DNA of 63,541 nt, the filler included, from Sluysia triapertura (Eukaryota), in assembly GCA_046118255.1 (NCBI GenBank). It is 5 parts of 5 records of this genome, joined end to end, with 100 filler letters (N's around TTAATTAATTAA, not from the genome) between each part and the next. Parts side by side here need not be neighbours in the genome. Positions count along the whole stretch, not along the records: positions 13,134 to 26,288 come from JBJNIA010055883.1; positions 26,389 to 38,580 come from JBJNIA010130404.1; positions 38,681 to 52,762 come from JBJNIA010006550.1; positions 52,863 to 63,541 come from JBJNIA010193149.1; 1 more part is not named here. One strand, given 5' to 3'. Below the pieces are notes generated by a model. That model was given only the letters and a program-made list of their open reading frames with translations. It was not told where the DNA came from and made no database searches. Position numbers and translations under genes: made by a program. Within the stretch, counting starts at the first letter, position 1, and each line of letters begins with the position of its first letter. This document shows positions 1 to 63,541 of this stretch, one piece after another.

Positions 1-2879
1 AATAATAAAAATTATTTTAAATTAATTAATTTAATAATTTTTTATACTAAATAAATTTTATAATATTTTTATAAATTAAATTAAAAATTTAAAAAAAAAA
101 ATAAAATAAAAATTTAAAAATTATTTACATCCTTACAAAAAGTATAAATACTAGTATTTTGAAGCTAACAGTAAATTAGCTATGAAAATACAGAATGAGT
201 TTAAGAAGTACAACAAGGAGTTGTAAGCGAAATTATAAACAGATTAATAATAAACTCATAAATAAATTTCTGACCTAATTCTAATTATCCAATTTTAATT
301 ATAAGTTTAACAATAGTCTTAAAATAGTGGAAAAATTAAATATATTTAATCTGTATTTTAATCCTTCCTTTAAAGAAGGACAAACCTATTAAAATTAAAC
401 CTAAAATCTTGATAAAAATCCAATTGGATTATGTTACAATGAATAATTTGAAATGGAAAAGATACTAAGAATTAATATGAATTTCTTGTACCGAATTGCT
501 ATGTTTTGTATGAATGAATCATTTGTATATTACTTTGTCTTTTTATGTATATTGTTGCGATATTTTTTATTACATAAAATTTTATTATTATAAACGCAAT
601 ATAAACATCTGTCAATCATCACATTATTTGTTTGACTATTATGTTTGCATATTTATGTTGCATATTAAATAAACATTTGGATTTTTATTAGGAATTAGGA
701 ATAATAATTCAATTTCGACGACTGAATATTAGTCTGAAACGTCGAAAATTGCATAAGTACAATATTCTGACGATAAATTATAATTTAAAATTAATAAAAT
801 TTTACAAAATTGATGTTAGTATTATTTGCATTTCCATCTCTGACATCAGAGACGAATTAGAATCATAGATTTTAAGACGAAAATAATTTTTATTGAAATT
901 TTAGAATAAAAACTAAATTAGAATAATTTTAAAGAATTATTAGAATAAACTTAAAGCAAATTCTAAAGATTTGTCTATTTTAATGAAAATGTTATTGAAT
1001 TAGCACTTTTTCAATTTATTTAGACACTAATCAGAATCATTATTTAAATATTAAGCATATTTTTCATATCTTTCCTTATTTGCACAATATAATCTTATTT
1101 ATTTATTTTTTAAATATACATTTATGTATATATATTTTTATGTATATTCTCTTTCCGATCGTTATTACTTTTTAATTCAATGGTTTATTAATAATAATTA
1201 TTATTAAGCATTTTCTTTAGTTATTGATATTTTGTTTTGGATTATTTTGAATAAATCTATTATTATTAATTTTAATTATAAAATAATCATTATTTTTATT
1301 GTTTTTAATCCATTAATTGAATATATGTAGCAATATAAATATATTCAAATTATGCTTTGTTAAATATTTTATATTTTTGAGTCATATGTATAAAATGTAT
1401 TCTTCGTGTCGCGTAGTGCACGTGAAATTCAAAAATCCCCATGGCAGTTAAAAGATTAAATTTGTATTGATTTTTTTATTTAAAAAATTTATTTAACAAA
1501 AAAAATAGATAATAATGCAATATAATAATAATTAATCTTATTGAATTTAGCTTAATAAGTGGACAATTTTTGGGTGTGCTTATTTTAATGAAGATGTTGA
1601 AATTGTGTCATAATTTCAGACTATAATGGTACTAATGATGAAAAAAATTCGAAAAAGAGTAGTCTTTTGAGCAAGCCTGAAAATGCAAATGAATAAATTG
1701 CTCAAAGTATCGTAATATGAGCACAATAATTTAAATTTTAATATTAAATTATGCTATGTTTAGATTTCAATTTTTATATAAAAATTTAAAATAGGCCTTG
1801 ATCAAGTTCGCTATCAATTTAAAATTTTGTATTAATAATTTGAATTTTACTCTGTTCTGAGAATACCAATTAATATTCAATTATTACATGAAATATTTGT
1901 AATTGTTCAGTATTTCGCTATCATTAATGTTTGGCACGATTGACATCAAGCAAAAATCGATTATTTCGAATTCCGTTAAGTGGGAAATACAAAAGAAATT
2001 TGTAAAGGTAAAATGAAAATTATTTTCAGAAAAAATAGAATTATGATGTAAAAATTATATGGAAATATTAATAACTTCAGTACTCCAGTAAATTGTAAAA
2101 TATTAAAATTCTTTTATTATAGATTTGTATCTATTATTTGTAGAATTAATTATAATATAATTCCGGCAATCAAACATTTTTTAAAGTTATTATAAATAAT
2201 TTCATGAATAAATTTAAAATGGAACTTAATAATTAATCAAATCTGTTACAAATTTTATTAATTGTATAATACTTTCTATTAATACGACTATTAAATCAGT
2301 CGTATACATAAAACAGCTCATAATATTCACGTTTTTCGACTAAACCTGAAATTTTGAATATTAAATTAATATGTTGTACATTAAATATTATATTTTATAA
2401 TATATATTATAATCCAATACAATGCACACAATACTAGACAAAAAGTTAAGAAGTCATCGAGGGATTTAACATCAGTTCTAATTTCAAATGGATTTTCGCT
2501 TCATGTACAAACTGGAAGAATTAATTCGTATTATTTAAATCCATCTTTAATTTGCGAAATTTATTTAGTAAGTTCGAATGTTTATAGATGTGTATTTTTA
2601 TGTATTTCATAAATAAAGCATGATCTAGCCTAGTGATAATTGTGAACCTGAGCTATACATATCTTACATAATGTAAGAAAGGCTGTAAAATGTTTAAGGA
2701 TTGTTTGATTTAAATTGGGAATTTTTGTTAATTATGTTAAGAGTTACGGATTTATTATATGCTGATTCATATTAGCCATTTTTGAAGTTTGGGAGCACAT
2801 AAATGTAGTAATGTTTGTAAATTTCGAGAAAATATGTTTTATGTTAAATTGTTACCGTATCGGTTTTATTTTCTGGTGA

Positions 2880-3300
2880 ATGTTCAAATTTTGGGTCAAC
2901 TAAAATTGTTTCTGATTTTAGCTCAAAGCAGTTTGTATCTATTGAAACGTTGAACAGTATGATTTTGAAGGGACCGGTGTATCTTGGTTGAAATGATGTT
3001 CGATCTTCTGTTTTCAACCATACGATGCAAAATGAATCATCCTGGAAAGAATTTTGTTTAATTCATTGAAAGATTAGTAGTTCTTTCAAGTTAGAACTAT
3101 TTGGTCTGGTGAATATCTAGTTCATGTATGAGGTAAATTGCGCCTGCCTAGTAAGATTAAAGGTAAGGCATAATGTTAGCAATGAGTGTTTGAGTGTGGA
3201 TGTTGCTCGAAGTTTAGTACTACCTAGTTGTTTGATTAAACTATTAAATAAGCTAAATTTGAATTGAGCTCCCCGATGTGTGATTATTCTGTAAATAGTG
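2880..3300 (-). mobile_element. Degenerate Ty3/Gypsy LTR-retrotransposon integrase fragment
   Basis: Minus-strand translation gives IITHRGAQFKFSLFNSLIKQLGSTKLRAT (about 3285-3205), matching the integrase core ITTDRGxQF...LG...RTT. It is followed by LPLILLGRRN and by VWLKTEDRTSFQPRYTGPFKII (GPF/GPY motif, about 2990-2960). Frameshifted and internally deleted. Confidence 0.85.
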
Positions 3301-4914
3301 TAAAATGTATGTAAAATTTTAAATTAAATTTTGTAACGTATGTAAATTATAATAGTTTTTTAAATTAGATTGTAAATAAAAGCAATAGTTTTTTTAAAAA
3401 ATTAATAAAAAACATTTTAAAAGAAATAATACGTAAATATAAAGACTTTGAATTTACTAAGTATACAAAAACATTAAAAAAGAAATATTACATTTTTATT
3501 ACAATTTTATAATAATTTTAATGATAAACTCTACAATTTTATTGTCAAGAAATAAAACTTATTACGACTGCTTGGATTTATTATGTAAAATAAAAACCAA
3601 AAGTTCTCAGACTCAATAATCGCGAAGTTAACGCAAAATTCTTAAAGTCTGGAAGTTATAGTAGTGGAACATTTTGGTTACTCAATAAATCAAATTAAAA
3701 TTTGGAAAATACATCGATCGAATCTCGATATCAAGTGGTTGTTTTCATTATTCGTGACTACTAGTGACTATTTATGTACTAAGGCAAATTATTACATTTT
3801 AAAAACTTTATCAGATCATTGTGACTTTAATTATATTTATTTATTAAGAAATCTATGGCATGTTCAAAAAGAATCAGCAATTAATATTCTACAAATCTAA
3901 TATTATAATAAAAATTTTTCTTAATTCACTTTTTATGATATTAAATAAATGTTCTAGATCTTATTTTTATTTTTTAATTTTTAAATACATAGGTAAAAAA
4001 ACTTTTAAAAATAATTTTATTTGATATAATTGAATTTAATATTTATTACAATTTTGTTTTTATTGAATATTAAGTTTTATATAATTAATAAATTTAAAAA
4101 TTTTAAAAATAAATTTAATAAATCCCACACACAAAATTCTACATTAAATGAAATTATTGATTATATTCATGCATTAAACGAATTTAATAATGAGTATGAT
4201 AAACAGAGAATTTCAAGAAGTACGATAATTGATAAAACTTTTCTAAATCTAGTTTCGCCTATTCCTCTAGCAACGGATATGTTTTTATATGTGAGTTTTT
4301 GTTTTGAGGATACTCCTCAGCTGGAGAGACTGAATTATAAAAGAGTTTTATCTCTAAAATCTATAATTAACAAATAACACACAATTTACGCACTCTCAAT
4401 TCCTTTGCTGGCACGAAACCGGCACTCATTACTTAAACCAAGTCAGATTAGGTCTTGCCAAATATTTTTCACAAACATATCTCACTTTTAAATAACATTT
4501 TGTAACATTATGTAACCTCATATAATAATCAACTTTTTGTATGATTTTCTCTAATTTTAACACATAACATAGAAAAATCATTTTAATTGCGTAATACCGT
4601 TATTTTTGAGACTAAACAAATATCAGATTTGTAGTCGCTTCTTCACAAGAATTCATTTCTATATCCAATTCTAGTTTATACGTAATTTCTTGTTAATACA
4701 TAATTTCAAAATTAATTAAAATAACTTTTTTGCATTATCTGTGTTTAAATCCCCGAAGACCTTATAATTAAGAATATTCAAGTACATGTATGTGTTCTAT
4801 TACTTAAAACTTATGCTTTACGTTTTATTATTATTTTATTATTAGCCGTGAATAAATGATATTTTTATAATTAAGATAATATTATCAATAATTTATAAAA
4901 TATAAATCAATAAA

Positions 4915-7578
4915 ATGGTTAGTTAATTAGCATAATTAAAATTTCGTTATTAAGCATGATATTGTTAGTATACATGTTGGTCAATGTGGTCTTCAAATTG
5001 GATTCGCCGTTTGGGAATTGCTAACAGCTGAACATAGTATAAGAAAAGATGGATTACGGCTTAGTGACACAGTTGATATGGATGCAGCATTGCCAGTGTT
5101 TCATGCAACCCATTCTGATAAATATGTACCTAAAAGTATTTTTATAGATTTAGAACCGACAGTTATTGGTTAGATTTATTAAATTTAATAAATATTATTA
5201 ATAGTTAAATTATAAATTATGAGCCAAATCTAAATGCTAAATTTAGTGGTTTTGTTTAAATTTTGAAAGAAAAATCATAATAAAATTGCATTTATAAGCT
5301 TAATTATTTCATCAATTTTAAAGTCTTGAAATAATTTTTAAATATCTACGCGTTTTAGTTATTAATATTGTGAATGTTGTCAATATTTTTCTACCAAACG
5401 CAAAATTATTATTACTAACGAACATAACTGTAATGGTAGACTTACAATCTAATGGTAGGTGCCCTGTAGGATTTGCTAAGAGTCTGTTTTAAAGATAAAT
5501 GTCTAATATTCTTTAACATGTCTTGTATTATTAAGTTAAAAATCTACTCTATTTATATATCATCGCAAACATTCAGTAACAAACTTTATCATTTACATAA
5601 AATGTTTATAATTATAATTGGTGATTAATTGATTGGTTGTGTGGTGAACTCAACCGTGAAACATAATTTCCTTGAACAAAATTATAAACAAAAACAAACA
5701 ACTTCTCTTTACACACTTTATTTTAATTAACAAAAGTCGATATTTTAAACTTTGTAATTACAATTATGAGTTGTACGTATTTGACATAGATACGTTACCC
5801 TATTTAATTATAAATAAACGAATCACGAATTAAATTAGATATCCGGTTCTATTTCAGATCAAATGAGGACGGGTCCATACAGAAATCTTTATCATTCAGA
5901 ACAATTAATTAGTGGTTTTGAAGATGCTGCTAGCAATTTTTCTCGAGGCTATAGTACAGTTGGAAAAAGTTTGTATAAAAATTGTGAGAATCGAATTCGA
6001 AAAGAATTCGAAAATTCCAATTATTCATGTGCAATACAACTGTTTCATTCTATTTGCGGTGGAACAGGATCCGGTTTTACTAGTGCTCTTTTGGAAATAT
6101 TACAAGAATATCCTAAAGTTACAAAAGCTGAATTGACGATACATCCATCTCCTTTTTTATCTGCGGTTATAGTTGAACCGTATAACTGTGTTTTAAGTGA
6201 ACATTTTTGTATGGATAGTGTTGACATATCAACATTAATGGACAATGAATCGCTTTATGATTTCATTAGTGCACATGTAAATATAAAAGAATCAACGTTC
6301 AATCATTTAAACCGTTTAATTAGTCAAATATATAGTTGTATGTCTTCTCCAACGCGTTTTAACAGTGATATTTACAATGAATTTGCATCATTAATAAATT
6401 TGGTACCATATCCTCGTATACACTTTCCACTGGTTAGTTATGCACCAGGTGCTAGCACTAGTAATATGTTGCATTCTTATAATTCAATACTTGAATTAAC
6501 TAGATCGTGTTATTGCTTAGAAAATCAATTATTAAAATGTAATCCTATGTCCGGTAAGTATATGTCATGTTCAATGATTTATCGTGGTGCAGTTTGTCCT
6601 GGAGATGTTTATTTTTCAATTTCAGATATAAAAAATAATCCCTCGATTCGTTTTGTTGATTGGTGTCCTACGTCATTTAAAGTCGGTATTGTAAAAAAAC
6701 TTCCATACATTGTTCCTGCATCTCAAATGGGTTATACTGATAAAGATCTTGTTGCAGTTTCCAATTCGTCATCCATTAGTACTGCTTGGCATAGATTAGT
6801 ACAAAAATTTCACAATATGTACGCAAAACGATCTTTTGTACACTGGTACGTAGCAGAAGGTTTAGAAGAAGATGAATTTTGTGAAGCATTGTACAATTTA
6901 GCATCTTTGGCTAAAGATTACGAAGAAATAACTGCAGATAGTGATTTAATATCTAATGCTGAACATTCTCATGATGAGGAAAATGGACTCGAAAAACCTT
7001 GCGGTGAAACAATTTGTAGAGACATGAATAATGGATTTGGAAATCCAGTAGAATGTACAACATTAAGTATAATAAAAAATTCCGAAGACCACATTACAGA
7101 TACGGATAATATTCATGAAAATGTAAGTAATTCAGTAAGGTGCTTTAGTAAATCAACAAATTCAAATTTTAAAGAAGCGAATTGGAAGTATCAATATCCA
7201 GAATTTCTAGAATCACTTTATAAATCGCAGGATTTTTCTCATTTGACATATTCGACAAACTCCGTTATACCTTTCGATTGTAACAGCAAATTTAATAATT
7301 TAACTAAATCATTAAATAATTCTCAGTTAAGATCCATTTGTGAGTTGTTTAAATATCAAACTAATTCCATAAATAAAGCATCTAATAATTCTAAATTCAG
7401 TTCGTCAGAAACAAAAACTAATTCGTTTGAAACTCAACCATCGATAAAGATAGAAAGTAATAACTTTACAACCAATCATCTAATAGACTGTTACAATGAA
7501 ATTAATGATGATTTAGAAAGTTTAGAAGATTTTGTAACATACTCTTTGATTCAAGATTTAATTCGTAAAACAACATGA
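4915..7578 (+). CDS. Divergent alpha-tubulin-like protein with a C-terminal extension of about 215 aa. Exons 4915-4917, 4955-5168, 5858-7578 (645 aa).
   Basis: Spliced translation M/HDIVSIHVGQCGLQIG...FIDLEPTVI/DQMRTGPYR...EDAASNFSRG...HSICGGTGSG...NLVPYPRIHFP...FVDWCPTSFKVGI...FVHWYVAEGLEEDEF...KDYEEI. GT-AG introns 4918-4954 (37 nt, directly after the ATG) and 5169-5857 (phase 1 in the D of EPTVID) match conserved animal alpha-tubulin intron positions. AATAAA overlaps the stop codon. Confidence 0.95.
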
Positions 7579-8339
7579 ATAAAATTCATTTATTCAAACA
7601 TTAATTTTTTGTGCTCTGTGTATAAATATTTATAATGAATTTTTTTGAAATTTTCAAATTGAATTGACTACATATCTTTATTGACGCAACATTTTGTCTA
7701 TATATTTTATTTGAAAAAATATTTTCAGTATTTATTTGATTTTTATATTGCAATTAAAATGCAAAATTGTCTATTTTTATTTATTTTAAAAGGTATCACT
7801 TAAATCTTCAATATATTTAATTAATATTTAACTAATTAATAAACATAATCATAAGATAATTCAGAAATTGAATTATTAATTCTTTGCTACTGTAAAGATT
7901 ATTTATTAATAAAATGTCTTTGCAAAATTATACAAAATTTAATTAAACCAAAAAACTGCATTTTAAAAACAATAAAATTATTGCAAGAATATATTATAGA
8001 AAAATATTATGTAAATTAAAAATTAAGTCAAAAGTAATAACATAATAATAAACAATAAGTGAATAAAATAATAGTAATTAAAATTAAGAGATAAAAATAA
8101 TAGCATATAAACTATAATGTAATTTAATAATAATTTATAATGCTATCATATAGTGTAAATGAAATAATATCAAAAAAGTAATTTCACTACGTATTAATGT
8201 ATTACAAAAATTAGAAAATATCGTTATTATGGAAAAATCAAGCATAAATAGACGGGTTTTATCAACACATTTTCCAAGATATCGATTTAGTTTCAAGTAT
8301 TTAATTTGGTTCAAGGTATCGAGTTAGTTTCAAGTTGTG

Positions 8340-8560
8340 GGGAGGGCTTTTTATGTTAGCAAATTATAATTATTTTTTATATTTTTAATTATGTAAAAAT
8401 TATCCGAAACATGAAATTTGGAAAACATTAACAAAATGTTAAACCTATTAATTACTGAACTAGGCTTAAGGCCTTTTAAAAATAACAATTTTAAACAAAT
8501 AACAACAAAGTTAAGTAGTGTATTAATACAACAATAAAATATTGAAAAAAAACGTATAAA
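8340..8560 (+). repeat. Dispersed repeat, homologous to 41960-42190 (-)
   Basis: Both copies share GGAGGGCTT...AAATTATAA...TAGGCTTAAGGCCTTT(T)AAAAA. Translations are LLITELGLRPFK versus LLNNIGLRPLK. Confidence 0.75.
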
Positions 8561-8607
8561 CGTACTTACAACATAACATAGAAATATTATCAAATGTCCA
8601 ATTTTGA

Positions 8608-9165
8608 TTATTTCGTTTGTATAAAATGAGTGAAAAAGTAGATAATTATAATTGAAAAATAAAATATAATTCTTAGAATTAAGTTGAAGTCTGCTACGAA
8701 TTTCCCATTTGCCGAATAAACTGTAAAAATGGTCAGGATTATAAATTTGAGAGCTAACTTTAAATTGTTGACATTATTGACATTGTAGACATTTTTAAAT
8801 CGTCTAATATCAATCATAGTTTGTTTCAATTGAGCTGGAAGTTTTTGATATTGACCGTCCAATTTCTTAGATTTATGTTGCAGTTTTATCTGTTTATGGT
8901 GGTCTAAATTTGATAATAATTTTGTGAAACGATTTTATAATGATTGTTCACGTATTGTTGCATTTTCTATTTTGATTTCATGACGAATTTCTTTGGCACG
9001 ATTTTCAGCTTCGTTGACGTCGTTATTGAATAGTTTAGCAGCATTAAATGGGTCTAATATCAATGTGCGTAAAGCTTCCGATTTTTCTATTGAATTTGAC
9101 TTAAGAAAAAATGGATCAGAAGTATTGTAATGGATTATCCAAAAAAATTTGATATTTAGATATGA
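8608..9165 (-). pseudogene. Orphan reading frame (charged, coiled-coil-like N-part and two hydrophobic C-terminal segments) with one in-frame stop
   Basis: The frame is open from 9165 (after a ttttaatcgtag acceptor-like site) to 8608 except for TAA at 8937-8935. It includes track ORF 8608-8862. Confidence 0.45.
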
Positions 9166-10137
9166 CTACGATTAAAAATAAAACAAATTGTGGAAGTAAT
9201 CTTGAATACAAGATTTATTTTTTCTATATAAATATTTTGGCCAATTTTATAAAATTTTTTTAAAATACATATATCAATATAAATAAATACATTTTATATT
9301 TAGCTAAACCTCTAGATTTGGCCAATTTTTTGGTGTTCCTACTTTTGGACAAATTAATAGGGTATACTCGATACTAATAATAGTAGAATTACTTTATTTT
9401 ATATTTTCAGTTACCGAAATAATTTCCAAGACGCACATAAATTCACTGTACTGAGTGTAAAATATTATTTCTATCATCGTCTCCTTATTCAATATATCGT
9501 CTCCTTATTCTTAACCAATTTGTCGAATCTTTAAAAAATTCTGATAGCATTATATTAATTATATTGTTTCATCTAATTTGAATAATACTGATGCTTTATG
9601 ACGACTTACCTTTAAGCATATGCAGTTCACTAATGATTTTTATTTTTTATTTCAATATCCGTTGATGTTTTACTTTTTATATTTATTATTATCTCATTAT
9701 TTGTTTTATTCACTTTGCAAAATTATTTGTTTTATCGTAATTAAGTAAGCATCATTATCCAACAATACCAATAACGTGACCAATACATTGTTTATTTACT
9801 AAGGTAATAAACCGTAGAAAAGATATCAAATATGTTGAAGTTTTATGATAGAAAACTGTGATATTGATCAACTCACATGGATTATATTTTGTATCTATAT
9901 TATACCAAAGTTTTAATCTATGCCGAAAATATTGTATCATATGCAGTGAGATCATGTAATAAAAATGTTGACATTTACTGAAAGGATTACTAAAATAACT
10001 ATATTATTTTCTAATGGAGGAGAAACTATTATATTTATTTTAATTTTTCAGTGAAACCGTTAAGCTTATGGGGGAAAAATAAATTTATTTATAAATATTT
10101 TGTTTATAACTTAAAACTTACATAATTAATTATTCAG

Positions 10138-11200
10138 ATGAATTCGAATATAAAAGGCTCAAATCGAATATCGAATTATTGAAACATAAGATTCAACTAT
10201 CTAAACCTGAACAGTGAGTTTTTTTAATTTTAATTTGTAAAAGAAAATAAATGAAAAATTTTGTTTTGTTATTTTGACTTCAGAAGTAAATTGAAATTTG
10301 TAAATTCTATTTTTGCCTTTTACAACTGGCGCACTAAACATAAAATTTGTAATGTTTTATTAATTTCAAATTTGTTATTAACTTTTGCTTCGCAAAATGC
10401 ATTATGCAGATGGTAATTTTATCAAAAGCAAGTACTTAATACAACAATAGAATTACATTACATTTGTGACAAATTTTTCCCAAGAAAAGTGTGGAAAAAT
10501 GTTTCTTGACTAGTATATATTTATAATTATAATGTTTTAATAAGCATATTAAACTACAATAAATACAAGGTAATTCAGTTAAAAAATTTATTTATGCCAT
10601 TTTTAGTAATCTTCTTTTTAGTAAAGATCGCATCAGACATTTCTTATCTAATCGAGAACCATAATATACTTTTTTATTTAAAATTGAAAAATAATGAAAC
10701 TAATTGTATTACAAAATTATATTTTTAATTTCATGGAAACATTAGTAACCTACTGGTTGCTAAGTTTTATTAGATCTATGAACTATTTGTAAAAAAAATC
10801 GGCTTCGTGATTATATCTTTTTAAAAAAAGGAAATTTATTTTTACATTTACTATCTAAAACAAATAGAATGCTAAAGTTATTATTAAATCTATTTTAAAT
10901 AAATTATTATTTATTTTTGTTGCTACATCTGTTCCATGATAAATGAGTCATTTAGCAGTTTTCGTTTAATTAAGAAAAATAAGCATAAATTTATTGTTTC
11001 TGATATAAAACAACTATTTTCTATTATTTTGTTTAACTTCGTAATTTTACATTTTTAATTTTATTTACAATTTAATTATTGTAAATATTATTGAAAATAT
11101 TAAAAACAACTTCAACTTATTTCAGGAAAGAACATGTACCTTTTATTTACAATGATTTGGAACCATATACTGATATTCAGATGTATGAAATAATTCGATA
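10138..11200 (+). CDS. Partial spliced gene of unknown product. Exons 10138-10213 and 11126 to about 11200.
   Basis: Strong acceptor ttcag at 10137, donor gtgagt at 10214 and acceptor tttcag at 11125. The phase-compatible join reads DEFEYKRLKSNIELLKHKIQLSKPEQKEHVPFIYNDLEPYTDIQ. Start and end were not resolved. Confidence 0.45.
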
Positions 11201-13033
11201 TCAAGTTATTTTGTATTCTTTATTAATCATATTGACATTTAATAATATTACATTATATTACAATTCCTACATATTAAATATGAACAAATTCGTAGTTATC
11301 CTAAAAGGACTGAATTTATCAATTTAAAAACAAATTATAATCGAATTTAATTTAGATTTAATATTAATGTAGGATTATTCATAAGTTGAAAGATATTTAT
11401 TAGTGTGTGCATGCGATTTAAGTTAACTAATTCAGATTAAGGTATTAAAGATTAAACTAACACGACGTGCTGCCATTTTTAATTACAAATACAGCTACTA
11501 CACGTATTGTAGACGAACCCTGATAAAATTTATTTTACCGAGGGTTATGAATAAGAAAAAACCGCAGCGATATAGTAATACAAAGAATCTTTTTACACTT
11601 TATATTTTACTTTTATATTAACGCATTATGAAAGGGTAATCTAACAGATCTAACAAAATTGCGTAGCAGCCGGTATTTGGGAAACATGATTATGGTTCTT
11701 ATTTTTTATTTAAGCAAAAAGTAAAACTGTTTTGATAGATTTTCATTTATAATCTAATAAAATATTATAAATTTATTGATCACATGAAAAGCAGGCAGCA
11801 TCTGACTTACAACTTTTTAGTGATAACTACTCGGGCGAGTTGAAAAAAGGCACATTTTTAGAAATCATTTTATTATATTTACGTGGTCAGTTATACCTAT
11901 CATACGTCATTTTTGTTTAAATTAAGTTTTTATTGGTTGTAAATAAACTAATACCCGCCAGACCCATATTGTTTTAATTGCTACGTTTTTCCATATCGAT
12001 TCAGACATAATTATCAAAAAATCAATGTTTTTAAAATATTTGTTTAAAATTATTAATTAATATGTAAATTTCATTATTTTTTAATTAAAATGCTATTTTT
12101 ATTAAAAGTGCTACTTTATTTTCTATATTTTGTTGTTATAGTTACTATTACAGCAAAATATTTACTTCTAATGTCAATAATACGAGAATGCATTATTTAA
12201 AATAAATATATCATACAGATATGTCAGTTTATCTTTTAAAATGTATTTACTCTAAATTATTTTTGTTGTTGAAATAAAAATTATTTATTACTTTTAAACA
12301 ATTATTTATTATAAAAACAATTATTTATTGCTCTGATTTTGATTACTATGATTATGTTTCACTTTGCGATGAATTTTATTAGTTCTAGCGGATATGTATG
12401 TCCGCGTGAAACTGCCTTCGGGGTTTATTTCGCTCAAGAAGTTTTCCAGTAGTTTTGTGTCGATGTATTTGGTTTGAACGATTTTATTGGTTGATTATTG
12501 TTTATTATGTGTTTTGGTTAGAGTGTGTATTATTATATTAAATTTGGATTTTGTGTTAATAAATTAGAAATATTTTTGAAGTTTATTTACTCAGATGATA
12601 AAACCTGTTTAATTTTAATAGTCAAAGTCGATTTTAACTCAATGAGGATGAGAATTATTTTTTTAGTAAAGTTATAAGAAGGGATAATCTTAACAAAGTG
12701 TATTATTTATTAAAATGAATAAAGTGTTTATCATATACATTAAAAAATATAATAAAAATTTCTGGACATATTTATTTATTTGTAATTCTAATTTATTGTA
12801 CCATATTGCATGCAATTCCAACAAAACGTGAATTTTCTTCATCAGTCCTCAAGGTGTTAATGAATTGCGTGTCAGTGCAACATCTGTTAGGATCTGCTAC
12901 TGCTTAATCTGACAACTAACCACATTTTTATAATTTATACAAGATATTATATAATATTATATAATGATGTATAATATTATATGTTGCACATTCATGATGG
13001 TTCTGCTGTTATTGCACGTTACGTACAATAACT

Positions 13034-13133
13034 NNNNNNNNNNNNNNNNNNNNNNNNNNNNNNNNNNNNNNNNNNNNTTAATTAATTAANNNNNNNNNNN
13101 NNNNNNNNNNNNNNNNNNNNNNNNNNNNNNNNN
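13034..13133. other. Artificial contig-join linker (N-TTAATTAATTAA-N)
   Basis: 100-nt N run with a central 12-mer that gives stops in all six frames. Identical construct at four positions. Confidence 0.98.
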
Positions 13134-13567
13134 TATTAAATTCAATTTATAGTATATTTTCATTGATTATGCTATTGATGTGACACAAAAGATAAATACA
13201 ATGTTATTTATTGTAATCAAAGGTTTTGAAATGAAATGTTCTAATAGTAATTAGTACTTTAACTTATTTAAATAAAATATATTAAAGATAAAGTTGAATA
13301 TATTATTTGAATAAAGATATAGGTTAATCTAATGAAAGTTTAAGTGCTAAATAAGCTAACCTGGTTAAATTGATTTTTAAAATGAACATAAATGTGACAT
13401 TTAGTCTTTAAACAATTATTTAATTAATGAAAATATTAGAAAATTAAAACGTACTACTTTGTAAAATATCTAAGAATATATTTCTCTATTATTAGAATAT
13501 GTACCTGTACATTGTGAATACCTGACAGTTTAGAATACATAGGTTCGACATGAAACAGTGTGTTATA

Positions 13568-14152
13568 CCTTGTTTCTCCAAAAATAAGACGGCTTATATT
13601 AATTTTCACTCCAAAATATGATCTATTTTCGTATATCGAATAACAAAGTTACAAAGCAAAGAATTATGAAATTTCTAAATATATAAAAACACGATAACCG
13701 ATCTACACTTGCAAATGTACAACACGTTTTATGTTTAAAACCAACAAATAAAAATCTTTCAAACGTGTTTTTATCACAATGAACAATCTTAATTTAACTT
13801 ATTTTCATTTTTTAAAGTCATTTTCATGGATATTGTGCGCAGAGGACAGATGTTTTGATAAATACTAATAAAATCTTACTTGGAGTAATGTCTCAAAGTG
13901 AATCACAATAAGAATCTTTCTATTACAGTCAGAAAGTAAACCAGAATGCTTTGACAAAATGTATTGTAATTTAAATCTAATTGTGCTTTAAATCCAAAAG
14001 TATATCCTAAATAATGCATTGAACGCCGTCTCATCTCATTGACATTTATTAGGTATCCTAATCAACTATCAGCCAGGGCCTATTTCAGGAATAGGTCTTA
14101 AATTAAATCATCCTGAAACATCAGGCTGGATCTTAATTTCGGGGATGCACGG
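13568..14152. mobile_element. Non-autonomous Tc1/mariner-superfamily (Tc2/pogo-like) MITE, 585 bp
   Basis: Imperfect TIRs TA-CCTTGTTTCTCCAAAAATAAGAC (left) and TA-CCGTGCATCCCCGAAATTAAGAT (reverse complement of right end). Flanked by TA at 13566-13567 and 13153-equivalent right flank 14153-14154. Confidence 0.8.
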
Positions 14153-15149
14153 TATTATTAAGCATAACAAATGAAATTGAATTCAATAAAACAGAACACA
14201 TTTCCTGTGAAACTTGATAATTTTTGTAGTGCTTCAAAACAGTTTAACATAATTAATGAAGAATAATACATCACATTTGAAAACTGGAATAAATTAGTAC
14301 GAAACAAATATATGATTGTTCAAAAATATATGATACATTTGAAATTTTGTTTTAATATTATTCGAGAATTTCAAAAATACACGTTTGGAATTTTATCAAA
14401 ATAATCATTGTTATTGTTACTCATTGATTGGATTAACACATGGTTAAGGGATGTGGAATATGTGGTACTAATCAAAAACAATATATAACATAAATATAAT
14501 AGGTAATTTTTTGAAACGATAGTAGATGTGTAAAATTCAATTTTGAGCAATATATACGTTGAATACAATAAGAAAAGAAAAATAAATTATGCTTATGATT
14601 TTGTTACGTTAAACATTTAAAATCATAAAGTTTGTGATCTTCAGATGTAGGGCCGTCTTATATGAATAACAAAAATCTGGGTACACTAAATGAATACATG
14701 GTAAGAGGATCTTTGATGATGATAATTTGTATTGAATAGGACATAAGGTTTTCCATTAGTGACAAATTTTACATGAGATATATTTAATGTACTGAATTAA
14801 AGAGAAGATTGGGCATAGATAAATTTTCCCAATTGAATTAAAATTTTGTCCAACATTTTAAATATGTTAAACTAAATGATGTTATTAGAAAAGTACTGAC
14901 TTAACACACTTCTTGAAACATGGAATAAATTCACTGAGATATGTGTCATAATAATTAACTGTATTTTTAAACTTTTTGTAAATCTATATTGAAACTCCAT
15001 TTAAACCTTAATTTCACAGACTAGTTAAACTAAATTTCACAGATTAATGTTCTAGTTCTAACTTTAATAACAAAGTTTTTAATAAATTCGTTATAAATTT
15101 TTGGAAACAAATTTTTATAGTACGGAGACAACCTGACTTAACACAATAA

Positions 15150-15872
15150 ATATTAAGACTTATTATTAAAGAGATTTAAATCATGAACACAAACTAAATA
15201 ACAAACTAAATATGCATAATTTATACTATCAAACAATTCAGAAATATTATTTGGACATAAGTTATAAGAAACAGAAAGCACGAAGTCATTTCCATCGAAG
15301 ATTAGAGTAAAATTTTCGAAGTTACAATAGAATGATAGAATAAATAAAAAAGGGACGGAATCCAATTAATTTGCTGAATATATGCATAATGCCAATAAGT
15401 ATTATATGATAAATTTGATGGGTTTATTCTGTTTTCACAATTTTTTAAACTAAATCACCGTCTAATTCAGGACTACTCGCTCCTTATTCGAATATCAATC
15501 TTTCTATTTAAAATCTGTACATTATACATAAATTTTATTTAAAGCAACCAATGGGCAAGTTGCATCAAAACTAATTCTTCTAACTCTTTCTGTACTTTGA
15601 AATGATTTAAAATTTCTTTTGTTACTTGTTCCATATTTCATCATTGATTTATTCGCAAAAGTAAATCATTAAAAACAAATATGTTGTTTTCTCGTTTATC
15701 AATAAATGAAACTTGGAAGTTTTTCTTTAAAAATAAACCAAAATATATCTTTCAACACCAATACTGACTATATATCCTTCTTTAATTATATTACATAACA
15801 TTCATGATTAATTATAAATAAAAAATACTTACCGAACATAATACAAATTGTTTTCTACTTTTCAATATTGTC
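15150..15872 (-). pseudogene. Possible class A GPCR pseudogene fragment
   Basis: Minus strand reads FVLCS, then a gtaagt donor at 15832, then GYIVSIGVERYILVYF (TM3 E/DRY-like). Track ORF 15153-15365 contains NNISELFDSINYAY (TM7-like). Stops and phase conflicts are present. Confidence 0.4.
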
Positions 15873-18139
15873 TAATTTGTAAAACTAAATATAAATTAAT
15901 ACACAAATAATGCACAACATCTAAAAGGTTCAAATAACAAATAATTTTAATTTATAAGTATAAAATCTAAGAAAGTATAAATATATAACTTACACTATTT
16001 AATGAATAAACATTAATTAATGGTTCATAATGATTATTAATGTAACTTAATACAGTTATATTAAATATCTTGTACAGTAAGAAGATATTAATTCATTATA
16101 GGACAATATTCTTTCAGCCACTATTCAACGTCAAATAGTTCTTTATATATTAATTTTGACAATTAAAAATGTTAGCTTAAATTTCATATAGAATCAATCA
16201 AATATTCATAAATTAGGCACATGATTTAAAATTTGACACTAATGCAAGTTCATTAAATTTTATTTAAAATATCAAAATGAATTTATACCGTATGAGTATA
16301 AATTTATTATTTGACTTTTAACTATTTATAAGTGAGACTAAAAACGTTTAATTTATATTAAATAAATAGTATAGATAACTAAAATGTACAAAATACAAAA
16401 TTAATATCCCAAAATTGTGTAGAATATTATAAATATTTACATGTAAAACTATATCTTTGCATAGCAGAGATTTCGAGTACAAATACAAGTTAGTATTTGT
16501 AAATTTGGATGAAAATACTCATATCAATATCACTCCGGTTGATTCGGTATATAAATAATAATAATACTTTTATTACTATGGACGAAACATTCAAAAAAGA
16601 ACAATATAAATTGATTTTAAAGATATTACGCTTGTAATTGAAATGGTTGTGTGTTTTCTGTGGAATAAGGTATATATTTGTTTATGACTAGTGATGTCAA
16701 TGGCAAGTTTAACGAGCTTTTTGCATAATAAATTTGTGTTATGAGTTAGTTCACCATATTATACAAAATTAAAATTAGTGTTAAATTTGAATGTAGTAAA
16801 CATTTTGAAGATGAAATAATTGATTTTACTTATTCATTTAAAGAAACTTTTGCGCTATATTACGATACACGAATTATCAAATAGGAAATATGTAGTGGTA
16901 TACGCCTTTTAATTATGAGGTTGGTGATAATGACGCCGATGAAAACAATTATGAAACAACTTTAGAAAATAAAAAAATTTCATATCAAAAATAAGACAAT
17001 TAATATGTTAAACTACGTAGTATATCTGGAATATTCTGATAATATTAAAAATGAAACAAAAATGTTACCAATTTCTTCTTAGAAAGTCTAATTATTATAA
17101 ATTGTTTGAAAAAAAAGAATTAAGAATATTTAAATCTTTTTGATGCTATGCTTATTATAATGAATAATGGAATTGAAGCATATGCACTGAAATATTTCAA
17201 TCAACAAATGAATCTTAACAAATTTAATATAAAAATTAAAGAAATAAAATGAGAAATTTTNNNNNNNNNNAACACAAAATATTATGTTTCTAATTCAAAA
17301 ATTAATGATAATAATATTCAATATATTAATAAATAAATCTTTAATAAACATAATAATAGTAATAATAATAGTAATAATAATTTTAAATCAACAATGATAT
17401 AATAATGATAATGATAACTAACCAACTACATCTAAAACATGTAATAATTGTAATAATAATTTAGAAAAATCAATATTAGAAAATGGTAAATATTTCTGCA
17501 ATAATGAATATTTATTAAAATTGTTAAGATAAGAAGCACATGTAAAGTATGTAAAGATTAATCTAAATGGTAAGTGAAACAAAAATGTTTAAAGTTTACT
17601 GTTCTAAATATAAGTTTTGAAATATGTAAACATAAGCAAAAGAAATTTATAATAATTTAATTAAATTAAAATATATTGTATCATTGAAAGGAATATCTAA
17701 TTTACTATAGATGATTGAATATTAATATTACTTCCAAATAATACAAAAGAGGATATTCCAATTAAGTTTTATATTTACTTTTATTGTATGATTAATATGT
17801 AGATATAACTGTACTATCTAATTGAATAGTTTAATTTATCTTTATCACATATACTTTATCAATGGTATTATTTTATTTTTAGTTATTTTATTTTTGTCTA
17901 TTTATTTCTTTGCTAGCTACAATTTTTTCATTAGTCAAAATATTTATGTTATTTATTTTTTACAAGTCGTGATTAACTTGTTAAATATATAAATTTTTTG
18001 ATTAATGAAAGGCAATGAAAAGAACTATAATAATTTTAATCCTTAGTTTCCTTTTCTTACTAAAACTATATCATACTTGCATAAGATTAAACAATGTAAT
18101 AATATATATTGAATGTTAAAATTGTGTTTAAATGCGTAA

Positions 18140-18890
18140 TTTTGAAACAGCATACAATTTGGGTCCACAAAATGCTTTGAAGAAACTGAGTGAAAAAGAA
18201 AATGAAGTAAATGAATTAAGTGATAATAATTTCACAGAGTATGAAGATATAAGTACCTTATCCTGATCAATTACTTCATTTGAAGGCGATGTTGTCAGTT
18301 TCAGTAACGAGGAAATCGGTTTATCTCGAAGTGACATGGATTCCGCCGTTACACAATTTCAGTGATTTATATGGGGATTAAAAGTAAATTTATCTGTCAA
18401 TAGTAATAATTTTGATGAATTTTCACTATTTCGTGATGATGCTTTAGTTACTGAAATTGTACCAAAGAATTATCGAAAATTACATATGTTTCTGGCAAAT
18501 CAAATTTGAAAAAGTGGAATAATGAATTTTTTGAGATTGTGAATTATTATGAAAAATATTCGTATACCTAATTTCAAATCAGTGAAGAACAAATGTTCTT
18601 TATTACTATCCTTTGTTTGAACAAAAGGTTTCGAAGCAATACTTTATTGTTTACGGTTTTGCCATTATAAGGCCGATAAAATTGAACAAGTGTTGAATCA
18701 TTGGAGGAAAACATTTAAAATGTGTACTATAAGTGACAGAAGTTATCAATATGCGAAGTTTTACTCTGATGATAAGGTTGGTGAGCATTTAGGCAATATA
18801 TTCCACTCAAAACGCAAGATATGGAATAACAAATACGATTTGTGCACTTCTGATGGTTTCGTTCTAAACTTTATAATTTATTGTGAAATA
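18140..18890 (+). mobile_element. piggyBac transposase remnant, N-terminal half
   Basis: Acidic N-terminus, then FSLFRDDALVTEIV, GFEAILYCLRF, DKIEQVLNHW and SKRK...YDLCTSDGFVLNFIIYC, which are typical PGBD motifs. Stops and frameshifts present. Confidence 0.75.
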
Positions 18891-19009
18891 ATTAATGGTC
18901 GCGTCTTTGTGTTGTGCGATTATTTGGAAAATGGTCGAACAATTACAACAACATCCAATTAGCCACTTTTTATACTGCTAGAATTTTTCTTATCCTAGTT
19001 TTACGAATA

Positions 19010-19900
19010 AAATTAAATGTAAATTGTTAGTTCACCAACATACTAGTCTTACTGGTTAGGGCTGTCCGTTGGATTGTGAGATTGAGAAAACTTAGTGCTT
19101 GTGTAGATTACTTTAATTTGGCTAAAAAATTTAATAAATGGTGGATATTTTATTCAACATGAATTTTAAGGTAATCAAAAGATTTAGTAATTATTTTAAT
19201 GTGGTTGGTCAAAAATGAACCGAAAACATTTCAAATAGGAATTTTAGTTGAATAGGATTCTAAATTGAACCTCTAAAATTGAACAATGTTGAATTTAATG
19301 AGGTTCTAAAATGAACCTTAAATACTAAAAATATTAGATTAACAATAACAAATAATAATAAAGTATATTCAAATAAAAACATAAAACGTTATAACAAAAT
19401 TTTACAAAGATTATTTTACAAATAATCTTATAATACTTTAATGAGCTACTTAATTAAACAGTAGCTTTTAATATTAACAAAAGTATTTTAAGTAAATAAA
19501 GTTATATTATTAAAGATTTCTATATTAAAGATTTCTAAAAACCTTAACAAAAAATAACTAACGATAATTTTTCGAAAGTGAAAATCTGAAAATATAAATG
19601 TGGATAGACTGAATTAGTTAGTTGAAAATCTTGAGGAGTGAAACGAATATAGATCTTTTGAACTGTTAAGAATATTGAAAAATTCTTGTAAAAAATTTGT
19701 GAAAATTGTAAGAATTTCGTGTCTTAAATATTAAGAAGACTTTTCAAACAATAATTTAAATATTATCATTAATAATAAAAATAATAATTTAAATAAAATA
19801 ATTTAAATAGAATAATAATAATAGTATTCCCAAATAGTAAAAACTAATTAACTGCCTACTTTAAAAATTTAAAATTTTCCAAATTTAAAATTCCAAACCA
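19010..19900 (+). repeat. Family X unclassified coding-like repeat, copy B
   Basis: 19026-19076 GTTAGTTCACCAACATACTAGTCTTACTGGTTAGGGCTGTCCGTTGGATT matches the reverse complements of 29327-29377 and 57981-58018. 19390-19575 matches the reverse complement of 28810-28945. Confidence 0.75.
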
Positions 19901-20099
19901 AAAACATTTTCAAATTAATATTAACAACTTTTAAAAATAATATTAAACATTAATAATTAATCGATAATTTTAATTAGCATACTTCTATTGATAGTTTTAA
20001 TTATCATTTGCATACATTTGTATATACCAATATAACATTCATGCATCTGTATATACTAACATAACATTGCATCTTAATAACAATACAAAAACAAGACAA

Positions 20100-20530
20100 A
20101 TATTGTGGGAACACTTCGAAAAGATAGCAAAGACAACTCCAAATTTGTCACTGAGAAAAACTAAAGAAATAAGAATCAATTTTTTCAAGAATCAATGTTT
20201 CATTGCAGAAATGGAAAATAAATCGTGACGTAAATCATTTAAAGAAATACGATATAGAAATGGGCGAGTAGCATATAAACCCTCTGTTTTTTCTGGTTGT
20301 AATGAGAATATATCAGATTGGTATATCAAATTGTTTTTTCAGTTATTTGACATACCAATTATTCCACACAGCATTTCCTAAAAAACTGAAAATTTCTTCG
20401 ATGCCGCGCGTGCTCATCAATAAACAGCACACAAGTATTGTTTACCCTACAAAATGCGTAAAAAATATTCAAGCGTATCACTTGGACTATGTATAGAAAA
20501 ATGTTTCAAACTATATCAAACAAATAAATA
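20100..20530 (+). mobile_element. piggyBac transposase remnant, C-terminal half with Cys-rich domain
   Basis: VSLQKWKINRDV (KWxDKRDV motif), WYIKLFFQLFD, RCRAC and LGLCIEKCFKLYQ. Confidence 0.75.
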
Positions 20531-22559
20531 ACATGCATTTTAATGTAAAAATCAATTTTAATTTTACTTTTATTTTACAATTTAAATGATTTCATTTTAA
20601 AAGTTATTTGACGTAATTTTATCATTTTCTAAATTATTTTCATTTTATTTAATAATTTATATGTACATTTAATATTTTACTTATGATTTATTTATTTAAT
20701 ATTTTATTTACGATTTATTATAAGATATTACCAGATTTTATGTATTCTTTCTTCGTTTTATCAGTTTTTCAATGTTATATTTACTTGCTTTGCATCTCTT
20801 TTAAACTAAATTTTTCAGCCGTACAAGATTATATAACATTTTTGAATTTCAAAGTGAATGCTTATCTAAATAAAATGATAACGTTCTGTTATATAATTCG
20901 CTTTATGTATCTATATTGTCAGTAAAATTTAAATCAGTTTTTGCCAAATGTTGAATTTGTATTTTATATTTCAGTTTTTAATTTTATTATTTTAATATAA
21001 ATAATTTTGTTAAAAACATTTTAATATCATTTTTAGTTATTGTTATTGTTATAAAATTAAACAATATGATTTAGTTTTAAAATGATTTAGGCAAAAATTC
21101 ACTTATATAAAGAAGAAAATCAAATTTACTTATTGATAAAATATCTGATGTGATTGCCGGCAGTTTAAAATTTTATATTTAATGAACTCGTTAATCATTA
21201 AGGACTTAAGTCCTGCTTTACTTTATTATAGGGTTATTCATTTTTATATTAACTATTATTCAATTTTATATTAACTAATATTCATTTTTATATTGACATA
21301 GTTTAAAAATGTTCCAAAAATTATTAGAGGTGAAATCGAAGCTGAAACGATAGATTGGTGAAATTGATTACTAAATTTAATGTTTTCAAAGCACATTCAA
21401 AGCATATTGCAGTCTTTATAATTATTGTACACTAAATATTGAAAACTTTCCAACCATTTATGGTATTATTAAAAGTATCTTCTCATTCAAAAGAACATAC
21501 AAACCTTGCATCCACTCATGCTCACTTACAACCTTCATTAATCGTTTGTTGATTACCTTTATAATAAAACATAATTAACAAAAATTATAGTCTTAAAGTA
21601 TAATATCTGAGTATTTTTTAAATAAATAACTTGAACTTTTCTGTAATCAGCAAAAGAAAGATAGAATATAAAACGAAAGTTACATAAACTGTTACATAAA
21701 CATCACGCCAGGCACAAGGACACATGATTAATATAACGTCCGAATAAGTTACTTGCTACGTTAAAAGTAACACTATCAAAGAGAACGATCATATGTAATC
21801 TACAAAATTTATTAGAAGAAGGTACTGCTAAGCTCGAAAATAACTATAAGCACAGGAAGCAATATGTGAAGTAAGTATTCCATAGAAAAATGTAAAAAAT
21901 AAATAAAAAAGTAAAAGTAAGAGTACTTTTCATAATGATGTTGATGGAAGCAAGGATTTCGATATGAATAAGATTAATTTTGATAATAATGTGATCAAGT
22001 ATATCAATGATTTTATTGTAGAATTTATTGTTTAATTACTGCATTAAATATAATGAAATGATAATGTTTGGAGTATGTTTTGTGGATGGCGACGAAATTA
22101 TGTAGACAGCCAGGACACCACATCTGATTAATCTGGAACACACATTTAATATTCAATATAAATTTTTCCAGACTTTTAAATTTATTTCTGGTTTTACTTT
22201 ACATTCTTACACAAAAAGAAATACAATTACATTATTTTCAATATCCAATTTCGTGCAATCAATAGAACAATATTAATATTTAAATAATTATCCTTATTTT
22301 TTGGAAAAATTGAAATAGATTCCTCACATCAATTGTACAAATTCTGTTGCAATAGTTAATAGTTATAGATTTGTTAAAGTTTAATTTTTGTAATTATTTT
22401 AAATAAGTGAGCATTTGAAATCCATCAAGGAATAAGTATAATTTTAAATTATTTAATCATCATTTTGCTTCTGTATTTTTAAATTTTCAAAATGATAAAT
22501 TAAGGTAGAATTTAATTTTGCGTAAGAAGATATTTGTTTTCCATATTGGATCATTTATG

Positions 22560-22722
22560 TATTAATGTACAGGCCCAAAGTACCATTTAGAACAATTATA
22601 GTATAATTGATTATAATAAAATAAAATTCTTAGACGAGGCTCAGTGCTCAGTAGTGTGCATAACTATGAGGTGAGAAGTACCTAGTTCGAATCCCAGGCA
22701 GTCCATTTATCGATGTCTAATA
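22560..22722 (+). repeat. tRNA-derived short repeat, copy 1
   Basis: A-box-like GCTCAGT and B-box GTTCGAATCC. Shares the 5' flank GGCCyAAAGTrCCAT and the 3' flank CAGTCCrTTT...GTCTAA with 31972-32122 and 32624-32769. Confidence 0.75.
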
Positions 22723-23589
22723 TACATATAAATATTATAACAAATTATCGCGGCTTTCTTTGATCTTCTAAAGCTTGTTGACATTTTAAAATGTGAATTA
22801 TTTTGAAGATAACTTTCAATTTTTTTGAATAATTAAACACAAATGATACCTGTTTCTTTATTCTTTACATTTTCTTATTAGTAATATTTCACCATTGTGT
22901 ACTATTTCAAATAAAAGTTGTATAAACGGTTTAAATTTTAATGCATATTTTAATTCATACTCTTGCAGCTTATATTCTTGAATGAAAATACTATAATAAA
23001 TAATTTAATAATAAAGCAAAATAATAAAACAAATACGGCAATATATTTAAAAAATTAAAATCCAGATAATTAATATCCCACATAATATACTTTTCGTAAA
23101 TTAGAGTGTTAAATTTAATCTTAAAAAATACCATCTTTTGACAAAATAATGATCGAAAAATTACTGAGAAATTTAGTTATTGATTTTATGCAATATAGGA
23201 AATAATATTAAAAGAATTAATAATTGATAACATTTTAAAATCATTTAAAAAACTGATAAGTTATATTTATTTAGTAGTAAAAATTGCCGCAACGTTAAAT
23301 TAAACGAATTATACTTAACTGCAACTGGTAAAATGCTGGACGCAAAATCAAATTCACAGAATATAAGATGTTATGTGAATTAAAAAAAATTAAATTAAAT
23401 AGAAAATTGTATTGATTGATGTATTGATTTGAAATAGTTTATCTCACAAAAATAGCTTTATTTCATTTAAAAATTGATTTTTATTACAATATTTTGCTTT
23501 AATTTTTAAGCTTTTTGTTTCTAAGTTATTTTTTATTGAACTTCAAAAAGACAATGACTTTTGAAATTTATAAATAATTAATGAAAATT

Positions 23590-24950
23590 TGCAGACAAAA
23601 ATTTTTATTTAATGTATTAAATTTAAAAAATTCAATGTTTAGAAGGATTGATCTGCATATGTTGTTTTCGATCAACCACGCTTCAGTATCTGAAAAAGAA
23701 ACAAAAGTTAAGTTATCTTTGATGTAATAATAAAGAATGTTTACCCTATCATTATCAATGGAACCAACGTTGTCGAATATCCTATACTTGCGAATAAGTT
23801 TGCTAATCTAGAGAAACGCTCCGTCCGGAATGCATATTGAATCTATCATCCAGCAACTGATTGACAGTGTGCACATATGCACAATTAGATCCGAATTTTT
23901 TGCATTTGCCATCTTGGTAACTTGTGTATGGACAAAGTGCTGGTCTATTACATACATCTGTACTTGATAAATCATCGAAATAATTGCGTCGAATTGAATT
24001 AACAGCAACCGATGGGACGGACATTAAATTCTGGAATATATCGTTAAAATGTTGTCCTTTATGAGGATCAGTATATTGATATAATGAGCATATCTCCAAG
24101 CCTTTTTTACATTTATCTTTGTCATCCTTATTTAACTGAGATGAGTTAATTGGTAGAGCTTTATTTGAAATTAACTTTACGCTTGCATTTATTGTAAGTA
24201 TCTTAAAAGATTTGATCCTTTTTATATTCAATGTAAAGCGGTAACGAACATTATTTTATATGGCTTAGAGTAATCATAAACTATATTAGTAACTAGTGGT
24301 GCGAGCTTTACATTTTGATTTAGATCCATCACATCAACATGACTAATTACATCTCTTCTTATTCAAAAACTCAGCATCTTTTGAATCATCTCAGATTTCA
24401 AGTAATTATGTACGAATTGGCATCATAAATTCATAAACTGCATCTTCTTCTAAATTTTCGGTTGATCTTTTAACTTCTAAGGTCGAATGACATTGAAAGA
24501 GTATTCCTATGGAGTTGTCAGTGCTTAATCTGTCTTTGTTACTGACGTTGGTGATGAGAATTCTCAAATCACAAACTTCAAGTCTAATTATATTGAACAA
24601 ATTTTTATTGTTGTCCAGACGAGTGATCGTCTGTTCTAGATTTTGATGAATAAATACTTCTGAAACATTAATATCGGATAAAGGATTTGTAAACAAATAT
24701 CATAAATGACAATTTAATGGTCTTGTTCCAATATACTAATACATAAACGTTTCCATCGTTCATGACTATCATGTTCTTGATTATTGTTATTTGAATTTAA
24801 TAAAATTATATTTCCATTTGGTGGAATGGTAATTTCCAATTCAGTTGTGGAAGTAATTATATCCATATTTGTAGGTTTGATTGTTTGTAAACTTTGATCT
24901 ACAGTTAATTCTCGTTTTACCAAACGTTTGTCTATTATTAAATCTAGATA
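23590..24950 (-). pseudogene. CCCH zinc-finger gene family member 1 (disrupted). Finger at 23934-23869.
   Basis: Track ORFs 24714-24923, 24406-24696 and 23803-24231 are collinear, and the last two are in the same frame. Finger sequence CPYTSYQDGKCKKFGSNCAYVH. Probable 55-nt GT-AG intron 23744-23690 followed by an exon reading TEAWLIENNICRSILL. Confidence 0.7.
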
Positions 24951-26219
24951 ATCTAATGTCTTTAATAGTGTTATCGTTAATGGTGGTAGTTACAAAATTG
25001 ACAACTAATAAATTAAAAATACTGAAAAATTAAAATGATAATAATAATAACAACAATAATGTTATTATTATTAATCCAAAAATGCATGAGCTTCCTTTAT
25101 TTCTTTTATTATTTCTTAACACATTTAAATACATTTTCTTAGCTTGAAGTAGATAAATGTCTAAAGATTAAATATTAGGATACTGTAAACCTTTGATGTT
25201 ACCAATTAATGTCAAGCGTTTGCAATGAGATTTTACGGTGTAGTTGCACTTCTAATATTATAAGATAATGCGTAAGTGTTTTAAATGAATTTTTAAATTT
25301 AATTGTTTTGACTGAAGATAAGTTTGAATGTTGAAAACTTATAACTTAAGTATTTTGAAATAATATGTAAATAGTTTATGTGAATTTTTAAATATACATT
25401 GGTGTTTTAAATGAAAGTAATGTTTGGATGTTAGTAAATTGTGACTTAAAAATGCACTGAAAAGAGAGTGGTTTAGTGGATGTAAAGAAGATTTTGGTAC
25501 ATTCTAAAAAGGTGGTTGTACAATATTGAAAATATGATTTTGATTATGTTCATACTGAACTATGTATAAAAAAGTCTCTAATGAGTTTTAAAATGTGAAT
25601 TATATTTTGAAAATGAATCTGATTTTGTTATGCTTAAAATAAAAATTTTAATAAAATTTATTAAATGTAATAGGTCGGCCACCACAATTGTATTTTCAAA
25701 AAGCATAAAAATTCGCTGATCACTATATGAAATATTAAGACATTTATTGATGATGATATTCCAAAGCCAATTCTTTACTTGCTAACAGAAAAGTGCGATT
25801 AATTAACATTACAATTAATACTGAATCAATAGGCAAGAATATTTTTCAAGAAAAAAGAGATATCACATAACACCTCATCTTAAAGAATTACACTGATTGC
25901 CAATAAAAGCCAAAGTATAAATAAAAGTCACGACACTAATCTATAAAAGTTTGTGTTACAGAAATTCTGAATATCGCTTTGGAAAGAGTAAAATGTGGGG
26001 AAACAAAATGGAATATTTATTTATTATTATGCATTAATTTATACAGAATGCACAATATTAATAATTATTATGTACTTTATAAGTTATACACCCGTTATGT
26101 TTCACAAATATAAAATTACTAGAAAATTATTAAATATTAATGACAAAGTTTTCCTAATTGAGAAATATTACGAAATATTTACTTCAATCTCTTTTTAGTA
26201 GGTTTTTCACAATATATAA

Positions 26220-26221
<2 letters not shown>

Positions 26222-26288
<67 letters not shown>
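26222..26288. repeat. (ATT)n microsatellite at contig end
   Basis: Pure ATT run up to the gap. Confidence 0.95.
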
Positions 26289-26388
26289 NNNNNNNNNNNN
26301 NNNNNNNNNNNNNNNNNNNNNNNNNNNNNNNNTTAATTAATTAANNNNNNNNNNNNNNNNNNNNNNNNNNNNNNNNNNNNNNNNNNNN
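26289..26388. other. Artificial contig-join linker
   Basis: N-TTAATTAATTAA-N, 100 nt. Confidence 0.98.
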
Positions 26389-26505
26389 ATTTTTATTATT
26401 AGTATTTTTAAATGAATATTATTATGACATTTTTATTATTAGTATTTTTAAATGAATATTATTATGACATTTTTATTATTAGTATTTTTAAATGAATATT
26501 ATTAT
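26389..26505. repeat. 40-bp minisatellite, about 3 copies
   Basis: Unit ATTTTTATTATTAGTATTTTTAAATGAATATTATTATGAC starts at 26389, 26429 and 26469. Confidence 0.9.
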
Positions 26506-26879
26506 ATTATGACATTATTATTATTATTATCATTTTAATATTATTATACGTATTATATTATTAATGCATGACATCTTAAAATGTGGAAGATTGTGTTCCA
26601 TTTCGAGGTTTTTCCTAAAAATGGAAGTCTTCAAAAACTTAATACAAAATGTGAAAAAAGAATCTATAATAATAAAGAAACAAGATAAATCATTAGAGTT
26701 ATTATTATTTAATGAAAAATTAAGTTAGTTTGTTTGTGAAAGTTTAGAACATTCTCTGGTGTTTCTTGATTAACTTTATTAAGGAGCATCGTGAAATCAT
26801 ATATCTTATCTTTTATAATTTTTTCATCATCTAAAACTCCATAAATGTTTCGCTGCTCCGGTCTTCATTAACATTAGTA

Positions 26880-27760
26880 TCGTCACCGATTGTCAATGAA
26901 CTAGAATTCTCCACAGAATCCTGATCGACCAGACAATCTTTATGTTGATGTTTTCCACTATCATCAATTGCAACGCTCAGGGCTTTTGCGAAGCAGTTTC
27001 GCATTACATATTATTGAGTTATTTCATCCCAGGCCATTTTGAACAAAATATTGCATCTAATATGGTGATTCTTTTTATCACTTCATTTATTCTACCGCAA
27101 ATAAATTATTAAAATGATTTTTTAATGTTTTGATTATTCTCTGAACACTCGTTTTTTTGGAAATAAGACTAAGTCGATGTTTGAATGTTCAACAGAAAAA
27201 CATGACAAGTTATATTGTCCACTAACAGAGCTATTTTTCATTTAAATGAGGTAACCGATTTTAAAAAATTATTTATGTGAAGAATCATATTCGGTCTGTT
27301 CTACGTCTGTTCTAACTACAGCATGAAAGTATTGTGAAGTGTTCTTTTCTGATTTTATTTCTTCAACAAAACTTTTAATTAAGAGTATCTTATATAGAAA
27401 CTGTTTCATCGCAATTTAAAACATTTTCTTCCACGTATTCCTCAATTAGATTACCTTTTGATTGAAACTTTCTGATCGGAATTCGCCTCATAGAGTTTTG
27501 AATTTGATGCCAAATTGTTTTCTTAATCTGTGAAACGACAAAGTCTTTATTAGAATTCTTTTTGCGTTTTTACGTGCTATAAACTTCAAAGTTGACTCAT
27601 TCATTTGATTATGGGGATAACGAAAATTTTGGTGAACATCTATACTCAATCGTATTTCATTATCCCGTTTGATGTGGAGCAAAAATGAACTGAGGTTTCC
27701 TTCTTTTTCAATTTCAGACGGTGCAGACTTTTAGAAGTCGGGTATTTTCATAAATATATT
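26880..27760 (-). mobile_element. pogo/Tigger-type DDE transposase remnant
   Basis: FHRLRKQFGIKFKTL*GE (end of CENP-B-type HTH), EEYVEENVLNCDET (first catalytic D motif), DNITCH, and ITILDAI..MAWDEITQ..RNCFAKA (typical Tigger C-terminus). Many stops. Confidence 0.88.
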
Positions 27761-28105
27761 CATCTCTATAGAGGCCAGCTTCAATGTCCATAAATATTCT
27801 GATATTTTGATTGTAACTTAACTTTATATTTGTAAAAATTTGTAAAATAAATTGAAGAATAATATCTTTTATCAGACTGAAATTTACTTGAATAATTTAT
27901 CTCAAACAAAATAGTTTCTCTGAATGCTTTTCGAAATTATTTTAAAATTATTATTTTAAATTATTAGAACATAATTTAGAAAGTGGGAAAATTTTTATTA
28001 ATTTTTTACAATTATAAATAATCTTCCCCAAATGGAGGTTTATTCAAAAGTCTCCCGTTAAGTGATTGTAAAATTATCTCAGTGATATTTTCCACAAACG
28101 GAAAA

Positions 28106-28106
<1 letters not shown>

Positions 28107-28153
<47 letters not shown>

Positions 28154-28154
28154 C

Positions 28155-28186
<32 letters not shown>

Positions 28187-28190
28187 ATTA
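28107..28190. repeat. (ATT/ATC)n microsatellite
   Basis: Direct observation. Confidence 0.9.
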
Positions 28191-28249
28191 ATCTTATTAT
28201 TAAAACTAATTATAATCATTTTGTACATTATTATTATTATCGTTAAATA

Positions 28250-30200
28250 TAATCAGGGTTACTATTTTAATCTTAAAAAATTTTCAACAAAATCGTGTCG
28301 TACAGTATAGAGTATATTAACATTTATTAATTGCTAGTGATTAATATTCGATTATTGATTATTTGTTATTTGTTAATATTATTTATACATGTGAATCTAC
28401 ATTCTACAATATTTGCTTCATTTTACATTTGAATTTTTATTTTTGAAATATTTAATTTAAACCTGGATTTTTTTGGATTTTTAAAGTAAGAAAATGTATT
28501 TAAAAAATTTTGTAAATTAGAACATTTGAATTTTTATTTTTGGAATATATGATTTAAATCTGGATTTTCCTGGACTTTTAAAGTATGAAAATATATTAAA
28601 ACTTCTGTTGATTAAAGAATTATATTTTATTAATTAAGAAATTTTTAAAGTAAACTAACCTGATTGTAAATTAAAATAAATTTAAGTAAATAATAAATAA
28701 GTAAATTGTTTTAATAAATTAATTTTTGATATTTGTTTTAATCTGACTAAAAACAAATATAAATACACTTAAATTTTATGCTTATTTCTTGTTCAAAGAA
28801 AAAGATTGTAAATTATCACGTTAGTTTAATTATTATAAGTTAGATATTTATATAATATCATTAGCAAAATATTCTTAAATTAGTGATCTAACTTGGGATC
28901 CTGTAGAAGATCCATAGCATAATCCTTTTTAAATTTTGTATTTATTAATAAACTAAGTAGATAAAGTTAGTTTCGGTAAATTTTTATTATTAACTTTTTA
29001 GACGATTTTGTATTATTTTGGTAATAAAGTTTTTTTAAGCAATTATTTAATTTCATATAGTTTTAAAATCAAAAAATTAATTGTCACATTTGTTTTCTAT
29101 AGACTAGAATTTAATTCTAGGAAGCAAAATATATTTTATTGATTTCATATAACGGAATCTTCGAAAGATTGTGATTTATTTTTAATAGTTAAAGTTCTCA
29201 AGAAATTCCTTTAAATATTTTAGATTTAATTACATTTGACAATCTTAGTAGATATCAGCAAAATTTACCTCCAGGTAGGATTAAGCATTAAGGCTCCGTT
29301 ATTGTATTTTTGAAACTTTGTTCACCAAATCCAATGGCTGGCCCTAACTGATAAGCCCAGTACGTTGGTGAACTCACATATTTGACTCGCTTTATTCTAT
29401 CTACTTTACTTTTCTCACAGAAGGGAAGATCTATGATTATAGTTATTATTATTAATATTATTGAATTTTTTTGAATAATTTTAGCGTTAAATTGATTTTA
29501 TTTGGCTTTATTACTTTCTAAATTACTTTCCATTTTTCGGCTATTAAGTCTGAAAGAGCTACTCGATAAGATATACATATTATTTATTTCAATTTTTTCA
29601 GATATTGCTATTTTAATTTTTGTTGTTTGTTATTTTTTTGAATAGATTGTTGTGGTCGTATATTGTCATAAATTTTATTGTAAATTTCGAAATTTAGTTA
29701 TCTTTCATTTAGTTTACTCATGTTATTGGTCAAGCAGAGAATTATAATAACGACTTGTATTCGATTTTTTAATTATTATATTATTGACTTATTGTTAATA
29801 TTTTAAATTAAAAACGTAATTTTTGGGTTGAATAAATATCATTATTAAAAAAGAAAATTTGTGATAAGTTATAATTGATTTAGTGAATTTTATTTAAGTA
29901 AAGTAAATTAACATTGGATTATTAATAATTTTAAATAAAAAACGCAAAATGACACTACCAAAATTGTAATATTCTCCAAATTAAAAAGAAGTTTAAAGAA
30001 AGTAATAGTTAATCTTTATCTTTTAATAATTCGAATCTATCACACAATTTTATACTTACGGTTTTTAGTTCACGATCCCATTAATCCTTGTGAAATTAGT
30101 AACGAAATCAACTCCTTATAGTAATATTATAATAACATTTATCATAGTAATTTATTAATAATGAATGATACAAAACCGACACTTACAGTCAAACGAAAAT
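28250..30200 (-). repeat. Family X unclassified coding-like repeat, copy C
   Basis: Collinear patches of identity with 56950-59450: 28733/57287, 28817-28937/57492-57615, CTAGAATTTAATTCTAG at 29104/57797, 29327-29420/57981-58060, 29496/58267, ACCGACAC at 30175/59430. Translation DRIKRVKYVSSPTYWAYQLGPAIGF...KIPLYEINK...FLELNS. Confidence 0.8.
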
Positions 30201-31971
30201 ATATTAAATTTGACAAATATCAGATTCATAAGCTCATCAAAATGATTGATGTGATTAATTATATTTTCTATTTTTTAATAAACACAACTAATTTTAAATT
30301 AACATTTTATAGCATTATATTTCTCAGATAACTTTCAACTTAACTGTTGATGTGATTTTTTCTTCTTTTAGTAACTTCTAGCCTAGGAAAATAATTTTCA
30401 ATGCGAAATAGGTCATTAAATTAAATAAGTCATTCTTATTAAAAGCGAATAACCTACCATCATAAATAATTTAAATTTGTTAGTGAGTCCACTTTTGATA
30501 CAAGTCTTAAGTATCCAAGGACTTGTTAATAAAATTTTTATAAAAGAATTGCGTAAAAAAGAATTACTATGTAAACGTCTGTGTAAAAATTTTTATACTA
30601 ATCTCAAAGATATTTCAGAATGTTAATTGATTCTGGAGTTATTAAGAGTTTAATCCAAGGCTCGTTATTAATTGTGTGATTTTAAGTCATTCTTTATAAG
30701 TAAAGCGTGAAAAAAGTCAGTTTAAGAACCTATTTATAATGGCTACAAAATGTGACACGGTCTCTTGCCAACTATGTGTTATTTCGTAGATAGAAGTTTG
30801 TATTTGTATCGCTCTGCAAATACAAATAATACCATAAATATTTAATCTTTATTTATGATGAGACACTACAGATTAAATGTTTAGGTAGTATTAAATAAGT
30901 TTTTATAAAGTTAATAAATATTTTATTCAAAATAGTATTGCTATTATACTGTATTCATTTTAATATTTAGGCAGTTCAAATAAGAATAAATTTACAATAA
31001 ATAACAGTGTCAACGTATTTAAAGTTTTTACTTTAAAAATGTAACAGGATTTTAATTTATGATTTTCATTAGCTATTTAAAATTCTGCAAAAAATTAAAA
31101 ACTGATTTGAACTACGATAAATAAATGAAATAGAGTTAAAATTGTGAAAACTTTCAGTACAAAACTAGCGTTAATTACAATTTTATACATGATTAGATGA
31201 GAGTTTCTAATTTGAGTAATTGTTTAGTGTTGGTGCTTGAAAATTTTGAAATTAAATTAGTATAAATTGTTGATCTAGTGTTATTAACGAAAATGTAATT
31301 TTGTATGTTTTTTCTTGGAACATTTATGCGCACTAGCGCTTCTATTTATAGTCAAATTTTTGTGACTTTTAATTTCATATTCATTTTTCTACTACATAAT
31401 TTTTTAATGATCAGTTTAACAAAATCAATAACAAGGCTTCTAGGTCTTTTATAACACTTAGAATTTATTAAAATAACAATTTCTTGTGTATATACATCAA
31501 TGATCCAATTTTTCTACGATTGATAGGTTATAACATCTTTCATTCAATGTATAAATTTTGCAAAAATATCACTTTAATCAAATATTAATTTACAAAACTT
31601 ATTTTAATTAAGTTAATTAAATATGCACTTATATAATTTTATACCTTAAAACACATTTTAAGGTTTTCATAGCTGTTTTCTTATGCTATCCAAATATAGC
31701 ACATGAACGATATTGTTCTAGACTTTTTTAGATATACCTTTATGTATAATTTTTAATGCAACAATATAACTCGAATAAATTTTTACTAAATATTTTATAT
31801 ATCTTTAAAATATAAAAATTTATACAAAATCCAAGGTATTAGTACTTTAAAGGATATAATGTTTCAAAATATGCAATCACTACTGAATGTTACTGGAGAG
31901 GGAAATATTAAAAAAAAGCAGTTATTTTCTCGGGAGTGAATGATTTATTTTAAGCACTTTCATATTTTAAG

Positions 31972-32122
31972 TGTTGGAGCAAGGGCCTAAAGTACCATGT
32001 TAAATTAGGATAGTAATATTGACTAAAATAAAATAAAATTGTTAGACGGGTTTGTTAGCTCAGTGAGTAGAGCACCAAACTGCGCATCGATTCCCAGTCA
32101 GTCCATTTTGTGAAGTCTAACA
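31972..32122 (+). repeat. tRNA-derived short repeat, copy 2
   Basis: TAGCTCAGTGAGTAGAGCA (A box/D arm) and TCGATTCCC (B box). TGTT...AACA termini and an internal perfect inverted pair TGTTAGAC (32040) / GTCTAACA (32115). Confidence 0.8.
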
Positions 32123-32623
32123 TAGTGTTGGGTTTGTGGGAAAATAAAATGACTGAAAGAATATAGCAGCTTCAAGGTAAAGGGATCAATATTTTATAAA
32201 ATTGTACAAAAAATTTATAAGTACATTAATTAATTAATTTAATTAGAATTGTTTGAAAATCATTTTTAATCGATAACTTTTCTTAAGGTGTTTGCGTGGA
32301 GGTGATATCACGCATAATAAAATAAATCGTTAAATGTATCAATGTTGTGAACAGCAAGATGGTGTGAAATACGTCAACGTAGATAACGTGAAATCATTAT
32401 TTTTAATTGATTTTCTTTATTATAAAGTTAAATTTCTACGTATTATAATGAGCATACATAATAAAAGAATATATCAATTATGGCTCATTAAGAGATAATT
32501 CTAAATATGTTATTGATAATGTGTTTCGTGTTATATCAAAAGTTATTATTGAAAATTAGTTTTATAATTGATTAGATTTTTATTCAATCTAAATTAATCT
32601 ATTGTTGTATTGACAAGTATTAT

Positions 32624-32769
32624 TGTTGAGACACAGGCCTAAAGTGCCATGTAGTACAATTGACTACAGTAATCTAAAAATTGTTAGATTTGGCTGATAG
32701 CTCAGTGGGTAAAACATCGAACTGCGCAGCGAAAGGTCCCGGGTCAGTCCGTTTTATGAAGTCATAACA
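32624..32769 (+). repeat. tRNA-derived short repeat, copy 3
   Basis: TAGCTCAGTGGGTAAAACATCGAACTGCGCAGCGAAAGGTCCCGGGT with the B box deleted. Termini TGTTGAGAC...GTCATAACA. Confidence 0.8.
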
Positions 32770-35199
32770 CTCTGATCTTAAATTTTAATTTTATTATTTT
32801 CAAAAGGTAAGAGTTTGTTTGCCACAAAACTCATTACCTTTGGATAATTGCTAAATAATATTAAGACGGAAATTCGACGGAAATTTATGCTGAAATTCGA
32901 TTAATTTAATTGGTCGGCATAAAACCAATTCTAAGAAGTAAGCATGTTTTGTCAACATGCACAATAATTAAGTCGAATTCCCGATTTTCTAGAAATTATC
33001 CAAACACTATATAAAGAACCACATTTTTCTATCGTTCATACAAAAATAGAATAAAAGAAAATTATTATAACTTTTGTTGTAAGAAGGCTGATTTAATACA
33101 GTAATGGTAAACACTGATTGAATCTTAAAATTCTCTAGAAATCGGACTAAATTTTATTAAAAATCCAACTTATTGGTGGTTAGTTTAGTCATGAGCTTTT
33201 ATTATTTATTTATTGTATTTTGGGTACTAACATTTATTTGTATTATGTAGCCTGAATTTTATTTTATTAAAGACTTTATTTCGTAAAAGACTGCCTTATA
33301 TTGACTTAATCATTATTTGATTTTTATTGTGATATATTGTAATGTTGGATTTGAAAATTTGTAAATGTATTTGTAAATTAATATATGTTGTGAAGTTTTT
33401 ATCAAATATTTATTATTATATTAAAATAAATAATAAAATATAATTTTAATATTAATGGAACTTGAATTAATTAATAATTATAAAAAATAAAAATAATAAT
33501 AGAAATAATATTAAAAATTTTTATAAAATTAATAAAGAAATTACATTAAATTAATTTAATTTAAGTAAAAAGAATTAAAATCTTCATTGTTTTAATCTTT
33601 ATTTATTTTGTTTATTTATTTCAATTATTGTTCAATTATTAGAAGACATTTTGAAAAATAAATTATTTTAATTTTGGAAGACCTTTTGAAGAAAATTAAC
33701 TATAAATAGGTGAGTTCTATCATAAAATGACTTAAGATTAGAATGGGATTAGAAATTAAAATTTCAGTTTAGATACCGAAGACTTTTATCATGACAGACA
33801 ACTGTCTGGAGCTTTTCGATATCATTTGTTTATAGTTTCTGATGTTTTATGCCACGCAACTGAAATTATTAGAAGCTTTTAAATTTGTTGTCGTATTAGT
33901 GTTGTCCATTATTATTTTTAAATTCTGTTTTAAATTTTTTAAATTTTCTTATAATATTCTGAATATATTATGTTTATATCAAATTAATGTTGGATAAATT
34001 TTTGACATTTTAATCAAAAATTTGTTGTCCGCTAAATTTGGAATTGCACATCATTTTTTTGCTAAAGTTTAAAATATTTTTCCAATCCATGATACTTAAA
34101 TACATTCATTGTAATATTCCATAAAGAAATTTATTATTGATTGCTGATACGGATTTTACAATACTAAATTCATATCTCAAAATAAGTTTTAACTTGTATT
34201 AATTCCTTTTTTACTATGTCTAAACTTATTGGGTACAAAATATACAAACTAGTGGCAAAGCATGCATAACCGACGTTTTAAAATAACTTGTGCTACATAG
34301 CATTTCCTTTAAAAATAGTCTTCCAAAAAGAACGTTTTGCAGATGAAGATATTTGATTAACTTTATGCAAATATTATTTATAATATTTTAATTAATTGTT
34401 ACAATGATTACTATGTAAAATATTTCATATATCGAACATAATAACAATTGAAATTAACCAAAAAATCTTGTTTATCTTGGAAACCATTTGGCACCCGGTC
34501 ATAATAGACACTGTTATCCCATCGTTATGCTACTGATGAAGTAATACTGTAATAATTTTTTTATTGTTTATAAGTTTGTTTAATGTAGTTAATTTAGTTT
34601 TGACTTCTTCTAAGTCTTTGTAATTTAGCTTTTATCTCTTTAAATCTGTATCAAGTTCAGATATGTCTGAATATTATTTTATACTATAAAAGTCCTTACT
34701 CTAAATTATCAATTCAAATCTCTTTATAAAATTTATAGTTATTTGGAACTTCAACTAATATTATTACTTTATATTAAACTTAACTTGAGGTATGAGTCGA
34801 TATACTTGTCCTTGTTGTTCAGGATAGAAGTGCTCAATTACTATTCAATAATAATGTTCTTTAAAATAATTTTAGTAGTGGTGCCACTCTCGGCTAACTT
34901 TAGTACTTCGGTTTAAATTAAATTAAAATAAATAAATAATAATAATAATCACTCATTATCTCACTCTTGAATTCAAAATATTTGTGTTAACAAAAATAAT
35001 TAATATTCAAAATATTCTAAATTAAAAAATAAAATATTATGTTAATTTAAAAATATTATGTTTATATTAATATTATGTTGTTAATATTATGTTTATATTA
35101 ATATTAAGTTGTTTGTTAATATTATGTTTATATTAATATTATGTTGTTGACAATAGTTTTTGACGAGTTGTATTTGTATGAATCTAAAATTTTATTCAA

Positions 35200-35969
35200 A
35201 TATCTTTTTGTAAACAATATTTTTGGTTGTTGAAGTATCTTAGGGTAATTGAATCTTTAACAAATATACTAATTTGCCCAAGACAATGCTACAAAACTAC
35301 CTGTTTGCAAATGCGGAAGAATCCAGATGAATTCCAACTTTGTTAAGCGTTTGTTCTTGAGACTTGTTAATTGCCATTGTGAAAATTAAGCCATTAGGAA
35401 ACTGCTTTCGCTTAAATTTAAAGGGACAAGTCGTCCATTTGCTCTAACGAATTGTTGGTAGCAAAATGTCTTACTGCAAAATTTCCACTAACTTCACAAT
35501 CTATAATTCTATAGCAATGGCAACTTTTGATATTCAAGTTTCTTAAAAGCATTAGTATAACTCCAACTTTACGGAGGCAAACCACTGCTTAAATGATTGT
35601 TTTAAAATTCCATTAGATATTCCATTACTTCTTCAGGATCCCAAATTATTTGTTCAACCTTTTAAATATTGTCAAATTTCTGAATAATTTGGTTATTTAA
35701 CTGGTTAACTTTACCATTTGTAGTGCACTAAATAACTTTGATTATATTGAAATGCATCAACAAATATTCCTGTAACCCATTTGTTTTGAAGAGATTTCAA
35801 TAAACATGAAATAAAAATTTTAATAAAAACTTAACAGTCATGTGTAAATTAGATCTATACTTATTTATACACTTATTTATACGCTTATTTATACACTAAT
35901 CTGTTTCTTCAATGTGAATGGTCAATTTTGCAGAAGCGTTACAGACAGACAATTACTTTATTATACAGA
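35200..35969 (-). mobile_element. Helitron remnant (PIF1-like helicase C-terminus plus 5' end)
   Basis: GLPP-KVGVILMLLRNLNI, CPFKFKRKQFPNGLIFTMAINKSQEQTLNKVGIHLD and FVALS. The 5' end A|TCTGTATAATAAAGTAATTGTCTGTCTGT at 35969 resembles Helitron TC starts followed by GTCT repeats. Confidence 0.88.
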
Positions 35970-36339
35970 TATTATAAAATCTATTATTAATAATTTTAAT
36001 ATAATCATGTAATTTATGCTTAATTATAATTTTTGTATTCCATACTGTCCAGTTAAAAAATGTGTCTATTGAAAAAGAAACATTCCCAAATATGGTTAAA
36101 GATAATCAGCTTTATTGTTTGGAATTAGAAGGTAAGTTTATTTTCAATTGATATGAAAGTAATTGAAATCTTATAACATAATTTCGATTAATTTAAAATT
36201 CCTACTGAAATTTTCCATTTGGCTATTTAACACTTGTACGTACAGTAAATTTGACACATTTAAAAGTTCAAATAGGTCCCATCGACCCGCGTATTTTAAT
36301 TTATTGCATATATTAATCACAATGATTTCTTTAAAGATT

Positions 36340-36810
36340 TTTTGGCATACTTCACACAACGTTTTTATTTTCGGGAGCTTCTGCCTGTGCACAATGAACG
36401 CATTTTGTCAACTTTCTTGTTTGCGTTTTCTATTATTTCTTTGACAAGCATTGGCATGAATACTTTTATTGACCTATTCTAGTGTTTTCTATACTTGTTT
36501 CCGATATGGTGAGAGTTACATGTCGCAACATATGTAATGTTGTAAAAGATTGTGACTGGCAACCTGAGAAACTTTCTTGTTGAACAAAACGTTATTAGGT
36601 GATCTAGAGTTTCATTTTCAGGTTCGAAATTTTCCAGGTTTTTCGATGTATTAACACGACGTATTGCCAAGAATGAAAATTTTCATTTTTTTCTGAAGTT
36701 GAGTTAGTAAAAATTTTCTTGATTTGTTATAGTACCAATTAAAGCAGTTTTTTGTGCTTTGAGATGATTTTCCAGATTTAACGAGGTGAAAAAATTATCT
36801 GCTTCCTCAA
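36340..36810 (-). mobile_element. piggyBac transposase remnant
   Basis: ADNFFTSLNLENHLKAQKTALIGT (DNFFTS catalytic motif), ETLDHLITFCSTRKFLRLPVTIFYNITYVATCNS, and a Cys-rich tail. Confidence 0.85.
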
Positions 36811-38580
36811 TTCAGATATGGAAGTGAAACTTATTAATACAAAGTTTAATGCAAAATTCTAGAATATTCTATAATGTAAATTTATAGTTATTCTTCGAAA
36901 GCTTATTATTTAGTAATTTTTTATATCAGATGTCAAACTCCTAATAAAGTTTTATTTTTGTAGGACCAACGAAACCACATGGATTTTAGAGATCTTTTTT
37001 TAATAATTAATGGAAAATTTAATAATCTTTAATAATATTTCTGTAAATGTAAAATTTTATTTCTATAAATATTACTTCCTACTATTTCATTATATTAAAA
37101 TTAGATCAAAATAAATTCATAAAAATTAATGTGATACCCACATGATGAAATTTAGGTTATTGGATGGATATTGGACAACCGAAAGATTTCTTAACTGGAA
37201 TGTGCCTATATTTAGAAAATATGGACAAATCGAACCTCAACATGTGCTTAGATGATAAAAAAATTATTGGAAATGTTTTGATTGTAAGTGCTTTTAATAT
37301 TCATTTAAATATTTCGAATTATACTTGATATAAAGTTTCTCTAAAATATTGTTAAATTATTTTCGTATTTTAATAATTGTGTACGATAAATTGGTAAGTA
37401 ATTGAACAAAGATTAAATGTAATAGTATAGTCAAATAATTTTTGTGTGCTTTGTAGTTTTACCTCAAGTCTTAATTTCTAATGGTGTTCAACTTTAATTC
37501 TAAAAGTTTTACAATTTCTGGTAAGACCTATAAACCTTTTTTTGCAATGTAAAGTAGCTTTATGCTTTAAGGTGTAAACTTGTAACTTTCACAATAATAC
37601 GTTAATTGTTTCTAATTATCGCAAGTTTTAATCTTATGTCTCTTTATATATAACTTATTCAATACTTATTCATTGTAATTTTAATGTCTAGAATCTAGCA
37701 ATTAACCAAATGACTTTTATATAATTCGTTTACTTCAACTGATTTAATTAAAATTAATTTATTAAAATTAATTAAATTATTCAATCTCTTTTTTGAATTT
37801 AATTTAAGTTGGAGATACTCGTCTCTGTTCTTAGAGATGGGAGTGCCAGCTAGTGTTTTATAAATTATTACTTAAAACATTTAAATGTTTAACGGATATG
37901 TAACAACATCCAGTTCCTCCTAACAAATAAAAAGACTTTAATGTATTGATAAAAGTTATTATAAACAGAACAATCCCATACCATAAAAATTTTTAACCAA
38001 ATTTTTAATTATTCTAATTCAAAGAAAATAGTTTTAATTTAATATTTATTTTATGCAAGAAAATAACTCACCTTTAAATGGATCACTTTTAGAAATCGTT
38101 TATTTAACAGTCAAGATCAAAATGTCGTTTCTTTTTCAACCACAAAATTATTACCAAATCATTACGAATTATTGTTTCCAAATGTTTACAATCAACATAA
38201 TGTTAATCACAGCATTACGAATAATAAATATTCACCAAATATAACAAATTGTCCACAAAATAATTACGAAATAATAATCGCAAATTATTACAGAATCTTT
38301 TTTGTGTGAAAATTATTGTTTAAGATGCTTATATATTAGATTTTTATGAACTAAAATTAAATGCAATATAATTCCTTACTTTCGTGCAAATCGGAATATT
38401 TAACTAGAACCGACATCCACGTTATAAATTCTACCAGCGCAGCTAATTATAAACTAATCAAATTCACAGCATTTATATTGGGTTGAGGAATAATTCATGA
38501 GCGTTTTTTTCAAATTTATTTTAAACAAAAAAACTACAACGATTTAATCAATAATATACTCTCCGTTGTTGTTTACAACT

Positions 38581-38680
38581 NNNNNNNNNNNNNNNNNNNN
38601 NNNNNNNNNNNNNNNNNNNNNNNNTTAATTAATTAANNNNNNNNNNNNNNNNNNNNNNNNNNNNNNNNNNNNNNNNNNNN
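38581..38680. other. Artificial contig-join linker
   Basis: N-TTAATTAATTAA-N, 100 nt. Confidence 0.98.
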
Positions 38681-39559
38681 GTATATATTGGAACACAATT
38701 TGAAAATGCTTTATTGTCTATTATTATATTTGAATTTAAATTTAATTTAAATTTAATGTCAATACAGAAAGACAGTCATAAGTAATCAATACCAAACAAT
38801 TCTGATGTAAATTCTACATCTTGCTATGCATTTCAAAAATCAGCTTGCACCAATCATATAGCATTTTAAACATTCATTCAAATTCAACATTCAGCATTCA
38901 TTTAACAAATTATGCAACCTTTATCACAACTATAAACATCGCACTTCTAGCAACCGTAGCTTTAAAACTTCTGAATACATGGCATAGCTGATTATAAAAC
39001 GCTTATATCTCATACTGAACATTCAAATGTTCATGAGGCTTTTTGCATATAGTGCAGTGCAGAATCAGAAAACGTTTTTTATAGTCTTAAATAATTTAGT
39101 GATTCTTTTTGAAACACAAATATACCTTATATTAATCAAATTACTAAAATAAACTAGGATTCATATTGTACCATACAAATACAAACAACCTCATCTTTAC
39201 TTCCAGGAGTACTCCAATCTTAAAATCATACACTACGGCAATATTCTTAACATTTTCAACCAACATTCCAAATTAATCATTATAACAATCACAATATTAA
39301 CAATAGTTTTGTTTAAATTACTCTAGGCATCTACAGTTATTCTAAGTCATATCTCTAATTATACCAAACACATCAATCTATTAAATACTTATAATAATTC
39401 AAGTGAGAAATAACATACAATTTTCGTAGATGTATCGGAAAACCTTCAAAACAATTCATGACAACATCATAAACATTCTTAAAATTAGAAAGTTTTAAAC
39501 TCAAATCAAACATTAAAATAAATCACGAAAATTTCAATTAATTTTATTTAATTTTAATA

Positions 39560-40800
39560 ATAATAATAATGTGGAATTTGCTTTGACAATAAAATATTTA
39601 TGTAGTATGTGTGTGAGTTCATCTAGAATCCCAAACTTACATGTTGCAGTTAGTCCATAGAATTTAAAAAAATAATATGTACTTACTTAATATGTACTTT
39701 ATTAACTTCTTAAAGAATTATTACTTTAAAACAATTTGAGGATTAGTGTATCGCTTTATAGTGAAATTGGAATAAATTTTAAATCTTACTTAGAGTTTAA
39801 TCTGTTATTGGAGTTTCGTCTCTTTTCAATGAATTAATGTAGAGATTCATTAGATAGAACCGTTAAAAGGTTATACTACATTTATTTTTAAAATAGAACC
39901 TCATAGGATGATGGTAGTGTTAATTTTAGTGTAAAATTATGACTATATAATTTTGACACTTTAAATAAGATTTTATTAAGAATTTTATTAAGATTCTTTC
40001 AATAAATAGAACTTTTTGAGAATATTTTATTTTGAATGTTTCAAAATAATTGTTGAATTTTAGGCATACATATTAATTAAAGAATTTACGTATGATCCAC
40101 TTTAAAAGGATCAATTAATTTGTATTACTTTATTTTTTACACATGGTAACGAAGAATATCTTTTAAAATTAAAATAAAATATATGCAATTTTTTCTCTTA
40201 AACTTATTTGTAAATTATCTGAGAAGTCGGTTCGCCTAATATAAACGATTTATACCACTAGTTGGAGACGTACTATTAGGATTTTTTTCTTAATTATACT
40301 TAACTAACTTTTTACTTATGATTTAGTTTTAACTTCTATCACTTGAAGCACTTTAATTAATTTATACTACAACCCTTTACTAGATGTTGTTTAATTAGAC
40401 TTTTATATTTTATAATTACGCAATCCGTATTAAGGTGTTGCTTTGAAAACTGTTCTTTAAATTTATATATTACGCAACCTGTATTAAGGTGTTGTTTTAC
40501 AAAAACGAATTTTAAATTAATAAACACTTAAGAAATCCTTAAGGTATATTAACAGTACACAAATAGAACTTACAAAAAATAGCGTATAAGAATAATATTT
40601 TAGTCAACTACTCAATATTAGTTGGTAGTTTTTTAAATATTTTAAGATTTTCCGCAACCCGTATTAAGGTGTTTAAGTGTATTTTAGGTTTCCTTTCTTA
40701 AAGTGAAACCATAAAACTTATTAAAATAAGAATTACTTGTTATGCATGGAATTGAAATAATAAAAATTTTCTTCTGGAACGTTAATTTGAAATTCTAAAA
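39560..40800 (+). repeat. Family X unclassified coding-like repeat, copy D (more diverged)
   Basis: GTGAGTTCA...TTAG.CCATAGAATTT at 39613-39665 resembles the family motif. IKEFTYDPL*KD at about 40076 aligns with IKDFTTDL (copy F) and KKDYAMDLLQD (copy C). Confidence 0.55.
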
Positions 40801-41373
40801 AATTCTCTTGTTGTTATCTAAAATTTTGTTCCAAATATTTTATGCTAAAACTTACCTACACATACTTAATTTATTCCAAGATGTCTTCCAATAAATTGAA
40901 ACATTTGAACAATAATTTTTGTTTAATTTAATTTCTTTTATTTTAATTTAATTTCTTATTTTAAATTTTATTATTTATAGTTTAATTATAAAATTTTATT
41001 TATTTTGAATATTTGATTTAATATAACAATATATTTAATATAATAATAAATATTCAATAAAAATTTTACATATTAAACATATTTAAAACTACATATTAAA
41101 CACATTTAAATCCAACAATAGTTTATTTATTATTATCATATTATCATTATTATTAATTTTTAATTTTTGGTTAATTTTTAGTTGCTTAATGAGTAACTAA
41201 AATTATACCATAATTATTGTACTTACTGTTACTATTATTACTACAACTACTTTTATTATAAACATTACTACTGTCGCTAGTGCTACCATTAGGGTCTTTG
41301 CTATTTCCACGACTCCTGTTGCCACGATATCTGAAATTATAAAAATTTAAAATATAATTAACCAATTTCAATA

Positions 41374-41823
41374 ATGAAATCTAATGAATCAAGTATACAA
41401 AAATTTAAAGAAGGTAAACTCCAAGTTGATTCACCAGATAATTCTAATATTTATCAAACATCCAAAATTAATCATAGCGCTATTTCACATCCAGTTTTAA
41501 TAAATGATATAGATTTAGATGAGTATAAAATTTCTTCTCAACGAAATGATCGAAGTGAATTATATGTAAATTATAAAGATTCTGAAAGAAATCTAATAAA
41601 TATGAATCCGAATGACTACATCGAATCACGAGTAATATCTGAAAATACTGAAACATCTGAAAAACTTTCTGAATCATTCATGGAAAAAATACACGAATTT
41701 GAAGCATCACTTGAAACTCAAAGCCTCGAATCTAAGGGAACAGAACCACTTATTCAAACAGAAATTGCTGACGTCTTAGCTGTCGATACTACAAAAAGAG
41801 CAACAACATTATATTCTTGGTGA
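41374..41823 (+). CDS. Orphan acidic, Ser-rich 149-aa ORF
   Basis: ATG start, open for 149 codons in extremely AT-rich DNA, protein-like composition. The frame continues for about 50 codons after the TGA. No recognised domain. Confidence 0.45.
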   Translation: MKSNESSIQKFKEGKLQVDSPDNSNIYQTSKINHSAISHPVLINDIDLDEYKISSQRNDRSELYVNYKDSERNLINMNPNDYIESRVISENTETSEKLSESFMEKIHEFEASLETQSLESKGTEPLIQTEIADVLAVDTTKRATTLYSW

Positions 41824-41959
41824 CATTATTGGAGACACTGCAGCTATTATGAGTATAAATGTACCCAAAAACAAATTCGAGTATCTGAGAGATCTACTTC
41901 GTCAATGATATTATTGTTGAAAGACATTAGGCGACGTGATATCAGTAATTTTTACTTTT

Positions 41960-42190
41960 TATTTATTGCTGTTTAATAAAATTTTACGAAATTTTGTTGA
42001 CTTGATTTTTGTAAAATTTAGTTTCGTTTTTAAAGGCCTTAAGCCTATGTTATTCAATAATTTATTAATAGTTAAAAATTTTAATGTTTTAAATTGATTG
42101 TTTAGTAAATTAGCCAAAATCTCAATAACGAATAAATTTATAAAGTTATAATTTTTCATTTAGTAATAAGCCCTCCAAATCTACCTTCAA
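41960..42190 (-). repeat. Dispersed repeat, homologous to 8340-8560 (+)
   Basis: Same shared motifs as 8340-8560. Also shares GAAGGTAGAT (EGR) with the reverse complement of family X copy F near 57917-57926. Confidence 0.75.
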
Positions 42191-42601
42191 CATATCTTTT
42201 AAATTTTGTTAAATTCATAAATAAGAATGTTAGAGCATAGTCACAAATTGTTCTATCCACTATATATTCATTACAAGTTAACACTAATTTGACCTATATT
42301 ATTAATAGTATCAATAGACGACCTGAATATAGTATCATCTATTAATTATTATGTTTCTTGTAAAATGCAAGTTAATTTTTGATTTAAATTGCAAATAGTT
42401 TAAATTGCTTTCATATTTTAAATCTTCAAAGTATTATAAAGTTTCTTTGTTTTAATATACAAAATGTTAAATAGTTTTTCTAAAATTTTTACTACATTTT
42501 TGTTAAATAAAATTATACCACATATATTTACTTAGACATTTTTTGGCTTGTTCTATTGATTAAAAGATAAACATATTTTAATAATTTCTTATCGCTTATT
42601 A

Positions 42602-45600
42602 ATGGCAGCCGAGATTAGTTGGGAAAAAGTAATTTATTTTACTTACTTTAATAGTTTATAGTTTGAGAATAAATTAAAAGCTCTTGTTCCTTCATTAGAG
42701 CCTGAAGTTATATCAAAACTGCGTTCTACTTTTATGGAAATTAATATAAATGTAATTGTATCACCAGAATTTAAAAGTTTTATCAAATCAACAATTGATA
42801 GTTATACTGAAGATACATCTAATATTTATAAAAAGTTGTTAGATTTTCGAAATAAGTTGAAATCCTGGAAAAAGAAAAAACGAAAATTAAATGATGATAA
42901 TATTGAAACACCTACAAAAGTCTTCATTAAAGAAGAAAAAGCTTTAGTTGAAGAAGCTATGAAAAGTATAGAAGAACATGAAAAAAAATCGTCTAAACAA
43001 TCTGAAATTCAAGACAGAAATGCAGAAATGTCTCAAAATAATGATAATGGAAATAGTATTCGTCTTAGGGAATTTAATATTTTTGAAGCATGTAAGTTTT
43101 TTATGCGTAATGTTAATATTGTGTAGTTAACTTTACAAGTGTTAATAAGGATGTTGCTGGTAAAAACAAAAAGAAGCAGTTTAAAACATCCATTCCAATT
43201 GATAATTTAAACAAATCTAAACAAAAAGGTAACATGAAAAAAACAGTATCAGAAAATTTATTTAAGCGTCTGTCAGATAAAACAGAATCAGAAAGTAATA
43301 CAAAAGAACCAGTTATTACAAAATCGGAGCCATTAGATAAGACTCCAAGAACTTCTTTAGATGTCATTAGTGACTTATCTAAAACGAGTTTAGAAACAAC
43401 TAAAACTTCGAAACCTAGTTTAACTCCAATTTCTAATGCGAATAAATCGTCAAGTGATATGCCCACCAAAATTCAGAAAAGAATCGAAAAACTGGAAAAA
43501 TTATTATTTGTAATTTGTTTTTATTTTATTAATGTTCATTAGGACACTCAAAGAGAAGTTGAAAGAAGAGAAGAAGAAGAATTAACATTAGATGATTTAG
43601 ATGATGAATGTAGTTCTTATGTCCATCTTGATAAATTGAAGAGCCATTGTGTAATAATTTGGAAAAATATTGAAAAATTAAAAAAACAAAAAAGTTCTCT
43701 GGGTCAAAAATATTACAGAAAATTTACATATAATGGTTAGCTATTTGTTACAAATTTAAGTAAATTTAAACAATAAATACTGTATTTTCGAGTATATAAG
43801 TGCACCTAATTTTTTGGAATAAATTAAAAATTTACTGCAGAGATGACAAACAGATTTAGAATATTTGAAATCAACACAAGATATTTTATTCGTCACAGTA
43901 GTTGTGAAACTCTTACTCAGAATAACAATTACTATAAGCAAATACATTTTCAAAAGCATCCGAATCTTCATTTACCGAATTCATAAGTCTCGCAGAAGTG
44001 GTTTGAAATTCCTGCTTGATTGAATTCAAAATGATCTCATTATGATTTTCCAAACTGGTCCTGGTTGGTTGAAAGAATGATTGCAAAATAGTTTTCATCT
44101 CAGGATCAGCACAAGTTTGAGCTTTGTTCCATCAACCAAACAATAAAGGGCTGTTGTAAATGATTCTTTTCAATTTTCATTTTGTGATACTTTTACATCA
44201 ACAGTTCTGTTTAAAAGTCAGTTATGTGTAATTGGAGTTTCTTTCGTGCTTCATATTTGATTTGGAAGAATGTTAGTCTGTTTTTTTAGTTGAATTACAA
44301 ACTTGCAAAAATTCTTATTTCAGTTCAAACTGAATTGAAATTTCCATTTAAATCGGCAACATGTTTTCCTGTAGCCATTTTTGTACTGGCAGGAAACTTA
44401 CTACTTTGATCAACCTAAGTTCTATTCATTCTTCGACATGTTCATTTTGTTTTAGTTGTTTCCCACAATCCGGATCTCCTTGGTATATTTGGCAACTTCT
44501 ATCTTGAATGCAATAGCGCGAAGCATTTGTTATTTTCTCTATATATATTGGGTTTTGTAATTTCGTTATTTCCTATTATAGCGGATTATAAAATTGCGAC
44601 AATTAAATTTAAGAACAAAGATTTAATTTCAAAAGCATTTAAATAATCTTAAAATAAAAATAAAATTTCTAAAATAAACGTGAAAGAATATCTCTGTAAT
44701 TTTAAGAAACATCTTAAAATCAAGAGTAAACGAAAGAGAATAAATGAAACAGATTGGAACTGACCAGATTTAATTATCAAATTGAGAAGGTTGTGAGTTA
44801 GAATGTAAAATAAAAAACTTGATAGAAATATAAACAACTTGAAATATTACAATATTACAAAATACAATATTGATATCTTATGAACCGCCTAAGACATACA
44901 GTTTATATCATTCAGTAAGATAAACAAATGTTGAAACTGAAAAAAAGCAGTACCTTTAGAAATTTGGCGACTTGAGTTATCTTTGTTTAGAAAATATTTA
45001 TAATATCTAAGACGATTCGAAAGCTTATAATTCAATTTACGTTTTAATCCCTGTTTTTGAATGTATCTCGTGTGTCGTTTTTATTATGTATTGTAATATT
45101 TCTATTGTATAAATTTTATAAGCGCACCTAAAAGAATAAGAATAAATTGTGTAATTAGTAGTGAATAAGAAACTAGTAACGATAATTACAATGGTTGGTC
45201 AGAAGTAGATAAAACACCAATTCTTGAAAATTTTATGGGAATTTCGCAGAAATGATCCACAAAATATATTTGAGGTTTTATTTAATTTCATTACTACCGA
45301 ATCAAATCGGTATTATCAACAAAATATCTAAAAATTTATAGAAGCTAAAAAGTCTAAAAAACTTTATCTATTAAAATCGTAAAATTTGATTTAAAAAATG
45401 TTGCGTTTAAAAATGCATGCGTCTTCAAATTCCGTAAAACAGCCAGCGATGTGCGTAAAGTTTCCAAAAAATAGCCTGCGATAATACGTATCTGCAAATT
45501 GGACCCACATGGGCGTATAAATTAGTAATACAATCAACACAAAATAGAAAACAAGTAGATGAAAAATTGGTTATATTATTACGGTAATGAATACATTAGG

Positions 45601-48069
45601 ATCATTTAAATATATAAGAAAATTAGTCAATATATAATACAATATAAATTAATTAAAAGATTTATAGTAGAATTATGGAGACCTCTATAAAGCTTTAACA
45701 TTCAATTTGTATATGAATTTTGATTGATTTGATATGCAAAGCATTTATAAAAAGCAAACTAATTCTTAAAGGCAATTCCATTAATGTAAAATAAATAAAT
45801 TGGTGACGTTTTTAAGTAATTTAAATTTAAGTAATTAAACAAATTGCACAATAATTAAATTGAATGATATTTAATTGCCACTATAGTAATCGTAATATTC
45901 ACATCCCCATCAAGTGTTCATTCAATTCCACCACATTTTCTACTTATGCAGAGTGCACTAATATTTGACACTTTTATAATCTACAGAAATTTTTTTAAGA
46001 AAATTTTCTAAGCATAATTAGAGCAAATATTTCGTGCGTAATTGTGGAACAGTAAGATGAAGTGCGTACGGCTTTGTGCTATGTTGATTTTTGCACAAAA
46101 ATTGCAATGAATATATAGTTTGCATATAAAGGGTGTCCGAAAAGTAACCGAACCGCAAACTTAAATAAAAATTAGATATCAAAAGCGACAAATGTCATTT
46201 TATGTTATCTTCGCTACTATTCATTACCTTCTGCGAATGACTTTGGAAGTCTTTGGAATGACTTTTTTTGCGTGATCATATTGATTTTGTTCTGAGGTCA
46301 TTGCTTGTTTTTTTGTTCAGGGTGCGTTTCTGGACCCTCATTCTTAAGAATGCAGTGAAGAACTTTAGTTATAAACTTTTTTTATATTAATAAACTTTGT
46401 TATTAATAATTACTATTCAAGAACTAGCTACAAGTATGTTGAAGAAAGATGGGAACCAAACTTCAGAACACCTGTACCGAGTAAGTCGATAATGTTCAAT
46501 CTTGTATCCAAGTGTGAAGTAAGTGGAAGTGTGTCAAATGCTCCTAAAGAAGGTCCGAAGTTCGTTCATCTGAAAACAGGGATATAATGGCAGCTGCATT
46601 TCTTCATTCTAAAAAAATCTATCGAAAGAGCTGAACATTTCTCAAACCTCACTCCACCGTATCTTGCATGACACTGGTCTAAAACTATACAGAATTCATC
46701 TAAATGAGGACGACCCGAATAAACGATTAGAATTTTCTATGGGGAGTTCTAGAGAACGCAATTTATGCTAAAAATCCTAGGACAATTGATCAACTAAAAC
46801 AAAGTATTCAGCACGAATTGGACCAAATTTCATAGAAAACTTGCCAGAAAGTATGTTGCAGTGTTGTCAAAAAATGTTAAGGTGGACATTTTGAACATTT
46901 GTAAATCCTAAATATACCTATTAAATTTGTCGTTTTTGATATCTAATTTTTATTTAAGTTTGCGGTTCGGTTACTTTTGGGATACTCTGTGTATTTGATT
47001 TTATTAAATTTTTTATGTTTCAGGTTCACTTGTGCAAGTGGACTATTTTAATGTTAGTAATGCTTTAATAGTTTTAATACTCAGCAATATCTTAATGAGT
47101 TATCTTATTTTGATTCACTTATTAAATATCAAATAATGCCAAAGTAATAAACAGCATTTAATAATTTGTGTAAGTGCTGTGTACGTTTTTATAAAAGATG
47201 AATAATTTACAAACAAAAATAGCTTCAGGAAATATTTGTATATGTTTTTTAAAATTTAAATAAATACCTTTTTAATACATAATATTGTCAAACCATATCT
47301 TTATTATTTTAAATTTTAGAACTACCCCAAACTGAGCTTAATCGTCGGATTGAAAAATTTGTTCGCAATAAACGCTTTCCTGATTACCTTGATGTTCAAA
47401 ATTTAGTGTCTGAATTCTTTCAAGATAAAAGAATACCAATGAGGTAATTTTAAAAATATAATTAAAACTTCTCTTAAACATAAACTTTAATATTATTATC
47501 ATTTGTATTCATAAATATTTGCTATCAAGTTATTAGTGCTGAAGTGTCTGTCATGCGTAGATATAAATTTATAATACATAAAGATAGATTTTGACATCCG
47601 TCACCTTTGTAGCTACATATTCCATCTTGGCAACTTAGTATCAAAAACTGATACAATCTTAACTTGTTTTTCGCATTATTAATTCGATTGAGCATAAGTG
47701 ATACTTTTGACTTTGGTTTCTTTAACATTCGTAGGTTTTTCTAATTCGGAAAATTTTATTTTTTATAATTATTTTCAAATTTAAGAATTATGCAGAATTG
47801 TATATATTATAATTTCGTAATATTAAATTTTAATAGTGATATTTTTCATTTAGTTCCCAAAAAATTGCACAACTTTCTCAGGATATTTTTCTAGGTGTTG
47901 GGAATAAACTGAAAAAGCTGAGGATTAATCATTTTGAAAAGTATTTTGGTAACCATTTGACTGATAAAGTTAGGTCAGTGATAGTTTATTCAATTTGGTA
48001 TATTTAACATCCATGTAAAGTACTAAAATTCTTATTAAAATGTATACTACTACTAATAATAATAATAAT

Positions 48070-48115
<46 letters not shown>

Positions 48116-49990
48116 TTAATAATAATAGAATTATTGTATAATAATGTTATAATATGTTTTTGACTTCATGTGTTTAAATTTTCGTCTATAATAATCTATC
48201 TCAATTTTTATTACTTTAAAATTAATCTTTTATTTTTATTGGTTTAGTTTAATTGGTTTTATGTTTTAGTCTTTCTAAAGCGTTCATCTTTTAAATTTGT
48301 TGTAGCTTAATATTTATTTTGAAGGTTGTAGTGTTTTACTCGTTTCAGTTATAAGAGATGGAAGTGCAATTGATTTTACAAATTTAAAATTCAAACTTTC
48401 TCTCGAAAAATTTAATTACGATAAGGTTTATAAGAAACTGTTATAAGTAATAGAATAAAATATCGTGAATAAAATAATTTGATGGCCTATAATTATTTTA
48501 ATAGTTTTAGTTATTGTTTGAATATTATTTTTACGCATAATAATATTCTTTATATTGTTATTGGACTTTTAATCACTATTAACTAAACCCAACTTTTGAA
48601 ATGTTATTACCAGTCTACCTATATAGATTGCTGATATATTTTCACCAATTCACCAAATTTACCTTTACTGATTGGTCTTTATATAGTGTTTCCATTCCAA
48701 TATAAATTTGTTAAGATTTCAGTATTAATAAAATTTCAGTGCAGAGTTGAAATTTTCAATATTAGTAGTTGAGACTTAATAATTAAATTGTATTGTAATA
48801 ACATATATTATACTTAAAATATTTTTTAAAATAATTTTAATATCTCCAAATGATTATTTCCAGAATAACTGAAGATCCGATATTAAAAGACGAAACTCTT
48901 CGTAGAGCGTTATCTAAGAATTTATTTGAAGGTAAACAAAAGTTAGATAAAGTAGGTTTTAATTTTATAATATACATTATATATCAAGATATAATAATAA
49001 TAATAATCATAATAATATCAAAGAGCCAAAATAATATTGTAAACTAATAATAAAACACTAGAATAAGTATTTATGTTTTAAAAAATATTTTCAATTAAAC
49101 TTTCAAATTATATATTCAATAATAAAGTCGTTTCGTCAACTTTTTAACATCAATAAACAGTTTATTTCTGTCTAATATAATGTAATACAATAATCACTGC
49201 CGACAGTTAATCTAACGCCAATAATTCATAACAACTTAATTTATGGTAAAACACTTATAGATTTATGATTATCTTAATTTTTCATATTATCTAACACATC
49301 TGTATTTCCACAATATTAATCAATTCTGTGATCGATCAATCTGGAATATTTAAGATTTAAGTTAATGTAAAAGTTAATTTAGCGTGTTTTCATTTTGACT
49401 TTATTGAAACTGTAAGATCGGTACTTATTGTGTTTTACTTATAAACATTTAGAACAAGAAAGGTAGCAGAGAAAGAAAGAATATCACAGTTTTATTTCCA
49501 GATAACAAAAGCTTTTTGATATCTTATAAGAGGATCTGCGTCAAATAACAGTAAATGGTTAGAAAATAGAAGTTTGCAATAATTTAATTATAAAGTTTGA
49601 GGAGATTTCAGTTTTTTTACAATTTTAGGCTATATCGTTGATGGGATAATTACAATTATTGATATTCATTTTTTGTAATAAACAGTAGAAAGAAGTGAGG
49701 CCTTTAGCTAAATGTTGAAAAATTTTAAGAGTTTTGAATGGTGCGTGTTTTTTGGCTTGTATCACCTGTATTACAATTAATCAAATCTAGTATTGTTTGA
49801 TTTATGTAACTAGGACGATGAAGACAGTTTACTTCCTTTTTTAACAATCCCGATATAAATTTGCCCGTTATCTTCTTAATCTATTTAAAATAAATTTTGG
49901 TCTTTGAAATGAATGCTTTAAGGTTATTCTTACATAAACTCACGCACACGTAACAAATTATATTTAAATTTATATTTAATTCAGTGTCTG

Positions 49991-50056
<66 letters not shown>

Positions 50057-52762
50057 GCGACAATAATAATTTCATAATATTAAATAAAACTAAAATCTCT
50101 TAATAATTTCAGTAGCATCAGAATAAATGTCTTAAAATTTCTGAAATCAAGAAGAATGTTAAAATCATAATAAATAAATCAAAATTAAGTAATTTAAAAT
50201 CGCAATAAATACTTTATAGGTCAAAAATATATAACATAATTACAATGAAACAGCAAAAATACGGAAAATGACAAAATTATTGTAGAATAGTACCATACAA
50301 AAATCATCACAATCTAGAATGCACAGGTAAAAAGATTGTAATAAACATAATGAATGAATGTTACTATAAAATTGAGAAAACGATTAAGACTATAGTTTGA
50401 AAAAGATTATAATAAACCTATACACTTTACGATGCATTTAGACTCACCAACAATTACATTATTTGGAGAAAATTACTATAAAGAATATTAGGCTATTAAC
50501 AACCGCAACATTAAAATGAGAAAACGAAAATCAGATTATACGTTCTAAATCATCAACTATGGAATTTTTCGGAAATTTCCATTACGGTGAATTATTTTAA
50601 GGATTGTTGTTTATTTGATTTTATTTACATTTTTAAATAGGTGTAAATTATTGTAAATCTAAAATAATTTAGTGTAAATTTATTTAGTATATGTTTGAGT
50701 AAAAGTCCAAGCTCTGTAGATAATACATTAAGGCAAATATAATTATAAAATACAAAACACTTAACAAAGACATCAAAATGCGCTTAATTTAAGAAGTAAA
50801 TAAAAGAAAACAAAAAATAAAATGTTCCAAATATGGAGTGGAACTAATTACACTTAATTAGGAAACAGGTTAAACGGCGGCACCATAAGAACGAGAAAAT
50901 ATACGATTTTATTAAAATGGAAATGAAAAAACGAATACTTATAAACGCAAATTAGTACAGCCAAGCAAATAATTACTAAATAACTGCACACAAGACAAAA
51001 TTAAATATACAGATGATATTGGCTACATTATCACAAAAATACGTATTAAAATCATTTATGTTTTTTGTTATGAAAAACAACAATTGACAACTTTATAATT
51101 GATGTTTTATTTGAATATTTTATGTTTTGATTGCTGATATTAATCCAAAGGTAACTTTACATTAATCTATTAGTACCACTATTAAATTATTTTAAATTAA
51201 ATTTTAATTATTTTGCTCGATCCATTTTTAACTATATTTGTATTTGTATTTCTATTATAAAATATATCTTTGTGTGTTAAGCGTTTATTCATTTCCCAGT
51301 ATAATGTGTTATGTTTTTGAATTATTTTAATTAAAGAATTTACATTTCCATCTCTACCAACTTAGAACTAATATTCACGTCATACGAACCAATTTGATTA
51401 ACCGAATTCTTAAAAAAATAAAAATGACCCATCGCACCTTAAAGTTAAAAGTTCATAACATTTGCGATAATTAGAATAAGTAATATATCAAATCTGGAAA
51501 GGTTGACTACTAAAGTGATACTTAACAGAAGCAAGAAATAAAAATATTTCTTTATCACATTACATTAATAATCGTTTTACCACCAACGCCTCATAGTACT
51601 TGCGGTTCAAAAAGTTTTCATTTGGCATTCAAAGTAATAATAGTAAAAGAAACAATGATTCAAATAGTGATAACGATGAAGAAGTTGTTGCAGATGATTT
51701 ACACAGTCTAAACTGTGGCTTGGTGAATCCAATGAGAATTCCAGTATACTGGATGCTTTTGGAATAAATAGTGCATAAAAGCATACCGAATACGACTTTT
51801 GTAAAAATATTTGATGTTATTGTCAATAAGATGAATAAATATATGAATTTTGTGCAGAATATGAACCTATGCCCAAAACGGAAATCATGGGTAGTCATTA
51901 ATGCAGTTTTTGCAATTATTTTGGTGATTCCTCATATAAGAAACACAATTTCTTAAATCTAGTCAACAGATTCAATTATTGTCATTGATTTTCTCGAAAT
52001 ACATGAGGAGAGGTATATTCAATTTATCGACAATGCTCTAAAAACGATAATAGTGATAAATTGTTGAAAATATGGTTAATTTTTAATGATTTATATGAAA
52101 AGTTTGCAAAATTTTTCATTGCAAAATCGACGAATCGTTTTTACTATTCAAAGGAAGACTGAACTTCAAACAATGTATTCCATCAAAATTTTTGTACTGT
52201 GCAATGGTCTTGAAGATGCTGATAGACAAAGGCTCTGAAATTGGCATTCTGCAAAGTGAAGCGTTAGGTCATCCGTCGCAATAAAAAACTTGTGGGCATC
52301 TTCTATAAACTGATAAATGGTACACTAGACCTAAATTGGCAGTTCACTTGAACCAGCAGAATATGGGTTTATGTGGTACAAATAAAAAATAGAACGTGCG
52401 AACCCAAATTGATTTCACTTTCCTCTTGATTACTTTTAAACCTCCCTATTCAAATTTAACCCAGTAGTACAGTAAATGTAATGATTACAAAAAACAAAAT
52501 AATACTAATAAATACTTTAATGTTATGATTGGAGTGGTGATTACAGGCTCCATGTCTGAATTTTCATTCCGAAATATATTAAATTTTTTATTTTTCATTA
52601 AGGTATTTAAAGAATATTTCTTGATACAAACAAATTTAGAAAAAGAACAAATTATAGATAGTGAACCGGAAGAAGATATTGCTACCGATACTGATATAGA
52701 GGAATTAGATAATATTGAAGAAGAGGATAATGATGACGATGATGTTCATGATGATGGTAATA
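42602..52762 (+). CDS. DAXX: DAXX-like histone H3.3 chaperone. Exons 42602-42628, 42662-43091, 43127-43509, 43543-43735, 47320-47443, 47854-47973, 48864-48951, 52603 to beyond 52762 (3' end lost in gap).
   Basis: All seven introns are GT-AG and phase-consistent. The spliced protein contains the DAXX histone-binding domain: RIEKLEKLL..EELTLDDLDDECSSY..LK..ELNRRIEKFV..FPDYLDV..SQDIFLGVGNKLKKLR..YFGNHLTD..DPILKDETLRRALSKN..KLDKVFKEY..Q, followed by the acidic tract. Confidence 0.93.
43760..44560 (-). mobile_element. Possible hAT (Charlie/ZBED5-like) transposase remnant in DAXX intron 4
   Basis: Weak motifs only: DCGKQ, FVIQLKKQTNI (compare FxLQLDESTD) and CLVDGT. Heavily degraded. Confidence 0.3.
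46129..46989 (+). mobile_element. Internally deleted Tc1/mariner element with TIRs of about 62 bp, in DAXX intron 4
   Basis: The TIR core AAAAGTAACCGAACCGCAAACTTAAATAAAAATTAGATATCAAAA-CGACAAAT is present at both ends in inverted orientation, with TA at the left. Transposase relics include PSKSIMFNLVSK..SGSV, LNEDDPNKRLEF and WGVLENAIYAKNPRTIDQLK...GGHFEHL. The catalytic core is deleted. Confidence 0.93.
48053..48126. repeat. (AAT)n microsatellite
   Basis: Direct observation. Confidence 0.9.
49991..50055. repeat. (ATT)n microsatellite
   Basis: Direct observation. Confidence 0.95.
51640..52400 (+). mobile_element. piggyBac transposase remnant in DAXX intron 7
   Basis: KIDESFLLFKGRLNFKQCIPSK (first catalytic D motif, about 52124-52190), GHLL*TDKWYT (DNWYT motif), acidic N-terminus and FDVIVNKMNKY. 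Confidence 0.88.
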
Positions 52763-52862
52763 NNNNNNNNNNNNNNNNNNNNNNNNNNNNNNNNNNNNNN
52801 NNNNNNTTAATTAATTAANNNNNNNNNNNNNNNNNNNNNNNNNNNNNNNNNNNNNNNNNNNN
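52763..52862. other. Artificial contig-join linker
   Basis: N-TTAATTAATTAA-N, 100 nt. Confidence 0.98.
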
Positions 52863-53178
52863 ATTTAACTGTAGGAAATAATAATTGTAGAATATTTATT
52901 GTGGAATAGAAATTGTTATGAAACATTATATACGGGTTAGTAAATGTAATAATTAATGATTCCTATCAATTTATTTCATTGTATGTTTATATATGTATTT
53001 TATTAATAAGTATATATATTAGTATGTCCAAGTTGTATGAAAATTCGAGGTAACATATTTTAATTCGTCTTTTCATTTCTATCATAATAAAGATCGCCAA
53101 TTAGTGTTTAAAAATTTTCTTAAATTTAAGTGAACACTGGAAAAGGTACCTATAGTTTGTGGGAGTTCTTTCATACTC

Positions 53179-53231
<53 letters not shown>
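53179..53231. repeat. (ATT)n microsatellite
   Basis: Direct observation. Confidence 0.95.
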
Positions 53232-54299
53232 GTGTTAAAATATATTGTTTTCTGGATACATATTGAACTTATGATGTATCATACATTCAACTTGTACATA
53301 ATAATTAAAAACTTGTAAAACATCTGAGAAATATTTAATATAGTATATCTAATAATATATTATGCAATCGAAATGTAGTTTAATATTATTGTATCTAGGA
53401 AGTCATGAATTAATATTATTCTAATTGGATAGTAGTTAAGTAATTATCTTTTCCCGTCATGTCCTACCCTTAGAGTCGGTTTCTTCAGAAATATTTTCAC
53501 AATATTAGAAATATATAAGTCAAATATTCAAGTTTAAAATAATACAAATTTTGATATTCAAAATAAACTAATAATAACTTATTAAATAATTAAATTAGTA
53601 ATATGATTATGCTTCGTTTTTATAATATAAAAGAAAAACAAAATGCCGATTTTTATATTTTATATTCACCGTTTTCTTACATCATTATTTAATTTCAAAA
53701 ATTTCTTTTATGATTATTGCTGTTGTTGTATCGAATTACTTAAATTTAGTATTACACATCAATATCAGTACAAAAAATGAAATTTAAGTTTTTGTATATC
53801 ATGTGATTTTATATTTAGACTGTTGAGTGTTTGTTGTTTCGCTATTACACCGACAAATTCAATATTTGTAAAGTCATACTTTATATTTAATTTTCAATGA
53901 CGCACTTAAAATTATATAATATATTATATTTCCGCTAATTTTATGTAATCACCACTAAACATTATTATGGCTATTAACTACCTGTTTCTGTGACATACTT
54001 TTCATTAGAAATCTCAAAATAGAAAATTATATTTAATTCATATATTAATTATTCTTTAGATTGCAATTTTTTACTTTAAGACATTGCTTTCAAAGTAATT
54101 TTAATGTAATACAAAGTATTAACTATTCACTATTAATAATATTGAATATAAAAAAAATAAGTTATAATTATTTTGAACATTAATAACAAAATGAGCACGT
54201 ATTAACATATTCTCTGCCTCAATATATAATCTACAACTTAAAAATTTTGTTACAATAAAATAAAACTCTAAAATTTGGTCGACAATCCAACCAATACCT

Positions 54300-54900
54300 A
54301 ACTCTGAGTATACTTGTATTTTTTCATTTATTGGAATCTGCTAGGAATCCGTTAGTTTGTTTACTTACTAATCTTGACCTTAGGTCCCGCTGGATTTTAA
54401 TGTTTTCTAATTGATTTTTAATTTCTCTTGACTATCATTTCATTAGGAAAAGGTCCTGTTTTATATTTGTTTACTTCAATTGTAACTTAAAGTTTGATGA
54501 TAATTTTAGAAGCTAAAGGCCTAAACTTATGTATTAAATTATTCTTTCCATCTTCTTTTGTATTAATTCCATCTTCATTCGTGATTTGTAAATTTAAAAA
54601 AATAATTTAATAAAAATAACAAATACTCTTGTTATTGCATTCATTTTCTGCCTTGTTCGCCATTTGTAAATAATTAAAAGTTAATTTAATAAAAAATAAA
54701 AATTACTTTTACATTTTTAATTTTTGAAATAAGAATCAATCGATCAAGAAAACAGTGATTCATCAATATATCAATTAAGTCACAGTATAAAAATAACCAT
54801 TATATTAAAAGAAATAAAAATTTTAATTCACCGCAACGTAAAAAGTTGCTAACAAATAACGTTATATATTTAGACTACTAAATTTAGTCGCTCTCACAAT
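54300..54900 (-). mobile_element. Possible Penelope-like reverse transcriptase relic
   Basis: YIDES (compare YVDD) followed by FLNLQITNEDG (compare FLDxxI). Very degraded. Confidence 0.3.
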
Positions 54901-55599
54901 TAAATTAGTTCCTTGCAAATATTAATATCGCTAGTACAATCGATTTAAGAGTGATCACGAGATATTTTTGTGCAGATGATAAAATTAGAATATAGATATT
55001 TTTATGTAAAGCAAATCTTACAACTAATCATTGATTTAAATATTGATAAAATATTGATAAAAATACATTGATAAAATATTTACGAAATTTATCTTCGAAT
55101 TTTAGATAATGTCAATAGTTGATTATATTTTAGATAAAATGATGCAAATATTTCAGTCTATGGTCGTTCCATCAACTTATGTTGTCTTGCAAGTCAATTG
55201 ATGAATAAAATTCATAAAATCTACTTTATAGACGATATCAAGTTTTATTTTATTAATCGACATCACAATAAAGCTATATTAAAGTTTATTCATAAAAAAG
55301 TAGAACATGTATAATCTTTTTAGTTGTAAAATATTTATGATTAACTTAAAATTTATAGAGATTCAGTTAAAAATATTTTTATTATTAATGAAAGTCAAAT
55401 AAATTAAATTTAATTTAAATAATTTAACAAATTTATTTAGAAATGAAAAAAATATAGAAGAAAACACAGATTTATTTTGATTATATAGGAATAAAATGTT
55501 TACTATGACATGTTTACTATAAAATGTTTACTATATGCTTCTATTCAGCATATCCTGTTGCGGTTGGAAAGTTAGATTTCCTTTAAAAGTTATAATTAC

Positions 55600-56470
55600 T
55601 CTTTTGAATTGAGTTTGTCAGTTAATGACTTTAGTGACAAACTCGATTTTAGTCACGTTACGTAACAACTGAGATGACGGGATAATCGCATCATCGTCTG
55701 TCATTTCATCATATATATTAATGGAATTACCGTTACTGACGATAACGTTTTGAACATCACACTTAATATCTATTCGACATTGATTACTTAATGATTTACA
55801 TAATTGTCCAACATATACAATATTATTTTTATAAATGAAGAATTCCTGTGCAGTAATCTAGACTTTAAATTGATTTCATTTTGTTCTAAAAATTTCTGCA
55901 TGAGCAAAAACATGACATTTAAAAGCTTGTTTATTATTTCATCAATAATATCCTGACCAAAATTAAGATTAATCATAAGGAATCGTAATGCAGTCTGTTT
56001 TATATGAATACCACGCTCAATATCTAAAATAAAATCTTTTTGAACTTGATTGCGAGTCTCCATCAAGCAACTCCATAAAATAGGCAATAATTTTAGTCAA
56101 TATTCTGAATCAAAATTATGGTAGCGAAATTTTGTATACAATGAACAAAATTTAGTGGTATGTTTGAAAACGAGTTACCACTGTAGAGGTCTATAAAATA
56201 TTCTAATTTAACGTTACTCATGAATGATAATGACTGTAGTCGATTATAAATGAAACGTATCAATTCAATTAACTTTTGACGCAAATCAGACTTTTTAGTG
56301 ATATCTATCAAAATTGGTTTAATCATGTTGCATAAATTATTTTGACTTGATCTAATTAATTTATAGTCGTGCATTTTAGTCTCTTTTTAATTTTTAAGTG
56401 CCATAAAATTTTTGTAATTGCGTTTTTTTATTTTTAGCTTTTGTTACAATTTATTTTCTAATCATGAACA
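55600..56470 (-). pseudogene. Orphan disrupted gene (track ORFs 56093-56374 and 55788-56087 plus a downstream segment)
   Basis: Three consecutive protein-like segments on one strand, separated by single stops or frameshifts. No recognised domain. Confidence 0.45.
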
Positions 56471-56949
56471 GCAATTACATCGAGATACAAAAATAGTATT
56501 GGTTGGCCGTCCAATCAATATTAAAGAATATATGCTAATTGATTAATTTGTTGTGTGAATAGCTGCATTACGCAACATCAGACTAACTGTCATCAGTCGA
56601 CAGTTCATAAGGTATGTTGAAATGTTTTAAATTAAACTGTCGACTGGTGACAGACTGTGATTAGAAATAGTAATTGTTTGATACAAATAACAATTATGTA
56701 ATGAAAATCGTAATGATAATTAAATTAATTTTAATAATAATAATAATTGCAATAAATTAATAATAAATGCTAATAGATAATGATCATAATAATACAATTA
56801 TACAAAAATACAAAAACTCTTTAAAATCTTTCTTTCTTTACATAAAAATCTTTAATAAGTATGTAAACTACATCGTATAAACTACATCGTAAATTCGAAC
56901 TTTACTCGAACTTTATTGATTTATATTTGTGAATATAATTTATTGACAT

Positions 56950-59450
56950 TTATTAATTTAACGTTATTCAGATTTTATTGATTTATGGTTGTATATAATT
57001 TGTACTAAACAAAAGGTATTTTATTATTTTAATTCTTGGAAATAATATTTTAGAACTAACTAATTTATATTTATCTTTTGGAAATAATATTTTATTTAAA
57101 GGTATTTTATTTTATTTTAATCATTCTGAAAAATTTATTAATTATTCTAAAAAATTTATTGAATTTTAATTTGTAATTTATTAAATCTTATTAAAATCTC
57201 AAATTATTGAATTTTAATTCCATTTGTAATTTATTAATTTTTAAAATCTCAAATTAAAGTTAATATTTGTTTTAATATTTTGATATTTGCTTTAGTCTGA
57301 CCAAGGTCGGACCAAAACAAGTATTTAAATGAGCACTTTTTGAGGATAGACACAACAAAATTTTTTTTTAAATTTTTGAAGACCTTTTGGACAAGACACA
57401 CAAAGATTTTTGTACAAAATTGTGAAACAGACCTTTTAGATCAAGTCAGAATATAAAAAAAATTCTACGAAAATTTTTATTAATCACAAGTGACCTTAGT
57501 TTGATAATTTGTAAGATTGATATAAATTTTATATCTTAGTAAAATATACTTAAAATTTATTGTATTAAAAATTTGGATCTTATAAAGATCCGTGGTAAAA
57601 TCTTTTATAAATTTCAATTAAGCACAACTAAATAACAATAGTTAGTTAAAGTAATTCATATTATTATCATCAACATTATTTGTATAATTTTTATATTTTT
57701 TGTACTAAATAATAAAAGAATTTTTCGTGTTGCAATTTTTTAACTTACATATTTATAAAATCCATTAAAATCCTACTATTTGTAGCTTTCAAGAATCTAG
57801 AATTTAATTCTAGAAAGTAAATTTCCATTTATTGATTCCATATAAGGGAATCATAAGTAAAATACATAACTAAACTTAAAATTTAATAACTTGAATTAAA
57901 ATCCTTAGTAAAAAGTATCTACCTTCAGACTAAGAGGCATTATATAAAATATATTTTTTTCTTTCACATTTATCTTATAAAAATCCAACGGCTGGCCCTA
58001 GCAGGTTGGTGGACTCACATGTTTAACTTCTTTTATTCTATTTGCTTCACTTTGCTCACACTAATATGATAATATGAATTTATATTAATATGAATTTACT
58101 AACGTCATAAACAATAAATTAATTAATTTTATTACAAATATTAATAATGGTAACTAATTTTATAATAATAATAATAATAATAATATTAATATTAATATTA
58201 ATAATAGACACAAATAATAATAAATTTTATAATAATAATACTAATTCTAAAATTAGATTTTTATGTATTTATTTGGCATTATAAGGTCACAAATTTCACT
58301 TTATATAAATAAATTATTATTTCAATAGTGTCACATTGTTATTTAATTTCGATTTATACGATTTTTGATATCTTCGATTTGGTTTAACATTATTTAAAGA
58401 TTACATTGGTTATTGTTTCGGACTTTCTTAATAGTAAACGTTAGTTTACGTTGTATTACTTTAAGAGTGAAATTAAATTGCACTGAAATTTCTGTTATAA
58501 TTTTTGGAATCTTTTAATATGATGTCATTAACTATGTTAAATTATCAGTAATTGATTACATATTAATCATTTTAAATTATGCATTTTATAATTTGTATTT
58601 CGTATTTTGCAATTTGTATTAATCAACTATTGTGTTTTCGTTGTTCTATATTGAGAAAGTACAAAGACTTGCAAGTACATTTTGAATTTTATAAAGTCCC
58701 TTTAAATACAAATTGATAAACCCACAATCATAGACCATTTTGAATCATCTCAAACATGCTCAAATCATCGAATCATCAAAAACATTCGAGTAAAATTCTA
58801 AGTAAAGTTTATTAAATTTATATTTACTGTTGTTTTAAATGCGGTCGTAAATTTTACGATTATAGTTATCACCGTTATTGTTCGTAACTTACATAGATTT
58901 AAATAAAATAAATCTTCTACCCACGAACAACCGATTTTATACCGGTAGTAATGCTGCATCTTTGTTTAAAATTGCTAACAATAATTTAATAATTAAATGA
59001 ACTCAAAATTTTCAATGTATCTTCAGTAATCGTAAAATTGTTACTAATTATTGATTATTCTTTAACCGCAGTAAACATTTAATGTTCGCAAAATAAGTGC
59101 AAATTCTAATTATAGATATAAATCCAATTAACAAGTACAATACTGTTACGCCTTAAGTCAATAACAATAATCCAATATTAATTTAGTTCAATTAGATGAA
59201 ACATCAAATGATTTCAATATTCACTAAACCAAGTACAACTTATTACCAATTTTCTTATCATCAATTTATTCAACCCAAAAATTATTTAATATTTTCAAAT
59301 TAAAAACAACTCAATATTATATTAATTACAAAAAAATCAAATATAAGAATAACTATAAATTAACTATAAATGATTAAATCGCAAAAACAATAATAGTTCT
59401 GTTTATTCGCGATATTAAACATTTACAAATACCGACACCTAAAAAGTTAA
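56950..59450 (-). repeat. Family X unclassified coding-like repeat, copy F (longest)
   Basis: Collinear with copy C over about 2 kb. Contains VSPPT-LGPAVGF, EGRYFLLR and MIPLYGINK..FLELNS. A stop-riddled frame lies upstream at about 58980-58330. Confidence 0.8.
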
Positions 59451-60150
59451 AGACAATAATAATTATTATATATTTTTGAACAGCCTTAGCAGAAAAATTA
59501 CAAAATAATCCGGACAGGGAGTCTCCCAAAAATAAAATTATTTAATTACTTAACGAAAATAAAATTTTTAATTTGAAATACTTAAAAGAATTCTGGCAGG
59601 GAGCCTCCCCAAATATTCAGATAACTAAAAAAAATAATTTCAGTGGTAAAAATTAGCTAAATATTTCCCCAAAAAGTTATTTACTTAATAAAATCTTATT
59701 AATGATTAAAATAATAAAATAATAAAAAAACATTAACATAAGTCATGGATTTTCTTTTTTCATCATCACTGTACGCTATGATCGATTGTGTTTTTATTAT
59801 TTAAGTATTAGCTTCTATATCTCTGTATCGTCCAATCACTTTAAAACTCACAATTAGGAATTACTATTGCACAAATCATCAAAACCTTGTGGTGGTATAT
59901 AGTTTATTTCAGTAATGAATATGACTATTTGTATTTTAAATTCTTGTATTTTAAATTCTATTAATTTAACTTTGAAGAAAAATATAGAAAATACTTGAAA
60001 AATATTGTTAAATTTATATTTATTTAAGAATTTTACTAAAGATTTAAATTATCTCTTTTAAAATTTATTGATAAACAAAAGTAAGAGCTAAAATGTAATT
60101 GCACCAAATTTATATTTATTAATTGTTTCATTATTTTCCGATTATGCCAC

Positions 60151-61169
60151 TCAGGATATAAAAATAAAAAGATATAAAAAATAAAAATGATGTAAATTAT
60201 TAAAATTCATGTAAAAATATACAAGTATTACCATTTCAATGTTTGCGACATTCTGCAAGTAACTTTCGACTCCCAAAGTTGATAAGATGAATTGTGTTCT
60301 AAAATAATGATTCTCGAAACAAGCCAAATAATCAGGGACATCACGGAATTCTAAAATTGTGTGGCCCTTAACACAGTTTTTGCCGTATTTGTAACATTTA
60401 CCGGTCGGAGTGGACATGTAGGGACAGAGAGCAACTTGTAGAATTTTGTTACTATTTACAACGACTTGAATTGGTCAACTTTTGAACCATCATTTGACAA
60501 TGTTGTCTCTAATGATTTCACTTTGTTAGTCGTGACTAATGAATATATGTCTACTATATTTGCAATAGATAATTTATGAAATGTTAAAATTATATCGATA
60601 GCAATATCTATAATTTTATTTTCTTTAGTCATTTTATACTTCAAGGCACAAACATGAATTGAACTAAATCGTTTAAACTTAGGTGCATAATACACTGTCA
60701 TCAAATTTCTTGTACTAATGTTTTGTACATTTCGGTTATATATTAATCCAGAAGTATTAACATTACAAAGCATTAATTTATTAATAGATAATGATTTTAA
60801 TTTGCTTTCTCAACATTAACGATGTCTTATATTCAATGGTGACATTAAATAACGGACAAGATTATAATCAATACAATTCATATGAGTACTCATTAAATTA
60901 TGTTATAATTATGTTTTATAATGTTCATCACTGATATCAAATTTCGGTTGCATCAAATTCGTTATATCCTTTAACAAAACAGGATAACAATATCTTTTAA
61001 TAAATATTTCGTTCCAAATTTCGTTGAATTCATCTTTCAAAATTTTCTCAATCGCACAATTATTACTAAATGAATGTTAAATATGTATTTTATCAAACAG
61101 ATAAATTTTTTTAGATAAACCAAGTTTCTGAATTTCGGGTTTAGTTGATTTAATAATTTGTTGAAACAT
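60151..61169 (-). pseudogene. CCCH zinc-finger gene family member 2 (disrupted). Finger at 60426-60361.
   Basis: ATG at 61169 is in frame with track ORF 60456-60773, with about 5 stops between. A one-base frame change near 60474 leads to PIQVVVNSNKILQVALCPYMSTPTGKCYKYGKNCVKGH (track ORF 60151-60417). Confidence 0.7.
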
Positions 61170-61775
61170 AATTCGTTATTCGTAAAATTAATACCACTAA
61201 TAATTAAAATGTAATTAATGAAATAAAATCGCGATTAAAATGTTCATACTCAATAATTGTTTTTGTACGTTTGTGAAATGATTATTGCTTATGATTGGGT
61301 GTACATACTTTACTGGTAGAAATTGAGAAAGAAATAAAATAAAATTCTTTTAACTTATTTCTTTTAAATCCGATTTATTCGGTGATTAGAGACTGAATTT
61401 TAAAAGATTGTAAGCTTGAAATGTTTCAGATTGATTTTAAGATGTGTGTTCAATGCTTTAAGGTGTAATTGTTATTTTAATATTATTAGATAATGCGTTA
61501 AATGTTTTAGCTGAGTTTTAAATGTGGATTGTTGGTTTTAAATGTAATTATGATTTGATCGTTAACAGATTGTGAATTTAAAATGTTTTGGGATATGTAA
61601 AATGATTTTAATGGATCTGAAAGAAGTAAATAAAAAATGTTTTAATATAAACAATGCAAAATGTTATGGAATGTAGTTTTATGTGTAATGTGTTGAATTA
61701 ATTTTTAAATTTATGTTTGACAATTTTCGATGTCGAATATGATTTTGATGTTATGAAACTTTATGTTTAGAGTGT

Positions 61776-62690
61776 TTGAAAGTATTAAGAATTGTTAAAT
61801 GTTTTGAGAGTTATTTTGTTCGTGATGATCAACATAAAGCTAAAGATGATAATTATAACGATTATATAATATGCAACAACGAAGATAAATCTAATTTGAT
61901 CTACAATGTTAAAGATAACAATATTCCAGGTATGATTATTAGAGATAATCAGAATAAAGCCGATGAAGATGATTATGACGATTACCAAATATGTTATAAT
62001 ATTACTGTCGAATTTATGCAAATAAGGAGAATAGAATATATTGATGGTAAAGTCAACAACGATGTTTTCCTTAGCTATCTTAAAGATAAATTTCACGAAT
62101 TTGAACGGTACAAAGTTAATATTCTTAGTCTTCATAAAATTAATGTGTCTTCAAATCTTATTATAATTTAAATTTAATTAATTTTTTTAACGATAAAATT
62201 AATATTGATGATATTAATAAAGTTAAACGTAAGATTTACGAAAAGAATAATGTGGTCAAGGAATAATTTTTAAATGTCTCTCGACACAGAAGTAATGGTC
62301 AGGACTATTAGAAGAAATTTTAAGTATACATCTGTCATGTGTCCAGCTCTTACTGATAATAATGGTATCTGTTTAACACGTGGATTACCCTGCCGATACT
62401 TTCATTCTATTCAGGAGTTTAAGTTCAGTGGCCAAAATAGATCATCTTACTACTTGAACTTACAACGAATTTCAGAGTTCTTGTATACGATTACAGTAAC
62501 TTCCAGAATTTCGGACAGCTGCAATGCAAGTGACGTTTATCTATATTCTTTATGTGCTAACAATTATTATTACTGTTATTTTTTATTTATAGGTGGAACG
62601 CAAACACGAAATGTCATACATGAAAGTGAAGTACAAAAATTAAATCTTTTAAAAAATAAATTTTCATGTTATTATTTTGAATTTTTTTAA
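61776..62690 (+). pseudogene. CCCH zinc-finger gene family member 3 (disrupted or spliced). Finger at 62340-62405.
   Basis: Track ORFs 61776-62171 and 62274-62690 are in the same frame. Finger sequence CPALTDNNGICLTRGLPCRYFH. KINVSSNLI, INIDDINKVKR and VRTIRRN align with TINASVKLI, LNKDDKDKCKK and VNSIRRN of member 1. Confidence 0.7.
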
Positions 62691-62846
62691 TAATAATATA
62701 ATAATTGTTCTGAAACAAAAAATAATTTAACAAAGAAATTTTAATAAAACTTGATTTCATATTACATAAAAATAATTATAAATTAATTTTAAATTTTAAA
62801 AACGTTTATAAAGCAATAACAACAATAATCATGAAACAACCACAAC

Positions 62847-63020
62847 AAATGGAACCAAATTTCAGAGGAAAGTACGTCGCAGCGTTGTCAAAAAATGTGC
62901 TTGTATTGAAGTTCAAAGTGGACATTTTGAACATTTGTAAATACTAAATATACCTGAAATTAGTCGTTTTTGATATCCATTTTTATTTAAGTTTGCGGTT
63001 CGGTTACTTTTGGCACACCA
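62847..63020 (+). mobile_element. Fragment of the same Tc1/mariner family as 46129-46989 (right TIR plus transposase end)
   Basis: GTGGACATTTTGAACATTTGTAAAT...GTCGTTTTTGATATC.ATTTTTATTTAAGTTTGCGGTTCGGTTACTTTTGG is nearly identical to 46882-46980. Confidence 0.92.
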
Positions 63021-63541
63021 GAGAACAAAAACGTAATTTATAATTTGTTTTAAATCCATTATAAAAATGAGATTTTCTAATAAAATTGCTTGATAATTAC
63101 AAAATTTTCCAATAATCAGAACAATACATAAGTAATCTATATAAATAAAATCAAAACTGAAATAAAACCACAAAATCTTCAATATTTAAATTATTTAAAA
63201 TAAATTGTTCATTGTATTATATCATAAATCCTTCAAAATTTAATTTATTTGTATACTTACAAATATAAAATTATCTACATCATCTATTATACTAATCTTT
63301 CTTTTTATCTCATTTTGATCTTTTTTTCCAACGCCCGCGACAATGATCAAATTTCAAATTATTTAATAAAGTAAAGTTAAACTCAGTCTAATATTTTATT
63401 GAATAAATACAAATATAATAATAATATAATGATTATTTTAATAATTATAATTATTATTTCATTTACTAAACAATTACTTATTTAATTAAATAAGTAAACC
63501 AGAAGAAAATATAATTGTCATATGATATATATTGTTAAATA

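Follow-up and report, generated by a model that had tools for sequence, protein, structure and literature searches.

The question raised by this locus is whether three genes with the same CCCH zinc finger, found together in one window (the whole stretch of DNA analysed, 63,541 nucleotides), belong to a working host family or are the cargo of a mobile element. The genome is probably that of an animal with AT-rich DNA. Its tubulin groups only with four Logan proteins, the best three at 52–56%, and sits on a long branch in a quick tree of 37 rows from 120 matches.

The finger motif and its relation to Unkempt

The three copies, which we call A, B and C, each have a motif of 22 residues which fits the pattern CP-x6-G-x-C-x3-G-x2-C-x3-H:

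Finger A: 23869..23934, minus strand; C-x9-C-x6-C-x3-H, Unkempt-type; PF25427 E 1.9e-4, 21.7 bits
Finger B: 60361..60426, minus strand; CCCH, with Lys replacing the aromatic residue before His of A and C; PF25427 E 0.0057
Finger C: 62340..62405, plus strand; CCCH; PF25427 E 0.0067

The coordinates and consensus given in the first-pass annotation are exact, and the motifs go far beyond what chance would give. When the window was simulated 150 times with a third-order Markov model, the bare C-x9-C-x6-C-x3-H spacing appeared 0.013 times per window, with a maximum of 1, and the strict pattern, which was derived after the fact, did not appear at all. A fourth bare match at 18846–18781 (minus strand) is taken as chance, since it has neither the P nor the first G, lies opposite an open frame of 113 aa and is missed by the three-copy profile. 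The fingers share 12, 8 and 7 of their 22 residues. At the DNA level only 28–36 of 66 positions are identical, yet the Cys/His and Gly positions are kept: the lineages which gave rise to these copies have thus been under selection, as those of a host family would be.

The spacing had been considered atypical and of unknown type. It is instead the same as in a solved finger of mouse Unkempt, and it falls inside the general CCCH definition C-x4-15-C-x4-6-C-x3-H cited in PMC2478707. The three-copy profile aligns without gaps, as C-x9-C-x6-C-x3-H, with this finger (PDB 5ELH; 5elh_A 92–132, the third match there), a match which is weak by its E-value (0.052, profile search of 177,635 sequences). 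A generic tandem-finger chain, 6nzl, has a better overall score (E 0.005), but its alignment is gapped. The Pfam family PF25427 (zf-CCCH_UNK) is the top match for all three fingers, although weakly: the scores of 21.7, 17.0 and 16.8 bits are all below the gathering cut-off of 31.1 bits. The likeness consists of the ungapped spacing, a G before the second Cys and a G within the x6 loop; the G-x-C-x3-G pattern is also present in these fingers. The word NSIRR aligns, weakly, with RSIRR ahead of the preceding finger of Unkempt.

Copies A, B and C are not Unkempt genes, since each of them has one finger and not six. Unkempt (UNK/UNKL) has two clusters of three fingers, according to PMC12136788, whereas six-frame pattern and profile scans of the window find a single finger per locus. 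The copies also differ from Unkempt in being multiple and broken, and in that the remainder of the protein has no match. As judged by sequence the finger type is not new, though for the repeated gene the database searches gave no other match. Two AlphaFold2 models have pLDDT values of 38 and 39.

Broken exons and a predicted intron

Each finger lies in a broken exon, with a predicted intron behind it:

Copy A, long broken exon: 23745..25004, minus strand; putative acceptor AG at 25005, then finger, then donor; limits placed from the sequence only
Copy A, predicted GT-AG intron: 23690..23744, minus strand; 55 nt, GT 124 nt past the His codon
Copy B, long broken exon: 60232..61196, minus strand; putative acceptor AG at 61197; frameshift near 60470
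Copy B, predicted intron: 60150..60231, minus strand; 82 nt, GT 129 nt past the His codon; weak acceptor
Copy C, broken exon: 61820..62529, plus strand; its N-terminal part contains a 120-bp internal duplication
Copy C, predicted intron: 62530..62592, plus strand; 63 nt, GT 124 nt past the His codon; branch-like TGCTAAC

The disrupted frames reported at first are present in all three copies: in copy A the frame changes three times or more and is interrupted by several stops, copy B has five in-frame stops in 237 codons and one frameshift, and copy C has frame changes and stops. The AT-rich, intron-like stretch behind each finger is confirmed and can be defined more sharply, with a GT 124–129 nt past the His codon in every case; copy C has another GT at 129 nt. 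The predicted introns have 14–22% G+C, versus 27–31% in the exon. The combination of features used to define them, set after the fact, is found at 778 of 126,622 window positions (0.6%).

Whether the stops are real could be checked for copy B. The comparison is with one public run, here called X1, which has no library record, may be related to the source of the assembly and covered positions 58300–63541. A contig of 408 nt from this run, with one other letter and no gap, covers all five stops of copy B and confirms them in DNA. It is very improbable that the breaks are errors of assembly or sequencing in genes which are intact. Such errors would be in keeping with the assembly gaps in the window, and a near-identical spanning contig is shown for B, not for A or C. 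However, the 408-nt contig argues against them, as does a 579-codon tubulin frame in the window, open under the standard code. A non-standard genetic code is rejected because of this same frame.

In run X1 there are many related copies of the B/C unit. Over 58300–63541 a likeness of 80% brings in 6,530 contigs, of which just 483 reach 99%. The summed depth is 316–696 over B and 524–1,934 over C, against 26–41 in the flank; these sums are not a copy number. At the listed sites of B and C the other letters are carried by 4–29 contigs. The table of differences has 40 of 1,303 rows, selected by support, and every site was read singly. Among the 20 listed coding differences in B and C five are synonymous; if there were no selection, 19–23% would be expected (p 0.79). 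The private changes of these two copies look neutral. One stop of copy B is private to it, since 19 contigs (depth 440 of 458) give a sense codon there. Copies A, B and C are most likely dead and drifting. In the family as first proposed, the paralogous, lineage-restricted, multi-copy and broken members, probably derived from an RNA-binding finger, are retained; the unknown finger type and fast evolution under selection are not.

The 5' module and the N-terminal parts

A repeated sequence is found ahead of copies A and B:

Copy A, 5' module: 25101..25620, minus strand; homologous to 61345–61820; G much above C on the plus strand; internal 95-bp duplication
Copy B, 5' module: 61345..61820, minus strand; flanked by copies B and C, which are divergent; periodic at about 20 bp; G 20%, C 4%

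The two modules, of about 500 bp and G-skewed, are 78% identical over 77 nt (blastn, E 7e-9; z 11.9) and have the same orientation relative to their gene. They are the only two occurrences in the 63.5 kb window. Within the B/C unit, the coverage by run X1 is heaviest over the module of copy B, with a summed depth of 2,331–10,052 and 41–102 contigs at the listed sites. For copy C an own 5' module was not found, and a mirror module was searched for and rejected. Twin palindromes were found in neither module.

The N-terminal parts are a different matter. Similarity had been claimed to extend upstream of the fingers, and the words quoted for it are indeed in the sequence. A shared N-terminal domain is not found: local alignment of the pre-finger frames, with X at the breaks, is not significant (p 0.59 for A-B, 0.23 for A-C, 0.20 for B-C). 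When the last 100 residues are anchored on the finger, A-C gives p 0.003, B-C 0.09 and A-B 0.74. Only the last 90 residues or so of A and C align; the remainder neither aligns nor matches any library searched. The words EICSL and DIYSL lie 24 residues before VxVNS for a single placement only of the copy B frameshift, and the best alignment leaves them unpaired. The outcome goes half against the family as first conceived: no N-terminal domain aligned across the three copies, and the finger is of a described type, which the whole gene is not.

Searches gave the same picture. The last frame of copy A and a three-row profile have no match in 5.8 billion clustered proteins (longer proteins only), and copy A read through with X has none at E 0.001 among 1.84 billion representatives. 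There is no match to PDB sequences with five single queries, to NCBIfam, or to Pfam for the N-terminal pieces. In the atlas the last frame of copy A finds generic zf-CCCH clusters at 0.87 or below, and NCLDV clusters at 0.86 and 0.81 which are not counted; the N-terminal frame of copy B finds nothing. None of the pattern matches in metagenome contigs (112) and viral contigs (49) was confirmed. Rfam and ARAGORN gave 0 matches each. The gene family has no description in the literature searched, where the literal C-X9-C-X6-C-X3-H with CCCH returned 0 papers, such strings being variously printed.

Two resemblances seen by eye, strands and helices ordered as in an RRM ahead of finger C and a VPS13-like stretch in copy A (24699–24409), have no support in the Pfam, PDB-sequence or representative searches. 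RING-(RRM)-CCCH proteins such as CNOT4 or Roquin have an N-terminal RING finger, which is rejected for copy C: at its start a Cys-rich reading (61653–61800) has no Pfam match at E 10 and lies within the TG-skewed periodic module.

Origin of the three copies

The finger, the place of the intron and the 5' module of A and B indicate that the copies are paralogs. Our best explanation, to which we give about an even chance, is that A, B and C are broken paralogs of a single cassette, which likely multiplied as DNA together with the high-copy module ahead of it, probably carried along by a non-autonomous mobile repeat. Copying at the DNA level is deduced from the intron, which was kept. Gene fragments with a promoter are amplified by DNA transposons into the thousands, as described in PMC4224331. 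An unkempt-like gene may have given the founder a single finger, of the type which binds A/U, and the module would act both as promoter or leader and as a handle for spreading. An insertion or rearrangement probably brought copy C into its head-to-head position with B, the module of C being lost or shared. Unkempt ZnF1-3 prefers A/U-rich RNA, at about 2.4 uM (PMC12136788). A living copy would give a protein of 250–400 residues, with Zn2+ in its C3H site, which would bind A/U-rich single-stranded RNA weakly, since it has one finger out of a cluster of three.

The ends of such a repeat were looked for. No 3' sequence common to A, B and C was found, nor a hairpin-plus-CTRR end adjoining them, flanking direct repeats around them or a transposase linked with the unit. 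No inverted arm was found at the far side of copy B (p 0.91, 0.25), and an inverted left arm was rejected.

Could the copies instead come from a functional host family, with single-finger proteins that bind RNA and genes that turn over by birth and death, in germline or RNA defence? The module would then be merely its conserved promoter, and the N-terminal halves would be homologous, diverged beyond recognition. The ligands, glycines and intron place conserved despite deep DNA divergence speak for it, together with the aligned ends of A and C, the sense codon of other copies at one stop of B and the missing element ends. But all three copies in the window are broken, their private changes look neutral, the coverage of the module is several times that of the genes, neither the clustered proteins (longer ones only) nor the representatives include a relative, and neither an intact copy nor a transcript was seen. 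We consider a host family rather unlikely, and between it and element cargo we lean towards cargo.

It is also unlikely that a gene-capturing element has placed a different piece of host gene in each copy, between a fixed 5' module and finger exon, so as to produce chimeric finger-fusion genes. This would account for N-terminal parts of 100–250 residues which cannot be aligned among A, B and C, while module, finger and intron are common. Yet no N-terminal piece matched a host gene (Pfam, NCBIfam, PDB sequences; atlas for B; representatives for A), and the twin palindromes, found in neither module, are a further argument against it. In its widest form, which we find unlikely, an exon-shuffling element of the lineage, so far undescribed, would combine a mobile promoter, a fixed Unkempt-derived finger exon and varied host pieces into hundreds of fusion genes, a few of them alive. 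The living fusions would tether borrowed domains to A/U-rich RNA, and the head-to-head pair B/C would be a module working in both directions.

Among known elements, the LTR-mediated chimeric retrocopies of PMC5131818 are alike in having a long exon free of introns after a repeated leader, and a possible fusion of unlike pieces; they differ in that here an intron has been kept behind the finger of all three copies and no LTR-like flanking direct repeats were found. The Helibat Helitron protogenes described in PMC4224331 resemble the present copies in their DNA-level copying, kept introns, a promoter-like 5' part in excess of the gene part and mostly neutral change; they differ in that here no 3' hairpin-CTRR end adjoins the genes, no Rep/helicase goes with the unit and no captured host gene was identified. 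Helitron hallmarks are a 3' stem-loop followed by CTRR and a 5' TC: the window has seven weak hairpin-CTRR sites, none of them 3 kb or less downstream of a copy, where decay could hide one, and a 5' end is not definable. A TIR element with cargo, of the Pack-MULE or foldback type, encloses the cargo between two inverted arms and is recognised also by a target-site duplication and an empty-site allele; such arms were not found here.

The remaining interest lies in a lone Unkempt-type finger, normally in a cluster of three, which is amplified to many copies behind a shared repeat in one genome. Should this repeat be a vehicle which in addition joins host exons to the finger, an animal would have a new way of forming chimeric RNA-binding genes. 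The window has dead copies only, with no cargo named; it contributes the head-to-head arrangement and the conserved intron. One more repeat adjoins the cassette, without being part of it:

TIR repeat, end piece: 62790..63019, plus strand; copies the right end of 46124–46994

Run X1 has 87 loose ends at 63019, where this piece ends.

Three CCCH fingers of a known type

The finger loci are the following:
23934–23869 (−), copy A
60426–60361 (−), copy B
62340–62405 (+), copy C

A pattern search of the window returns all three fingers where the first-pass annotation had placed them and with its consensus, CP-x6-G-x-C-x3-G-x2-C-x3-H-[TS][VI]. The bare spacing C-x9-C-x6-C-x3-H appears 0.013 times per simulated window, with a maximum of 1 in 150 runs. 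Pairwise, 12, 8 and 7 of 22 residues and 36, 32 and 28 of 66 bases are identical. The disrupted frames are also borne out: stops and frame changes are found in every copy.

The best family for the three frames is PF25427, zf-CCCH_UNK (E 1.9e-4, 0.0057 and 0.0067), with all scores falling short of the cut-off. A three-row profile gives an ungapped alignment to the third matched finger of the mouse Unkempt chain 5elh_A (E 0.052); the remaining CCCH chains shown required gaps. This finger, C-IHETDSKGN-C-TKNGLH-C-AFA-H, has the identical x9/x6/x3 spacing and both glycines; from the match order and the extent of the construct, it is probably Unkempt ZnF3. The spacing had been called atypical, and it is, since the x7-8/x5 type makes up 79% of mouse CCCH motifs; it is nevertheless known, since 5elh_A has an equal spacing and the general CCCH definition covers it (PMC2478707). 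Pattern and profile scans detect one finger per locus, whereas Unkempt has two clusters of three, of which ZnF1-3 prefer A/U-rich RNA and bind more weakly than ZnF4-6 (excerpts of PMC12136788). With one finger each, A, B and C are rejected as unkempt genes. The finger type is already known; the architecture is new as a variant, and a literature search found no description of this family.

Features common to the copies

The frames ahead of the finger, read with X at breaks, have about 344, 246 and 194 codons in A, B and C. The similarity reported upstream of the finger holds in part: in six finger-anchored tests, with uncorrected p values, A-C reaches p 0.003, B-C 0.09 and A-B 0.74 over the last 100 residues, and the corresponding values for the 41–43 residues past the finger are 0.017, 0.16 and 0.005; but local alignment of the pre-finger frames brings no pair beyond chance (p 0.59, 0.23 and 0.20). 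The N-terminal halves are unlike one another, and their pieces match nothing in any library or protein set searched. The gene bodies and 3' flanks of the three copies have nothing significant in common as DNA. The N-terminal frame of copy C contains a 120-bp internal duplication (61820–61990, +), in frame, RDDQHKA.../RDNQNKA..., with z 9.

An intron-like AT-rich stretch had been noticed after each finger, and it is present in all three copies. A GT placed 124–129 nt past the His codon opens an A+T-rich stretch of 55–82 nt with a closing AG; 0.6% of window positions satisfy these criteria, which were chosen after inspection of the three cases. We take this as one conserved intron, predicted from sequence. 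The only DNA shared is a 5' module of about 500 bp:
25101–25620 (−), 5' module before copy A
61345–61820 (−), 5' module before copy B, same orientation as that of A

The window has no further occurrence. How far the module lies from a splice-acceptor-like site is much the same in A and B, and the two sites resemble each other. The module has a strong G-over-C skew and a periodicity of about 20 bp, of borderline significance for B; no twin palindromes were found in the two modules. Copies B and C are divergent, with B's module between them, and no mirror module was found for C. The Cys-rich start of C was tried as a RING; it matched no RING model and sits within the skewed module. A, B and C are real, paralogous and broken members of a multi-copy family.

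Related copies and possible origin of the cassette

The stretch with B and C is covered by run X1, a single public run of unrecorded library type. At 80% likeness 6,530 contigs fit positions 58300–63541, 483 of them at 99% or more. Summed contig depth, which is not copy number and to which alleles contribute, is 26–41 over 58300–58824, 316–696 over B, 524–1,934 over C and 2,331–10,052 over the module; it is high again in unrelated repeats that flank the B/C pair on both sides. Very heavy coverage is seen at 59000–59349 and 59700–60049. At the listed sites 4–29 contigs differ from the window in B and C and 41–102 in the module. These counts suggest that the family has tens of copies at 80% likeness or better, with the module more numerous still. 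One 408-nt contig spans all five B stops with one other letter, so these stops are present in DNA; 19 contigs have a sense codon at one of them. From the 40 differences listed out of 1,303, 23 in the B/C region were taken. Twenty of these are inside the assumed frames, where 5 are synonymous (19–23% expected without selection) and 1, read singly, is a new stop, showing the limit of single-site reading. Copies B and C look dead and drifting.

We give about an even chance to a carried cassette, in which a non-autonomous repeat would carry the gene. It fits because the leader module is common to copies without likeness in coding DNA and is more abundant than the genes. The cassette would have been copied as DNA and not as spliced RNA, since the predicted intron is kept. 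Such an arrangement would resemble the promoter-exon pieces amplified by Helitrons in bats, as described in PMC4224331. Against this reading, searches for element ends gave no hairpin-CTRR close to the genes, no direct repeats at the flanks and no inverted arm past B. Conservation of the ligands and of the predicted intron place across deep DNA divergence shows past selection, which is in keeping also with a working host family with a conserved promoter, a possible but rather doubtful origin. A gene-capturing element is unlikely: the unlike N-terminal halves fit it, but no named cargo was found in the three copies.

Host and other elements of the window

The window has 24% G+C, short assembly gaps and spliced eukaryotic genes in the standard code. 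Features noted in it include:
4940–7578 (+), divergent alpha-tubulin, open frame of 579 codons, best identity to anything found at most 56%
47840–49044 (+), DAXX histone-binding domain PF20920, two exons, Pfam E 2e-6 and 9e-5
46124–46994, element of 870 bp bounded by terminal inverted repeats of 75 nt (89%), with a weak match to the helix-turn-helix DUF4817 (E 0.004)

The tubulin has a C-terminal extension of about 190 residues; in a tree it is on a long branch, grouped with four Logan proteins, three of which have an SL(M/I)xxLxRxT-like ending. The two exons matching DAXX point to an animal host, given the taxonomic range of DAXX.

The 870-bp element is presumably a deleted one of Tc1/mariner type. 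Frames at 18621–18959 (+) and 52099–52281 (+) look by eye like piggyBac transposase pieces, and short frames at 2847–3323 (−) like a Gypsy integrase remnant; a Pfam search of all these frames gave no match. An exon at 37149–37325 (+) looks by eye like mannose-1-phosphate guanylyltransferase and has no Pfam match at E 0.01. Three related short repeats (22554–22710, 31966–32122 and 32652–32769) with tRNA-like boxes seen by eye are possibly a SINE; ARAGORN and Rfam return nothing on them. Repeat blocks are common to 28818–29891 and 57493–59347, two direct (68–72%) and one inverted (77%). The terminal inverted repeat piece after copy C (62790–63019) is an end fragment of another repeat, which is present in full at 46124–46994.

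What the first reader, a model, noticed from the sequence alone, without database searches (positions are those of the whole stretch)
28250..30200. Family X: a high-copy, unclassified repeat encoding an unrecognised protein
Seen: homologous copies at 19010-19900 (+), 28250-30200 (-), 39560-40800 (+) and 56950-59450 (-). A probable 5' part lies at 37990-38430 (-), and 8340 and 42190 may be distant relatives. The best-conserved block varies as coding DNA does (Thr ACA/ACG/ACC, Val GTT/GTG, Tyr TAC/TAT, Leu TTA/CTA). Consensus pieces: [ND]RIKRxKxVS[SP]PTYW[AS]YxLGP[AS][VI]G[FL], then [GE]GxxF, IPLY[EG]INK..FLELNS, K[ED][FY][TA]xD[LP]. I see no RT, DDE, HUH, GIY-YIG or capsid motif that I recognise. 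Inference: four to seven diverged copies in 63 kb imply a very abundant, old and apparently undescribed mobile or endogenous viral gene.
Basis: partly seen in the sequence, partly recalled or inferred. Interest (0 to 1): 0.72.

Follow-up and report, generated by a model that had tools for sequence, protein, structure and literature searches.

The report
High-copy non-coding hairpin repeat, probably Helentron-like
This is an old, very abundant piece of mobile non-coding DNA in an AT-rich eukaryote genome, marked by a short conserved core and several hairpins; it most likely encodes no protein and looks like an ordinary kind of passive transposon.

Summary
The repeat is real and abundant; the protein is not supported.

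Three copies are demonstrable in the window, not four to seven. Copies 28.8-29.5 kb (B) and 57.5-58.1 kb (D) are 76% identical, and 19.0 kb (A) shares a ~55-bp core. The 39.6 kb, 38.0 kb, 8340 and 42190 candidates do not beat decoys. Contigs of the one public run pile on the core at about 8,300 times unique-DNA depth (rough; not a copy number).

B versus D shows no codon-position bias (33/30/34). Only 6 of 29 gaps are multiples of three. A 66-bp ungapped block has shared stops in all six frames. Three marginal hints of a relic frame remain (p about 0.05-0.1).

Best reading: a non-autonomous DNA element with a conserved ~100-bp core, variable interior and terminal stem-loop, resembling DINE-1/HINE (HLE2, rolling-circle) elements. 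One 11/12 subterminal inverted pair in D fits this but was found post hoc. The superfamily is unproven. Low interest.

The parts
29327..29423 (-). Conserved core of copy B (~100 bp; GC-rich hairpin half at 29327-29377 shared with A and D)
   Evidence: summed contig depth 53,134-132,493 against 15.9; loose ends pile at 29326/29327 (45+186 contigs) and 29377 (99); fold z -2.0
28792..29326 (-). Body of copy B, AT-rich, homologous to D
   Evidence: depth 457-8,911 in the bins 28798-29271
29104..29159 (-).
   Evidence: at 29145, 16,647 of 16,760 depth carries the base that completes the first stem, as D does
28896..28913 (-).
28729..28760 (-). Remnant of the terminal stem-loop in B (10-bp deletion against D)
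   Evidence: fold z -2.5; depth drops from 4,762 to 154 below about 28640
28425..28601 (.). 97-bp unit x1.8 tandem duplication beyond the terminal hairpin; membership uncertain
29485..29923 (+). Module Y in B, abutting the core head to head
   Evidence: 271/352 with D; depth up to 23,863, but only 223 in bin 29509-29587
57981..58064 (-). Core of copy D (13-bp internal deletion against B)
57463..57980 (-). Body of copy D with three perfect hairpins (57833-57853, 57796-57814, 57575-57591)
   Evidence: 3 hairpins with arms of 7 bp or more, reached by 0 of 1000 shuffles; fold z -4.5 and -2.95
57287..57320 (-). Terminal stem-loop of D, 12 of 15 arm positions paired
   Evidence: sequence; fold z only -1.08
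57335..57346 (-). Candidate subterminal inverted repeat, 14 nt inside the terminal stem-loop
   Evidence: 11/12 inverted match to 59666-59677; post hoc
58100..59165 (-). Interior of D between Y and the core, with an (ATA)n tract at 58162-58245; no clear homologue in the window
59166..59555 (-). Module Y in D, collinear with the core
59666..59677 (+). Candidate partner subterminal inverted repeat at the outer edge of a block of three TTTGGG motifs (about 59525-59680)
   Evidence: tied best inverted match in the whole window for the 45 nt inside D's stem-loop
19005..19079 (+). Copy A: core only (firm for 19025-19079)

Best explanation
Family X is an old, non-coding, non-autonomous interspersed element. 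Shown: copies are dispersed, about 25% diverged and broken by indels of all lengths; a ~50-100-bp GC-rich core is far more abundant than the rest; several conserved blocks are palindromes; one end carries a stem-loop; a second module (Y) sits next to it in either orientation. Inferred: the palindromic blocks are cis signals read on single-stranded DNA by a transposase supplied in trans. Most likely this is the Rep/helicase of an HLE2-type rolling-circle element (Helentron/Helitron2), which would nick at one end, displace a strand and stop at the stem-loop. D (about 57.27-59.68 kb) would then be a near full-length HINE-like copy bounded by a 12-bp subterminal inverted pair, B a rearranged copy and A a core-only relative. 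The 'protein' is a translation of conserved DNA hairpins.
For: No codon bias; 6 of 29 gaps in threes; shared stops in all six frames of the longest block. Hairpin excess in D, 0 of 1000 shuffles. Other copies carry the base that completes B's first stem. The core is far deeper than body and Y, with sharp loose ends, which parallels the conserved ~90-bp core, variable centre and 3' stem-loop of DINE-1 (PMC2374699, passages). The 11/12 inverted pair has one arm 14 nt from the stem-loop and the other at the outer edge of the Y side; only 2 sites in 63.5 kb score as high. HINEs have 12-15-bp subTIRs plus a palindrome (PMC4067079, passages). On the + strand both ends are T-flanked with the stem-loop outside the left repeat, as described for 'HLE2-reverse' (PMC11417382, passages).
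Against: The subTIR pair is post hoc and seen in one copy only; B has no counterpart. In a broader null 3 of 25 random regions reached the same score. No inverted pair links the core itself to the far end, and under this reading the core is internal, which is odd for the most abundant part. The fold of D's terminal stem-loop is not significant (z -1.08), and the core folds no better than shuffles in D and A (z 0.32, -0.23). B alone has no hairpin excess (p 0.17-0.34). Tandem repeats lie outside the stem-loop, not centrally. No RepHel partner, empty site or TT insertion site was seen, and no genome was held. Marginal relic-frame signals exist.
Confidence: 0.47

Rival explanations
1. A composite of two or more independent non-coding families: a short core element, a body and Y. 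They belong to some other DNA-transposon group (TIR/MITE or Crypton-like) and nest at the same AT-rich sites.
For: Depth differs widely among modules (core 132k, Y 24k, body 0.5-9k) and is low between core and Y (223). Y flips relative to the core. A has the core alone.
Against: Y lies beside a core in 2 of 2 cases although only 3 cores occur in 63.5 kb. No TIRs were found around the core or around Y.
Confidence: 0.2
2. Remnants of a retroposed element (Penelope-like pLTR, LINE 3' end or SINE). The core marks the 3' end on the opposite strand, and the flipped Y is a 5' inversion made at insertion.
For: Depth rises overall towards the core end, as 5' truncation would give. Inverted pLTRs are known in Penelope-like elements (PMC8969392, passages). 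The B junction geometry resembles L1 twin-priming inversion (recalled). The core loosely resembles a tRNA D-arm (by eye).
Against: No hammerhead core in any copy and no Rfam hit at E<=1. No pol III A+B box: 6-8 mismatches, the same as background, while the tRNA-like family nearby scores 3-6. The inverted module is not a repeat of the element's own sequence. The simple-repeat tract beside the core is in opposite orientation in B and D. The depth gradient is confounded with GC content.
Confidence: 0.15
3. One reading: decayed copies of a protein gene of unknown family (transposon or endogenous virus) amplified to high number.
For: One frame has 14 stops in B against 24 and 33 (p=0.05), the lowest pN/pS (0.68) and the highest synonymous share (20/91; best-of-six p=0.096). 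B-D register is modal over 48-60% of aligned bases (p 0.016-0.19). Copies of a single master would show no codon bias even if the master was coding (simulation). A lies about 60 bp behind an unassigned decayed reading frame.
Against: Third-position share is 34/97. Stop density is 7% against 2.5 +/- 0.8% expected. Two shared stops lie in that frame inside a conserved palindrome. D shows no stop depletion (p=0.22). BLOSUM and minimum-stop tests are null (p 0.81, 0.75). A/T-run tails follow the core in many contigs. No credible homologue in 1.84 billion representatives, in longer proteins of the 5.8-billion set, Pfam, PHROGs, PDB, the ESM Atlas or viral contigs; these short or X-rich queries have little power.
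Confidence: 0.12

Closest known systems
DINE-1 / HINE non-autonomous Helentrons (HLE2); PMC2374699, PMC4067079 (passages read)
   Same: No ORF, very high copy number, a conserved ~90-100-bp core, variable interior, microsatellite tract, stem-loop at one end, and a candidate 12-bp subterminal inverted pair next to the stem-loop.
   Different: No short IR beside the far subTIR. The core would be internal rather than in the terminal block. Tandem repeats lie outside the stem-loop. One module is inverted in B. No sequence comparison with DINE-1 or HINEs was possible.
HLE2-reverse (FoHeli3/4/5 layout; PMC11417382, passages read)
   Same: Read on the + strand, D has the stem-loop outside the left inverted repeat and T-rich flanks.
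   Different: One copy, found post hoc; no autonomous partner seen; described from Fusarium oxysporum.
Penelope-like pLTRs and retrozymes (PMC8969392; bioRxiv 10.64898/2026.07.22.740005; passages read)
   Same: Inverted upstream segment; abundance peaking at one end.
   Different: No hammerhead, no tandem or self-inverted repeat, no RT or GIY-YIG remnant.
~170-bp TIR elements with (GGGTTA)n interiors in metagenome loci L005 and L006
   Same: They share a 22-nt motif with the core; L005 also matches about 9 further bases upstream.
   Different: The motif there sits inside telomere-like repeats just before a TIR, and family X has neither; probably convergence.

Membership tests
HINE / DINE-1-like (HLE2) | 12-15-bp subterminal inverted repeats | tested here: inconclusive
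   11/12 pair in D, post hoc; absent in B; none involving the core
HINE / DINE-1-like (HLE2) | Stem-loop just outside one subTIR | tested here: met
   57287-57320, 14 nt from the candidate subTIR; remnant in B; fold z only -1.08 in D
HINE / DINE-1-like (HLE2) | No coding capacity | tested here: met
   Longest open stretches in A, B and D equal shuffles
HINE / DINE-1-like (HLE2) | Insertion at TT with no TSD | not testable with these tools
   No genome, no empty sites; flanks are T-rich on + but the window is 77% AT
HINE / DINE-1-like (HLE2) | Termini shared with an autonomous RepHel element | not testable with these tools
   No genome held; no RepHel Pfam hit in the ORFs and frames scanned
HINE / DINE-1-like (HLE2) | Short IR 3-22 bp from the 5' subTIR (DINE-1 only; mite HINEs lack it) | tested here: not met
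   None by inspection of 59640-59700
Helitron1 (HLE1) | 5' TC, 3' hairpin plus CTRR, A|T insertion | tested here: inconclusive
   No CTRR right after D's stem-loop by inspection; termini not fixed
tRNA-derived SINE | Pol III A box and B box | tested here: not met
   6-8 mismatches, equal to background; ARAGORN found 0 genes
Penelope-like / retrozyme | Hammerhead ribozyme or tandem/inverted pLTR | tested here: not met
   Y is not homologous to the rest of the element
MITE / TIR transposon | Terminal inverted repeats and TSD | tested here: inconclusive
   No TIR above null around core or Y; copies too old for TSDs
Protein-coding mobile or viral gene | Third-position bias, frame-keeping indels, open ancestral frame | tested here: not met
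   marginal register signal
Protein-coding mobile or viral gene | Detectable homologue | tested here: not met
   low power
Any Dfam/Repbase family | Sequence match to a curated consensus | not testable with these tools
   No such library was offered

The most novel reading that the evidence does not exclude
The element is a non-autonomous rolling-circle vehicle whose body is the relic of a captured gene of an unknown protein family. Its ~50-bp GC-rich core is a recognition signal shared by many otherwise unrelated families in this lineage and can recruit or flip neighbouring modules. It would then mark an undescribed group of mobile elements whose autonomous partner may be the unassigned decayed frame just upstream of copy A.
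Probability: 0.1. Interest if true: 0.55.

Novelty: new member of a known kind. Interest (0 to 1): 0.17.

Why it matters
As most likely read, it matters little beyond annotating this genome. Old, unclassified, non-coding repeats at hundreds to thousands of copies are routine in AT-rich eukaryote genomes. It is a useful caution that conserved DNA palindromes translate into convincing 'motifs'. It would matter more if the shared core led to an autonomous partner with an unfamiliar enzyme, or if the marginal frame signal held up across many copies.

Tried and rejected
No genome is held. No RNA holder was listed; one run holds the stretch and may be the source sample.

phmmer of the 53-aa open stretch against 1.84 billion proteins gave 3 hits. 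All three are tandem-repeat proteins whose weak per-repeat scores add up; one is a PKD-repeat protein and two are singletons without a matching family. Rejected.

B's frame read with X at stops: none of 959 candidates scored, longer proteins only; Pfam, PHROGs and PDB gave 0. The D frame scanned was the one holding the core peptide, not the one holding IPLY..INK. D's core and body were not scanned against Pfam. Viral contigs: 0 by DNA pattern; 0 of 66 candidates confirmed by tblastn. ESM Atlas best score 0.80, recognition 1171.

The metagenome pattern scan gave 7 loci. L001-L004 show no core context, L007 is a telomere-like run, and L005/L006 are small TIR elements.

Alternative codes 4 and 6 do not open A, B or D. 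C reached 348 aa under code 6 (3 of 200 shuffles) and E reached 80 aa under code 1 (5 of 200); these are among 15 tests and were not pursued. The tubulin ORF has no in-frame TAA or TAG. A possible copy at 36.75-38.15 kb (-) was the top background window (164.9), but its alignment is gappy and the unrelated window 43.4-44.8 kb scores nearly as well against D (86.5 against 97.8); not accepted.

The frame upstream of A looked EnSpm-like by eye (recalled motif). It gave no hit in Pfam or among 20 longer candidates, one weak PHROG of unknown function (E 0.009), and an Atlas score of 0.88 or less.

Host lineage: the best tubulin hits (58%) are unnamed; unresolved. A full-text search for six short motifs gave 0 papers and a descriptive search gave 0. 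Earlier scan notes: nothing by sequence or place; the 8 word hits are other genomes and did not bear on this. No structure prediction was run, as there was no open frame or alignment worth folding. Paper supplements were not consulted.

Full report
Setting. The window is eukaryotic DNA of 20-29% GC with a divergent alpha-tubulin ORF at 5839-7578. The best hits are 58% identical and unnamed, so the lineage is unresolved. Four N44-TTAATTAATTAA-N44 spacers (13034, 26289, 38581, 52763) divide it into five pieces, which may not be neighbours in the genome. A, B and D lie on three different pieces, and E and C are separated by a spacer. No whole genome was held.

Which copies are real. With AT-aware scoring and shuffled or reversed controls over 7 regions (21 pairs, both strands), five comparisons passed the flag: B-D same strand (353 against 48-63), B-D opposite strand (177 against 46-108), A-B (112 against 46-74), 8340-42190 (103 against 38-51) and, marginally, A-D (73 against 46-51). 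B and D align over 28792-29468 and 57463-58097 at 441 of 581 columns. A shares 44 of 55 bases of the core. Profiles of core, body, tail and Y found only their own training copies. C and E sit in the background of whole-window scans. C's end is related to 33660-33790 (95 against a null of 55), and both carry a short motif also seen in D at null level; C is therefore at most an unproven distant relative. The finding's 'four to seven' is three.

Abundance. One run holds the stretch. Laid on 28245-30600 at 80% likeness, 4,267 contigs aligned. Summed depth was 15.9 on the unique flank, 132,493 on 29351-29429, 53,134 on 29272-29350, 18,883-23,863 on Y, 8,911 on the hairpin block 29114-29192, and 223 in the bin 29509-29587 near the junction. 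The tool warns that this is no copy number, and overlapping short contigs inflate it (my inference). I read it as hundreds of copies at the least and probably thousands. Loose ends pile at 29326-29327 (231 contigs) and 29377 (99), with low-agreement A/T-run tails, so a ~50-bp core is shared by many elements whose flanks differ. Only 6 of 713 loose-end rows and 40 of 135 variant rows were shown.

Is it coding? (a) Longest open stretches of A, B and D match shuffles under codes 1, 4 and 6. The A-B core gives 4/4/3, and most of its changes alter the residue. (c) Of 29 gaps, 6 are multiples of three. Simulation of an open ancestor gives 2-5% for one shared stop and 0.3% or less for two. It is the only one of the 21 blocks without a free frame. 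(e) Stop density in the best frame is 7%, against 2.5 +/- 0.8% expected from neutral decay of an open frame; this anchors the frame on B, so frameshifts in B would inflate it.

Against my reading. B-D register returns to one offset over 48-60% of aligned bases (p=0.027, 0.016, 0.19 and 0.023 under four gap settings; 0.073 with re-aligned simulations). Copies from one master would show no codon bias even if it coded. A relic of a gene further back stays possible, at about 0.12.

What is conserved instead. D has three perfect hairpins with arms of 7 bp or more in 826 bp, reached by 0 of 1000 shuffles; B alone is not significant. Those D segments fold at z -4.5 and -2.95. B keeps two of them, and at 29145 almost all other depth (16,647 of 16,760) carries the base that completes the third. 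A fourth stem-loop (57287-57320; remnant at 28729-28760) lies near where shared depth ends. The core can fold (z -2.0 in B) but not beyond shuffles in A or D. There is no Rfam hit at E<=1, no tRNA, no pol III boxes and no hammerhead core in any copy.

Architecture. D reads: Y-side block, Y, about 1 kb of interior, core, body, stem-loop. B has Y flipped and abutting the core. In D, 57335-57346, 14 nt inside the stem-loop, matches 59666-59677 at 11 of 12 bases inverted. For the 45 nt inside the stem-loop this is the tied best of two such sites in 63.5 kb, and it falls at the outer edge of the Y side. I found it after scanning ten region pairs, 3 of 25 random regions reached that score in a broader null, and B has no counterpart. 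It is a lead, not a test passed. Two contigs show a similar TTTGGGGG motif just outside B's Y boundary (table 5c), which suggests Y begins with that motif in other copies.

Mechanism. Shown: dispersal, age, abundance, modularity, palindromes and the lack of an open frame. Inferred: mobilisation in trans, most likely by an HLE2 Rep/helicase acting on single-stranded DNA with the stem-loop as an end signal (0.47). Rivals are nested independent DNA families (0.2), retroposed remnants with a 5' inversion (0.15) and a decayed gene (0.12).

Comparison. DINE-1 has a ~90-bp conserved core, variable centre, 13-bp subTIRs, a 3' stem-loop and no ORF (PMC2374699, passages). Mite HINEs have 12-15-bp subTIRs and a palindrome near the 3' end, and prefer T-rich sites (PMC4067079, passages). 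HLE2-reverse places the stem-loop outside the left repeat (PMC11417382, passages). Penelope and SINE criteria were taken from PMC8969392 (passages) and bioRxiv 10.64898/2026.07.22.740005 (passages). Family X looks like these HINEs in layout, but membership is not established: insertion site and partner could not be tested. Dfam and Repbase were not available. Two full-text searches found nothing on the family, which does not show that it is uncatalogued.

Verdict. Observation partly confirmed; interpretation partly supported (abundant mobile repeat yes, protein no). New member of a known kind; interest 0.17.

Noticed in passing
window 13034-13133, 26289-26388, 38581-38680, 52763-52862: Identical 100-bp spacers (N44, TTAATTAATTAA, N44) every 12-14 kb: the window looks like joined contigs, so adjacency across them is unsafe.
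   Followed up: partly
window 22572-22724, 31984-32124, 32633-32769 (+): Three copies of a tRNA-like repeat with A box, B box (intact in one copy) and conserved ~60-bp upstream and ~25-bp downstream flanks; not called by ARAGORN or Rfam.
   Followed up: partly
window 46124-46994 and 62868-63019: Young element of ~870 bp with 70-bp TIRs (91% alike) and a second partial copy; the ends look Tc1/mariner-like (recalled). The pair shows a high synonymous share on few codons (p=0.009).
   Followed up: partly
window 18102-18962 (+) and about 16400-16950 (+): Decayed reading frames with no family assignment; the first ends about 60 bp before copy A.
   Followed up: partly
window 23803-24255 (-), 60151-60474 (-), 62274-62690 (+): Three ORFs with weak UNK-like CCCH zinc-finger hits (E 2e-4 to 7e-3); two align at 31% over 52 aa: a small dispersed family.
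   Followed up: partly
window 5839-7578 (+): Divergent alpha-tubulin with a C-terminal extension of about 200 aa; two unnamed 58% relatives are of similar length.
   Followed up: partly
window 8341-8538/41962-42176; 4465-4596/30272-30410; 25232-25454/61457-61585; 33660-33790/40757-40906: Four further pairs of old dispersed repeats, none shown to belong to family X.
   Followed up: partly
L005 676-840 (+), L006 about 1243-1420 (-): Related ~170-bp TIR elements with (GGGTTA)n interiors in two metagenome contigs share a 22-nt motif with the core.
   Followed up: partly
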